A stretch of 64,000 nt of DNA. Origin: Octopus vulgaris. Lineage: Eukaryota. The DNA lies in NCBI GenBank assembly GCA_951406725.2, contig OX597816.1, positions 132,804,001 to 132,868,000 of the forward strand. Reading direction: 5' to 3'. This document shows, piece by piece, positions 1-64,000 of this stretch. Under the pieces are notes generated by a model that made no database searches, was not told where the DNA came from, and saw only the letters and a program-made list of their open reading frames with translations. The first letter of the stretch is position 1. The number at the start of each line of letters is the position of its first letter. The position numbers and the translations under genes are program-made.

Positions 1-177
1 TATGACTTGTTTATGGGGTTACCCAAGGTTTTGTGTCCACAAAGCACTTAGCTTTACAGTGTCTCATCAGATCCTAAAGGCCAGTGGAGGTTATAGGCCA
101 TTATGGTCTGATGAGATGGTGTAAAGCTAAGTGCTTTATGGATGTGTAACCCTGAGTGACTCCATAAACTGGCCATA
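1..177. mobile_element. Fold-back (MITE-like) inverted repeat, ~82-bp imperfect arms, may extend left of the window
   Basis: 1-82 (...AAAGCACTTAGCTTTACAGTGTCTCATCAGA..GGCC) is the imperfect reverse complement of 96-177 (GGCC..TCTGATGAGATGGTGTAAAGCTAAGTGCTTT...). Confidence 0.7.
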
Positions 178-260
178 ACTATCTTTATCTAAATACTCTA
201 CTGCTCTATAACTTAGAATGTTCTTCCCTTTTGAATTTATGATTTACTGACAATATATAC

Positions 261-307
<47 letters not shown>

Positions 308-311
308 TATA

Positions 312-1159
312 CAGGGTGCAGTAAATCAATTGTTGTCTAAATCATGCAAAAATGAAAATATCACTGACATCTCATTTCAACATATATTTACCAAAATTAC
401 ATAAAAATATCTTGAAATGCTAAAGAGTAAATTTATTCAATAAAATTGCCATTGGCTTCCAGCCAACTTTCGAATCTCCTACAACTCTTTTGGATGGCCT
501 CGTTGTTTAAGTTGGTGAATGCTGCCATAATCCTTTCCTTCAGTTCATCTTTGGTGTTGCAAGGAATTTTGTTGGTCTCTTGCTCAATTACGCTCCACAC
601 AATAATCAAGGAAGTTGCTGTCTGGGGAGTTAGGTGGCCAAATGGTAGGGGTGATGTGGTCGCAGAAATTGTCTGACAGCCATGATTAGCTTCTCCTGTG
701 TGTGGCATGATGCAGAGTCCTGTTGCCAGACATAAGGTCTTTCAACAGCCACCCTCTTGACCCAGGGCAGCCCTACCTCCTCCAGGCACTTGATATAAGC
801 CTCTGTGTTGAGTTTGAGGCCATGTGGGAAGATGAATGGAGGCATAACATTGCCATCACTAGTAATCACTTCAAAAACCATGATTTTTTATTTTATATCA
901 CTCTCAGTACATGTTTTGTTGACTCAGATTGACATCCAACACTCCGAAATGTTCATATTGGATCTTCTGGCGCAAATGCCAAGCAGTTCAATATGTCATT
1001 TACAAATTTCTGGCAGAGTGAATTGCATCATGGTGCTGTTTTTCTCAGTCTTGTCCAACTCACCCTACTATACTGTATAGTTGACAAAATCAAAAACAAG
1101 CAATGCGCATGTGCGAAATTAAAAATATAAAATAGCGACAATTTACCCATCGCATCCTG
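312..1159 (-). mobile_element. Internally deleted, decayed Tc1/mariner (maT-like) DNA transposon
   Basis: TA-flanked ends CAGGGTGC.../...GCATCCTG. Minus ORFs 630-881 and 433-708 give transposase pieces (MPPFIFPHGLKLNTEAY, YVWQQDSASCH, VWSVIEQ...ELKERI, EANGNFIE). Confidence 0.8.
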
Positions 1160-2250
1160 TACACACACTCACACACGTGTCAGTTGTATATTGTAATATT
1201 CACCTATTGTGTATGTACCTGTGTTATTTTCTTTTGATTGTTCTGTTTGTATTCATAATCACTATTACTTTTCTTTCTCTTATTTCTGTATAAAATGATC
1301 TTGCCAATAAATTAAAATATAGTTTACTCAGGAGTACACTGAAATTTTCAGTAAAGCAATTTTATTGCAATTATTTCCCTTGCTTGCTCGAGATATTAAA
1401 CACGTGTAGAAGATATTTAGTGATACAGCTAGTGAGGCTGAATGGATTGGTAATTAGTAAGTGATGTGCAGTTTCACTTTTTGAACATAAGTTTTCTACC
1501 CAGATGATGGCCTGAGAAGCTGATGTCTTGTATCGTCTCACTAGTGCTGTGCTGTTTCCATTTTGGTTGACTGTGTAGGCTTTAGCATTACTGAAAATTT
1601 TATCGCTTTTTCATTTAACTTGAAATGGTGAGATTGAAATTTGCTGTGGGTTCTGACTAAGAAGTGTGCTTGTGCATGTGTGCACATGATTTACTTGCAA
1701 TTAAGATATACAAAAATGTTCACATTCAAGATTTTCAAGATGAAATCTTATTTATTTTTAAATGGAGAAATTACAGTGATGGTTATTTGCATGGATGAAC
1801 ACATTCTTTAGAATAAAAAACAAGGTTTGCAACATGAGTAAATTTTTGAACTCTTCCTCTGCAAAAATTTAGAGGGAACATTGGTACTGACCATGACAGA
1901 AATCTTTATATTCTAACACAAAGCATTTTTATTGTAGTTTTTAAGAATTAGCATAATTTACAACTTATATTGACAAACCATTTGAGCTTTTAATTCTCAT
2001 TAATATCCCAATTCATTACACTGTTACACAAATCATTGCTCTCCATACTAATAAATAAGAAAAAAATTGTGTTTTGCTGTTATTAGAGAATCCTGAATAC
2101 CCCCATGTGACTGAAGGTGGACTCATAACGATTATGTTGACAATAAAGCCTTTTTTAATTTCTCTAAGTATATTTTTGTTATAATTTCTTCAAAATTTTC
2201 AGAGATAAAAACCTTTATTTCTTTTCTTTTTTTGTGTGTGTGTCATCCAG

Positions 2251-2493
2251 TCCAACAGCTGCTTGTCAGGATGGCCGAGAGACAATCATTACACTTCGAT
2301 GCGATGTGAAAGAAGACAAACGTGGGACTATTGACTTGCCACCTAAATGTCCAGATGGCACATGTGATGGTTGTACTTTCCACTTTCTGTGGCGTAGCCA
2401 ACATGCCTGTCCTGTTTGCAGAGAAGAAGATTATGATGTTATTGTTAGCGAATGTATAGCTGGTGAACAAACAATTCATTATTATCCCAAAAA
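2251..2493 (+). CDS. ELAPOR: ELAPOR/KIAA1324 (UPF0577) family protein, internal exon (Cys-rich luminal region)
   Basis: ccag| acceptor, |gtaagt donor, phase 2-2. PTAACQDGRETIITLRC...CPDGTCDGCTFHFLWRSQHACPVC matches the family motif C.DGTCDGC.FHFLW.S..ACP.C. Confidence 0.93.
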
Positions 2494-2650
2494 GTAAGTA
2501 TTATAACCAAATATTATTATAGATAAATATAAATGTATTATCAGGCAACAGGTCATACATAATTTCTTTCTTAGATATAGGCTCCCTTTATTAAAAAGAA
2601 ATAAATGCATCATGTTTTTTTTTCTTAAAATAAGTGCCTATTGGGTGATA

Positions 2651-2894
2651 GTGGAGGCACATGGCCTAGTGGTTAGAGCAGTGAACTCGCAGGCGAGGGA
2701 TTGCAGGCTCCGGCAGAAGGTAATGGTGAACTTCTGCTGACTCTTTTGCCACAACTTTCTCTCACTCTTTCCTCCTGCATCTTGCAGCTCACCTGCGACG
2801 GACCAGTGTCCCGTCTGGGTGGGGAACCTATACGCCAAAGAAACTGGGAAACCAGCCCTTATGAGCCAAGCGTGGCTCGAGTAGGAACAAACTG
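2651..2894 (+). mobile_element. tRNA-head SINE with 10-bp target-site duplication
   Basis: A-box-like TGGCCTAGTGGTTAGAGC. TTGGGTGATA occurs at 2641-2650 and 2895-2904. Confidence 0.75.
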
Positions 2895-3129
2895 TTGGGT
2901 GATACTTCAGAGCTTCTGGAACCTACAAAACATCTTTAACCCTTTAGCATCCGGATTACATTGTTTTGAATTAATTATGCATTACTTCATAGCTCTGAGA
3001 TTTCAATGAGGTGATTGTTTTAGTTTTGGTTACTTTGCTGATGCTGTTGCAAATGGTATAAATATCAGAAGTTTGTGTTTTCTCTTCACACCAACTCTCA
3101 AACTTTATGCTAATGTAAAAATATCATAG

Positions 3130-3480
3130 ATGCAGGTGTGGCTATGTGATGAGGATTTTTTTCTCAAGCACATGTTTCTGGGTTCAGTTTCATTGTGTGG
3201 TACCTTCAGCAAATGGTTTCTACTATAGCTTCAGGGAAACCAAAGACTTTGTCATGTATATCTGTCTATGTACAAGTGTATATGTGTTTGTACCCAACTA
3301 CCACTTGGCAACCAATGTTGCTTTGTTTATGTCCCCACAACTAAGCAGTTTAGCAAAGAGATCAATAGAATAAGTAACAAGCTTTGAAATAAAAATGCAC
3401 TGGGGTTAATTTGTTTGACTAAATTCTTCAGGATGGTGCCCCAGTATGGTTGCAGTCAAGTGACTGAAATATATAAAAGA
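3130..3480 (+). mobile_element. Decayed tRNA-head SINE (same family as 53570-53965)
   Basis: GTGTGGCTATGTG...GGTTCAGTT head; tail GGTGCCCCAGTATGG..GCAGTCAAGTGACTGAAA..TAAAAGA. Confidence 0.75.
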
Positions 3481-3789
3481 CATACACACATGAGATCAAT
3501 GATATCTGTGTCTTAGTTAAAACTGAAAGCTATGAACATTAAGGTGACTTAGTACTTACCTCAGTCTGGTGGCTAAACAGAAGCAACTTCCAGATTTTCC
3601 AGTAAAACAGCAATTGTGATTGATTAGACAAATACTTGAAAATGTTCCTAGTTGGTATTTCTCTCTGCTTTGTCCTTTACATGCAAAAGACATTGTAAAA
3701 GTCTAAGAAAATATAATTTGTAAAATGAAATCTATTTGAGATTCTTTATTTTTTTAAACATAATATAAACTTTAAATTTCTTTTTGCAG

Positions 3790-3859
3790 GCATTGCATGA
3801 TAATCAATAATGAGAAGCCCACCACCAAGAAAAAGAAATGTTCTTCAATTCCCTTTGCT
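3790..3859 (+). CDS. ELAPOR: ELAPOR-family internal exon
   Basis: tttttgcag| acceptor, |gtaaga donor. Phase-compatible with both neighbours: (K)HCMIINNEKPTTKKKKCSSIPFA. Confidence 0.85.
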
Positions 3860-4000
3860 GTAAGAATTTATTATATTATTAGTATATCTATGTCATCAAA
3901 ACTGCTGGCAGTTTTATTAATGAGAGAAAATGGTGCATTAAAACAATGGGAGAAACCACTTATAAATGTCAGTAATTGAGTAAATATATATATATATGTG

Positions 4001-4044
<44 letters not shown>

Positions 4045-4048
<4 letters not shown>

Positions 4049-4935
4049 CATTCCAAAAATTATGGCCAGATTCAGAAATATAATTTTATTCCGGAAAAAT
4101 AAACAATAGAAATGTTTTGATTAGTCAGAGTGTGAGCCGTGAACATCTTTGCATCTCTGCCATCAATCAACAAGATTATGCCTTGTTGATAAAAACTTAT
4201 TGACTTTGATGCTAAGAAATCTTTGAAAGCTGATTCTACATCTGGTTCAAACCTGAAAGTTTTATCACTGAAAAAAGCGTTTTCAGTGATTAAAAAAATG
4301 GTAGACAGTGGATGAAAGTTTAGGGGAATATGGAGGATATGGTAAAGTCTCACATCTCAAGTCTGTAAGATTCTGGAGCGTCATTCTTGCAACATGTGAC
4401 TTTGCATTATTGTGGCGCAGAATTGGGCCGTGCTCATTCACCAATGGAAGTCTCATTTTTTTCTAGTAAGCATTCATATCTGAGTTGATTGCAGTAAACC
4501 TCTGCTGTAATGCTCTGATTGGAGAACACCAATTGCAGACTACCAGTCACCATAATCTTTTGCTGATGCAACTTTGGCTTTGGGAAATGTTTGGGGGTCT
4601 CATCACAATCAAGCCATTTACGGTTATCAAAGGATCCACTTTTTGTCACAAGTGACTGTTCGGTCAAGAAAAGGAATATTGATATTTTGCAGAAAGAGCA
4701 TCGAGCACTCTTCAAAGCTCCAAACGTTTTGAATTTCATTGAGCTCATGTGGTACCCATTTATTGAGCTTTGCCACCATAGCAGGTTGCATGAGACCGTT
4801 GCAATATCGATACCAAGTCCCTGAGACATTTCTGTTAGACTTTGATGTGAGTTTTGTTCAACAATTGCATTCACCTTGGTTTTATCTTTGTCTTTGTTGT
4901 CATGGTTACAACAAAACTGTTTAGTTCATCATATT
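4045..4935 (-). mobile_element. Decayed mariner (DD34D) transposase copy
   Basis: Minus ORFs 4434-4874 and 4072-4353: WLDCDETPKHFPKPKLHQQKIMVT, ITAEVYCNQL, FLASKSISFYQQGI; multiple frameshifts. Right end approximate. Confidence 0.8.
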
Positions 4936-5352
4936 TTGTTGAAATTTAGAAAAAAAGAAGAAAAAAGTCAATTTAAAAGAATAAAGATTCAGTTGAAACC
5001 TTTCAGTTTTTTTTTGTGATGCCATTGATTTTTTTCTTTTCTTTTAAAGAAAGAATTTAAATAAAAATTTTATAAAATATTCTTTGTAAAGTAATTGATT
5101 TATAAATAAATATGCAATAATTGATCTGCTCAGTAATTATTTTTGAATCAAATTTGCAATAGAAATCTTTGATTGAAAATAAGGAATCCATTGACTTGTT
5201 GAAGAAATTATATAAATCAGTTTATTTATTTTATTTTTCCTCTTTTAAAAATATCTTAAACATAAAAAAGCCTTATCAAATATGCTTCCTTTCAGTTATG
5301 ATATTTTATCATTTATTCACTCAATATTTCTTTTCATCTCTTTCTTCTTTAG

Positions 5353-5435
5353 ATTGAAATAGGTAGCATGTGTGCGCTGTCAGTTGGCTTATTGTTGCTC
5401 TGTTTGGTATTTTACTGCTGGAAGAAAAATAAGAA
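5353..5435 (+). CDS. ELAPOR: ELAPOR-family transmembrane exon (missed by the ORF track)
   Basis: ttctttag| acceptor, |gtaag donor. IEIGSMCALSVGLLLLCLVFYCWKKNK(K) is a TM helix plus the conserved Y.WKKN.K. Confidence 0.92.
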
Positions 5436-5580
5436 GTAAGATGGATTTGTAATTTTCTCTCTTTTGTTTTTTACTGTTTTAGTATTTGTTTATGTAGGCA
5501 TATAACCTAGTAGTCAGGGTGTTGGGTTCAATTCCTAGACTGGAATTCCTTAGCTCATTAGTATTCAGATCATTCTGTTA

Positions 5581-5740
5581 TCTATATATATATAAAACTG
5601 AGAATGTGTGCATCACTAAAACTCGAGAACTACCCACCCGATTTCATACATTCACAAAATTTTATTTGTCAAGTTCGAGAAAGGAACATAGTAATGAAAA
5701 AATAACAAGATTTTTTTCCAGAATTCTGACGACTTTTTTT
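5581..5740 (+). mobile_element. Helitron-like 5' terminal fragment
   Basis: A|TCTATATATATATAAAACTGAGAATGTGTG resembles the 5' end of the complete Helitron at 21092-21478. No 3' CTAG end seen. Confidence 0.5.
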
Positions 5741-5742
5741 CT

Positions 5743-5795
<53 letters not shown>

Positions 5796-6219
5796 AACAT
5801 ACGTATGTACATACATATAAGAGACCAAAGTGTATGTATGCCTTTAATACAAAATGGGACACGAACGCAAAACATCCAGAAAGGTGATACAAAAAAAAGG
5901 ACAACAAAACATTGAGATAAATGGTACAAAGAAAACAAGGATGGGTCATTCAGAGATTTGTTTCCTCAGTTGAGTTCCAGATTATCTTTGCAATTTCAGC
6001 TGGTTAACATCTTTACTATTCATAATATATCTGCTGTTATTAATAACCAATTATTATTTATTGTTATTATAATTTAGTGGCTGGAACTGGCAAATGGCAC
6101 TTGCCTTTGCTGTGTCAGGGTCATCCAGGGTTGTCTTTGAGGTTCCCTGTGTCACACTAAATGGGTGTCTCCACCATTTTGAGTGTTATTTTCTGTTCTT
6201 GTTTTATTATTCTATTACT

Positions 6220-6410
6220 CTGAGCTGGCAGAATCACTAGTATGGCAGACAGAATGCTTGGTTGCATTTGTTCTGGCTTTTTATGTTCTGAGTTTAAATT
6301 CTGCTGAGGTCAGTTTTGTCTTTCATCCTTTCAGGATTGATAAAATAAATACCATTAAACTATTCCCCTTCTCCTAAAAGTGCTGGTCTTATGCCAAAAT
6401 TTGAAGCCAT
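6220..6410 (+). mobile_element. Second SINE family (core CTTTCATCCTTTC.GG.T.GATAAAATAA); more copies near 8630-8830, 29960-30170, 30310-30600, 37720-37920, 42500-42680, 58965-59135, 63305-63515
   Basis: GAGCTGGCAGAATC head and the shared core recur in both orientations across the window. Confidence 0.7.
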
Positions 6411-6660
6411 TTTTTTACGTCATTGTTTTTGTTGATCTCACTCTGTTACTGTTTCTTTGTTTGTTTCTTTTTATTTCATCGTTGTATTGTCTCCAGTGGT
6501 CAATAATAAAGGAAATTGTCGTTGTTGTTATTGTTGCAAACTAAATCGTTAATCAGTCAATTCAGTTTATTTCTCAGTGTAGATGTAAGTTCAGTGTCAA
6601 TTACATTTAAAATCAAAAGAAAATCATGGAAAACACTAAAATGCAAGCTTTTGTTTTCAG

Positions 6661-6838
6661 ACTGGAATACAAGTATATGATGTTAGTGGAAAGTGCCACT
6701 GGGGAAAAGGAGCTTCCAGCTGCTGAAACCTGTGCCCTTGATGATGGGGAAGAAGAACATTTTGATGTGGTTGACTTTCCTAAGGACTCTAAACGTAAAA
6801 GCCTGCTGAAGACTCTCCGCTCCAAAATGGGATCAAGA
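6661..6838 (+). CDS. ELAPOR: ELAPOR-family cytoplasmic-tail exon
   Basis: ttttcag| acceptor, |gtgagt donor. LEYKYMMLV...ELPAAETCALDDGEEE matches the family LEYKY..L...LPAA.SCA...GE. Confidence 0.93.
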
Positions 6839-7459
6839 GTGAGTATTGTTGTGTTATCAAATAGTTTCTATTCCTCGTGGTGGTTGTAGTTGTGATTGTG
6901 ATGGTTACCACATTGATGGAGTTGTTTTTAGCCTAGACTGACAGGGTCTATGATTTTTGATTTTTTTAATAAATGTTACTTTAGCAGTTGAAATTAGTTC
7001 AGAGATGCTTTTCACTGTAAACTTATTAAGAACAAGTTATATTAAATCTAAATGTCATAAAATAAGTTCACATAAGGTGAAATTTTAATATTTTGATTGG
7101 AGCTCATCATCATCATCATCATCATCATCCTTTAACATCTGTTTTCTATGGGTTGGATGCCATCCTTTTGAACTCTTATGTTATTTTATGAATTCCCTTA
7201 ATGATTTATTCTTTTTATACTGATGCAAAACATGAGTTTCCTCGTACTGTAGTGTTATTTTTACGCTAAATCTAATTATTACATTTTTGTTGTAAATTAT
7301 TTAATAATGACAAATAGACAAAGAAAGAGGTTAGTATATATTGTTTTAATGTCTTCGAAATAAAATCTAAAAGAAAGTTATATGCAACACTTCAAAAAAA
7401 AAAGAAGAAATAAACAATGACCTTTTCTTTGAATGGCTTCTCTTCTCTTTCTGCTTCAG

Positions 7460-7487
7460 AAGGATTGTGATTTTGTTAAACTTGAAG
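7460..7487 (+). CDS. Candidate 28-nt alternative micro-exon of ELAPOR (KDCDFVKLE-G)
   Basis: Pure pyrimidine tract tctcttctctttctgcttcag|, open in phase 0, AG|gtaggc donor. Confidence 0.4.
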
Positions 7488-9140
7488 GTAGGCAAAGTGA
7501 TGTGATCTTGAGAAGGGCTTTTCTTGTGCTGATTCATAAAGCTTACCTTTTGTTTATATTGTGATATAGTTCATACATTGATATAGTTCATACAATGCTT
7601 TCTAAGTTTTTGTGTGCGTGTGTGTGTCTATTTTTTATGAGTTTTTCACATTTAATTTGAAATTATTTTACTTCAGATGCTCATTTCATTGTTCTGTTCT
7701 TTATTGTGCGATATCAGTGTTTGTTGCTCGCATACTATGGAGTTACCACAGAGGAGGCAATAAAGCATTAAATAAAGGATTATATTCTTATATTCCATTA
7801 CTGATTAGACATTGAGAATCAGTTATATACTAGAGTCAATGCAATCAACAGTACCCTTGCCCTACAAACTTTTTACCATGTGCCATTGATATGGTGAAGC
7901 CATTCCATTTTGGTAGCTTATTTTGTCATGATAGGTCAATACTTGTGTTATGTGTGCCATTATTAATTGTTCTTACTTGTAAAATTTATTGGAATACTCT
8001 TTTTTTCTTCAAAATAACATCTGTTTCTAAAAATCTAAAATCATCCATATACATATATATCAAAATTTGAGGGCAAAATGTATTTAATATTAATCACTGG
8101 ATCAGTAAAGTACAATTTTAACGAGGCACAAAGCTCTGCTTTAGATGATTGTATAAAAAGAGAAAATAATTACATCATTTAAAAAAAGCATAACAATCAA
8201 ACATCGAATAGTCATGATTTTTTTAAGAAATATGATTATCAGGGAGAAGAAGCAGTGTTGAGATTGATAACACTGATGGAGAAAACAGTTATAAGTCAAT
8301 GTGTGAATGAGAAATGTTGGTTGGGAGGGAAAACAGAAAGTTTGTTGATTAGATTATTTTATGATTTTTATATTTTTATCTTTGAAAGAATTATTGTGTG
8401 ATATTTGTTTGATCTCAGAAACTGGAATTTGTGGAGAAATCTAGCCTGTTAATTGTATTGATTTTTTGTTTGTTTGTTCAAGTAATCATATAGCTTAAAT
8501 AATGTATGTCTGCAAGTAAAGAATAATTTTAGCTTGTTTGTTGGTTTAGAATGGTCAGACTAGTTCAACATGTTGCTGAAAGTTAACACATGGTTGGATT
8601 TTTTTTTTTTATTAATAAGGACCAGAAAGTGGCAGTTTGGCAAAATTGGTATTTAGTTATTAGTGATATACGAGTTTAAAATCTGATTGAGAAAGACTCT
8701 GCCTTTTATATTTCTGTTGTTTATTATATAAACTACTAATCATATATTGGAGTTGATACAACCAACTACCTCCACTTTAAATAAATAAAAATAAAAATGC
8801 TGGCCTTGAGCCTGAATTTGGAATATTATTTTCATAAGAATTAGAGAGCAGTGGATTGGCAAAATTTATATATAGTTATGTCACTTTACATCTAAGATGA
8901 AATCCCACTAAGATCAACTTTTCATTCTTCTGTGGTCAATAAAATAATTACCAGTGCATGTATTGGAGTTGATATGTAATTGTCTGTACTCTTCTTGAAG
9001 TTTTTGGCCATTTTTTTTTTGGTTACATTGAATGAAAATCAAAGAATGATCAACACCTTATTTTGGAAATCAGTTTATGATTTTACTTTGTTTTCACTGA
9101 ATTTTTATTTCAACAGAATTTAACATGTTTTCCATTGCAG

Positions 9141-9209
9141 GATAGCAGCCATTTTGAAAATATACCATTCGACCATGTAAAGATGCCACTTGATGAACAG
9201 TTTACATAA
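9141..9209 (+). CDS. ELAPOR: ELAPOR-family terminal coding exon
   Basis: ttttccattgcag| acceptor, phase 0, DSSHFENIPFDHVKMPLDEQFT*. AATAAA downstream at 10037 and 10228. Confidence 0.75.
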   Translation, partial: DSSHFENIPFDHVKMPLDEQFT

Positions 9210-9683
9210 GGTGTCACTTAGAACTACTGGCTTAACATTGGATTAAAAAGAAAAAAAAAAACAAAAAAAAATTTATTATGAAAAAAAATGTCATTCTACA
9301 AGTCCATATTTTTGTGTTATAGTTTGTTAAAACTGTGCTTTTATTGGATTTTTACTGGAAACCTGTTTGAAGATGCCTCAAAATATAAAAGGTCATTGAA
9401 CTCAGCTTAAACAGAATCAAAGTATTTGAAAAAAACATTCCAGTATTTGTAACGTTGCTACAACATGGCTAAACCACTGTTACCAATAGGAGCCTGTTGA
9501 CGTGTGGATATTGTCTTATACAAACATACATCAATGGTCCCTCTCACACTGATTTATGTTTTATTGGCAAGTTTAAATGTTCAGTACTGTTATACAGATG
9601 TGTCTAAAATATGATGATGTAAATCATTACTATTATATTATGGTTATATGCAGATGTGTCAATATTGTTAACAGACTTTTATA

Positions 9684-9719
<36 letters not shown>

Positions 9720-11727
9720 ATATATATGTATGTATATATGTATGTATGTGTGTGTGTGTGAAATGAAAGCATTTGACAATACTTTCATATAGGCATATAC
9801 CATTATTGAAGAATATACAATGCTGTCACACACATATCTCAATGCTGTCGTATGGATACACCTCATACGCTTCAACACCCCTCCACATAGAAATGTGTCA
9901 TGTTACATTGGCATCTATACCCACCATTCTATTAATATACTATCATATTAATATTAATATGATAGTATAGTCATATGTCTGAATCTTTGGCTCAATTTTT
10001 TTAATTTAGTTCTAAAATTGTTCTTCATTTTTTTCTAATAAAATACTTACAATCTTTATTTTTTGTATTTTATTTATAGACTGCTTTTAAAATGTTAAAA
10101 ACAAAATTTAAAATGATTAAATGTACAAAAACTTTGAGAGAATGTATAAATTTGTTTTTTTGGAAATTTATTCTATCACAAGAACAATGAATATATTCCA
10201 AGGAGGCCATTTTCATGAAAACTTCATAATAAACTGTCATGGCCAAATATATAATTTTAAAGATGTTTTTTGTCTGATTATGTAATTTAAGTACTTGTTT
10301 TGTTTTAAAACTTAGCTGACAAAAAAGTAGTTACTTTTTTTCAAATGCAAATTCTTTATTTATAACTGTGGTTTGGAGAATAGTTGTACTAATTCTAAAA
10401 TGTCAAAGAGTCACCACAAGTCTTTTTTTTTCTTGAAATTTCTCTTGTTGATTCCCTCCAGTAGAATGTTAAAAAATAAAAATAAATTAAAAAGAGAACG
10501 TTTATCAACTCCCACCAAAATTTGGAGATGACTTTCCAGTTTCCAACCCTAAAGTTTCAGAAGACGTATATAAATTATCACTCATAACCTCTATTATAAA
10601 CACAATCATATTTTTAAATATATATTATCACGCAAAACTTTTCACAGAAACTTACACACATTCTTATTTTATCTGAAGAGAAAAATCTGCAATCATTGGT
10701 GATTTTGTACATTCTTCCAGGAAAAGGTGAGACCTATTGACTTCTTTCTTGAATAAAATATTCTCCAAATCTCCATTTTCTGCAGTATTATTATTTCTAA
10801 TAAAAAACTTGGCTTAATTCTCCTCTATGTACCCCAAACTTTATAGATTAAGCTGCTGCTTGTTGTTCTTCTTTACTAGCTCTACTTTATATCCTGTTAA
10901 GAGTTAGTTGAATATGTACTAGTAACACACTGGGGCTGGTTCAATCAATTCTATCCCTGCCTTATAAATAATAGTCATATTTGTAGCCAAAAGAAATCAA
11001 TATTATAATGGAAGTCCACTGAGTAGCAGAAACAGTAGAGCAGTTTTATTGATGTTGTGGTTTCTGAGGTGCCCATGGATGTTATTAGCCAACAAAAAAT
11101 TTCTGAGATGCAAATCTGAGCAAGCTCAACTAAATGATAAATTTTCAACCTTGAATTCAAATTCTAAATCTTGATTCTGACTAATGAAGAGCAGGTAATA
11201 CTCATGAACTTTACAAATTCATTTTTCGGTTGGTTGACTGGAGGGAAAAAATAGACAAGGCAGGAGGAAGAGAGTTATTCTAGAGTGATACAGTTCTATA
11301 AATATCATAAAAGACATCTTCAGTGTTTAAGATCTCTGAAACAGCTGTAGGGAACAAATTATGAATCAAAGATGAATTTTAGGCTTCTCTACTATTCTAA
11401 ATTTGTTACTCTCAACTATCATTTTACCTGATTCTGTATATGCATACAAGTTTATTCTACCAATTAGAGTTACAGTTCTTTGAAAGAAGAATTGTATGAA
11501 ATATTTAAGTTGTTGGGATTTGTTGAGTGAAGCAAAATAAGGATGGTGAGAAGTAGATATGATTGATTAAAGTTCTTTCAAGGCTGTGCTCTATCATGGC
11601 TGTAGTGTAATGTTTAAAACAAGTTGAAGAATATCAGAAGTCTATATTCTGAATAGAGACATAAACAAGCCATTGATATTGTCATATGTAGTTGATGATT
11701 GCCACAATAGACAAAGGATGAAAGATA

Positions 11728-12238
11728 TGAGACGATGGTAGTTCAGTTGGGTTCAAGCTGCATATAATGAATGCACAACACTCATGAACAATTAACAGAA
11801 TTTTATTTTACTGCACAAATACTTTGCATGTTGGGTAATGAATTAAAAATTGCAACAACAAGGTTTACACACTAGAAGGACAATTATGTAGCTCTTACAA
11901 ATAATTGCTTAAAAAGGCTCTGTAACCAAACTGCCAAGACAGGAGAAAATATACATACTGGGTTCATGTTGATGAACTGTAGCTGCATGTTTAGGTTGAG
12001 TAACAGTTGTGATAACAACTCTTAAAAGTAGCAGAATGAGTATGTGGTTAGCTTAGTTGATGGCAACTACAAACTGAAGTTTGGTGCTCAAAACATGCCT
12101 ATTTATATGCCTAGTTAGGGGAATATTCTGGAGGCTTCTAGATGGATGCATCATGTGATATCTGGCTGCTAGTTGGTCCATAACTCAGCTGATCACATGG
12201 AAAATCTGTTACTAGACCATAATTTTAACTTGTCTCCA
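11728..12238 (-). mobile_element. Probable solo LTR or LTR-like element (~510 bp)
   Basis: TGAGAC...GTCTCCA termini (TG..CA, short imperfect inverted repeat). Minus strand carries HSE, TATA, Inr, then AATAAA (11802-11807) in U3-R-U5 order. Confidence 0.45.
12072..12143 (-). promoter_or_regulatory. Heat-shock element + TATA box + initiator
   Basis: GAAtaTTCtgGAGgcTTCtaGA at 12121-12142. TATAAATA on minus at 12107-12100. TCAGTT Inr on minus at 12077-12072, with its A 32 nt downstream of the first T of the TATA box. Confidence 0.55.
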
Positions 12239-12432
12239 TATCTGCTCACTTGAATTCCTCTTATAGTCACTCTTTACTCCATTGACTTGGTCCATGGTAA
12301 AGGTCTTGGTGTGTTAATTCAAATCTTTTGAGCACTACTAAGTGTTTCTTATATAGAGATTCTCTCGATCTCATTTGTTAACTCTACACACACACGTGTG
12401 TGTGTGTGTGTGTATATATACATATACACATA

Positions 12433-12820
12433 CATGGTTGTGTGGTAAGAGACTTATGGTTCAGGATTCAGTCCCACTGTGTGACACTTTGGGCAAGTGT
12501 CTTCTACTATAGCCTTTGGCCAACCAAATCTTTGCGAGTGGATTTGGTAGACAGAAACTGAAAGAAGACTATGGCATATATGTTTATGTATACATCTATG
12601 TTTGTCACTGTGTCTGTGTTTATCTTCCACCACCACTTGACAACCAGTAGTGGTGTGTTTATGTCCCTCTAACTTAGCAGTTTTGCCAAAAAGCCAGATG
12701 GAATAAGTATGAGGTTTCAAAAAATAAGTCTTACGGTTGATTTGTTTGACTAAAACACTTCAAGGCAATTCCCCAGCATGGCTTCAATCAAATGACTGGA
12801 ATAAGTAAAAGGTAAAAGAT
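12433..12820 (+). mobile_element. tRNA-head SINE
   Basis: GGTTGTGTGGTAAG...GGATTCAGTCCCACTG head, GGATTTGGTAGACAGAAACTGAAAGAAG body, AAATGACTGGAATAAGTAAAAG tail. Confidence 0.8.
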
Positions 12821-12839
12821 ACATACACACATATATATA

Positions 12840-13137
12840 GTGAAGACTCACGGCCCAGTGGTTAGAGCATTGGACTTACAATTGAGAGGTTATGAGTTTG
12901 ATTCCCAGCTGGGTTGTGTGTTGTGTTCTTGAGCAAGACAATTTATTTCACATTGCTCCTGTTCACTCAGTTGCAGCAACACTGGTGCCAAGCTGTATCA
13001 GCCTTTGGAAAGTGTGGAGAGAGGAGCCTGGTATGCATGAGTGACTGCTGGTCATCCATAAATAATCTTGCCCAGACTTGTGGCTTGGAGGGGAAGTTTC
13101 TAGGTGCAATCTCAATGTCATTCATGATCTGAGGGGA
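12840..13137 (+). mobile_element. tRNA-head SINE (different body)
   Basis: GGCCCAGTGGTTAGAGC A-box, GAGTTTGATTCCC B-box, TTGTGTTCTTGAGCAAGACA. Confidence 0.7.
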
Positions 13138-13164
13138 TCCTATATATATGTATATATATATTTA

Positions 13165-14433
13165 TTGGGTCATCCATAAATATTGTGTTTTTTCAATCGC
13201 ATGAACTAAAAGTCAGAGAGTGACAGGATAAACTACCTTCAACTTGCTATAAAAGCAGGTAGTAATTTTACCTTGTATTTATTCTTAGTGCAAGTTTTGA
13301 AGAGTGCAGTTTGATTTTAACAGTTATTTTTTCAAAGCTATAAATGGAAGTGAGAAAAGAATATATTTGGTATATTTTGCTTTATGTGTTCAATAATGGC
13401 AACAATGCAATGGAAAGAGCGAGGAATATTAAATGAGGTATATGGGGATTGGACAAAATGCATAAGCCAGTGTTAACAGTAGTTCCAGAAATTCCGAACC
13501 GGTAACTACAGCCTAGAAGATGAAACATCCTGGAAGATCTGTAGAGCTCAACGAGAACGTCCTGCAAACCCTGGTGGAACAATACTCATAACTGCTGAGG
13601 AACTAGCAGAGAAGCTTGGTTTTGGTCATTCAACCATTCATTGACACCTGTGTGCCATTGGAAAAGTCAGCAGCTTGGATCAATGGATTCCTCATAAACT
13701 TCCCAAGTCTAAGCATGCACAGAGAGATTGTGTACTCTTCTTTGCTGTTATGTTTCATGAATGAACCTTTTTTGGACTGAATAGTGACTGATGACGAGAA
13801 ATGGGTTTTCTATAAAAATGTCAGGTGCTGGAAACAATGGGTAGGGAAAGGAGAAACACCAGCACCCCAGGCTAAAGAAGGCCTTCACCCATGTAAATTG
13901 TTGTTATCTGTTTGGTGAGATATGAAAGGTTTAGTCCACTTTGAATTCTTAAACCCAAACTAAACAATAACAAAGGAGATCTACTGTGAGCAGCTTAAGT
14001 TAGCACTAGAAGAAAAATGACCATCTTTGGTTTTAAGTTGAAAAGTGTTCTTCCATCAGGATAATGCTTGGCCATATACAGTGAGAATGACATTCCAAAG
14101 GCTAGAGCAGTTTGAATGAGAAATGATGCCCCACCCACCAGATTCACCAGACATTGCCCCATCTGATTATCATTTATTCTGCAGTCTTCAAAATCATTTG
14201 GACGGAGAAAATATGAATTCTGTAGATGAGGCCAGAACTATACTGGAGGAGTATTTTTCATTGTGGACACGTGAATTTTGGAAGAGGGGCCTTACAAGTC
14301 TACTAGATAGATGGAAGAGCATTGTGAAAAATGAAGTAGAGTATATTTTAGATTTAAAAGGAACTTTGTTTACCTTAATTTTGAAAAATAAAAGAAGTAT
14401 TAAAAAAACCACATTATTTATGAGATGACCCAA
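13165..14433 (+). mobile_element. Full-length but pseudogenised mariner transposon (1269 bp)
   Basis: TA-flanked TIRs TTGGGTCATCCATAAATA / TATTTATGAGATGACCCAA. Motifs WIPHKL, VTDDEKW, HQDNA, HPPDSPDIAPSDYHLF, with many stops. Confidence 0.92.
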
Positions 14434-14441
14434 TATATATA

Positions 14442-14603
14442 GGTGCAGATGTGACTCTGTGGTAAGAAGCTTGTTTCCCAACCACATGGCTCAGAGTTCA
14501 ATCCCACTGAGTGACACTACAGGCAAATGTCTTCTGCTATAGCCTTGGGCAAACCTAAGCCATTTGAGTGGATTTGGTAGATGGAAACTGAAAGAAGCCT
14601 ATC

Positions 14604-14605
<2 letters not shown>
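14442..14605 (+). mobile_element. tRNA-head SINE 5' half (another at 15950-16100)
   Basis: GTGGTAAGAAGCTTG..CCCAACCACATGG..GAGTTCAATCCCACTG. Confidence 0.75.
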
Positions 14606-14647
<42 letters not shown>

Positions 14648-14789
14648 CAAATTGTGAATTATTGTGAATTATGAACCTAACAAGTATCTCATTCATTAAT
14701 TAAGAGGCTTCGTTTGTAGAATCTCATTTCAGAAATCCTTTCAAAGTTTTATCAATGTTTCTATAGTTATAAAATAAATTTTGTGAATA

Positions 14790-15370
14790 ATAAATAAGCC
14801 TCTTCAAGTCAGCATTTCCTGCTTCTATATATGTCTTCTTTGGAATTTCTTTTTTGTTAGTTCCTTTCACATGAATCTCCTGGTAGTCCTTTATCCATCT
14901 GTATTCATTCATATATATTATGTATCTGGATAGTCATCTCTTTTGCACATTGCATCTGATTCCTGTTACACTCAGATTTCTATCAGCTAATCTGTGCTTC
15001 ATCATTCATGCATGTTGACATTACACATCCAGAATATCATGCTTGCTTTATTTCTTTCCAACTTCAAACACATCCTCTGCATTCTCCCCATGTCTTTCTG
15101 TCGTGTAGCATTGCAGTTTGTATTCACATATTGTATAATCAATCCTTTGCTTGAAGTAAGAGACTCCTTGTTGTCAGCAAAGGTAATCATTGCCTGAAAA
15201 TTTTCCTTCTTTATTCTTGATCTGACTGCTTTGATTTCGGAAACACCTTCCTCCTCTTGTTTAGGTTGCCTAGGTAGTAGAAGCTATAAGCTACTTCTAT
15301 AGAGCCTTCTGAGCATTTATATATTTCACTGATGTTCTCACTGCTAACTATTTCTGTGCATCTATAACAG
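14790..15370 (-). mobile_element. Old, decayed RTE LINE 3' fragment
   Basis: Minus-strand pieces IEVAYSFYYLG, LERNKASMIFWMCNV and IPKKTYIE parallel the young RTE (IVDSFRYLG, LARNEASML.WMCNV, RPRKTWDE). Confidence 0.65.
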
Positions 15371-15906
15371 ACAATATATACATACATATACATGTGTGTG
15401 TGCATGCGCATATGTGTATGTATTTTCACATGTAAGAATGCATGGAAGGATAGTTTTACTTTAATCCTGTAGTGTTTGTAGTCTCTAGCAATCTTGTTTA
15501 TTTTATTTTTCTATTTTAATTATTTTTAGCTTGTTGCCATTTTAAAAGCTTTAAACACTTAGAGAATAGCACTTGTATCGCACAAGTGCTTGTCAATATA
15601 ATATTTGATATGTTGGTCCACTTTGCATTCCATTTCTTTTTTCAGTATCAGTCAAGAATGGAACCACATATAGATGACAGAACTATTGTTGCAGTGGTTA
15701 AGGTTTCATGTGCATATGTGGCAATAGAATATCACTACTTTCATAGTTTCCTCACTCATCAGGGCACATTGAATACATAGTATATGTAGGAGCAGTTTCA
15801 ATTCTCCAGTAACCCATATAGCTACTTCCTCCATTGAAATCGGTCAGTGTGTAGGAGGTGGTATTTTACTCTATGGTAGAGTAAAAGCTACCATTTATGT
15901 ATATAC

Positions 15907-15950
<44 letters not shown>

Positions 15951-16661
15951 TGTGTGGTTAAGAAACTGGTTTTGCAACCACATGGTCTCTGGTTCTGTTC
16001 CATTGTATTGCACTTGGAAAAGTGTCTCCTATCATAGTTTTAGGCCAACCAATGCCATGCAAATGAATTTGGTAGACAAAAACTGTATGGGAGCCTTTCA
16101 TATATATACTAACTTAAAAGCCACACTCCATGTGGACTTTTAAGCTAGCTCCTGTGGCGGGCGAATAGCGCTTGCTGCCCAAGACTAAAGACTGTGGCGG
16201 GCTAATAGCACTTGCAGCCTAAGACTATAATACATCTATAATGACTATTGCCCCAGTGGTGTTTGATCAGAGGTTAAGGAAAGATGAGAATTATTTCTGT
16301 AATGCAATCATTCTATTGTTCCAGTCCCAAGTTGAATTCCAACTGTTGGCCAGTTTGTCCTGAAGTTCTTATCTCAATTTAAAATTAACAAAGCATATGT
16401 CATATATTTCTCCCCTTGATCTTTGACATCATCTAACAACTGCCAACCAAAATAGCATGAATCAGCCAAGCTTTACTTGCTAGAAATAGCAACCCAAATG
16501 CTTTTAAATCAGATCCCAATGCTGGATGTTCAAGAACTAAATGAAGGGCAAATTTTGAATCCCAGGATCATCCTGATTCCAAAAAGGTATATTAAGTCTG
16601 TGTAGAGCAAATGTAGACTGAGATACAGGGGTCCCAGCTGCACTGAATTTTGTGTTTATTA

Positions 16662-19600
16662 ATCATCATCATCATCATCATCATCATCGTTTAGCGTCCG
16701 TTTTCCATGCTAGCATGGGTTGGACGGTTCTACTGGGGTCTGTGAAGCCAGAAGGCTTCATCAGGCCCAGTCAAATCTGGCAGTGTTTCTACGGCTGGAT
16801 GCCCTTCCTAACGCCAACCACTCCGAGAGTGTAGTGGATGCTTTTTACGTGCCACCCGCACAGGTGCCAGACAGAGCTGGCAAAATGGCCACGAACGGAT
16901 GGTGCTTTTTATGTGCCACCAGCACGAGGGCCAGGCGAGGCTGGCAATGGACACGAAACGGGGCGGTGCTGGCAACGGTCGCGAAACGGAGGGTTCTCTT
17001 ACATGCCACCGGCACTGGTAACACATCTGCAATTTCCATTGATCGATTTCAATTCTGATCCTCACTTGCCTCAACGGGTCTTCACAAGTAGAGTTTCGAC
17101 ATGCCACCGGCACTGGTAACACATCTGCAATTTCCATTGATCGATTTCAATTCTGATCCTCACTTGCCTCAACGGGTCTTCACAAGTAGAGTTTCGACAT
17201 GCCACCGGCACTGGTAACACATCTGCAATTTCCATTGATCGATTTCAATTCTGATCCTCACTTGCCTCAACAGGTCTTCACAAGTAGAGTTTTGTGTCTC
17301 AAGAAGGGAAGGTATGCATACGTAGGCCGGCTCCATCCCATGTAGAAGGCCACGGGTTATGGACTCACTTGTCCTGCCGGGTCTTCTCGCGCACAGCACA
17401 CTTCCAGAGGACTCGGTCACTAGTCATTTCCTCAGTGAGACCTAAAGTTCGAAGGTCGTGCTTCACCACCTCGTCCCAGGTTTTCCTGGGTCTGCCTCTT
17501 CCACAGGTTCCCTCAACCGCTAGGGTGTGGCACTTTTTCACACAACTATCTTCATCCATTCTCACCACATGACCATACCAGCGCAAACATCTCTCTTGCA
17601 CACCACAACTGATGCTTCTTAGGTCCAGCTTTTCTCTCAAGGTACTTACACTCTGCCGAGTATGAGTACTGACATTACACATCCATCAGAGCATACTGGC
17701 TTCATTTCTTGCGAGCTTACGCATATCCTCAGCAGTCACAGCCCATGTTTCACTGCCATGTAGCATGGCTGTTCGTACACACGCATCATACAGTCTGCCT
17801 TTCACTCTGTGCGAGAGGCCTTTTGTCACCAGCAGAGGTAAGAGCTCTCTGAACTTTGCCCAAGCTATTCTTACTCTAGCAGTTACACTTTCAGCACACC
17901 CACCCCCGCTGCTGACTTGGTCACCTAGGTAACGGAAACTATCAACTATTTCTAGTTTTTCTCCCTGGAAAGTGACGGAAGTTGGTCTCAGAGCATTTTC
18001 AGTGTTTATTGTTCCTGAGCATCTACCACATACAAAAACCATCTTCCTAGTTAGCCTTCCTTTGACATTGATGCACCTCTTATGTGTCCATAGCTTACAC
18101 TTGGTGCATCTTATAGAGTTTCTACCTACACCTTTTCTACAGATCGAGCAGGGCCATCTACCTGAAGGCGTTTGTGATTTGTCTACCTTCCTACTGATTA
18201 TGACTTTGGTTTTAGCTAGGTTGACTCTGAGGCCCTTCGATTCTAATCCTTGTTTCCACACCTGAAACTTCTCCTCCAGTTCTGATAGCGACTCAGCAAT
18301 TAGAGCAAGGTCATCAGCATAGAGGAGCTCCCAAGGGCATCCTGTCTTGAATTCCTCCGTTATTGCCTGGAGGACTATGATAAATAGGAGGGGGCTGAGT
18401 ACTGAGCCTTGGTGGACCCCTACCTCTACCCGGAATTCTTCACTGTACTCGTTTCCAACCCTCCCCTACTAGCAGCGTCCCTATACATGGCCCGCACAGC
18501 TCTCACTAACCATTCATCTATCCCTAGTTTCCTCATTGCCCACCAGATAAGGGATCGGGGGACCCTGTCGAAGGCTTTCTCCATGTCAACAAAAGCCAGG
18601 TACAGGGGCTTATCTTTGGCTAGGTATTTCTCCTGCAGCTGCCTTACCAGGAATATAGCATCAGTAGTACTTTTCCCTGGCACAAACCCAAACTGCATCT
18701 CATCTAAACTAACTCTCTCTCTAATCAGTTGGGCTATGACCCTCTCCGTAACCTTCATCACCTGATCCAACAGCTTGATACCTCTGTAGTTATTTGTATC
18801 TAGGGCGTCACCTTTACCTTTGTAGCAGTTGACTATTATGCTGCTACACCAGTCATTGGGTATGACTCCTTTGTGTATCACCTGATTAACTATACGGGTG
18901 ACTAGGCTATAGCCGACACTACCAGACATTTTGAGCATCTCTGCAGTGATTCCTGATGGGCCTGGGGCTTTCCCTGTCTTCATGCTTCTAATTGCCTTAG
19001 CTACCACGGAACTATCAACTTGGATAGCTGGTCCCTCTGTTGGGTCAACATTCGGCAGACTCTCTTTATCCCATTCATTTTCTTTATTCAGCAACCTTTC
19101 ATAGTGGCATCTCCAAACCTCTCTCTTTGCATCCTCATTTAGCGCAAGTGAACCATCTTCCATGTGAACACACTTCTCTCCTACCACATCACGATTCTCT
19201 CTCACACACTGTCTTGCAACGCGAAGCACCTCCAGTCTTTGGTCCTCACGGCGCAGAACATTGGCAAATTTTTTCTTATCTGCTTCCCCTCTGGCTAAAT
19301 TAACCGGGCTCCTAGCTTCTCTTTTGGCAGTCTGATACAATTCCCTGCTACCCCCATTTTTCCAGACCTTCCAAGCCTGTCTCTTTTCTCTAATAGCCCT
19401 GTCTACAATAGTGTTCCACCACCATGTTATTCTAGGTCGAGAGGGGACTTTGCACCAGCCACAGATCTGGTCAGTGGCTCTCAGCAGGTTGTCCCTTAGA
19501 TACGTCCAGCTGTTTTCTACCCCCTGTGATGCTCTATCCCCTTCTACTTCGTCAGAGGCTTCAAGTAATATGTCCCTAAATCTCTGTCCATTTGCAGGAT

Positions 19601-20064
19601 CTTTAAGCTTCCAGATCCTTCTTCTCCATATTGGTCGTCTTCTGGTTGTCCTCCTAGTCCTGATCCTAAAGTCACTAACTACCAGTCTATGTTGTGGGGT
19701 ACATTCTTCACCTGGGAAGGTTTTGGCATTTATAAGCAGCCATCTCTCCCTTTGCCTTGCAAGGATGTAGTCAATTTGGCTGGTATGTTGGCCCGATCGG
19801 TAAGTGACTAGGTGGCTGGTAGGTTTCCTGAAGTTAGTGTTGCAAATCATAAGATTATTTGCATCGCAGAACTCCAGCAGCCTGGTTCCCTCCTCGTTGC
19901 GGGAGCCATAGCCATAGCCTCCATGTACGCCATGGAAGCCCCCAGCATGTCTTCCAACGTGACCATTGAAGTCACCAGCCACAAAGATAAGGTCTCTGTC
20001 GTTCGTCAACGAGGTAGTCTGCAGTAGAGTGTCAGAATCGGTCTTTCTGTCCATCGGGTAGCAG
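16662..20064 (-). mobile_element. Young 5'-truncated RTE-clade LINE (APE C-terminal half + RT), (ATG)n tail
   Basis: AGDFNGHVG, SQIDYIL and QHRLVV (APE); NYRGIKLL, QFGF, AFVDMEKAFDRV, GVHQGSVLSP, LYADDL (~18309-18326). One frameshift near 18466 and one in-frame TGA at 17686-17688. Confidence 0.95.
17001..17292. repeat. Three near-identical tandem copies of a 98-bp unit in the RTE 3' UTR
   Basis: ACATGCCACCGGCACTGG starts at 17001, 17099 and 17197. Confidence 0.95.
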
Positions 20065-20194
20065 ATATATATATGGGGGTGGGGTCTTTGTGTTTGTCCC
20101 CTTCAATTTGTTTTATTAAATTCCTCAAGGTTATGCCCCAGCTTTGCCACAGTCCAATAGCTGAAACAAGTAAATGATAAGAAATGTAAAATAT

Positions 20195-20780
20195 ATTTTA
20201 ACATCCATTTTTCCATGTTTGCATAAGTAGGGCAGAATTCATTGAAACAGATTTTTTTTCTTTGGCTGGATGCTCTTCTTGTCCTTACCAGCCCTCACCT
20301 GTTTCCAAGTAAGGTAATATTTCCCCTTGGCCTAACATGTTTTCACAGACTATTGGAAGTGAATGACACTGTTTGCATGACTGACAGTCAGTTACAACTA
20401 TCACATGATGCCAAGACAAGAAGACAAAATACACATACACACACAACCTTATAGAGGAGATGTCAAGGGACTGAGATATCTGGTACCTTGCTGTACTCAA
20501 GAAGACTCATCATCCACAACAGAGTGTTAATTCTTCTCCTCCCCACAAAGAAGAGGATAGGCCTGCAAGAGACCTGTGCCAATGGTGTAAAAAGCATTTG
20601 TGCGGGTACCACGTAAACGCATTTGTGCCTGTGCCATGTTAAAAACACCCAGCACACACTGTAAAGTGGTTGGCATTAGAAAGGGCAGCCCATCATAGAA
20701 AACAAGCCAAAATCAACTCTGGTCAAACTGTACAAACCATGCTAATATGGAAAACAGTCATTAAAGGATGATGATGATAC
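20195..20780. mobile_element. Cluster of RTE-tail SINE fragments in both orientations (another at 55580-55790)
   Basis: TTTAACATCCATTTTTCCATG...GGCTGGATGC on one side; GGTTGGCATTAGAAAGGGCA...CCATGCTAATATGGAAAA...GATGATGATG on the other. Both match the RTE 3' end. Confidence 0.65.
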
Positions 20781-20956
20781 ACACACACACAGGCACACAC
20801 ACACATACACATACAATAGTATTCTTTCAATTTCTGTCAGCAAAATTCATTTTAAAGTTTTGGTCAGCCCAGGGCTATAGTAGAAGACATTTATCCTTTA
20901 TCTAGATATGTGGTTGGGATGCAATATCTTATGACAGTCATGCCATATAAATGTAC

Positions 20957-20991
<35 letters not shown>

Positions 20992-21091
20992 TATGTATAC
21001 ATACGTACTTGCTGACATTCACTTCAGGTAGTTCATTGTACACACCTATATGGAATACTTAAATGCTGCAAAACAGAAACTTTATCACAAA

Positions 21092-21478
21092 CTAGTAGTA
21101 TTGCCCGTCATTGCTCAGGTTTGTTTCGATCCTTTAGAATTGGAATTTTTGAAAAGTAAAAATTTTGCATTATGTAGCTTGTTATTCTGTTTAAGTGAAC
21201 ATTTTTCTGGTTGAAATACACCGAAAAACGGTGACACTTCAGTCAAAAAAATCATAAAAAATAGGGCTTTTCATAGAAAAAACGCACCGTTTTGGTGTAA
21301 ATAATTGGTCTTAACATGGTCTGATTTGAATTTATCTTCTCCTGAATGAAGAGCAAGCCTTCTTCTATCATACTCTCAATTTTGGTCAACTTGCACTGCA
21401 GGGTCTTGCAGGAGATAGTGTTAGTTGAACGCTACCAAACCTGCCACACACAGACAACTTCAGCTTTATATATATAGA
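21092..21478 (-). mobile_element. Complete non-autonomous Helitron (387 bp)
   Basis: Minus strand starts TCTATATATATAAAGCTGAAGTTGTCTGTG and ends CCTGAGCAATGACGGGCAATACTACTAG (decayed hairpin + CTAG). Inserted in A|T with no TSD. Confidence 0.85.
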
Positions 21479-21849
21479 TTACAAAACAAAATTTGATTAA
21501 ATAAATACAAAACACAAGAGAGATTTTAGTCTGCTTAGTTTTATTATATTACTTCTTACATAAAAAAAAGCACAAGTAACAAATCCCTATTAACTGGTTT
21601 TGAACATTCGCAGTCCTTATACAATGCTTATTATTTCTGGCTACCTATATTTGGCAAAGCCATAATTTTCTAAGACTCCATGAAGAAACAAATCTACTTG
21701 AACCAGTCAAAACTATATATTCAAAATTAAATTTCTTGTATGACATTTTCATCATATATACATAAATACATACATACAAACATATATACATACAAATACA
21801 TGCATGCATACATACATACATATATATATGCACATGCACACACACATTG

Positions 21850-21854
21850 TATAC

Positions 21855-21942
<88 letters not shown>

Positions 21943-21996
21943 AATTATGCATGTATATATAAATGTGTATATGTACATATATGTGTATATATGTGT

Positions 21997-22061
<65 letters not shown>

Positions 22062-22410
22062 TATATGTATATAGATGCTCACATCCATATATATATGGTT
22101 TAGTTATTATCATATAATGTCTCTTTCATTTCAGTTTGACGAGTTTCATCCACACAAATTAAAGATTAGGATACAAGCAGTAGTACTCTTGCAGCTCAGA
22201 GCAATTATCTGTTATATGTATATAGGTGTATGTGTGCCTCTGTGTGTGTGTGTGAATGTGTGTGTTGCATGTATGTATGTATGTATGTATGTATGTATGT
22301 ATGTATGTATGTATGTATGTATGTATGTATGTATGCAAGCATGCATGTATGTATGTATGTACGTATGTATGTATGTATGTATGTATGTATGTATGTATGT
22401 ATGTATGTAT
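21850..22410. repeat. Compound microsatellites (TA)n/(CT)n/(TATG)n; similar blocks at 23090-23190, 27228-27340, 27580-27660, 32435-32670, 35115-35440, 36910-37080, 44350-44560, 45070-45190, 45665-45765, 48300-48620, 50260-50660
   Basis: Directly visible; these explain the [12 protein letters not shown] ORFs. Confidence 0.97.
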
Positions 22411-23620
22411 ACATTTGTCCATGTGATATGGCACATATGCAAAATTTCCACATGAAGTGATGAATAAGATATATCCTGGCACTAGCCTTTGCACTTGATA
22501 AGAAAATAATAACTTGTACCACTGGAAAACAAAATCTGTATTTGCTAAATTCAATACAGGGATATGTTTAAGTGTATTGCAAAACAACAACAGCAATAAC
22601 AACAACAATGATTGCTGGAGATGATTCTTTTCCCCACCTTCATTTTTTGAGGGGACAGGTTTCTAAAAATAAAATGAATTTTGAAATTCAAAGTCATTGT
22701 TATTTTGTATTTTGTTCTTATGATTTTATTTACTTTTTTGTTTACAACAATGAAGAAATATTTTCTTTTTTTCTTTTTAAAACAACAAATAAACAACTTC
22801 ATTTAAGATGCTACTGCATAATCAAAATTTTCTTATGCATTTATTTACCCTGCAGTCACCACCCATTAAAACTGAAACAAATTTCCCTTACATAGAGAGA
22901 TGACTATATATATCATCATGGATTCTCCTATCATTAGTCAGTGTTATGAGGGTTCTGCAATTTCTTAATGAACAATGTTTGTGTGTGTGTGTGTTTTGTT
23001 TTTAATTATTTGAAATCTTCTGAGTGGGGAGCTGGCTTCTAACAAAGATACAAAGCTGTCGTGGGAATTATGCATGCCTGCATGAATCTAGGTATGTATG
23101 TATGTATGTATGTATGTATGTATGTATGTATGTATGTATGTATGTATGTATGTATGTATGCATGTATGTATGTATGTATGTATGTATGTACAAATGTACA
23201 TACATACAAGTATGTAATTTTCTTTTAATAATCAGAAGGAAAAGGTCCTAATTTTAGATATGATATAGTAATGTTTTTTTTTCTTTTTACATCCTTTTGT
23301 TTAAAGTTACTTTTGAAAAAAATGTGATTTAAAAAATTTTGTTTCTTTATGAGAGTTAAGAAAGAAATAAAAAAAAAATGAACAGTTTTTGAAATTAGGG
23401 GTGAAATTTTGACTGCAATGTCATCCCCAGCAAGTTTCTATTACCAAGGAAACTATAAAACAACTTTTTTTTTCAGTTTTCTGCATATTTCAGTGAAGCA
23501 ATTAATAAAGAAAGTGTTGTGAAATTGCCTCAAACACAACTGCACTACAGACTGATACCATAAACCATTTTGTTTACATATATGTTATATATGTATATGT
23601 ATATATACATATATATATGT

Positions 23621-23683
<63 letters not shown>

Positions 23684-26600
23684 GTACACACATACATGTA
23701 TATATGATATATATATATGTTATGAATATTTTAGTAACTGGTTGAGTTTTGTCTTCCAATGGCTGCTCAGCATTAAAGCACAAATTTTGAAATGACAATA
23801 TATTATCACTAAGAGACTATATCATATATTATATCATATCATACACAGCATATTTACACACATATACATACATATATACACACACATATATATACATGCA
23901 TAAACACATGTATATATGTAAATATATGTGTGTATTTGTATATGTTCAGACATACGTTTTTGTTTACTAACTTCCATTAAAAGGCTTTCAAAATGAAGGA
24001 GAAAAAACATTGATTGGGTCAGCGTATGTGTGTGAAGATTTTCTTAAAACCTTCAGTTCACTTTAGATACTTTAAATACAAATGAAATCTGTAGAGCTCA
24101 GTCTATATAAGGAAACAGTATCTCAACTACAAATAGGACCACCATCTGCTAACTAATGCCTAAAAACAATGTATTAGTAATGAAAATATATTTTATGGTT
24201 ATTTTTCTATTGGTATATTTTCTTTTTGCTATATTTTTGTTTTTTCAGTTTTATAAGGAAAAATGTCACTTCCATAATATTATATGAAAAACTATATTTC
24301 TGATCACAAACTCTTTTCATGCACATTACCATTACACCTATGAAATTAGAATAAAATAGTGACCTGCTTTTTTTGTTTAAAACATGATAATTTTGCAATG
24401 TTTACTTCTTAAAAGATTGCTTTTCTAGGAAACAGTCAATTGAATTTACGTCCATATACTAATAATTGCTTTTGTGTTAATGCTAAAAAAAAACATCACT
24501 AATTATTTATCAATGTGTAGCATATGTATATACCTAAATTTGTAAAGTTACATATCTATACTATGTAACTGTATACATATACATACACATGCCCCAGAGT
24601 AAAGACATATATGGAACAGTAAGGACGAACACACTGGACGGTGAGATGAATATTACTTGAAATGTTGGGTATGGAGTACATCCTTATTTCTGAGTTTATT
24701 TCAGTTTCTATAATTGATAGTGCTTGGTATACACCATTATCCCTAAGAATATATAGCATATAAAGTGTATAGTATAAAGAGACTGTCCTGTGTATATGTA
24801 TAGCTTGCACAATGGGTAGTTCTGGAGATGAATCTCCAATATTTAATTTTTATAGCTGGCACAGGTTTTGTTTCTGCATCTAAAAGTGATATGAATCTCT
24901 AAAGAAATATATTTAAAAAGCACTATCTTCATCTTTAGAAACATTTGGATTAATACATTTTTTAGTTACCTATATTTAGAAATTATGAATTTCTTAAGAT
25001 GTGTTAAATATCTGTTTGTCAGCATATGTGTAAATATAAAGCAAGTAAAATGCATTATAATAATATAGTTTATAAACTTCTAAATATACAGAAATGTATT
25101 TATAAAACTGTTGAGATATGTGTGTATATATGTATGTATGAATATAAATGCACAAATGCACATATAAATTAATCTGGATATATATGTGTATATGTGGATG
25201 TGTGCCTATATAAATTTATATGGATATGTATACAATATCTGTGCACAGATGCATATAATAAACCCATGTATACATAAACGTGTAAGGAAACAATAGAAAT
25301 ATTTATCTTCAATTTCTAGAGAAAGACAACTCTAAAATGTCTTTAAAGCAGATGTAAGGAAGAATATGATTGAAGAATGTAACTTTTGTCTGTATTCAAG
25401 TACCTGATTTTAGGGGTATGAAATCTAAATTTGCTTAAAAGAATTCAACCAATCAAAAATAACTTGAATTTGGAAATCTTAAATTAAAATAGAAATAAAC
25501 AAAATGAAGTTTTAATGGTGAGTTTTTGTGGTGTAGTGGTTAAATTGAGGCAATGCTTCAGATTATGTAATGAACAAAATGTAAATTATACACAATTTCA
25601 TTGAATATCTTTCTTAATGATTCCAACTTTCAGAAAAATGAATACTTCAATAGATGAATTAATAAGAAGAATTTAATAAAAAGAAATGTTATTTGAGTAT
25701 ATTTTTTATAACTTTTAAGGAGTTATTCATTTTGCTATATATATATATGAGTGTGCTTGTTTTAGGGACAACTACTAGAATAACTTTATTAACAGCATCT
25801 GTACTCTAGCAATACTGGCAAGAATTGAGCTATATGGTTATGCTATGTATCCTGCATGGCAATATTAGAACATCAAAGATACTTTTTCATAGTGAGTTGT
25901 CTGATGGAAGCTTGATAGAAGAGCTTTTTGCAAAACACTTGAAAGATCAGCTGAAGCTTCTGATCACAGTGGCGAGCATTCTTCTAAGATAAAGATGGCT
26001 TAGATAAAGGTGGTTGATTTTCAAAAAGAACAACGTGAGAGTGGTCACCAGAAGTGCAACTTTCAGAATAGAAATACTGTTAAAGATAAGATGAGATGAA
26101 AGTAGAAGGATTCCATTTCCCTAAGCAGTGACTGCAGATTCAATAAAGAAGTCCCTACCATCAAAGAACGTTTGTCCCATCCTAATATATAAAAACCTTT
26201 TTATTAATGCTTTCATGCAAAATAATTGTCAACGTCATGAGTTTTAACTATTGTTAATATTTAATCATTATCATTATATTGTCTTCATATTAAATGGTTT
26301 TAATTTGTCATTAAATTTAATTTGTTACATTCATTTTTATCATAAAGTGGAATCATTAAAGCATTCTTCAGGAAACACTTGAAAGATATTTCAAAATTGG
26401 TTTTTGAAACTTGATACAAGCATGGTTTAAACCAGTAGCTACCCAACCTATCTGTTTTAAAATCACTGAACATATATTTCCTTACTGAAACCATCTTTGA
26501 TTTCGTAATAATGGCAAAGACATTTAGTGAAAAATGTAATGATTGCTTGATTTGAAAATTCTTTTAATCTTGTTGATCCTGAATAAGATGATTTATTTCC

Positions 26601-27226
26601 ATATTAGGTCCCCATTAGCTTTGAATTGATAAAAAAGATCATCTGAGTGAAACAATTTGTAACCATTGGTCTAGGCCATGAAAGATCAGATGAATTTTAC
26701 CCAATGTAGTGTCATATAACTTTTATAAACAAAGAGCATAAGTGATACCTGGGATTTTGTCAAAAATGCAATGGACATTCTATTGAAGAAAGAATCACCA
26801 GATATAATTCTCTTTTTTAAAAAAATGCAAGAATTACCATTAAGAATATAATATTGCTTAATGTGATATTACCCCCTCTCTCCTGAAAAAAAAAGGAAGC
26901 AAAAACAAACCTGATTTCTTTGAAAGTAACAAGCTGTTAATAACAAACTACTAAAAGTCTTAGTGAACAAATGTAATATCATTTGATAAGTAGAGTATCA
27001 CTCAGTCAAACAGGCCATTACATGTAAAAATATAACATCATTCAAAAAAGGAGATATCTCTCAGACAAAACACCAAGAAAAAAATTGTTAACAAACCAAA
27101 AGTTTGACGTTATGAGTAACAATTGGTGGCAAGATGGCCGAGTAGTTCGGCTGAACAAAATAAATGAAAAGTTCACTTGAGATCTGATTAACTGGTTTAG
27201 GATGGTTGTCTGAATAGTACCACATA

Positions 27227-27297
<71 letters not shown>

Positions 27298-28330
27298 CGT
27301 GTGTGCGTGTGTGCGTGTGTGTGTATGTGTGTGTGTATGTAGTTGTGTATGGTTGGGGGAACAGGAAAAATTAAAAACATCAAAGAAAATTATTTCATCT
27401 TTTATAGAGATTACAGTAATGTAAAACAGTTCAATATTGCAAATATTCACATTTACTGTAGAAAGGAATATACATAAATATATATGTATATGCATTTATG
27501 TATGTATACACATACATGTGTATATATATATATATATATATGTGTGCATACATATACACACACCATACTATATATACATGTAAAGAGAGAAAGAGAGAGA
27601 GAGAGGGAGCAAGAGAGAGAGAGGGGGAGCAAGAGAGAGAGAGAGAGAGAGAGAGAGAAAATCAAAGAGACAAAGACAGAAGGTGGTGCAAGAGAAGTGA
27701 AAGAGAGAAAGAGCATAATGTTTACAAAGGTAGTAGCAGTAGTAGTAGAAGTAGTAATGATAACTTGAACAAGAGCACATAATATAATTATAGTTTAACA
27801 TAATCTTCAGCTCTAAAAGCCAAGGTCCTGGTATTCATCCATTTAACCAGTGGCATCTTTCAACAACAACAACAATAACAACAACGTCAACAACCATGAT
27901 GTTTTGTATGTAGTATGCAAACATGATAAACAACCTAAAGGTATGTCTGTGAAGAAGTGCAGAAACTATTGATCTTCACATTAGGATAATGGCATTATTA
28001 CATAATGAATAATCAAATATATAAACTTGAAAATGATTAAGGTGTAATAAAACAGATGGAAGAAATTAAAACCAGCTAAAGGTAAAATATCAGTAACGGT
28101 TTAAAAAATAACAGAAATGCAATTTGAAAAAAAACTGTATTTTGGGAGGTATTTGTATGAGAAATATCCATATGAATTATTATCACCATATAAAAGAACT
28201 ATGATACAGGACCATATACATGTGGCTGACAAGCAGAAGTTTTTATATAAAAGCACAATGAATTGTAACTGCAACACAAGGCACTACACTCCTATAATCC
28301 TACAAAATGTCAGTGAATATTATATATTAA

Positions 28331-28550
28331 CCCTTTAGCATTTAAGCTGGTCATATCCAGCCAAAATAATCTACCAGTTTTATCTTCAAACTGGCCAGAT
28401 CCGGCCTCTCACACTTACCCTGCAATATTATTCTAAAAATAAATAATCACGTCATTGAAATCTCAAAGCTATAAAGTAATGTATTACTAGTTCATATCAA
28501 TGTGAACAAATAAGCATTACATTTGACAGAGATATCTGATTGCTAAAGGG
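28331..28550. mobile_element. piggyBac-type MITE (220 bp); partial copy at 2940-3025, related decayed element at ~46760-46992
   Basis: TTAA|CCCTTTAGCA ... TGCTAAAGGG|TTAA. Confidence 0.88.
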
Positions 28551-30171
28551 TTAACATCTCTGTATGTGCAGACCATTCAATTGAACAAGTTGATCTTATT
28601 TTTAGTGGGAGCCCAGTGCTACAACTAGTGGTAAGTATTTACTGAAGTGCAACAGAGCCTCTGACTTTTTACACAAGAAAATCTGTAAGCACTGTTAAAT
28701 CTTGACATCAAGTAAATATTAAAAACGTATCTCAAAGGGAAAGTGAAATAATTGCTATCTGGTATGTTATTCCATTTTCTTTGAGAAGGGGACAACAACT
28801 CTGTGGAATGTACAGATTACATACTGGGGAGAGTCTGCAAACCATCTTGACATAATATTTAAAGGCTAAAGAAACATGACTATCACTCTGATTATTAGTG
28901 TGTTATGATCAGTGGACAGGGAAATTGCAATGAAATAAGATAAACAAATGTTCACACAAAAAAAAACATAAATAAATTTTGAGATAGAGATATTAAAAGA
29001 CTGAGCCATTAAATCAGATAAAATAGGATTCAAAGTTAAGAAGTGGCACTCATAAGAGTAAACACACTCTTGGAAGTTCTGGCATTATGAGTGACAATTG
29101 GTTGCAAAAAGGACCTCATAAAAAAATTCCAAGAACTTGAGAAACAAGAACTTCAAGAGATTAATTGCAAGTAAATGCACAGAAGACATTGCCACTTATC
29201 TATAATCTAATAATAGGTGTGAGTGTATCTGTCTGCAAACATATGTGGTACACGTCACTAAGTATCTAATTCCTCAGTTCTTTAATTGATTCAAACAATT
29301 GCAATTCTTGCTGTTGGAGTGCTACCTCATATCAGTAGACTATATGTTATATGCAGTTATTTATGTGTGAAAATATAAGTATAGATATTATTCTTTCTGT
29401 TGTTGTCGTTGCTACGGTTGTTATTGTTAAATAATATAAAATCAAGACTATACAAACTTTTAGATTTATCTTATGAAGATCTTGAATTTAAGATATGCTA
29501 TGCTTATATGTATTTGTGCATGTGTGTGTGTATCTGTTTATGGATTTGAATAATACCTGTGTTTAACTCCATTTATTTATTTATCTATATTATGCAAAAA
29601 TATTTCACCTAAACCTGGAGTTTCTACCTTTATAAGTAGGCTGTTACATCCTTGGTACTTGTGGAAATTTTTACTACCCTGGTAACTATTTATTTATTTT
29701 TTCCTTATTTGTAAACATTGAAAAAATACACATACATTTATATATATATTGGTGAATGTGTGTATGTATGCAAATATAGATAAATAATTTCAAAGAAAAA
29801 AAAAACATTTTCTATAAAGTTCATATGTAGAACAACTTGGAGAAAAAAAAATCCTCAAGTTTTGATTTTGGTGTGATGACATAATAAATAAAAAAAAGTA
29901 GAGAACATAATCATCATCATCATCATCATCCTTATCATTATTATTATTATTGTTATTATCATTTCAGTCTTGGGCACAGAAGACCATTAATGTTGGGAGG
30001 AAATAATTGATGAGATCAACCTCTGCCCCACTGCTAGATTAGTATTTATTTTATTGACCCCCTGAAGCCTGAAAGTGATAACTCATTCTAATGCAATTTG
30101 AACTCAGAACATAAAGGGGTATAATTAGATTTACAAAGCATTTTACCTCTTACTTTATTCATTCTGCCATT

Positions 30172-30198
30172 AATAACAACAACAACAACAACAACAAC

Positions 30199-30278
<80 letters not shown>

Positions 30279-30297
30279 TGATAATAATAATAATAAT
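30172..30297. repeat. (CAA)n(TAA)n microsatellite; also (TAC)n at 31716-31773
   Basis: Directly visible. Confidence 0.97.
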
Positions 30298-31299
30298 TGT
30301 GATATCAAATTTTGGTACAGTCATCAATTTTAGTGGGAGATGGGGTTAGTTGATTATGCTGACCCCAGTATTTGGCTGGAATTTTATTTTAACAACCCCA
30401 AAAGGATAAAAGGCAAAGGTGACCTCGGAATTTGAATACAAAACATTGAAGATAGGGGAAATACCTCTAAGTATTTTGCCTAGCATGCTAATGATTCTTT
30501 GCCAAGGCAAAGCTGACCTTGGCAGGATTTGATCTCAGAATGTAAAGAGTTGGAACAAATACCGCAAAGCATTTTCCTTGACATTCTAACGTCTCTGACA
30601 AAACAACAGCAGCAACAAGGTTAGAAACGAACTTGTTTATAAAGTCAACTGCCAGATTTTTGAGTGAATAGAGATTGCTAATGGCTATCTAACTATAGTA
30701 AACTATTGTTTTTTTTTAATATTCATCTAACAATCTGTAAACAATAGATAAATAAATAAATGATAAATATGAAACAAACAAACAAAAAAAAACTCTTCAA
30801 GAATAAATATGAAATATTTGATCTGCTAATATCAAACATTAAAATTATTGTTTGAACAGTCAAAATTCCATTTTTAGTATGGTAACAATTCGGTGAGTTT
30901 TTGAAGAAAATTTGATTAGTGAAATAACAGTTTGAATTTGAACCTGGATTTTGCATGAAAATGTATGTATCTATGGAGGCATATGAAAATGAATGTTGTT
31001 ATGTGTGTATGTGTAGGAATGTGTTATGTATATATCTATGTATGTGCATGCATATAGCTATACATTTGTATTACTTCTATGTATGTATGAATGTATGTTC
31101 ATACCATGGCACCGGTTTCTTCTGCTAGCCAGCACAGCTGTGCATTAATGTAATTGAATGTGCAAAATTTCGCCAGGCTTAAGAGTCACACAGGGCCTCA
31201 CATTGCACCAATATTGACTCATTTCAATGATTCTTTCTAGCAATGGCTTTGCTTGTATACGAGAAAGCAGCAAAGAAGATGTATGTATGTATGTATATG

Positions 31300-31363
<64 letters not shown>

Positions 31364-31364
31364 A

Positions 31365-31396
<32 letters not shown>

Positions 31397-31503
31397 ATGT
31401 GTGTGTATGTGTGTGTGAGAGAGAGAGAGAGTGAGAGAGTATAATCTATAAGTTTTAAAATGGAGAGATTCAATGAATATAAATTAATTCATTAATTATT
31501 TAA

Positions 31504-31612
31504 CATTTCCTACAATTGTTTCACTTCACACCCAATTTAAATTACAAAACATATATAATAATATAAGTTTGCATTTTGAGTATCTTGAGTGGAAAATCTT
31601 CAGGACAAAATG
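31504..31612 (-). ncRNA. Degenerate type I hammerhead ribozyme motif
   Basis: Minus: cattttgtc CTGAAGA TTTTCCACTCAA..TTGGGTGTGAAGT GAAAC AATT GTA ggaaatg. Core intact, palindromic ACAATTGT, stems I and II imperfect. Confidence 0.6.
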
Positions 31613-31715
31613 GACATTACAGAGTTTACATTTTGATCAATTGAAATTCTCCAACAGACTAAGCTGATGAAAGCATGTTTATTGTGTGTGTGTGTGTGTG
31701 TGCATGCATTAATAG

Positions 31716-31774
<59 letters not shown>

Positions 31775-32512
31775 ATAATAATAATGAATTAAAGTATATA
31801 AGAATAAAAATAAAGGATAAAAAAAGAATAAATAATGAAAATAATGAAATATTAATAATAAAAAATAATTAAAATAAAATAAAAATGAAATACAAGTTTT
31901 ATTATAAACATAGATGTCTATGGTCCATTTTGATTTATGTGTGAGCATATGTTCAAGTGTTTATATGTGTACTTGTATGTATATATACGTATGTTTACTG
32001 CCTAAGATAATTTATGTGTACGAATGTGTGTATGTGTGTCGGCATAATGTTATTGAATGCAAGTATGGATGTCATCGTTTATGCATGAGTGTGTGTGTGT
32101 TTATAGATCCTTATTACTCAAGTTGCTTTATTAGTGTGTAATTATGCATGTATATTAGTAAAAGGTTATCGAATAGTTCTATAACTATATATGAATTTAT
32201 AGGTATGGATATTCATAGCCCATTTCAGTTTATGCTTGATTGTTTATGTGTGTATATAGATGTTTACTATGCATGTTTATTCATGTGTGTGTAAGTGTGT
32301 ATGCATGTTAGTAACATGTTATGAAGTCAAAACAGTTTGTTAATATACATATACATTCCCTTATATGCTTATAGTCAATCATAAAAGGCGATCATAATTA
32401 TTATATGAAACAGTAAGATAATTAGTAAAGTAATTATATATATATATATATATATATGTGTGTATATATATATATACACACACATATGTATATGTATATA
32501 TATATATGTGTG

Positions 32513-32544
<32 letters not shown>

Positions 32545-35112
32545 TGTGTGTTTGTGTGTATATATATATACACACACATATATACACATGTATGTGTATG
32601 GATGCATGTATGTAAAGATATATATATATATATATGTATATATATGTATATAAAATGTTTGTATGTATATATATGTGGCATGTAAGTTTGCATGAATGGT
32701 ATGAATGTGAGGATGGATGCAGCATTTTCAAGATATCTATATATAGAAAAAAAATTACAAAAAATGCAAAAAAGCAATGAAGCATTTCTGGAGGCATACT
32801 TCCCTTATTTCAGACAAATAAAACTGGTAAGGTGTACTACTGTATTTGGAGAAGTCTCAAAATATATTTGAAACTATAATTAAGCTTCTCTGTTTTTTAT
32901 CTTTTGTCATAAACTTTCATCATACCATTAGATGATTATCATTTTTTTCTTTGATGCCACATAGAATCAAAAACAAACAAACAAAAAACAGGTGCAAACT
33001 GAACTAATTTAAGAATGTTCAATGAATAATTTATAAACGTAGCATTGTTTCAGCTGACTGGTTTCACAAATATTTTTATTCACATTAATTACATCATTGT
33101 CTTTGATTTCTTTTTATAGAATACATTGTGTAGAGCATGAAGATTAATGAATATCAATAATTGTTTTTTTTTTCCCTGGATTAGTGGAAATAATAAATAT
33201 TTGCGATACTGTATAAGTCATTTTTGGATTACTTAGTGGATCAGATATTTTATTGATTACCAAATGTTTGTAACTATTTTATGGATCCCTGGATCAAATC
33301 ACATTCAAAGGAAAGAGTACATTAATTACTTTCTGGATTACTGAGACCGGTGTTCTTTGAATTACTGAACAGCTGATATATTATAAATTATGATGCAATG
33401 AAATGATTTCTAATATTGTTGAAGTGCGGCCCCAGTGGCCCCAGTTATTAAGGGAATGTCAAATGATTTATTGCTTGTGAAATATTTATCATGTTATCCC
33501 TCACACAATTCCAAGGTATGGTTTGGGGATTTCAGATTGAAATTTTCTGACTGAAAATTATTATGGTTGGCTTTAGATAAATTGAACCTGTAATTAATTG
33601 ATTTTGAAACATTTACCTACATACACAACAGAAGAAATTATAAATATATTTGACTTCTCTTGCAAATTATAGTCAAATGACCATAATTTTAAATTTAATT
33701 TTCTAATAACTGATTAAATGATTAAATGTTATGAAATTTTATTCTCCATAAAGGCATCAAGTTTATTTTTCAGTTTGTACTTAAGGTTTTTGCAAACTCC
33801 TGATTAATAACTGATTTCAAAAGGAAATATTTAATAATGTCTATAATAATGAATAAAATGACAGTTGCCTTTGCTGTAATATGGCAACACAAAATTATCT
33901 CTTGATTTTTGTATGAAAAACCAACATTTGCATGTAATTTTTATATAATCAAATTATTGAAAAATATATCTAAATAAAAGTTGTCTAAAGCAGAATCAAG
34001 AAACAAACAAACAAGAAAATAAAACAAATTAAGTAAATAAATTATAATTTACTTTTTTTTTTATTAGTCTGTAAAATAATTTCATGATAGTTTTAATCTT
34101 TGAAATGATTTTATCTTGTAGCTTAGCCCCCAAGGCAACCTTGATTCAGAAACATTTTATGAAAGATATTTTAGCCATAACAACCCTTCTTTTTAACAGA
34201 TAAAAGGCATAAGAGTTATATAGTCTAATTGTAACCTTCTATTTATAAGATGATAGTGTGGTATGGGGACGGGGTGCGTTTTGGCTGCTATTTCTAAAGG
34301 CACCCATTTTATCTTTCTGTGCTAAGACAAGATAACAAGCTGTATTGAACTTCATAAGTTATTTAAACATTCATAAACTGAGAAACAATAAATTTCTCTA
34401 ATTAACTGTGAAATAACTCAACAACTTTTATTAATATTTCATTTTTTTCTGAGACAATTTAAACTATTTCTATTTTCTTAAATGGACTTGGAATTTAATG
34501 GAAAAGAAAATTAATGATTTAATACTTGCATTGAATCAAACTGAAATTATAATTGATAAAGCATTGATATGAATAATCAGTGATTGTCACAAGCAATCAA
34601 AGTAGTGTTTTTAGCAGTTCAACCCTGTTCTTCTGTTAGAAGGTGAAGGTCAAACAGAGTACTTCAGCAAACTGCTGCTGTAAGAATATAACTGCAAATG
34701 AATTGTATATGGATCATAACAAGCTATAAATTTAGGACCTACAATTAACCCTACACTCCATGCAGTTTGAAATAAAAGAGATTCAACTAAAAAAAATAAA
34801 AGAATATTAAATGAAATATCTTTTATATTTGAAAGAGTAATGCAGTTTCCAAAATATAAAATGGTAGAGTCCTATGTGAGGGTGGAAGAATGGTATTACA
34901 GCTTCTCATTTATTTCTGTCTCATCTTTTATCTCAAAAGAAATGTAATACCATAGTAAATATCATTGTGGAATCAAAGCAGACAAAAATTGTGAATATAG
35001 TAAGAAACAAAAGTGACAATTTCACCCAATAATTTATTGTAAACAGAATGTCTCAATGTAAACATATGTCAACATATGTGCATAGAGTTGTACATGTATA
35101 CACAGGCATATA

Positions 35113-35182
<70 letters not shown>

Positions 35183-35293
35183 TATATTAATGTATAAGTG
35201 TATATATGTACAATGTGTATATGTATGTATGTGCATATATATATGTATGTATATATATTTGTATATACATTTATATATATATTTGTAAATATA

Positions 35294-35335
<42 letters not shown>

Positions 35336-35406
35336 TACATACTTACATACATACATTAATATATATATATATATATTTATTTATATATATATGAATATAA
35401 ATACAA

Positions 35407-35441
<35 letters not shown>

Positions 35442-35867
35442 TACATATGTATGTTTTATTTGGTGAGAATGAAAGTAATTTGGGTCAAAGAGACAAGGTA
35501 ACAGTCAACATGTACTGAAATGTATTGCTTTATTATTCTTAAGCACTTTTCTTGCACTTTATTTTCTAGTATGTTTAATTCTTTCCTACAACCTAGATTA
35601 AATAGAGGTTCAAAGACAATTGGACCTTTTTATTATTTTTATCATTGTTTATATTTTAATTTTTTTATTTTTACTTTCATTTGTCTATTTTTTTATCGAT
35701 TTATTTTTTAGCTATATATTTTGTATTTTGATTATAAGTATATCTTGTCTCTCACTGAACCCATGGTTTTAGTTCTGTCTGAACTGCTGAAATAATATAT
35801 CACTCTAAGTATACAGTATGAAACTGAGTGAAATACTGAGAGTATCTAATGAGGAACTTATTTAAGT

Positions 35868-35975
35868 AATCATCTGAGGACGTGCATTCAATGCCTGAGA
35901 TATAAGATAATGACTATGCAACATCTCTCCTATGAACAACAGATGCAAGAATGTGTTGAAACAATTGTTGTGGTT
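35868..35975 (+). ncRNA. Type I hammerhead ribozyme motif
   Basis: AATCAT CTGAGGA CGTGCATTC..GAATGTGTT GAAAC AATT GTT GTGGTT. Stem I 6 bp (two G:U), stem II 8 of 9 paired, GUU site. Confidence 0.7.
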
Positions 35976-36764
35976 TTTAAAGAATGTCAGTAATTCAATT
36001 TTCTATCATTTGTCTCTCTCTCACTCTCTCTCTCTATATGTATATAGTATAGTATATGTATACACACACTGATATGTAAGACATATATAACCATCCAGAA
36101 AGAAATATACTGGATGAAAACTAAAATATGTTGGTACGCATGAAAGGATAAACAATAAATTTATGTTTAATTTTCTTTCTCTTTAGCTGAAAAATTCCAT
36201 TTCATTGAATAATATGTCTCTTTTATTAGATCAGTACTTGCATAATTTAATTGCTTAAAAAAAAAAAGAACTGATTAAAATAGATATGGACCTAAAGGCA
36301 GATTTATAATGTAATTTTAAAAATATGACATTTCAGAAATTGTGTTGCACTATCATTAATATTTATATCTACATTAAATGGAGAAATTAGTATTAAGTAA
36401 AAATAATGTTTTCCAAAATTGAATTTTTTAAATATATGTGTGTGTGCATGAGTATATATATGTTTTATTAAATACACCGCAATGTTCAACTTGGTTCTTT
36501 TTCTATTTTAGATTTTTTAAATATTCTAATTGGCTTTTTACAGTTGTTTTGGGACAATGGAGTTCATAAAATTATATTCAATGTTTGTAGGCTTTCACCT
36601 GTGAATTTAGGAATGCTACTGTTTCAAACCACCTATAGAAAACCATTAAGAAAATAGGAAAATAATCTAAAATAAAGAATAAATCATGAACATAGTTGTG
36701 CATTTAATGAAAGCTGCATAAAAGAAAAGCTGTACCCCACATATATGAATGTATGTATATGTAT

Positions 36765-36814
36765 ATAGTGATTCTTTCTAGCAATGGCTTTGCTCATATA
36801 CAAGAAAGCGGCTA

Positions 36815-36854
<40 letters not shown>

Positions 36855-36906
36855 CTTAGCTGCCTTCTCATATATGAGCAAAGCTATTGCTAGAAAGAAT
36901 CACTAT
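36765..36906. repeat. ~55-bp inverted arms around a (TA)n core; single arm copy at ~31227-31275
   Basis: ATAGTGATTCTTTCTAGCAATGGCTTTGCTCATATACAAGAAAGCGGCTAAG and CTTAGCTGCCTTCTCATATATGAGCAAAGCTATTGCTAGAAAGAATCACTAT. Confidence 0.9.
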
Positions 36907-38456
36907 GTATATATACATACACACACACACACATATATATATATATACACACATACATACATACATACATACATACATACATACATACATACATACATAC
37001 ATACGTTCGTACATACATACATATATACATACATATATATATACACACACACATAAACACACACAAACACACACACACATTTTTATGTTGCTTAACTTTG
37101 ATGATCATATGAGAACTGGTGTATTCAAATATGTGTGTGTATAAATATATATATAAACATGCACATATATATACATTTGCATACACACATATGCACTCAC
37201 ACATATATACATATGTGTGTGCGAGTGTATAATATGAAAAAATTAAGGTAAATATAATAAGATTTAAAAAAAACAATTCAATGCTAATTTGGGGAAAGAA
37301 CTGACTCAGTTTCTTTTGTAGCCACCACTACTAAAATCCTATTTCTTTGAAACAAGAAATATATGAAATGGGAAATATGACAATAAATATTTTCCAAAGA
37401 GAATGGCATTTACAAGATTGCTTTTGAATAAACTGAAATTTCACTGTCTGTAGCCTTAATGTAGAAATATATTTTCATATAGTTTTGTCATTGATTTCAT
37501 GAATCTTCTAGAGAATTATTTTGAAATACTGGCTGTAAATTTCTACATGTAATACCAGGACTACAAAAATGTAGAGGATATGGAAGCCCTGAGATAATAA
37601 GATGAGAGTAAACAAAATTTTATTGTTAATTTTATAACTATTTCAAACTTTCATACTGAATTTTTAATAAGAGATACAACGATCAGCTTCTTTATGTTTT
37701 ACAAACTCAATGATTTCTAATATGAAATACAAGGTCCAAAGTTATTGGCAGTGGGGGCATAGTCACTCAAATTGATATCAGTGATTAATTAATACTTACT
37801 TCAATCCTGGATGATTAAAAGTCAGCCTTGGTATGATTTTTAACTCAGAAATTGTTATAGGGATATAAATAAATACCAGAAAGAATTTTAGCTGTAGCTC
37901 TACAAAGTCTGCCAATAAAACCCTTTTGACTTAAAATCCTTTCAGAGATTTTAGACTTAAAAGATAAGAAACAGTCAGAAAAATAAATAAATAGATAAAA
38001 TAAAATAAAATAAATAAATATCTGAAATGTCAGAAGATATTTTAGAAGAAAATATCCTGATTCATAAATATTGGTCCTTAGTTTAATTTAATATTTTATG
38101 TTTAGTGTCTGAAAATACATTATGATAACAAAAATCACATGCCTTGTTTTTATTTGAAACATCCAACAGAAATCCAGTAAAACAATTATTGATATATTTA
38201 TTATTTAAATGTAGGACGAACCAAAGGTTTAGTTTTATGACAGTATGGTCATAAAAATCTGGAAAAAAACCCCCCAAAAGTTGAATGAATGATAAAACAA
38301 TAAAAAATAGACCTTTTTGTATTTTCAGTTATATATATGTATAAAAGAAAATAAACTATTAGATAATATACTTTATTAAAGGATAAAAGAAACCAAAAAA
38401 AGGGAACTGTTATAAAAAAATATTACTTTTAAATAAATTGTGTGAATTTGGTCCGA

Positions 38457-39536
38457 TATTGCTTGAAGAGAAAAAAGAAAAAAACACATTATTGCTTTTG
38501 TTGATATGCTTTAATATTTGTCAAGATTGATATTATTTTTGTGATAGACTTCAATAGATATGTCCTTTTATAATGTTTGGTCAGAAAATGAAACGAAATA
38601 AATAAATAATAGAGAAATGAAAAAATAAATTGATATTGCTTTCCAAACAAAATTGTTAAAAAATGTATTTTATGCTTTCTTGCTAAATGTATCAATAATA
38701 AGAATGTTATTGCTTATTTGAATAGTTTTCATTGAATAATTGACAGAATCTGATAAATATGTCAACTCAATGTAAATCAGGGAAGGAATTTATTGCTTTT
38801 TTTTGGTAGGGAATAAAACAGTACTTAAATCATCATGCCAGTAGCCCACCATCACTGGCTGTCAATAAAGAACAGAGACTTATTGCTTTTTTCAAACACT
38901 TTAAAGAGTGTATAAAATTCATAAAGATATTTAAATTATTTATTCCCACATTTATGAGTAGGAAAACGTTATTGCTTTTCAGAAGTCATGGACAAAAAAG
39001 TTATTGCTTTTTGAATACTTTTGTTGTATGAGTAAATTTCATAAATTATACCAAATAGTTATTTCCTATGAATACAAAAAAGTTGTTATTGCTTTTTGAA
39101 TATTTGATTTGTAAATAGTTAAAAAAAATTATTGTAAGTTGTCTTCTTCTTGTATGTTATGAGAAGAAAAAATAACCCATTATTGCTTTTTGAATATTTT
39201 CATTGAATGAATTTGAATTTGGAAGTTTTCATTAACATATAGTGATAAAGTTTATGTAGAATGATAACAGATTTTTGGAAAGTTCGATGGAGGGAAAATT
39301 ATTGCTTTTGAAAAGTTCATTTAAATGAGACAAAAAATTCAAACAAAACAAAACAGAACATATTAATCAATTTCTAAATACATAGAAATAGGATTGGTGA
39401 AAACACTGTGGACAGGAAGACAAGAAAAAATATAGAAATTTATGTGGGATGGTTGATTAAACATCTCAAATAGAATTTATTTTTTCTGATTTCACAAATT
39501 AGTAGCAGATCTGTGTAAAATTGTTAATTATTGCTT
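38457..39536. repeat. Quasi-periodic array of the motif TTATTGCTTTT
   Basis: Exact copies at 38489, 38790, 38880, 38969, 39001, 39086, 39180, 39299; partial copies at 38457, 38634, 38707, 39528. Confidence 0.85.
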
Positions 39537-41830
39537 ATCTGATTTTAAAATTTTCAATTGATTAAGAGTAATTTTTTAAAGAAAACTTTATGTTAACTAA
39601 TCTGAATAGATTCAAAATAGTTTGTTTCATAGGAGCTATTTTTGAGTTTATTGCAAGCAGAGTTTCTTTACTAAAACATGAAATTTGTATAATAAAACTA
39701 TTTATTCCAAAGCTATATGTAGCTCACATTAAGCCCTCTTTGGATTTCTTGTCTCTTTGATCTTTGATTCAAGAATTTTGACATATACATACATACATAT
39801 GTGGACACATATATGTACATATGTATATATGTGCATACACACACATACACACACACATGCACACAAGCACATATATATGGATGTGTGTGTATAAATATTC
39901 TTAGAGATGTGATATGAATTATCATATCAGTTATTAATATAATTGTGTGGTTTTGTCACATTAATAGTAATTTCTTAAAAAAACCTGATGTTAATGACTA
40001 TTTTTCTCTCTAGTAAAACAAATGAACATGAAAGAAAATTTTATTCCACATGGCTAAAAAATACATTGTTTTCGAAATTTAACTGAGATATTTGCTCATT
40101 ATACTGCTTACAGAATACATTTGTTTATCCTTGTCTCATCATGTAGGGGTTGTATTATAAGATATATGATTCAATGCTTTCTTGTCTAAATGGAGTAATG
40201 TATAATATTAACTACTGGCTAATGTTCAGCATTCAAATTGTATTTCAAATTTCTTTTTTTCCATACAATAGCAGTTATAAATTCGGCTCAAAAACTCTTT
40301 AATTCACAATAACATTTAACCCATACTTTACACATGACTCATTGTTTAAAACTCACACCATATCCAATTCATTACAAATTAACATATACTTAAATCTCTT
40401 GTTTAGCAAATAATTATATCATCTAATAATACCTCAAAAACAATTCCAATCTAATATGGTTTACCACTAATGTTACACCATCTGTATCCAACAAATTTTT
40501 GCTTACATAATTTTCATAAATACAGTTTAAAATTTGCATTTGTCAAACACTGTCTGACTTTTGATTGTTTGTGTAATTGCTAATTCTGACACTTGTCTAG
40601 CTAATTGCAATCAATTCATTACATTTGGCTAATCAGTGTTTAATATTTAAACAAACTTACATTTGTCTTTCTGATGTTTGGTCTCCATTTAGTCAGTATA
40701 GATTAACAATCATTAAATTCATTCAACTATTCACCTGCATCTGTTCCTTTTGCTCACTGACATTTATATTATTTGGTCATTCTGATACATTATCCACATT
40801 ATTTAGGGTATAACCAAATTATCCTAGTTCTTAGCTATTAGATAAGTAATTAATATGACACTAACATATACTCAAGTGTTGAGGTTTCAATATATGAAGT
40901 TTTCTCAACATGAAAATTACTGTAATCAACATCAAAATTTTAAACATTTTTTTCATTTGGAATAAAAATATTTTGAAATAAAAAACATTTTTTTCCCAAC
41001 ATTTTTTGTATTTGCATTTGTTCTATGAGATATTTAATAAAGGTTGTAATGATAATTAAATTTGATGAATGTTACAATAACTAAAATTTGCAGACAACTG
41101 ACCTTTGACATGTGGTTTTATCAATTTAGATAGCTACAAAAAAAATCCAACAAGGAACAAATAACAAAACAACTGCCATAATTTTTGGAGGGTGAAGGGG
41201 GCAGACTACTTTAAATTTCATCATATCAGAAGGAAAGTTGAATAATAACAAATGAGATAATCTGTCAATACTATTGAGGTACTTGCTAGAGATTCAATGA
41301 GTTCCATACCAAATTCTAAGATGTCAGCTTTTCTTATTTTATCAGTTGTTAATTATTTTGGTGTTAAATATAAAAAGTGACACAGATGAAATATGACAAT
41401 AATGATAATGATGACGATGATGATGATGATGATGATGATGGTGATGATGAAAGGTTGAAGGAAGGTGCTGATTATGTTTATTATCATGATGATAATAATT
41501 ATTACCAGCATCACCACCATCATCATTGTTAAGCTGAATTAACTTCATACTATAAAATATTTTAAATGCCTAGTTAAACATATGTATTTATTTTAATAAA
41601 TTATTAAAGATAATGCCGCAAATTTGAGAGGAGGATTTTTTAATGAATAATATGGCTGCACTTTAGTTTATCTTATCTCAACAGGCCATCTGGCACTTGC
41701 AAAACCTATTACAATTGTATATGCATAGAAAACAGACAAGGAGGAAAAAAGGCAAAATTTATTAATGATAATTGAGAAAGCCAGGAATATGCATCAGGAT
41801 TTTCATAGATATTTCCTTAAATGTTATGGG

Positions 41831-41870
<40 letters not shown>

Positions 41871-42047
41871 TTTTACTTGTTTCAATCATTTGACTGTGGC
41901 CATGCTGAGGCACCGCTTTTAGTCAAGCAAATTGACCTCAGGACTTATTCTTTGACTGCCATGTTTCACTAAATTGGAATACAAAGTGATTATGAAACTA
42001 ATATGTATTTGAATGTGACAGAATAATCCCTTGCCAGAGTTCCCCTC

Positions 42048-42083
<36 letters not shown>

Positions 42084-44078
42084 TGTATATATATATATAT
42101 GTTTATATGTATTATATATATATATATATATATAGCAACAAATTAAGTCATTTAACAGAAGAGAGAAAAATTATACCTGTAACTGCTAATTATGAAAATG
42201 AACCATAGCAGAATAAAAAATGAATACAATAAAATAAGAAACTGGTATTAGTGACATAACTGAACCAATCAGTTCATTAGAGAAAAATTTTGCAATGACC
42301 TGAGTTCACAAACGATATCATCTCTCTCTCTCTCTCTCTTTTTTATATTTAATTTTAAATGAATTCTGAATATATTTTATAAATGATAGCAAAATCTGCA
42401 ATAATTTATCACCCCAACAGTAATGAAGGAGAAAGCTTATTAATATTGATGGAGAATGATAATAATAAGAGGATGATAGTGATTATTTTGTGTATGTCTT
42501 GGCACAAGGCCAACTTTATAGGGAGACATGCTGTTAATTGTATTTATTGCATGTATATTACTGGGAATTATTTTATCTACTTCAGAAGCAGGGAAGGCAA
42601 AGTCAACGATAGTGGGATTAGAAATGAAACTAAATACTGTAAGATATTTAGTAAGGTGCCCTACCATTTCTGTCAAATGCTTTTGTAAAGCTTTCATCTT
42701 GTAATTATGGTATGGAAAATTTTCATTTGAATATCTACAAATCTTCTTAATGATTGATTATTAATTTTTTTAAATATAAACTTTATCATTAGAACTTCCA
42801 AATTTACATTTTTTATTTTTTTTGAAAATGTAACAACTGAAAATGATCACAACTTATAAACATTTTTTATGGCTCACAGGCAAAAAGCAAGTTGACAAAT
42901 TACATTTTCATCATAAATAGATGACTATCAAAACTATTAACAATTTGCTGACATTTATATACCATAGTAAATAATTCTTTGTTGCAGAAGTGTTGTTCAA
43001 ATATATATCATATATATATATATTTTTAAAAATCAGTCTTTTCTTGTACACATTCTTACATTTCAGAACAATAAAGAGGCAAATAACAAAAATCACAAAA
43101 TTGAAACAAAAATATCAACAAAAAAATCAACAAATTTCATATTCCTGAAACATATTAAAACAAATGGAATCTTATATCATAAATTACATTTAGAATATCA
43201 TTGTAAGATCAAACTTTTGGGAATGGGTTTATTTATATATTTATCGAAATTATTAACAGTTAGGTTGCGTTTTATCTGTTTATATCCGTTCTCATTTGGT
43301 CTCAGTTGATTAATTATTAACCTGTTTGTGTTGGTGAATGGTGATGCTAAGTTCAGAAGGAATGGCTTATTTAGCAGCATAAGTTTGTTTGATGTTTTTG
43401 TCATCAGTTATGGCTTCAAAAAAAGTCACTGCATCAATAAGAATTTGTTGAAATTTTTCAAGTAATCAAAATTAAATAGTTTCTAAGATGTATGTTAATA
43501 GGCAATTTAAAATATAGGTCTTGAAATTAACTGTTAATCAAAAAAGTATATCATAAAATAATCATTAAAGTCCCCTTTAAAATGTTTGAAATATCCAAAT
43601 GGCAGTTCAAAGAATTTTGGCAAGAATTCTCTGTTAAGTATTAATACTAGTAATTCAATAAGTTTCCTGTCATTAAATGTTGAGTAACTACAATAACAAA
43701 TATCTTACTTTAGATGCCTTACAGTGTATATTTGAGAGTTCAGAAAAATCCTCAATCATCTTATATATATTTGGATGAGAGAGAAGGAGAGAGAGAGAAA
43801 GGGCAGAGGAAAGAAAGAAAGAAAGAAAGAAAGAAAGAGTGAGGGAGAAAGCATTTGTGAAAGCTAATAATTCTTTTACAAAAATTACCTAAATGATTTA
43901 GTTTCTTTATAAATCTAAACAATCATGTAAGTTATATAACCATAACAACTAAAATTTGTTGTAATGTCCATTCAGTTCTATTTAGTTAGCATTTTCTATT
44001 GCTGCAGAACCTAACCTATAATGGGAGCTATGATTGTAAAGAGTAGACACAATGAAAAATAAACAACAATCAACATTT

Positions 44079-44134
<56 letters not shown>

Positions 44135-44501
44135 TAATTTACTAAGTCTTCTACGACTCATTCTTACAGCTACTAAGAGCCAAATTATTTTCATTTATAT
44201 TAATTTTCCCAATAATCTACTCAGAATTTAGCATATTATATTAATTGATTAGTTATTGTCAGAGCTTATGGTATATTCTGTATGAACCTATGAATGAACA
44301 CTTAAAAGTTCCCTTACAAAACTTTGAAACTTATAATGTTCACTCAAACATACATACATACATACATACATACATACATACATACTTATGTACATATATA
44401 CATATACATATATACATGCTTATATATGTATATGTATACATGTATACATATATATATATATATACACACACATATATATATATTTATATACATATATATG
44501 C

Positions 44502-44537
<36 letters not shown>

Positions 44538-45090
44538 GTATATGCAAGCATATATAAGTATATTTACATATACACACACATGCATGTAAATATGTGTGTG
44601 TCTGTCTATATATGTATGCATGCACACACACATATCGATATAGATATATGTTTGTGTGGTGTGTGTGTATATACATATATCAAAAGATGTGTTATAATAC
44701 TATTCCCACAACTCAATATGAACACATAACATAATACAGAACACTTCTAAACTTTCAATTAATACCACTAATCCCCATACATCCCATGCACCATTCACAT
44801 TACAGATCTATGTCTACCCTAATTGCACCAAATCCAGAAATACTTACCTCCTTTACACAAAACCGTTTTACTCAGGGACTAGTAGACCTGACACTGTTCA
44901 GTAATCGATGTGTATTCAAAGCAATAATTAATTATTTTATGAAACCAGTATGCTTTTGAATCACAATAATGACTGTTATGACTTTTATTCCTACCTCAGT
45001 TCATCTAATTGTATATATCTATTGTTACTTTCATAAAAAGCCTTTACTTTTTTTGATTTCCAATGTGCACATGCATGCATACATACATAC

Positions 45091-45121
<31 letters not shown>

Positions 45122-45681
45122 CATACATACATACATACATACATACATACATACATACATACATACATACATACATACATACATACACACATATTGGTAA
45201 GAAATCATGAAATAAAACTGAACAATGACATACATACATACATGTATGCATGAAAGTATACACGTACACGTACACAAAGATATTTATGGAATTTAGATTA
45301 TATCATGTCCATGTCCTTCTCAGTGCCATTAGTAGCATAAATAAAATGAATAAGATTCAACTGGAATCGAAATGGGATCTGAAGCCAGTCTCAGTGAGAG
45401 TTCATTTGCTTTACCTCACTTGACATGCTTAAGGTAATTCAAAAGATATTTGTCAGTCAAATTTTTTGTGTTGCTTATTGTACTCACAATTATAAAGGGC
45501 ATGTGTATAGATTCATGTATGGCTGTGCATATGAGTGTGTGCATCTGTGTGTGTGTGTGTGTATGCGTGTGTGTGTCAAAGAGGCTGACAGAAAGAAAGT
45601 TTGGTATCCTATTAAGCAGAAAATTGTTAAGTATCTATCTATCAATCTATTTATCTATGCATGTATGTATATATATATATA

Positions 45682-45772
<91 letters not shown>

Positions 45773-48300
45773 TCATATATACTTATATGTATGATGTATG
45801 TGTATATATACATATTATATATATATTATATATATACATGTAGATAGATAGATAGATATTTATACATATATTTATGTATATACACATACATATATACATC
45901 CTTAGTGACTTTCAAATATCACAGTACTTCCAAATGTTTGTACTCTTACATCACAGCATTTCTAAGGTTTCTGTACTTCTATTGCAAGTCTAGTCAAGTT
46001 AAGAAGTTGACCTCTCAATTACAGGGCCTGAATTTGATTGGTCAGCATGCTATCTTGGGTAAATGTTTTCTGCTATAACCTTGAGTTGAATCAAGGTTTG
46101 TGTGTTTGAAATTAGATAGACAGAAGCTGGGTAGAAGAAATTTCTCAGAATGAGTTATATCTGTAATTCTAAGGCCAACTTTGTTCCATACTGAATCATA
46201 AGGATTTTTTTGAGAATTTCATTCAGAGTACACTTGGACTATTCACCATGTACATTATAATATAATAAAATAATAGTTCCATTGATCAAACAGATTGAGT
46301 ATTCATTGTCAAAAGTGATGGAGAATCCATTTATCATTTTTATTCCCAGATCACAGCATCTGAATTATTACACACTAGTATAATACAATATTCTCATATC
46401 ACATGTTTTCCTAATTACAGCAATCCTATATTCTTAATGCATAGACTGTCCTAGATTAATTTAAAATCCCGGATTGGAATCTTCAGATTCAGGATCATTG
46501 CATATCTGAATTACTGTAGTCTTACATTATACATTCTCCTAGATTATAGTTATACCTATACTTTAGTACATCTAGACTCATTTATGTATAGATATAACAC
46601 TTCTTGAGTGCACCTATTCCTGCATTACTGAAGCCCGAGATAAATGGAATGCTTGTGTATCTCTATTCTTAGATTACACTACTCCTACATAGCAGCTACT
46701 TTAAATGAAAGCATTTTGATATTCAAAATTATTTAAAAAATTATTACTAGAAATCATGTTTAAACCTTTTTGTCATCATATTTTTGCTAAAGTACACTGA
46801 CTTTGTTTCAATTAATTTTTTAGACTATGAAGAATTTAATAAAATGATTTTGTCATTATAAAGCTGGTGTTTGGAACAAATTAATATAAAAGTTTGATGA
46901 AAGATCTAAAATTAGATCACTTTGAAGCAGGAGGTTTGTGTCAAACCTAGAGGCAGGTGTGGCCTCAAGTGGGTTGGCATACAAAGAGTTAACTGTTCAA
47001 AAATAAATCTGTTTTTCGGATGAAACTTGTCAAGAATACACTTCAGTGCCATTCCTATCCACTTCCCATTTTCTCCATTATTTACAAACACAAGTATACT
47101 AACATTTAAGCATATGGAAGTAATTTTGAAAAAATAACATGCAATTTTACTTTATGGGAATATTCAACAGATCTTCATTACCCATGGTTTACTACAAGGA
47201 AAAAGATCCAAAACTTTACTCAACAATCACTCCATTAAAAAGACCAAGCACAAATCTAGTCAGATTTATAAGCAACACCAAATTAAGGAAACAATCTAAG
47301 ACATAATTTGAAATTCTTCAAAAAAGTTTAACCAATGCAGACTTAAGGATATAAACAACATTTTCAAGTAATGTAACTTTTTGCCTATTTGTTCATAAAT
47401 CATAAATTTATCACATTTTCATATGTGATATTAATCCAAGCATTCTTGACATGTCAGATTACTAATATTCTTAAAGGACCAGTTAAAACTCTGATCAACA
47501 ATGTTGGAGTCAAATGTCTTTTTATCAAATAAGCAATCCCAAGGGAATTTCATTAAATAGTTTAAGATTTTCTTTTAATATTATTACTTATATCATTTCT
47601 ATCTGATACTACTCATCTAACAAATACTATTGCTAAAACTCATTTAATAAATATTTCCTGGTTTACGTAAATAATTATTATGAAATGACATATATATAAC
47701 CAGGCTGTATTTTGTATAAGTTAACATGTTAAAGTATATATGATATTCTGATACAATTGTTTAATTTCATTTATGTAACTTTGTAAGAGTTTTAGTTAGA
47801 TTAAATGTAATCTTAGAATAACTTATATGTTTTTATCTTTAACTCAACCCTTTGATTTATCAAAAAAGTTCTCACTATAAAGTCAGCAGATGGGTATGTA
47901 ATTGTCAAATACATATGATAAAAGAAAAATCCCTTTTTCTGACACTAACAGAAAACTTCAAGAAAAAGTTACTGAAAATTAATTTTGATTTTTGAGGAGG
48001 GACAAGAAAATAAACTATGCATTTAAAATTTTCGAAACAGTAAATTATAATTTAGTCAAAAAAGCATCTGATTTTAAAGTTAGGATAGAAAGACATGAAT
48101 ATTTATGCAGTTTTCAAAATGTTTACCATTTTACTAGTCCAAGTACAGAAATAAATAGTCATTTATAAACGTATTTATTATTGCATTAGTTTATAAAAAA
48201 TTTATTGTTAAAAATTTTAAACCAGACTTAGTGCATATTCGTATTTTTGCATACTTTTGTATGTTCATAAGATTGTGTGTTTATCAAAAGTAATTTTCAT

Positions 48301-48376
<76 letters not shown>

Positions 48377-48378
48377 GT

Positions 48379-48442
<64 letters not shown>

Positions 48443-48456
48443 ATATATATATGCAT

Positions 48457-48520
<64 letters not shown>

Positions 48521-49156
48521 GTATGTGTATATATATATGCATATATATATATATATATATATATGTAGATGTATGCATATATATATATACTCATATGATA
48601 TATAATATATATATATATACATCTTTATATATATCGTTATATCAATATACATACATGCATATATAGACACTCATAAACATAGATATATATATATATGCTT
48701 CAACACATAATATATTATTATATATATATGCACACACATAATATATTCATACCAACAAAAATACAAATATATATGTATGTATGTATATACAGATGTATTG
48801 TGTATGTTTTCAAGCATATATACATATGCAGCTTCTTGTGCATTTTGTAGATTTCTATAATGAGAACCTGCTTTTAGTAAGAGTACACACACAATACATC
48901 TATGTATCTATGCAAATATATTATTATATGGATACATCTATGTATGTATGTATGTATGTATGTATGTATGTATGTATGTATGTATTTATGTATGTGTGTG
49001 TGTATACATACATACATGTATATATATATATATATACATACATATATACACACACATAAGTATATGCATAAATATATAATCATATATTTGTATATATATG
49101 TATATGTATGAACCTATATCCATATATATATATCTATATATCTATCTATCTATCTA

Positions 49157-49190
<34 letters not shown>

Positions 49191-49336
49191 AAAAGCAATA
49201 AAGATTCAAGTTAATTTAAATGAAATTACTTGAATATGGTACCTAACTTAGATGCACCAAAAAAAACTATACTGATTTAACAATACAGTAATGTGGGGTG
49301 ATTATAAGCGAGAATGAAGCAACAAGAATGGATAGG

Positions 49337-49427
49337 TTTTAGTACAATCGTTTCATACAAGGACAGGTTTTATTAAAAGTTGCAAAAATTACAGCATATA
49401 AACGTGTCCCGTACTCATCAGCTAAAA
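49337..49427 (-). ncRNA. Type I hammerhead ribozyme (mirror copy)
   Basis: Exact reverse complement of 49816-49906. Confidence 0.82.
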
Positions 49428-49815
49428 TACATGTGAGTTCTCTAGACATCCTAGTGGTTGAGGCTATACTCATGAAGTAATGTAGATAATTAAGTAACAT
49501 AAACAGATTTCAAAAGTTCATTAAAGTTCTTTAAAGATGATGTACAGTCTTATCACAGAATTTTAAAAAAGTCTTAATAGCATCACAGAGAAGGTGACCT
49601 AATCCATAGTGCACATATGAATTCATATGTGCACTATGGATTAGGTCACCTTCTCTGTGATGCTATTAAGACTTTTTTAAAATTCTGTGATAAGACTGTA
49701 CATCATCTTTAAAGAACTTTAATGAACTTTTGAAATCTGTTTATGTTACTTAATTATCTACATTACTTCATGAGTATAGCCTCAACCACTAGGATGTCTA
49801 GAGAACTCACATGTA

Positions 49816-49906
49816 TTTTAGCTGATGAGTACGGGACACGTTTATATGCTGTAATTTTTGCAACTTTTAATAAAACCTGTCCTTGTATGAAACGATTGTA
49901 CTAAAA
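49816..49906 (+). ncRNA. Type I hammerhead ribozyme, Penelope-type
   Basis: TTTTAG CTGATGA GTACGGGACA [39 nt] TGTCCTTGTAT GAA AC GATT GT A CTAAAA. Perfect 6-bp stem I, ~10-bp stem II, intact core, predicted cut after A49900. Confidence 0.82.
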
Positions 49907-49936
49907 ACCTATCCATTCTTGTTGCTTCATTCTCGC

Positions 49937-49978
<42 letters not shown>

Positions 49979-50423
49979 TTATGTATGTATGTATATGCAT
50001 GTGTATGCATGAATATACATATATATATATATATGTATGTATATATGCATACACATGCATACATAAGTGTGTGTGAATAAAAGTGAAAGAAAAAAGGATA
50101 TAATTAAAGACAAAGAGAAAGAGAAAGAAAAAGGGAGAGGAATGGGAACATATATGTGCCACTATGTGAATAAACACACAAATATGCATATACATGAATT
50201 TTTAAAATTATTATTTCGTTTTGAAAATTAAATTGCCTTTAAATGTTTGAATTTCTCACTATGTGTGTGTGTGTATGTATAATATGTATATATGTGTTTG
50301 TGTGTGTGCATATGTAAATATATATATATGTATACACATTTATATGTACATAAACATACATATATACACACACACATATATATATATACACACACATATA
50401 TATATATATATATGCATCTATAT

Positions 50424-50487
<64 letters not shown>

Positions 50488-50545
50488 ATATGTATATATA
50501 TGTATATAGATATATATGTATATAGATATATATGTATATATATGC

Positions 50546-50578
<33 letters not shown>

Positions 50579-50596
50579 CACACATGCATATGTACG

Positions 50597-50630
<34 letters not shown>

Positions 50631-51524
50631 ACATATATACATGTATATATGTGCTTATATATACATATCTTTCAGTAACATCAACAAAAACACCTAACAT
50701 TAACATTAATATTAACTGAGAAACTGAGAAACACTTTTGGACCCAGATGTAACAAGATCTAAACATTTGCATACCAGATGTTAACATTCATTTTGTAGTA
50801 CAAATATCAATGCCAACAGATCAGATGTAAACATTCATAAGATTCCTTTAACACTGTAATGTTTCATGAAATAATAAGTTAGAAATACATAATTAATGTT
50901 TGTATGAATGACTTTTTTTAAAAAAAAGGCAAGATACATAAAAAGGGAAAAAAAACTAGGAAAATAAATCCAACCATTTCTCACTTTAGTAAAATGTCTC
51001 TTGACTACGTACATCAAGATTTGAAAAGAACATTATAATAAATCATGGAGAACCAAATATTACTAATAAAACCAAATATATTTTTTTAACCAATGTGTTG
51101 GAACAAGCAGAGGTGGATTTGATTGGTTCCCCATAGATCACATGGTTGGTTCATTAATAAACCCTACCCCATGATAAAACACACATGATTCAATTTTTTT
51201 GATCCACATGGACATTTTGTCCTCTTCTAATATTACTTTTGTCGGTGGGTTGATTCAAAAAAGAACAATGTCATTTTATTAAATAAAGAAATAAACATAG
51301 CAGTATTATCAACAACATCAACAATGATAACAATATTCTGAACATATATTTAAAAGACTGTCTCCCTTTTCTAAAAAGTAGCATGTTTATAGTAATGCCA
51401 TTGATCGTTTTCAAAGACATTGCCACCTTGGCCATCATCACTGGTTTGTTTTGAGGGTTATTGCAATGGTTTTTGTTCATTTGTTCTAAACCAGGGTATA
51501 TTGACTATGTAACTTCCAATATGG

Positions 51525-52154
51525 TTAACCATTTGATCCAAGAGTAGGATCTGATGTTGTTCCAATGTATCCATAGTTAACATGCTCTTTAACACCCAGA
51601 TCTTCTTGTGATATCTTCAGTGCTGGGTTAATTTTACCATTCATTTCTAGTGTTGGTGTGATTGCTGTCAGTTCATTCGCTGGTTCTCTCATGGCGAGGG
51701 CAATAACTTCATCTGGTATGTTGACAATGCACATGAAAACGTCATAGCGCCGTGGTAGATGGGCATTCTCAAAGAGGTATTTGAATACGTACGAAACACC
51801 CACTATTGTTCCAAGAGAAAGAAACATGGCTAAGGTTTTGAATGGAAACATTTGAAGATGTTCATCCTCATCATAGAAAGGATAAAAAATGATGGGTTCA
51901 ATAAAAAGTGTGGGTTCCCCACCTGAAAGGCGCATGAATATGCCAACTATATAGCCAGCTAACGATCCATAGGTGTTTGCCCACTCTAAATACACAACAG
52001 TCACAAGTTGGGGGAACAATATCACGTAGACAAAATCGGAGCAAAGATACCAAAGATCATAGACCGATGTCACCTTTAATGCCATTGCAGTTGCGAGAAC
52101 ACCAACACCAAAAATAGCTACACGCATCACCCAAAGGATTTCTTGATCCGATGC
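51525..52154 (-). CDS. SLC5A7: High-affinity choline transporter 1, terminal coding exon
   Basis: ttttcag| acceptor. [11 protein letters not shown]...[17 protein letters not shown]...NTYGS...RLSGGEP...FPFKTLAM, then TAA. AATAAA on minus at 51280-51275. Confidence 0.97.
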
Positions 52155-53569
52155 CTGAAAAAGAAAACAAGGACAACATTTACAAAAACCTGATGAATAG
52201 TTATAAAATTTTAGCACAAGATATAACAATTTGCATTAAGAGAGTTAAAAGTAAAACTGTCAGAGGACTGTCACACCTATTTCTACTTCAAACTAAAGAC
52301 CATGTCACTCAGAAATAATTGCTGGAATTTGGAGTAGAAAATTTTGATGGTAAATAAAAAGGTAGCAGGAAGGAAGACAATCAGATTATCTCTAATGGTG
52401 GAATCACAGATATAAGATAGATAAAATTGCATCTTAATGGCTAGAAAAGATATCAGTTTAATTAATTGCTAAATGATACCCACATTGAAGTGCTGTTCAA
52501 AAATCTGGGCTAGTATTGCTTGCTGCTTTGTATAAAAACACTTAAAACTGTTTATTGTTATCCTAAATCGCTTCTAAAGCAAACCTGGAGATCTGTTTTG
52601 GAAGCAATTTAAAATATTTTTATGTATATTTCCTGGATGATAGTCAAAAACTCACTCTATGACATCCCGCAACCTGTAGCTAACATATTCGTTGTTTCTG
52701 CTCCTTATCTTGCAGAAAGTGAATATAAATATATTCCTGGATATGATTCTAGACTGTTACATATAACATTCCTAAAACTGAAACTGACAAGGTTTACCAT
52801 CGATTTAAGAAAGTTTGTATCTAATGAATGTGAAGGCACATGGTTTAGTGATTAGGATATTTGGCTCAATGTCATAAAGTCTTGAGTTCAATTCCTAGCA
52901 GTGCATTGTGTTTTTGACCACGATACTTTATTTCATGCCTACTCAGTTGGCAAAGAGGAATCGTACCTGCAATTCTGTGTCTCACTGAATCTCACTAAGA
53001 ACTACATCAATCCTTTGGAGACAGCCTCATTTGGAGTTTCAATGCCAAGAAGATGGAGCCCTTTTCACAAGCTCTACAGAAGGCATGCACTTATTTTTCA
53101 AGAAAATTATAAAATATAGAGTAATTACTTTACATATATAAAACTATATATATTATTGTAGGAAATTGAATGAACTAATACACTATTCTTTGTCATTTGA
53201 CTTTTTGACTGATAGAGAGGCATTGTCGTCTCCTAAAGGTTATGGGTACACATGTTTGTGAAGTGCTCATCCACTTGCATGCTAATTTCACAAGCAGGCT
53301 GTTTGGTTGATTGAATCAACTGGAACTCGTGTTGTTGTAATTGATGAAGAGCCAGACCATCCAATGGGAAGATGATGCTGATGTATCAGAACTGATATGG
53401 GGCTTTGTGAGGAGAATAAACTTTTTAAAATTCTTTCTGAGAAAAAATTTCTTTCTCCCTTAGAAAGAGTTGCTTGTGAAAAAGTCACTTGTGAAAGAGT
53501 TGCTTATGAATGAGTCACCTGTGAAACATTGATATTATTTTCTCCTCATAACATACAAATTCTCTTTTT

Positions 53570-53965
53570 TTTCTTTTACTTGTTTCAGTCATTTGACTGT
53601 GACCATGCTGGAGCACCACCTTTAGTCGAGCAAATCGACCCCAGGACTTATTCTTTGTAAGCCTAGTACTTATTCTATCGGTCTCTTTTGCCGAACCGCT
53701 AAGTTACAGGGACGTAAACACACCAGCATTGGTTGTCAAGTGATGTTGGGGTGACAAACACAAACACACACAACACACACACACGCATATATATACATAT
53801 ATACGACGGGCTTCTTTCAGTTTCCATCTACCAAATCCACTCACAAGGCTTTGGTTGGCCCAGGGCTATAATAGATGACACTTGCCCAAGATGCCACACA
53901 GTGGGACTGAACCTGGAACCATGTGGTTGGTAAGCAAGCTACTTACTACACAGCCACTCCTACAC
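53570..53965 (-). mobile_element. Well-preserved full-length tRNA-head SINE (3' fragment also at ~41868-41955)
   Basis: Minus: GGAGTGGCTGTGTAGTAAG A-box, GGTTCAGTCCC B-box, internal (TG)n, tail GACTGAAACAAGTAAAAGAA. Confidence 0.85.
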
Positions 53966-54172
53966 CAAATGACCTAAACTTGCGAACTTCTCTTTGTGAA
54001 TTTCACTGGTAAGCATTACTGCCAGTTGGATCAAACTCTAGTGTCTTATGAGATGAAATTGAATCAAGTACATAGACACAAAATAGATTCAAGCATCAAA
54101 TTTTAAGCTTACAAACCATAAACCTTACACACTAAGAGACCTGAAAGAAGTCAATACAAAAAAATTACTTAC

Positions 54173-54384
54173 TTTTTGGCGAAAGATTAGCTTATATACA
54201 TTCCGAGCAAACATGGAAGCTGCTGAAAGAATAGAAGAATCTGCTGAAGACATGACGGCAGCAGATATAGCTCCTAAACCGAAAAATGAAACGAAATCAG
54301 GACACATATACTGCAAACAGAGAGGCAAGACAAGTTTTAAGTTCTTTCCTTCTGGAGCTTGTCCGTATTCAGTCTGGTTCCAGT
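54173..54384 (-). CDS. SLC5A7: Choline transporter internal exon
   Basis: AG/GT bounded, 212 nt. (D)WNQTEYG...[10 protein letters not shown]...[29 protein letters not shown]. Confidence 0.97.
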
Positions 54385-54507
54385 CTGAAAAGAAAGAAAA
54401 CATATTTAAGACATTAAGAACATGATATATACATACATGCATGCATATATAAACACACATACATGTATGCATGCATACATACATATACACATGCACACAT
54501 ACATACA

Positions 54508-54900
54508 TGGTGAATTAATGTGGAACTTACAGCTCTGGTACCCTGACTATGAATTCTCATTTGTACCTATCATCACAGGTGCATTAGGCTATGTACCAAT
54601 AAAATTTGCACAAAACCTAGAAATACCCAGTTTCATGGAAAAAGAGCAAAAAAAAAAAAAATCTGACGCAGATTCTCCTAATCCAATCTGTTAGTGGCAC
54701 AGTGAAGATTTGTAAAACATTCCAAAAATTCTCCATCTGAGATTCTTATGTGAATAGATGCACACACTTGGGTGTATGCATCTATAGTTCAACCAATGCA
54801 CCAACTCAACCGCATATTTACATATTTCTTAACTAAAAGTTTTGTTGTTTTGTTAGTGAATGGCTTGAACTCTCTCTCAAAAAGAACCTAAATTAAACAT
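54508..54900 (+). mobile_element. 3' fragment of an R4/Dong-like non-LTR retrotransposon
   Basis: [30 protein letters not shown], then after a frameshift IQSVSGTVKICKTFQKFSI*. Resembles the C-terminus of restriction-like-endonuclease elements. Flanked by (TACA)n-type repeats. Confidence 0.6.
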
Positions 54901-55124
54901 ACATACACACACATATATGTATTTACGCAACAAAGATTAATAAAGCTATAATAAGTATCATACACCATAAATTCTTGATTCATTGAAATTATTTCTGCTT
55001 AGAGAGAAAGTAAAGCAGTTACCTCCAAATAAGAATAGGAGATTATTTCAAGAATCAAAATATTTCCAAAATTGATATGCCATCAAGGAAAGGCATTCTG
55101 ATTGTCTATTGACATAAAAAAACA

Positions 55125-55169
55125 GCTGTGGACATGTGTTTCTGTCTCAATAGATGTCCTCAGCTCAGC
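55125..55169 (-). ncRNA. Minimal type I hammerhead motif, CpG-decayed
   Basis: Minus: GCTGAG CTGAGGA CATCT attg AGACA GAAAC ACAT GTC CACAGC. Restoring three CA to CG gives a perfect stem II and a palindromic ACGT loop. Confidence 0.7.
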
Positions 55170-56585
55170 AGTTGCACTAACTTATTTCCAACAGATGACA
55201 TACTTATATATATAAGTACAAACATGTAAGAGAAAATAATCAATTAATGTAGGAGAATATATTCCTCCTATCAAGAATTAAGTGCCAGTGTTTAGATGAT
55301 CGTTGACAAAATAGATATAGTTCTGAAAGGGCAAGAAGCTTCAAATCACTTTGATAACAAGGAAGTTTAAATGTCAGAAATTGTCAACAGTTTTAAAAGT
55401 TATTAAATGTAAGCTTCCTTGTTCCCATTCAAATCTTCTTGGATTAGATGCGATATGTATATTCTATACATATCACATAATCAGATTGTTGTTTAGCCCA
55501 TGGCAGCCTTAATCAAGCAGACCTCTGATTAAAAGTCGTTCATGTACAGGCTATCTCATTTCATCTTTTTTACAGATACATCATCATCATCATTTAACGT
55601 CCATCTTCCATGCTAGCATGGGTGGGACAGTTCCGCATGAGCTGGCCAGGTTGAAGCCTGCACCAGACTTCTGTGACTGTTTTGGCAGGATTTTTACAGC
55701 TGGATACACTTCCTAATGCCAACCACTCAGCAGATTGGTCTTAGTGCTTTTTACATAGCACAAGCACAGGCTAGGTGAGTAGTGCTTTTTTCCAGCAGGT
55801 AACACACATATATAAGTACAAATATGTAAGAGAAAACACTCAATTAATGTAGGAGAATACATTCTTCCTATCCATTCTGTCTAAAATGATATTATCTAAT
55901 GTCTTTCATTTTTTAAGATGACAGAGTACAATTTGAACGAGATTTAGCCGCTAATTCTAGTAGATGCTCGCTATGGTCCTGGGTTTCAGGGACTTTCTAA
56001 ATGACTTTTTAGTCTTTCAGACTTTTTAGAGGAGAAAGAAATTCATGTGTTTTTGATGACACTTGTTCAGAACAAAGCCATCCTGAATCAATGAAATGAA
56101 CCCTATCACGTTTATTTATTGACAGCAGCCACAACATACATAGATCAGAATTAGGACCCTAAACCCATGAGGCCCCTGGACAACAGCCCAGTCTGCCTAC
56201 GCCTCAAAACAGACCTGGCTAAGGATTGTCTTGGTTGAAAAGATTTAAAGACATTATGATGTAATATAAAAGATATTATTATATTTGGGGATGGGCATAT
56301 TTTACCAATTAAACATGCATACTACAAATTTGGCTTTCACTTCAGCTTTATTACTATTATTTTAGTTTCTTTTCTGTCACACATTCTGAGGAGACACATG
56401 GCATAGAGAGTTACTGAAGAGGTCACAGAATGTGTGACCATCCCCAAATGTAACAATATCTGTTTCAACACACGATTTTACATCAAGAATTTTGTAAAAA
56501 CAAATACATAAAAGGTATGTTTTATTAGATAACATTAATATATTAAAACGTTCCTTTGTGCAACTTTGTGAAACATTTGTTTTAC

Positions 56586-56715
56586 CTGTGGAGGCAGCAA
56601 CAGCACCAAAGAGGATAGCAGGGAGAGCCATAATGATGCACCCAAAAGCTGCAATATATGACAGCATTTTTGCTTTAAATGCTGACTTGGATGATAGTAC
56701 ACGTTGGAAATAAGC
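56586..56715 (-). CDS. SLC5A7: Choline transporter internal exon
   Basis: AG/GT bounded, 130 nt. [43 protein letters not shown]. Confidence 0.96.
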
Positions 56716-56994
56716 CTGGAAAACAAGAAGGTAAATAGATGTTAATTACAGTAAGTTTCATGAAGAAGGTAAGATTTTTTCATTCAAGTTTTTTTAAAAA
56801 ACATTTATGATCACTTTATCAATAATATAAACAAGATAAAAACTAAGAGAAAGAGAGAGAGAGAGTGAAGGAAAGGCAGAGAATGTATTTTCTTGTTAAA
56901 ATTATAAAAACAAACGGTGTTCAATGATTGACTTCAAGCTAGAATCAAAGCTTGGACAATACTAACTGAGAGAATGTTAAGTCATACTGTTATA

Positions 56995-58204
56995 TTGGGT
57001 TGGCAAGAAAGTAATTTCGATTTTTTAGTGTGAAATAAAAGTCATTTTTCTTCTTACAAAGAATGAACTTTAATCAATTATATATTTTCCATTTTGTTTG
57101 ATGAACTTTCACCATCTTTCTGGCAACTTCTTGATTCCACACACATAGAACTTCTTGTCCTCGTGTGGTTTCAGGTCATCATCATTATTAAAAGTTTTAC
57201 CATTCAAAGAATTTTACAAACTTCGAAATAAATGGTAATCTGGGAGCTATAAGATAGATGTGACATCACTTCCCAACCAAGCTCCAATAATTTTTCATGA
57301 GTTAGCAAAGATGCATGTGATCTAGCATTGTCACGGAGGAACACAATTCCTTCCTGATTTGCCCTGATTTGCCTATTCAGGCTATTTTTCTTTGATTGCT
57401 TCCTCCAGTTTCATTAGTTGTTGACAGTAAATATCTGAATTGATCATTTGGTTCCTTGGAAGCAGTTCAAAATACACAAAACCTTTGTAATCCCACCAAA
57501 ATTGACAGCATGACCTTTTTTGATGCAATTCAGCTTTCAATCTGGTTTGTGCTGGTCCACTACACTTGGAATATGATCGTTTTTGATTGATGTTATTGTA
57601 GACAATCCCTTTTTTTATTACCAGCGATGATGCATTTAAAAAAGAAAGTTGATTTCATTGCATTTGGGATGCATATCACAAATATTGATTCGTGTTAAGT
57701 GAACCTCTTTCAATTTATGTGGAACCCATATATTGACCTTCTTAACGAGTCCAAACATTTTAAGTGATTTTCAGTTGTTGTGTGTGATACATTTAACCTC
57801 TCTGTAATCTCTTACACAGTTATGACAATCAGATTCAATTACAGCTTTGATTCGGTCATCATCAACTTCAGTAGGTTGACCAGAACTTTGGTCATCTTTG
57901 AGTGAAAAATCGCCAGAATGGGATTTTTAAAACTATTTCTGACATGTGTGTTCTGTTAAGCAATCAACACCATAAACTTCACATATCTCTTTGTGAGCCT
58001 CAGCAGCTTTTTTGTCTTTATGGAGATAAAAAAGCAAAATATGGCGAAAATGATCGTTTTTGCATTCCATGTTATAATTAACACTGAAACAAAAATTACA
58101 CACAATATACTTCTAAAGTAGACTAAAAGTAACAGCTATCAAATATCAGAAGGAAAAAAAATCATAACATTGCAGAAAATGAAATTGCTTTCTTGCCAAC
58201 CCAA
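56995..58204 (-). mobile_element. Full-length decayed mariner (1210 bp)
   Basis: TA-flanked TIRs TTGGGTTGGCAAGAAAGTAATTTC / GAAATTGCTTTCTTGCCAACCCAA. Minus-strand WVPHKL, DNARSH, DYHLFRSL. Confidence 0.92.
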
Positions 58205-58417
58205 TATATTATTGAAAATATTTTTGACAAAGTTTGTGGTTTAAGTTTTGCTTGGAGTAAAAACTATTATTGCATCTATTGCCTCATGCTTGCACAGGAA
58301 ACAGCAGAGGAAAAGTATCTATGTTAAATAAAGTACAAGTGGTCAAATATTTTCAGTCATTTGCACTGGTAAAACATGCAGAGAACCATTGGATATCTTT
58401 TTGAAATATAATTGTTT

Positions 58418-58620
58418 GATAAAGCAGTATTATTCACAAATAACTATGATGCGACTGTGTCTGATAAGGTGCTGTTATATTTGACAAAGCACCATCATTC
58501 ACAAATGTCTGATAATGTGCTAGTATTTACAAATATATGATAAAGATGCTCTTATTCACAAATGTCTGTTAAGGTGATATTATTTATAAGTGTCTGGTAA
58601 AAAAATGCTATTATTCAAAA
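58418..58620. repeat. Decayed ~29-30-bp minisatellite (TGTCTGATAAGGTGCT.TTATTCACAAA)
   Basis: About six imperfect units visible. Confidence 0.7.
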
Positions 58621-58691
58621 TTTTATTTTTTTGCAGTGAAAATAAAAAAAATATAAATGTATAATTAAAATGAAAATAGAAGTTATCTTAC

Positions 58692-58844
58692 CTGCCAAGG
58701 AATTCCTCCAAATATCAGTAAGAGATAGCTGTCAGTATAACTGCCAATATATTTGGCATCAACACCTTTAATCCAGTTAGTTGTGGCATTAATTGCAATG
58801 TTGTGAGCTGCTTTATGGGTCATGGCAAAAGGAAGAGAAATCCA
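58692..58844 (-). CDS. SLC5A7: Choline transporter internal exon (missed by the ORF track)
   Basis: AG/GT bounded, 153 nt. WISLPFAMTHKAAHNIAINATTNWIKGVDAKYIGSYTDSYLLLIFGGIPWQ. Confidence 0.96.
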
Positions 58845-60151
58845 CTGTAAAAAAGAGACAAATTTTAATTAGCTATTTCTGTCATCTCTTTAAAAGAAAG
58901 GTCTTGGTGTTAAGTCCTAAACTCTTCTGTATTTTTTTTTTTTAAATATATCTTCCAGATAAGGTGGTGAGCTGGCAGAATCAGTAACATACAAGACAAA
59001 ATCCTTAGAAACATTTAACCTGGCTTTACATTCTAAGTTCAAATTTCACCAAGGTTAGCTTTGACTTTCACCCTTTCAGGGTCGATAAAATAAGAATCAG
59101 TCAATTGCTGGCCTTTTTACCAAAATTTGAAACCACTATATCTTTCAGATAAATCAACAGAAACATCTGTCTAGAAGTTCATGGATACTTGCACAAGAAA
59201 CTGGAATAGATACAGTGAGACATTTCAATCTGAAACCTTAACCATAAACTGATGTATTCTCCAAACAAAGAAGCACACAGCCATATCATACAGAAAACAT
59301 CAGTTCTCATCCGATCATCAAAGTTAAGTATGTTTTTTTTTTGGCTGCTTTTGCAGATTCCTATAATTTTCTGTTGCCATCCAATTCCTCTGCTCAGTAT
59401 CAATGTAAGAAGCACTGTTGGCTCAGTTGGATTCTGCTATTTCTTCACAATCTGCCATGTTGCGATCCAATGACATTGTATCCCTGGCAGGCTGGCCAAA
59501 TGGGTGCTATACCTTGCCAAACAGCAACCCATAACTATGCAGGGCATGGTCATTATTCTGTGAGGTGTTTTCAAAATACCTACATACCCAGTACTTAAAT
59601 GAGTACTTGAGAAACTCAGGTGCTGTAAGTATCTAGTTTGAATTGCTGATTCAATATTATAACTAATTATAATATTATAATACCATTGCTTAGCTTTTGG
59701 TTGCCTTTAGTGGAGTCCACTTTGTTACAGGCATTTGAAGCAAGTTTTATAATAAAGTCTGATAATGACTTCTTCCTTCCTCCAACTATTTAAGAAGCCC
59801 TGAACAGGGCTATTGTTCCTAATCTTCCCACCCTGACTGATCTGTTAAAGAAAATAGTGATACTGTGTGCAATCTCATTGCATCTCAAATTAGAAGATAT
59901 TTCTTCCTTAAAGAGAGGCAGCTTCTGGAATGGAGGATATAATTCAGACTCAAAGGTAGATTCAGCCATTTGAGGAAGAGAGAACAATAAAATGAACATC
60001 GAATTAAATACTGAAATCAACATAATGACTCAAAACCTTTAAAAGCAATCACTGAATTATGGCTCTAGCATGACCATAACCCAGTGAATAAAAACCAAAT
60101 AATGATAAAAGGAATAAACTCAGTAATCAAAAGAATCATATGTTCACTTAC

Positions 60152-60300
60152 CAGGCCCAAAAAGATGAAAAACAGTTGGAGCACATCTGTATAGGCGACT
60201 GAATAGAGTCCACCAAAAAGTGTGTAGAATATGGCAATACAAGCTGAGACAATGATGGATATGTTTGTATCAAGCTCAAGAATTACTGCCAAAGTGGCAC
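60152..60300 (-). CDS. SLC5A7: Choline transporter internal exon
   Basis: AG/GT bounded, 149 nt. (G)[10 protein letters not shown]...[25 protein letters not shown]. Confidence 0.97.
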
Positions 60301-60524
60301 CTGAAGTAAAAAGAAGGAACAAAAATATTATATGTAATGTCTCTAATAACTTAATTCTTCTTTCGTTTTTAAAAAAAAATTTTTATCATTTGATCTTGAA
60401 GGAATAACTAGAAATACATTTCTATTTTACAGATTTATTTACAACATTTGAAATTATGATATATGTTTAGAGTATGGAATATACATTCATGATTGCATAT
60501 ACAATACACTCACATACATGCATT

Positions 60525-60581
<57 letters not shown>

Positions 60582-60666
60582 GAAATTTACAAAAAGCAAA
60601 AGATGAAGACAGGTGTATAAACAACAAACAGGTGTATTAGTTTAACACTCAGGAGGGTGAGAAAGT

Positions 60667-60702
60667 CTTTTATGTTTCAAGCCTATGCTCTTCAACAGAA
60701 AG
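60667..60702 (-). ncRNA. Variant or decayed ultra-minimal hammerhead-like motif within a repeat at ~60579-60750
   Basis: Minus: CTTT CTGTTGA A GAGC atag GCTT GAAAC ATA AAAG. Stems I and II present; core A6 is U; ACAT in place of ACGT. Confidence 0.45.
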
Positions 60703-60834
60703 GAACATGAGGAAATAAACAGAGAAAATAAAAAAAAGGTTTAGTGGCTAGCAATTAATCATGGCAGTTAAGGTAGTTAGACAGGAGAGCTAGGAAGAAG
60801 GGGAGATAATAAAGTATTGGTGATCCCAAAATGA

Positions 60835-61325
60835 AGATGTGTGTGCATGTGTATGTGAGAGTGTGTAAGTGTGAGCATGTGGATAGGGGCTGGTGACTTT
60901 GATATGTGGATGTGTGTGTGTGTGTGCATCTGTAATGTGTGGGTGTGTGGATAATGGTGTGGGTGCTGGAAAGTGATCAGTGCTAGTGTGTGGGGGTGGT
61001 GTGATGTGGTGTTGGGATGTGGGGGTGCGAGGGTGGGGTGTGGGGATGCGAGGGTGAGGTGTAGGGATGTGAGGGTAGGGTATGGGTTTGGATTTGGGGT
61101 GAGAATGTGGAGGTAGGGTGGGGTATGTGGGAGTGGGTTAGGGTTAGGGGTGGGGTGGGATGGAAGGGTATCAATGAAGGGAGAAGGTGGGTGGGACTGA
61201 AGAGAGGAGGTAGATGTCAGGGCAAGAGAGGAGAGGAGAGGTGGGTAGGAGTGAAGAGAGGAAGTAGGTGTGAGATGAAGAGAGGAGAGGAGGGGAGTCA
61301 GATGAAGAGGTGAGGGGAGGGGAGT
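60835..61325. repeat. Strand-asymmetric G-rich low-complexity tract (GT-rich, then GA-rich)
   Basis: Many GGG/GGGG runs and almost no C on the + strand. Confidence 0.9.
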
Positions 61326-61599
61326 TGAGCCCTTGTGGGGCAATGGAATGAAGAGACTTATAATGTGATATTATAAGTTTGATACTGTTCTCATCAAATT
61401 CTGAATTGTTCATTAATTCTGAGAGAAACTTGAAGCTTTTCACAATCTGCTCATATGGGTCCATCCTTGCTTACCTGGATTATCAAGCATTCAGAGACTT
61501 GATTTAGAACTTCTATCCTAAATTTTCCATTCCTTTCAAAGAAGCTCTATCACTTGTTCCATCTGCAAATTTCTTTGTAACAATGTGCTTGGAAACATC

Positions 61600-62589
61600 A
61601 GAATAATCTGAGGTGATATATTCACATAAACCTTTTGCTACTAATTCATAGCGTGAATGAAAAAATTAAGTTGCTTAAGCTTCATTAGTTTTGTTGTAGA
61701 TCCACCACTGTTCACAGGCTCTCTGCATTCCAGTTGACCTGTTCAGTTCAATGAATAAGCTCATCCTTGAAGATCTACACCAGTTCACTAGGGAATTGAC
61801 CCAGAAGATGAGATGTTCTCATGATAGCATTATCACCTGATGAATAAAGTTCAAAAACTCAGTGCATAGGTGCCACATGCTCTGAATAAAAGAGAAAAAC
61901 TCCAGTGTTCCTCTATTGCTACCAGTTTGCTTGCTTGACACCAGGCTACTTGTGGACACAGTATTTATACTACATTATCACTGATGATGATAAATGATAT
62001 TTTTATGTCAATACAATGCAGAGGAATGAATGGCCAAATTCCAAGACAGAGTTGTGTCCAAATAAGACAATGATCAGCATTTGGTGGGAGAGGAAGGAGC
62101 TAATCTCCTATGAAATGCATTACAATCCATGCAGAACTTCATATTCAACAAATACACTGGTTCAATGAGGCAATCCATCAGAAACAACCCAAAAGACAAC
62201 CAGTGTGCTTCTTCAACATGGCAACACTTGCCTCCATGACATTAATTTGATCATGGACACTATTCAAGAGCTCTGTTTGAAAGTCGTATATTCTCCTGAT
62301 AATGGTACCTTCATATTATCATCTGTTTTGGTTGTGCTCCAACAGTATGTGAGACATTTCATTCAATAACAATGTAGAGCAGGAAACGTGACATGATAAA
62401 TTCTTTGAATCAACACCTGGTGATTTCTACCATCAAGGCATTGACAAACTTGTGGAATGTTGGCAAGAAATAATGAATAATGAAGGAGAATATATTTTTG
62501 ACTGATTTCTTAAAATAGTTGATGAAAAATAAGGTTTATAATAAATGAGAAACAAAAAAAAAAGTGAATTAATTTATCTGACAATCCAA
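61600..62589 (+). mobile_element. Decayed mariner; left end not resolved
   Basis: Remnants *VPHAL, ITDDDK*, LLQHGN, YSPD, YHLF, FYHQGIDKLVECWQEIMNNEGEY. Right end TTTATCTGACAATCCAA|TA. Confidence 0.8.
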
Positions 62590-62663
62590 TAAATATTTAT
62601 TTTAATTCATACTTTTTTAAATTAATGTATATATATATATATAAATATAATGATTATACATAC

Positions 62664-62819
62664 CAAGAGCTGAAAGTACTGCAGCTGACCAAAACACTTC
62701 TCCAAGAAGGGCTGGCAAATACAACAAACCACCCATTCGCTCACCATATTTAATCTGGAAAGGGTCTAACATGGTAACGTAACCCTGTGTACGCATTTTT
62801 TCAGCAAAGAAAAGACCAC
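62664..62819 (-). CDS. SLC5A7: Choline transporter internal exon, most 5' in the window (missed by the ORF track)
   Basis: AG/GT bounded, 156 nt. (G)[51 protein letters not shown](G). Confidence 0.97.
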
Positions 62820-62970
62820 CTGAAAAATATGTACATAAATTTATACAAATATATGTTTAGATGATGTACTTGTGCATAATAAACACACATCTGTACACAC
62901 ACACACACGCGCGCGCAACAGCTTTTCTTAGTTCTAATATGAGCAGTCGCCATATTCTCTTCCATATCGG

Positions 62971-63053
62971 CTAACTCTGATGAGCGTAAAGTTATATAAT
63001 CAGATTTTCACCTAACACTCCATTGTATTCTGTACGTGAAATCGATTGGTAAG
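62971..63053 (+). ncRNA. Type I hammerhead ribozyme motif
   Basis: CTAACT CTGATGA GCGTA..TACGT GAA A TCGA T T GGTAAG. Intact core, 5-bp stem II, palindromic AATCGATT, AUU site, stem I 5 of 6 paired. Confidence 0.65.
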
Positions 63054-63093
63054 ATCAGCTGTGATGGATATTTAATACTAATCTTTTCAGATA

Positions 63094-63139
<46 letters not shown>

Positions 63140-64000
63140 ATGCGTGTGTGTGTGCATGCATGCATGTGTGTATCTCTGAGTGTGCATGTTTAGATATTTA
63201 TATATAGATATATATGTAGCCATCTATGTAACATACTTAATGTAAACACATCATTTAAAGGTCAAGTTGCTGCAGTATATAATTTAGAATTTCATAAAAT
63301 ATTGGTTTCTAATTTCGGCACAAGGCCAACTATTCTGGGGAAAGACTAAAGTCGATTACATCAACTCCCAAAATCAACTTGTACTCATTTTATTGATCCC
63401 CAAAAGATGAAAAGGTAAGTTAACCGAGGCAGAATTTGAACTTAGAATATGAAGATGGATAAAATGCTACTAAGCATTTTTCCCATCATGCTAATGATTC
63501 TGCCAGCTTGCTGCCTTAGAATTTCATAAAATATTACCTATAAATACATACTTTGCAACAGACATTGATAACTGAGTATTCTCTTTCATATTTTAACACC
63601 TAACAAATCAAGCATGACTATGTACATATAAGTAGCAGATGTTTTTTCAACAAATGTAACTTGTTGGTGTAATTATTTCTCTGAAAAATTTGAGGACGTT
63701 GGGTATTTCTTATCCCCATATTCTTTAAGTCTCTTCATATAGCTTATCGTGGGATATTCACTAGCCTCTCTGTGGAACTGTTATAGGTCTTGGTTCAGTT
63801 TGAAAGTCCACTGGAACTTTTCTTGATAGTCCCATGGTCTGTGATAGCTGACTCTGGGTTCTTTCACCTCCATGGTTTACATTTAGTAATTTCCACATGG
63901 TATGTATTTCCCTGTTTGATTACTGCTACAATCTTTGTATGCAAATATGTATGTATGCAGGCACATAAATATATATACATGTACGTATATATGTGTACAT

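Follow-up and report, generated by a model that had tools for sequence, protein, structure and literature searches.

The 64-kb stretch of Octopus vulgaris DNA analysed here (the window) contains seven hammerhead motifs at six loci, all at the positions given in an earlier, sequence-only reading. With a probability of roughly two in three, they are 5'-truncated 3' ends of several unrelated families of Penelope-like elements (PLEs) that carry type I hammerhead-shaped sequences, four of them with a domain II of 54-77 nt. The hammerhead architecture is well above chance. Self-cleavage of the motifs is predicted, and their style appears closest to that of the Hydra clade of PLEs, despite the short loop II in that clade. 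Since hammerheads at PLE ends are already known, also from Octopus, most of the motifs in the window are ordinary retroelement debris. The new part is the long domain II, which occurs in four unrelated families and lies outside the published descriptor (loop of 3-10 nt).

Motif inventory and geometry

The features are as follows; individual motifs are referred to by the position of C3.

31503..31612, minus strand: long-armed type I motif; core CUGAAGA; stem III ACAATTGT; weak stem I; domain II of 74 nt with a basal helix of about 11 bp (U.U at its base) and a 50-nt loop; C3 31603, G12 31522, predicted cleavage base 31511 (GUA)
35862..35981, plus strand: long-armed motif, decayed; core CUGAGGA; stem III ACAATTGT; domain II of 77 nt with a wobble-rich 8-bp helix and a 59-nt loop; C3 35874, G12 35958, predicted cleavage base 35969 (GUU)
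49190..49936, unstranded: fold-back insertion flanked by (TA)n tracts; belongs to a many-copy family
49337..49427, minus strand: long-armed motif in the left arm of the fold-back; core CUGAUGA; stem III ACGATTGT; stem I of 6 bp; domain II of 60 nt with a 10-bp helix (G.U at its base) and a 39-nt loop; C3 49421, G12 49354, predicted cleavage base 49343 (GUA)
49816..49906, plus strand: mirror copy of the preceding motif in the right arm; loop II of 39 nt; C3 49822, G12 49889, predicted cleavage base 49900
51528..62820, minus strand: host gene, high-affinity choline transporter (SLC5A7-like), six coding exons
55125..55168, minus strand: decayed short-loop motif; core CUGAGGA; stem III ACACATGT; domain II of 14 nt that does not fold in its present form; C3 55163, G12 55142, predicted cleavage base 55131 (GUC)
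60667..60702, minus strand: minimal hammerhead, decayed; core CUGUUGA, a variant (A6U); a single unpaired base; stem II of 4 bp with a tetraloop, stem III of 4 nt and one CpG decay short of a palindrome, stem I of 4 bp; C3 60698, G12 60678, predicted cleavage base 60671
62962..63067, plus strand: long-armed motif in a unit of about 180 nt flanked by microsatellites; core CUGAUGA; domain II of 54 nt with an 8-bp helix and a 38-nt loop; stem III of 10 nt (GUA, 63051) or 6 nt (AUU, 63047); C3 62977, G12 63038, predicted cleavage base 63051 or 63047

The type I order CUGANGA...GAAA...NUH is exact in six of the seven motifs, the exception being 60698 with A6U. Stems I, II and III surround the core in the five long-armed motifs, none of which shows more than one mismatch or bulge; the stems of 55163 and 60698 fit only if CpG decay is allowed. 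The G10.1-C11.1 pair is absent from all long-armed copies, and the base of stem II is G.U in 49421, 49822 and 62977, U.U in 31603 and C.U in 35874. Motif 62977 has an extended stem I (P = 0.03 against shuffles). Self-complementarity of stem III, as read earlier, is full in five motifs and one CpG decay away in the other two. Two details required correction: ACGATTGT is self-complementary only via two G.U pairs, and AATCGATT, noted as stem III of the motif at 62971, takes in A14 of the core, so that the stem in register is 6 or 10 nt.

The long loops II measure 50, 59, 39, 39 and 38 nt, in agreement with the sequence-only reading. Because 49337 and 49816 sit in the two mirrored arms of a single palindrome, the five long-loop motifs represent four independent loci; lying on opposite strands of one fold-back, the two are not a cis dimer. 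Over these loci, domain II is 54-77 nt, its loop 38-59 nt and its helix 8-11 bp. The end-to-end duplex of the basal helices has P ≤ 0.05 at all four. Folding of domain II is no better than in shuffles at two of the four (z of -2.1 at 31503..31612, +1.1 at 35862..35981 and -2.0 at 49816..49906), and the hammerhead differs from the lowest-energy free fold at three of the four and is only partly reproduced by it at 62977. The loops are unrelated in sequence, with 64-84% A+T. A common pseudoknot between loop II and its flanks was rejected: one of eight pairing tests reached P = 0.02, and this pairing was not shared. As no loop-flank pairing is common to the loci, loop II is probably a tolerated spacer.

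The descriptors were composed after the matches had been seen. CTGANGA..GAAAC-N4-GTH within 8-90 nt matched five times, where 150 local dinucleotide shuffles averaged 0.09. A descriptor that includes the stems and sets loop II at 30-70 nt also gave five matches (four loci) against 0.03 (maximum 1; 60 shuffles), and a scored scan at a score of at least 21 gave five against 0.12 (40 shuffles). A weak scored match at 59313 (minus strand) is inside the null range. Motifs 55163 and 60698 were recovered only if TG/CA may stand for CG, the latter also needing the CUGUUGA core; CpG-decay-tolerant matches were absent from 60 shuffles. A strict zero-mismatch descriptor retained 49421/49822 alone. Dinucleotide-shuffled sequence, the control proposed earlier, thus fell far below the window (0-0.12 matches against 5-7).

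The published minimal hammerhead descriptor (loop II of 3-10 nt, stem II of 3-7 bp, GAAANNUH; Cervera and de la Pena 2014, PMC4209133) gave no match in the window. Rfam model RF00163 (Hammerhead_1) matched at 49816-49906 only, where it reached 18.4 bits (cut-off 34; E = 0.034 in a search of 141 nt) and treated the long loop as an insertion; the Rfam hammerhead search gave no match at E ≤ 10 at the other five loci. The 150 of 273 whole-window Rfam matches that were listed are all microsatellite-like miRNA noise. Pattern scans of metagenome contigs gave no matches.

The fold-back insertion at 49 kb and its family

The arms of this insertion are perfect over 285 nt and meet at 49621/49622 without a spacer. 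They share about 315 nt, including one 1-nt indel, and stop at different points; the left arm alone has a tail, which measures about 115 nt (from 49190 to about 49305). The insertion is therefore 5'-truncated, joined at its 5' end to an inverted second copy, and tailed on one side only. A perfect inverted 5'-truncated pair in (TA)n is the structure described for PLE insertions in the cited sections of Craig et al. 2021 (PMC8557442), where the tail is 30-40 bp.

Abundance, which the sequence-only reading had claimed for several families, was tested at this one of the six loci and found there. In two DNA-type runs with two organism labels, 692 and 739 contigs were placed on 432 nt, 169 and 226 of these, respectively, with less than 95% identity; summed contig depth was not taken as copy number. 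The stretch was present in 20 of 24 listed runs from 10 studies. The runs listed as containing it include none recorded as RNA, which says nothing on expression.

The long loop II is the standard form in this family, variable in sequence and nearly constant in length. Domain II is crossed by four listed contigs of 82-90% identity, which have 1-8 gap letters in total; no contig joint skips loop II and no short-loop form was seen. Two changes were listed within 52 paired or core positions, both preserving pairing: G.U to A-U at 49349 (stem III) and G-C to G.U at 49361 (stem II). Among the 40 of 60 variant rows shown, the core boxes are unchanged, paired positions carry two changes against 4.8 expected (P = 0.12, not significant), and the covariation check found two one-sided changes and none that was two-sided on one molecule.

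A loose end at 49611 in three of four runs indicates that the family continues upstream (about 30 letters are visible), and another at 49214 that a relative likewise terminates in (TA)n. Since the element is 5'-truncated and its relatives extend upstream, it may correspond to the tail of a protein-coding Penelope-like element. The fold-back junction, a go-back joint and a shared end were absent from the contigs of four runs, which show presence, not absence. A 30-codon frame upstream of the motif had no candidate in the word-index search; its single phmmer match was rejected, being a repetitive protein with a score summed over nine stretches.

Genomic setting and likely origin

The association with TA/CA microsatellites proposed earlier holds at five of the six loci, where the tract begins 38-155 nt 3' of the cleavage site (80 nt at 31503..31612, 55 nt at 35862..35981 and 93 nt to (TA)n at 60667..60702), and fails at 55125, where the microsatellite is 4.5 kb downstream. 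Among random window positions, 14% are within 160 nt of a microsatellite. Motifs 55125..55168 and 60667..60702 each lie on the sense strand of an intron of the SLC5A7-like host gene, and 62962..63067 is antisense in a host intron. The last exon of this gene is 99% identical to an Octopus bimaculoides protein cluster; codons 1-94 could not be located in the window.

Two further statements of the sequence-only reading stood. No match to a Penelope reverse transcriptase or GIY-YIG nuclease was seen in 145 of the 158 stop-free frames of at least 55 amino acids, and the families are unrelated: with MAFFT and with pairwise local alignment, no two of the six loci rose above the level of shuffles. Head-to-tail units or direct repeats of any unit (pseudo-LTRs, partial tandems) were absent from the window. 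Because tandem partners on the same strand are missing at every locus, the motifs are unlikely to cleave as dimers where they stand.

Judging from the literature, a tandem or read-through transcript of the parent element would carry two hammerhead copies, whose 8-10-nt stem III segments would pair mutually, and the dimer would cleave at GUH. The stem III duplex has a computed energy of -5.8 to -7.2 kcal/mol; the monomer has 2-3 bp. Dimer cleavage would set the end of the RNA to be copied. The GIY-YIG nuclease of the element would nick (TA)n/(CA)n tracts, and reverse transcription would begin at the 3' end and mostly stop early, leaving stubs of 180-600 nt that keep the hammerhead. Fold-back priming may have taken place at a short palindrome in the centre of the 49-kb element. 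The copies in the window are probably mostly inactive, since they are solitary, decayed or locked in a 285-bp hairpin.

The sequence-only reading favoured non-autonomous, non-coding families, retrozyme- or SINE-like, that borrow PLE proteins, perhaps via small circular RNAs. Every unit here is indeed short and ORF-free, and the 49-kb family occurs in many small RNA-type runs (the RNA type being guessed by the tool). The cited part of bioRxiv 10.64898/2026.07.22.740005 presents animal retrozymes as derived from PLEs and rich in solo monomers; that source and PMC7229834, in the portions cited, give non-LTR retrozymes as short non-coding type I units with a weak palindromic helix III, and the base of helix II in the axolotl Amex2 retrozyme carries a U.U mismatch, as at 31603. 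However, the definition of retrozymes in PMC7229834 demands tandem units with a hammerhead in each, and non-LTR retrozymes are organised in tandem, with units of about 300 bp, and form circular RNAs, whereas the window has no head-to-tail units and the contigs of four runs, which record presence only, no go-back joint. Inverted 5'-truncation and upstream continuation suit truncated longer elements. We therefore regard the non-coding explanation as unlikely.

It is very unlikely that the long loops arose late, by insertion or expansion in short-loop hammerheads that were already dead, and were never part of a functional ribozyme. Their A+T-rich, unrelated sequences, the lack of shared flank pairing and the indifferent folding of domain II at two of four loci would suit such an origin; against it, loop length was kept over 10-18% divergence with no short-loop form in the one family tested, the length range is narrow across four unrelated loci, and the basal helices are long and form significant duplexes at all four. 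Chance resemblance in A+T-rich repetitive DNA, together with a palindrome produced by misassembly, is highly improbable. The post hoc descriptors, the five loci without an Rfam hammerhead match and the fold-back junction seen in no contig speak for it, but the shuffles yielded next to nothing, family variants retain the motif, and the two arms are told apart by an indel and by their end points. For the long-armed motifs, the chance reading is already largely refuted. Truncated PLE ends remain the preferred explanation.

Known elements and the long domain II

In the cited portions of PMC4209133, metazoan PLE hammerheads resemble the present motifs in being type I, with palindromic positions 15-16 and loop III and predicted dimer cleavage, and in occurring mostly as solitary dispersed copies, in several families per genome and as opposite-strand pairs, which are 100-700 bp apart. 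Motif 60698 shares with them the unpaired base before stem II. The present motifs differ in their loops of 38-59 nt on 8-11-bp helices, in the long forms lacking G10.1-C11.1 and in that no ORF link was found in the window.

The Hydra clade, which includes Hydra-1_Obim of Octopus bimaculoides, is described in the cited sections of PMC8557442 with a self-complementary stem III of 8-10 nt, often U.U or G.U at the base of stem II, a hammerhead near the 3' end, (TA)n targets and inverted 5'-truncated copies, all features shared here. However, its loop II is 3-10 nt in 26 of 26 rows. Longer box spacing occurs in PLE-X1 of spike mosses (loop II of about 29 and 35 nt, flagged as deviating) and in Naiad entries marked 'HHR_half_core' (35-50 nt), including Naiad_Ovul and Naiad_Esco, which are cephalopod elements with (TA)n targets; these cases are outside the descriptors and have no full three-stem model in those sections. 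The Naiad_Obim and Naiad_Ovul 3' ends, as given there, show no resemblance to the motifs in the window. Short motif words were absent in matching context from the published Naiad, Chlamys and Hydra consensus files, a weak negative because these files are line-wrapped. O. vulgaris has 31 recently active Penelope-like families (PMC13282606).

Rather tentatively, octopus genomes may contain long-armed dimer-type hammerheads in very large numbers, uncatalogued and spread over several independent Penelope-like lineages. A 40-60-nt loop II would then be maintained in working ribozymes and would cause cephalopod and other microsatellite-targeting PLEs to be scored as 'half core' or as having no hammerhead. 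Luense et al. and Arkhipova et al. 2017 may also describe long-loop variants. If this view is true, supposedly hammerhead-less PLEs should be examined afresh, and loop II might act as a docking or regulatory module. The published pattern has a blind spot in that it misses all seven motifs. If the same holds genome-wide, cephalopod ribozyme counts are far too low, and the claim that some PLE clades lack hammerheads becomes directly testable. The four long-armed loci in 64 kb correspond to 17-160 per Mb if the window is typical, and the long-armed motif would be a handy marker for classifying unassigned octopus repeats.

Hammerhead motifs and their frequency in shuffled sequence

All seven hammerhead motifs reported in the sequence-only reading were located again in the window, at six loci: 31504(-), 35868(+), 49337(-)/49816(+), 55125(-), 60667(-) and 62971(+). 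They are referred to here by their first core base (31603, 35874, 49421, 49822, 55163, 60698 and 62977). The unusually long loop II described for five motifs (31603, 35874, 49421, 49822 and 62977) was confirmed by measurement: 50, 59, 39, 39 and 38 nt, within a domain II of 74, 77, 60, 60 and 54 nt and on a basal helix of 8-11 bp.

Each of three descriptors gave 5 matches in the window, far above the mean for local dinucleotide shuffles: 0.09 (150 shuffles), 0.12 (40 shuffles) and 0.03 (60 shuffles). These descriptors were composed with the motifs already in view; the null rates are nonetheless very low. A strict version retained the 49-kb pair alone, and the remaining copies are therefore decayed. 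The short-loop motifs 55163 and 60698 were found only with CpG decay permitted, 60698 also requiring the variant core A6U (CUGUUGA); this relaxed search gave 0 matches in 60 shuffles. Since CpG is depleted in the window (observed/expected 0.25), such decay is a reasonable assumption. Rfam matched only 49816-49906, under its cut-off, and gave no match at the other five loci. The published minimal descriptor (PMC4209133 supplement) found none of the seven motifs.

Within the 64 kb there are 4 long-armed loci, with a Poisson 95% range of 1.1-10.2. They are confined to the second half of the window, and their density is the noteworthy part of the observation. Two further features adjoin individual copies. 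A lone CTGATGA at 31664 (+), 60 nt upstream of the 31603(-) motif, points away from it and is truncated by (TG)n; it is either an inverted-partner remnant or due to chance. Just upstream of 55163, a direct duplication of 92 nt (55181-55272 / 55785-55872, 85% identity) flanks a SINE-like insertion.

The fold-back insertion at 49 kb and its repeat family

The segments 49337-49621 and 49622-49906 mirror each other perfectly, with no spacer between them, so that the two motifs that they carry represent one event. About 315 nt, differing by a single indel, are common to both arms, and only the left one has an extra tail of about 115 nt ahead of (TA)n. At the centre, 49578-49665, lies a short palindrome. 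Relatives have a comparable A/T palindrome in the corresponding position, in keeping with fold-back priming in the course of reverse transcription. No fold-back junction was seen in the contigs of four runs; contigs are unreliable for such joints. The arms also contain the following frame:

49620-49712 (+) and its mirror: open frame of 30 codons, the end of which lies about 110 nt upstream of the 49-kb motif

No real homologue of this frame was found, and none of the family variants shown has an indel inside it.

Between 63 and 84% of the words of 49190-49621 were present in 20 of the 24 runs listed (10 studies, three organism labels). The RNA nature of the small runs is a guess made by the search tool, and occurrence of the repeat in RNA libraries says little on the window locus itself. 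Contigs mapped to these 432 nt at 80% likeness numbered 692, 130, 15 and 739 in four runs, many at <95% identity. The 49-kb element is a many-copy family. The earlier claim of several abundant families thus holds for abundance in the one family tested (692 and 739 contigs in two runs). As to their being several, no homology was detected among the six loci outside the core; their families are therefore either distinct or very old.

Domain II was spanned by 4 of 32 listed pieces, which are 82-90% identical and have 1, 1, 2 and 8 gap letters. None of the joints skips loop II; the long loop is therefore the normal form of this family. In the 40 rows listed out of 60 with variants, the 39-nt loop holds three changes and the 52 positions of the core and the pairs hold two, a deficit that is not significant (P 0.12). 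Both of the latter preserve pairing, and one of them makes stem III a perfect palindrome, ACAATTGT, which is also present in two loose ends; no two-sided pairing change on one molecule was seen in these rows. In three runs, a loose end at 49611 shows that relatives extend upstream of the fold-back point, and the window copy is thus 5'-truncated. Another loose end, at 49214, marks a relative likewise terminating in (TA)n.

A head-to-head inverted pair occurs at window positions 1-177 (arms 72% identical; CTGATGA at 70(-) and 108(+)). Its domain II hairpin is about 30 nt, the second core box is decayed and (TA)n lies about 75 nt away. The pair lies outside the span of the sequence-only reading and passes none of the descriptors used; it probably represents a hammerhead-bearing fold-back from another family, in a more advanced state of decay.

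Microsatellites, coding potential and host introns

The window is microsatellite-rich and has a G+C content of 31.7% (64,000 bases). The proposed proximity of the motifs to microsatellites stood at five loci, where a microsatellite follows the predicted cleavage site on its 3' side after 80, 55, 155 (38 on the short arm), 93 and 44 nt, and failed for 55163; 14% of random positions lie within 160 nt of a microsatellite. The units that microsatellites delimit measure about 180-600 nt, too little for an ORF. In agreement with the sequence-only reading, Pfam revealed no Penelope RT or GIY-YIG ORF in the 145 stop-free frames searched, out of 158 with at least 55 aa; the other 13 all lie in 16.7-19.8 kb, and low-complexity frames had been removed beforehand. 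Annotated features of the window include:

51528 to 62820, minus strand: choline transporter gene, six exons
17368-20102 (-): nearly intact non-LTR retrotransposon ORF in three pieces, with AP endonuclease, RT and an inserted PHD-like finger
Further features: mariner remnants; an ELAPOR1-like exon

The last exon of the choline transporter gene shares 99% identity with a protein cluster named for Octopus bimaculoides, which places the window in the genus Octopus. The sense strand of host introns carries two motifs, 55163 and 60698, and it is these two that fold only after repair; 62977 lies antisense within a host intron. The contrast between the sense-strand motifs and the antisense one is only a hint, as it concerns three cases.

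The retrotransposon ORF is labelled as an RTE-like reverse transcriptase from our reading of the domain order; a 98-bp tandem triplication (17001-17292) lies beside it. The translation of 54500-54690 (+), which adjoins a microsatellite inside a host intron, resembles the C-terminal end of an R4/Dong-type endonuclease; Pfam gave no match for this stretch. A 172-nt inverted repeat with (TA)n at its centre (36750-36921) has a related copy at 31228-31314, 190 nt past the 31504 motif, and the two make up a small MITE-like or fold-back family.

Proposed relationship to Penelope-like elements

The computed stem III self-duplexes have 8-10 bp (-5.8 to -7.2 kcal/mol), as against 2-3 bp in the monomer. 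For hammerheads of Penelope-like elements (PLEs) whose stem III is short and palindromic, PMC4209133 and the review PMC6765202 propose cleavage as a dimer, weak in vitro. PLE insertions are 5'-truncated, in many cases carry an inverted copy together with a one-sided tail, and prefer microsatellites (PMC8557442). The window motifs, as predicted ribozymes, appear to work like the PLE dimer-type hammerhead; their place in a PLE clade is putative. They are probably stubs left behind by Penelope-like elements, the parent transcript of which would cleave as a dimer. The long loop II would be a tolerated spacer, since no loop-flank pairing is common to the loci. Most of the window copies are presumably inactive: no copy has a partner on its own strand, and transcription across the 49-kb pair would yield a hairpin of 285 bp.

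Several results count against this mechanism. At three of four long loci the isolated motif has a lowest-energy fold other than the hammerhead, domain II folds better than shuffles at two of these four only, and no link of the motifs to a PLE ORF was found in the window. The window motifs also differ from retrozymes in failing the tandem-unit test within the 64-kb window. The proposed origin from ribozyme-bearing retroelements is partly supported, by motif anatomy, the fold-back, microsatellite adjacency and, in one family, the many copies and the constant loop length.

In the PMC8557442 supplement, the Hydra clade of PLEs is closest in style, with a palindromic stem III of 8-10 nt, U.U or G.U at the stem II base, (TA)n targets and one Octopus member; its loop II, however, measures 3-10 nt in 26 of 26 rows, in contrast to the long loops seen here. 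PMC8557442 also describes two spike-moss PLEs with a longer loop II (about 29 and 35 nt) and eight elements of another PLE clade, Naiad, with core halves 35-50 nt apart, two of the eight being from cephalopods. The O. vulgaris repeat annotation of 2026 contains 31 recently active Penelope-like families, and its main text makes no mention of ribozymes (PMC13282606). In the literature covered by our search, long-loop-II hammerheads were not described for cephalopods. The 3' ends of Naiad_Obim and Naiad_Ovul, the Octopus Naiads compared (PMC8557442 supplement), showed no match to the window motifs. Both carry CTGTTGA, the same variant first box as in 60698, about 30 nt ahead of a GAAA box; the flanks are complementary, and a CTGATGA follows.

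Follow-up and report, generated by a model that had tools for sequence, protein, structure and literature searches.

A long palindrome lies downstream of the choline transporter gene SLC5A7 in a 64,000-nucleotide stretch of Octopus vulgaris DNA (the whole of which is here called the window), and a hammerhead ribozyme motif is present on each of its strands. This raises the question of what kind of event produced the structure and whether it acts on RNA made from the neighboring gene. The original prediction described a 629-bp palindrome, read it as a very recent Penelope-like insertion, and speculated that RNA editing of the resulting duplex could gate cleavage of the SLC5A7 mRNA. Our analysis suggests that the locus is a 748-bp head-to-head pair of 5'-truncated repeat copies within a (TA)n tract, that a Penelope-like element (PLE) likely inserted it, that the hairpin is likely edited by ADAR, and that the ribozyme is predicted to stay unfolded. 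We put the probability of this combined reading at roughly 0.72.

Comparison of the two arms bore out the description of a spacerless palindrome with one homopolymer indel. The left arm (314 bp) and the right arm (315 bp) are exact reverse complements with 0 bp of spacer, and their sole mismatch is a run of 4 T at 49337-49340 that corresponds to 5 A in the right arm, leaving 0 substitutions in 314 positions. No other long perfect palindrome is present in the 64-kb window, where the runner-up has 20-bp arms that are mostly TA, and no further copy of the arm was found there. The palindrome lies 1589 bases from the SLC5A7 stop codon, confirming its placement 1.6 kb past the stop, and RNA made from it would fold into a 314-bp hairpin. 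The inserted unit is larger than the palindrome first reported. Sequence of the arm's repeat family extends past the left arm for a further 119 bp, so that the unit spans 49189-49936. The right arm terminates 36 nt past the predicted cleavage site and directly abuts (TA)n. A search for a target-site duplication at the insertion returned TA repeats only. The tail is made up of an AC-rich stretch followed by two predicted stem-loops (fold of 49189-49345, z of -3.35; 0/200 shuffles folded equally well). A frame check of the tail revealed no ATG on the ribozyme strand, and neither arm nor tail contains an open reading frame. The EcoRI word at the center was considered as a sign of a ligation artifact and set aside, since every spacerless palindrome has a self-complementary center; the AATT at this center, moreover, comes from the repeat family's own sequence. 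Coordinates of the features are collected in Table 1.

Table 1. Features of the insertion and of the adjacent SLC5A7 gene (positions within the window)
Feature	Position	Strand	Details
Tail (3' extension of the left arm only)	49189..49307	-	119 bp; high contig depth in 2 DNA runs
Left arm, 5'-truncated copy of a high-copy repeat	49308..49621	-	ribozyme-sense on the SLC5A7 strand
Right arm, inverted copy	49622..49936	+	ribozyme-sense on the plus strand
Fold-back center, self-complementary word AATT	49620..49623	.	contig loose ends at 49623 in 4/4 runs
Type I hammerhead motif	49337..49427	-	core 49421-49415 and 49354-49351; predicted cut after 49343; descriptor
Mirror hammerhead motif	49816..49906	+	core 49822-49828 and 49889-49892; predicted cut after 49900; descriptor
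(TA)n-type microsatellite left of the insertion	48916..49188	.	likely target site
(TA)n-type microsatellite right of the insertion	49937..50046	.	any target-site duplication hidden inside
Last coding exon of SLC5A7 (high-affinity choline transporter)	51525..52154	-	stop 51525-51527
First AATAAA	51275..51280	-	245 nt past the SLC5A7 stop
Next AATAAA, inside the element	49369-49374	-	

The ribozyme motifs were located with a hammerhead descriptor, which returned one match per strand, no other hammerhead anywhere in the 64-kb window, and none in 5000 dinucleotide shuffles of the arm. This confirmed the claim of one ribozyme per strand, and the layout likewise confirmed that transcription of either strand would yield the antisense ribozyme copy first and the sense copy second. 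Each motif has the core CUGAUGA...GAAA and a GUA cleavage triplet. Stem I is 6 bp long, stem II spans ~60 nt and has G-U as its closing pair, and stem III consists of 2 bp capped by a near-palindromic tetraloop. All 13 of 13 core positions agree with the consensus excerpted from PMC3088659. Rfam gave no match at its gathering score in the 64-kb window, and none of its 21 weak matches in 49622-50000 was a hammerhead; because Rfam does not score the motif, the ribozyme call rests on our own descriptor and a constrained fold. When the isolated arm was folded freely, stem I was absent, and it was present in a 96-nt segment. The self-duplex of stem III was calculated at -7.8 kcal/mol. A 22-base ribozyme pattern had 0 matches in metagenome and viral contigs. 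The hammerhead core is intact in the DNA, and the cleavage site is a prediction from the motif.

In order to place the arm in its repeat family, contigs from four of 24 listed sequencing runs were compared with positions 49189-49650 (462 bp). Two of these runs are guessed to be DNA (X2 and X5) and two RNA (X6 and X13); X5 and X13 share a species label. The two DNA runs yielded 690 and 737 contigs matching the 462-bp stretch. Summed contig depth, which is not a copy number, was 1e4 to 1e6 over 49189-49588 in the DNA runs (the lowest listed contigs had depths of 8-35) and 1e4 to 3e5 over the tail. The arm and tail are thus a very abundant repeat in octopus, one that we infer to be dispersed. In 4/4 runs the contigs depart from the window sequence at 49623 and share a nearly identical continuation, of which 30 letters were shown. 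Beyond 49623, other copies of the family extend upstream in sequence unlike that of the window, so the center of the palindrome is the 5' truncation point. The continuation is unlike the start of the tail, which indicates that the 433 bp are not a tandem unit. The 4-T and 5-T forms of the homopolymer are both common in the family, the 5-T form accounting for 100348 of 302174 depth units in X2. No description of the family was found in open PMC papers, in bioRxiv, or in one PMC8557442 supplement file, and three short motifs of the element were absent from that file; the octopus hammerhead family is apparently undescribed.

Two further observations concern the tail. At 49225 the window has an A and all depth of X2, X6, and X13 has a T, which could reflect a private mutation or an assembly error; because all X6 and X13 depth there is T, the RNA tail contigs lack the window allele. 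Loose ends at 49281-49291 (within 49237-49300) appear by eye to be other subfamilies with a different, self-complementary-looking sequence, and these subfamily differences hint at a conserved stem-loop with compensatory change.

The layout of the locus agrees with published excerpts on PLE insertions (PMC8557442, PMC3846280, and PMC4209133), in keeping with the proposed Penelope-like origin of the inverted truncated arms. PLE insertions are described as carrying an inverted 5'-truncated copy beside a pLTR; just one of their ends has a tail, 30-40 bp long, and a preference for (TA)n targets hides duplications (Craig et al., PMC8557442). Palindromes at head-to-head junctions have been interpreted as self-priming (Arkhipova et al., PMC3846280), and Cervera and De la Pena (PMC4209133) reported hammerheads paired on opposite strands at distances of ~100-700 bp. 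The locus has several traits of endonuclease-positive (EN+) PLEs: a type I hammerhead motif near the 3' end, an inverted 5'-truncated head-to-head copy with a palindromic junction word (a junction seen directly in the window only), a (TA)n target on both sides with any duplication hidden, and a multicopy family whose dispersal was deduced from contigs. Family sequence extends at one end only, for 119 bp, which is three to four times the 30-40 bp reported for PLEs. In EN+ PLEs the pLTR and tail overlap the start of the open reading frame; here the sense strand has no ATG after the ribozyme, although an intron or a later start may account for this. Neither the reading frames of the locus nor pattern scans of metagenome and viral contigs linked a reverse transcriptase (RT) or GIY-YIG frame to the family. 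Taken together, this analysis suggests that the insertion is likely an ordinary PLE insertion.

From published PLE work, a plausible course of events would begin with an element-encoded RT/GIY-YIG protein, acting in trans, nicking the (TA)n tract. Reverse transcription has been reported to start at two internal sites, the tail being the stretch between them (Frangieh et al., PMC11167929). Reverse transcription from two internal template sites would here leave two 3' ends 119 nt apart, and the truncated product could then self-prime at the 4-base AATT word to generate the inverted arm during insertion. Taken as an ordinary PLE stub, the locus adds a hammerhead family that is very abundant in octopus and has an unusually long tail, and this 119-bp tail bears on where PLE reverse transcription starts.

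The family might instead be another nonautonomous hammerhead element, such as a non-LTR retrozyme monomer or a SINE-like unit, inserted by chance as a fold-back. The very high copy number, the locus without an open reading frame, and the tail without an ATG would fit such an element, as would the near-canonical 6-bp stem I and short near-palindromic stem III, which resemble those of tandem metazoan hammerheads; a preprint, in the part excerpted, also argues that retrozymes are themselves PLE derivatives (bioRxiv 10.64898/2026.07.22.740005). The same preprint, however, defines retrozymes by head-to-tail tandems, and the octopus copies are head-to-head. A head-to-tail tandem with at least two same-strand hammerheads was not found in the 64 kb, which hold one hammerhead per strand. 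The 433 bp form no tandem unit, given a continuation past 49623 that does not resemble the start of the tail, and a one-sided tail in a (TA)n target is described for PLEs (PMC8557442). We therefore regard a retrozyme or SINE-like origin as unlikely and retain a PLE insertion as the source of the unit.

The duplex was also proposed to be an ADAR substrate. Changes of A>G and T>C made up 49/68 variable places in X13 (24 and 25, respectively) compared with 10/31 in X5 (Fisher p 0.0003), and 12/33 in X6 compared with 2/21 in X2 (p 0.054, a weak difference); in both comparisons the DNA runs come from other individuals and the RNA status of X6 and X13 is guessed. Among the 40 variant rows shown (of 78), 8 were absent from both DNA runs, and all 8 were A>G or T>C changes within the arm. 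T>C at 49351, which is A15.1 of the minus-strand motif, was found in 71.1 of 175.3 depth units in X13 (41%), in 9.65 of 477.6 in X6, and in 0 in both DNA runs, making A15.1 a candidate A-to-I site. G was the 5' neighbor at none of the 8 RNA-only sites (background, 36/210), too few sites to carry weight.

The distribution of changes along the unit was consistent with editing of a duplex. Arm contigs of X13 carried up to 34 other letters in 207 nt, whereas the longest tail contigs carried 3 in 149 nt in X6 and 2 in 126 nt in X13; a variant form of the tail side was represented by two shorter contigs, with 8 and 9. A changed arm beside a little-changed tail is what would be expected of a fold-back with an unpaired tail. 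As a point against, an unedited X6 contig that matches the arm exactly over 195 nt (depth 75.6) was no deeper than a tail contig joined to (TA)n (depth 73.7), contigs that many loci could yield; two arms would give double the depth unless editing takes half. The signal belongs to the repeat family, which has many copies besides the one at SLC5A7, and the claim holds at least at that level: double-stranded RNA of the family is likely an ADAR substrate. In the excerpted survey of 19 species by Porath et al. (PMC5625713), octopus gave one of the two strongest hyper-editing signals and was omitted from the repeat-annotation analyses; a palindromic Harbinger repeat of Xenopus tropicalis was an ADAR target and lizard Penelope was hyper-edited. 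In open PMC papers and bioRxiv, no account was found of octopus SLC5A7 being edited or of ADAR acting on the ribozymes of retrozymes or PLEs. Should the editing signal be borne out against matched DNA, the family would supply perfect duplexes in a strongly hyper-edited animal, and its ribozyme core would be one that ADAR rewrites in nature. It is a doubtful but conceivable extension that fold-backs of the family are a major ADAR substrate in octopus, that editing of A15.1 disables the ribozyme, and that the SLC5A7 copy tunes the transporter mRNA by way of an edited hairpin in the 3' UTR, which may vary between individuals or species.

Whether any of this concerns SLC5A7 depends on transcription reaching the element. 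The last coding exon matches human CHT1 (E 3e-48), and a cluster bearing the name Octopus bimaculoides shares 99% identity with it. The AATAAA said to lie ~245 nt after the stop was confirmed, and it had been suggested to end the mRNA ahead of the palindrome. Beyond this signal, 12 of 15 RNA-guessed runs (4 studies) contained 0.49-0.69 of the sampled words of 49190-51270. The remaining 3, together with 1 recorded RNA run, contained 0.03-0.05 of the words (X20 and X22-X24) and were counted neither for nor against transcription. Element words make up 0.26-0.36 of 49190-51270, and element plus TA-tract words make up 0.52-0.59. Even the strict bound of 0.59, at which all element and TA words would come from elsewhere, was exceeded by 3 of the 12 runs, from two studies; because their shares exceed this bound, these 3 runs must hold nonrepetitive downstream sequence. 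Read-through past the first AATAAA is likely, as gauged for UTR continuity by word shares alone. The signal is present as described, but it is likely not an absolute end of transcription. Two more AATAAA motifs on the minus strand (48201-48206 and 48174-48179), ~3.3 kb past the SLC5A7 stop and beyond the insertion, are distal poly(A) candidates. Judging from the contigs, some SLC5A7-strand RNA would pass the first AATAAA and reach the element, and such RNA would zip up from the center before the sense ribozyme is complete.

Transcription of this kind invites the notion that the hairpin has been co-opted as a double-stranded RNA control element of the SLC5A7 3' UTR that works without ribozyme cleavage, with retention, decay, or small-RNA output set by editing and poly(A) site choice. 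An effect on SLC5A7, if true, would matter for cholinergic neurons. The word shares in the 12 runs speak for co-option, as do the limit of 0.36 on the share of element words and the restriction of the editing signature to the arm in the rows shown. Against it, editing of dispersed repeats is routine in long UTRs (PMC5625713, as excerpted), and only 3 of the 12 runs clear the 0.59 bound if the element and TA words come from elsewhere. Co-option is quite improbable on this balance, and the hairpin is most likely a passive by-product of insertion rather than a switch.

A fold-back artifact of assembly or library preparation, which the original prediction had flagged, would mean that the chromosome holds a single arm or two arms with a spacer. 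Consistent with this, the exact GAA|TTC center was present in none of the listed contigs of the four runs, with no joints among those listed; the arms differ in one homopolymer only; and the tail base at 49225 matches no depth in three runs. Logan assemblies use a word size of 31. A hairpin contig built from 31-letter words would be expected to end at 49636, in a bin that also holds family contigs, and for this reason the run data cannot decide the center. Zero depth past 49636 in X2, X6, and X13 was discarded as junction evidence, as it is expected with or without the junction. One contig of an independent DNA run (X5 record 24; 66 nt, 49566-49641, 10 gaps, depth 29.4) has, as inferred from lengths, exactly the length, end, and gap count of a hairpin contig centered on CAT|ATG, 5 bases inside; it falls below the 31-letter bridging rule, and the match was judged from lengths rather than letters. 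It may represent this very locus, recorded under another species label and lacking 10 bases at the center, or, alternatively, a second insertion folding back at a neighboring word.

Further points argue against an artifact. The ends of the unit are unequal in a biologically patterned way, with 119 bp of real family sequence added to the left arm; the unit is bordered by (TA)n at either end; each homopolymer length, 4 T or 5 T, is common in the family; and a fold-back read would be expected to mirror the flank too. An artifact is thus very unlikely. The age of the insertion calls for more caution than the term "very recent" conveys. The 0 substitutions in 314 positions set a bound of ~1% on arm divergence (rule of three), an upper bound only, and data under another species label may include a nearly identical fold-back. 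The arms of palindromes can be homogenized. Because arm identity gives an upper bound and homogenization can occur, "young" is the safer term.

The predicted masking of the ribozyme by its own duplex was upheld by energy calculations. Pairing of the 91-nt ribozyme segment with its antisense copy was worth -151.8 kcal/mol, more than tenfold the -11.3 kcal/mol of the constrained ribozyme fold. We then asked of the models whether editing would release it. With edited A read as G, stem I formed in 0/150 folds at 0-50% editing. A harsher model, in which an edited A could not pair at all, sets an upper bound on unwinding; stems I and II were recovered in 0/60 of its folds, and arm-to-arm pairing stayed at 0.61 or above. 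These simulations are minimum-energy folds without proteins or kinetics, and they predict that the ribozyme stays inactive and unfolded in the hairpin. The core and cut site include six A's open to editing, and in 3/30 runs at 30% editing all six were intact. A15.1 is itself the candidate edited site, at 41% of X13 depth. Activity falls at least tenfold when 15.1/16.1 are changed (PMC3088659); PMC3923133 offered nothing on position 15.1. In metazoan PLEs, a hammerhead whose stem III is unstable requires a dimer on the same strand, and no cleavage was seen with a lone minimal motif (PMC4209133, as excerpted); the palindrome supplies no same-strand second copy. Because editing would damage the core and a same-strand partner is absent, editing would more likely silence than gate the ribozyme. 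An ADAR-opened duplex whose hammerhead cleaves SLC5A7 mRNA is accordingly extremely improbable, despite an intact core in the DNA, a sense ribozyme on the SLC5A7 strand in the left arm, and heavily changed RNA-like contigs (34 other letters in 207 nt).

The window contains several other repeats. Positions 36750-36921 have ~60-bp inverted arms around a (TA)n spacer (91% self-complementary, without a hammerhead), and a lone arm-like copy lies 5.5 kb away at 31228-31314; the two may be MITE-like or another (TA)n-associated fold-back. An imperfect long hairpin at 1-177 (72% self-complementary, -98 kcal/mol over 200 nt) is probably a MITE. A LINE on the minus strand (17689-20099) has endonuclease and RT domains over two frames plus a PHD-like match, and three ~98-bp head-to-tail copies (17001-17292) lie near its 3' end. 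An interspersed family of up to ~360 bp, 70-82% alike and in both orientations, occurs at 12456-12817, 53567-53966, 14442-14629, 3276-3491, 15925-16108, and 20773-20892; one copy sits in an SLC5A7 intron.

Among known systems, the locus is most readily compared with EN+ PLE insertion units (PMC8557442 and PMC3846280, as excerpted). Both have head-to-head truncated copies with a short palindromic junction word, a tail at one end, a duplication-hiding (TA)n target, a hammerhead near the 3' end, and many dispersed copies. The octopus unit differs in its 119-bp rather than 30- to 40-bp tail and in having no ATG and no linked open reading frame. The likeliest parents are (TA)n-targeting, hammerhead-bearing PLE clades such as Neptune or Hydra. 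Naiads, which occur in octopus, share the (TA)n targeting but are described as having an N-terminal endonuclease and as being without canonical hammerheads, unlike the complete type I motif found here, and the element is probably not a Naiad.

The ribozymes share with metazoan PLE hammerheads (PMC4209133, excerpted text) the type I fold and the U-rich sequence on the 5' side. Their stem II is likewise longer than usual, their stem III is short, near-palindromic, and suited to dimers, and paired copies occur on opposite strands within 100-700 bp. They differ from them in a stem II of ~60 nt, a closing G-U pair in place of the conserved G-C, no unpaired base between A9 and stem II, and a stem I of 6 bp rather than 4-5. 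Animal non-LTR retrozymes (bioRxiv 10.64898/2026.07.22.740005, in part) are likewise noncoding, high-copy, of probable PLE origin, and equipped with a type I hammerhead, but theirs is a head-to-tail arrangement with two same-strand ribozymes, in contrast to one per strand here. As in self-folding ADAR repeats (PMC5625713, in the excerpt), a palindromic repeat here provides a tight duplex without a nearby partner, and clusters of A>G changes appear in RNA; the difference is that the octopus palindrome is generated insertion by insertion, by a retroelement that bears a ribozyme. The fold-back structure itself is a known by-product of PLE insertion.
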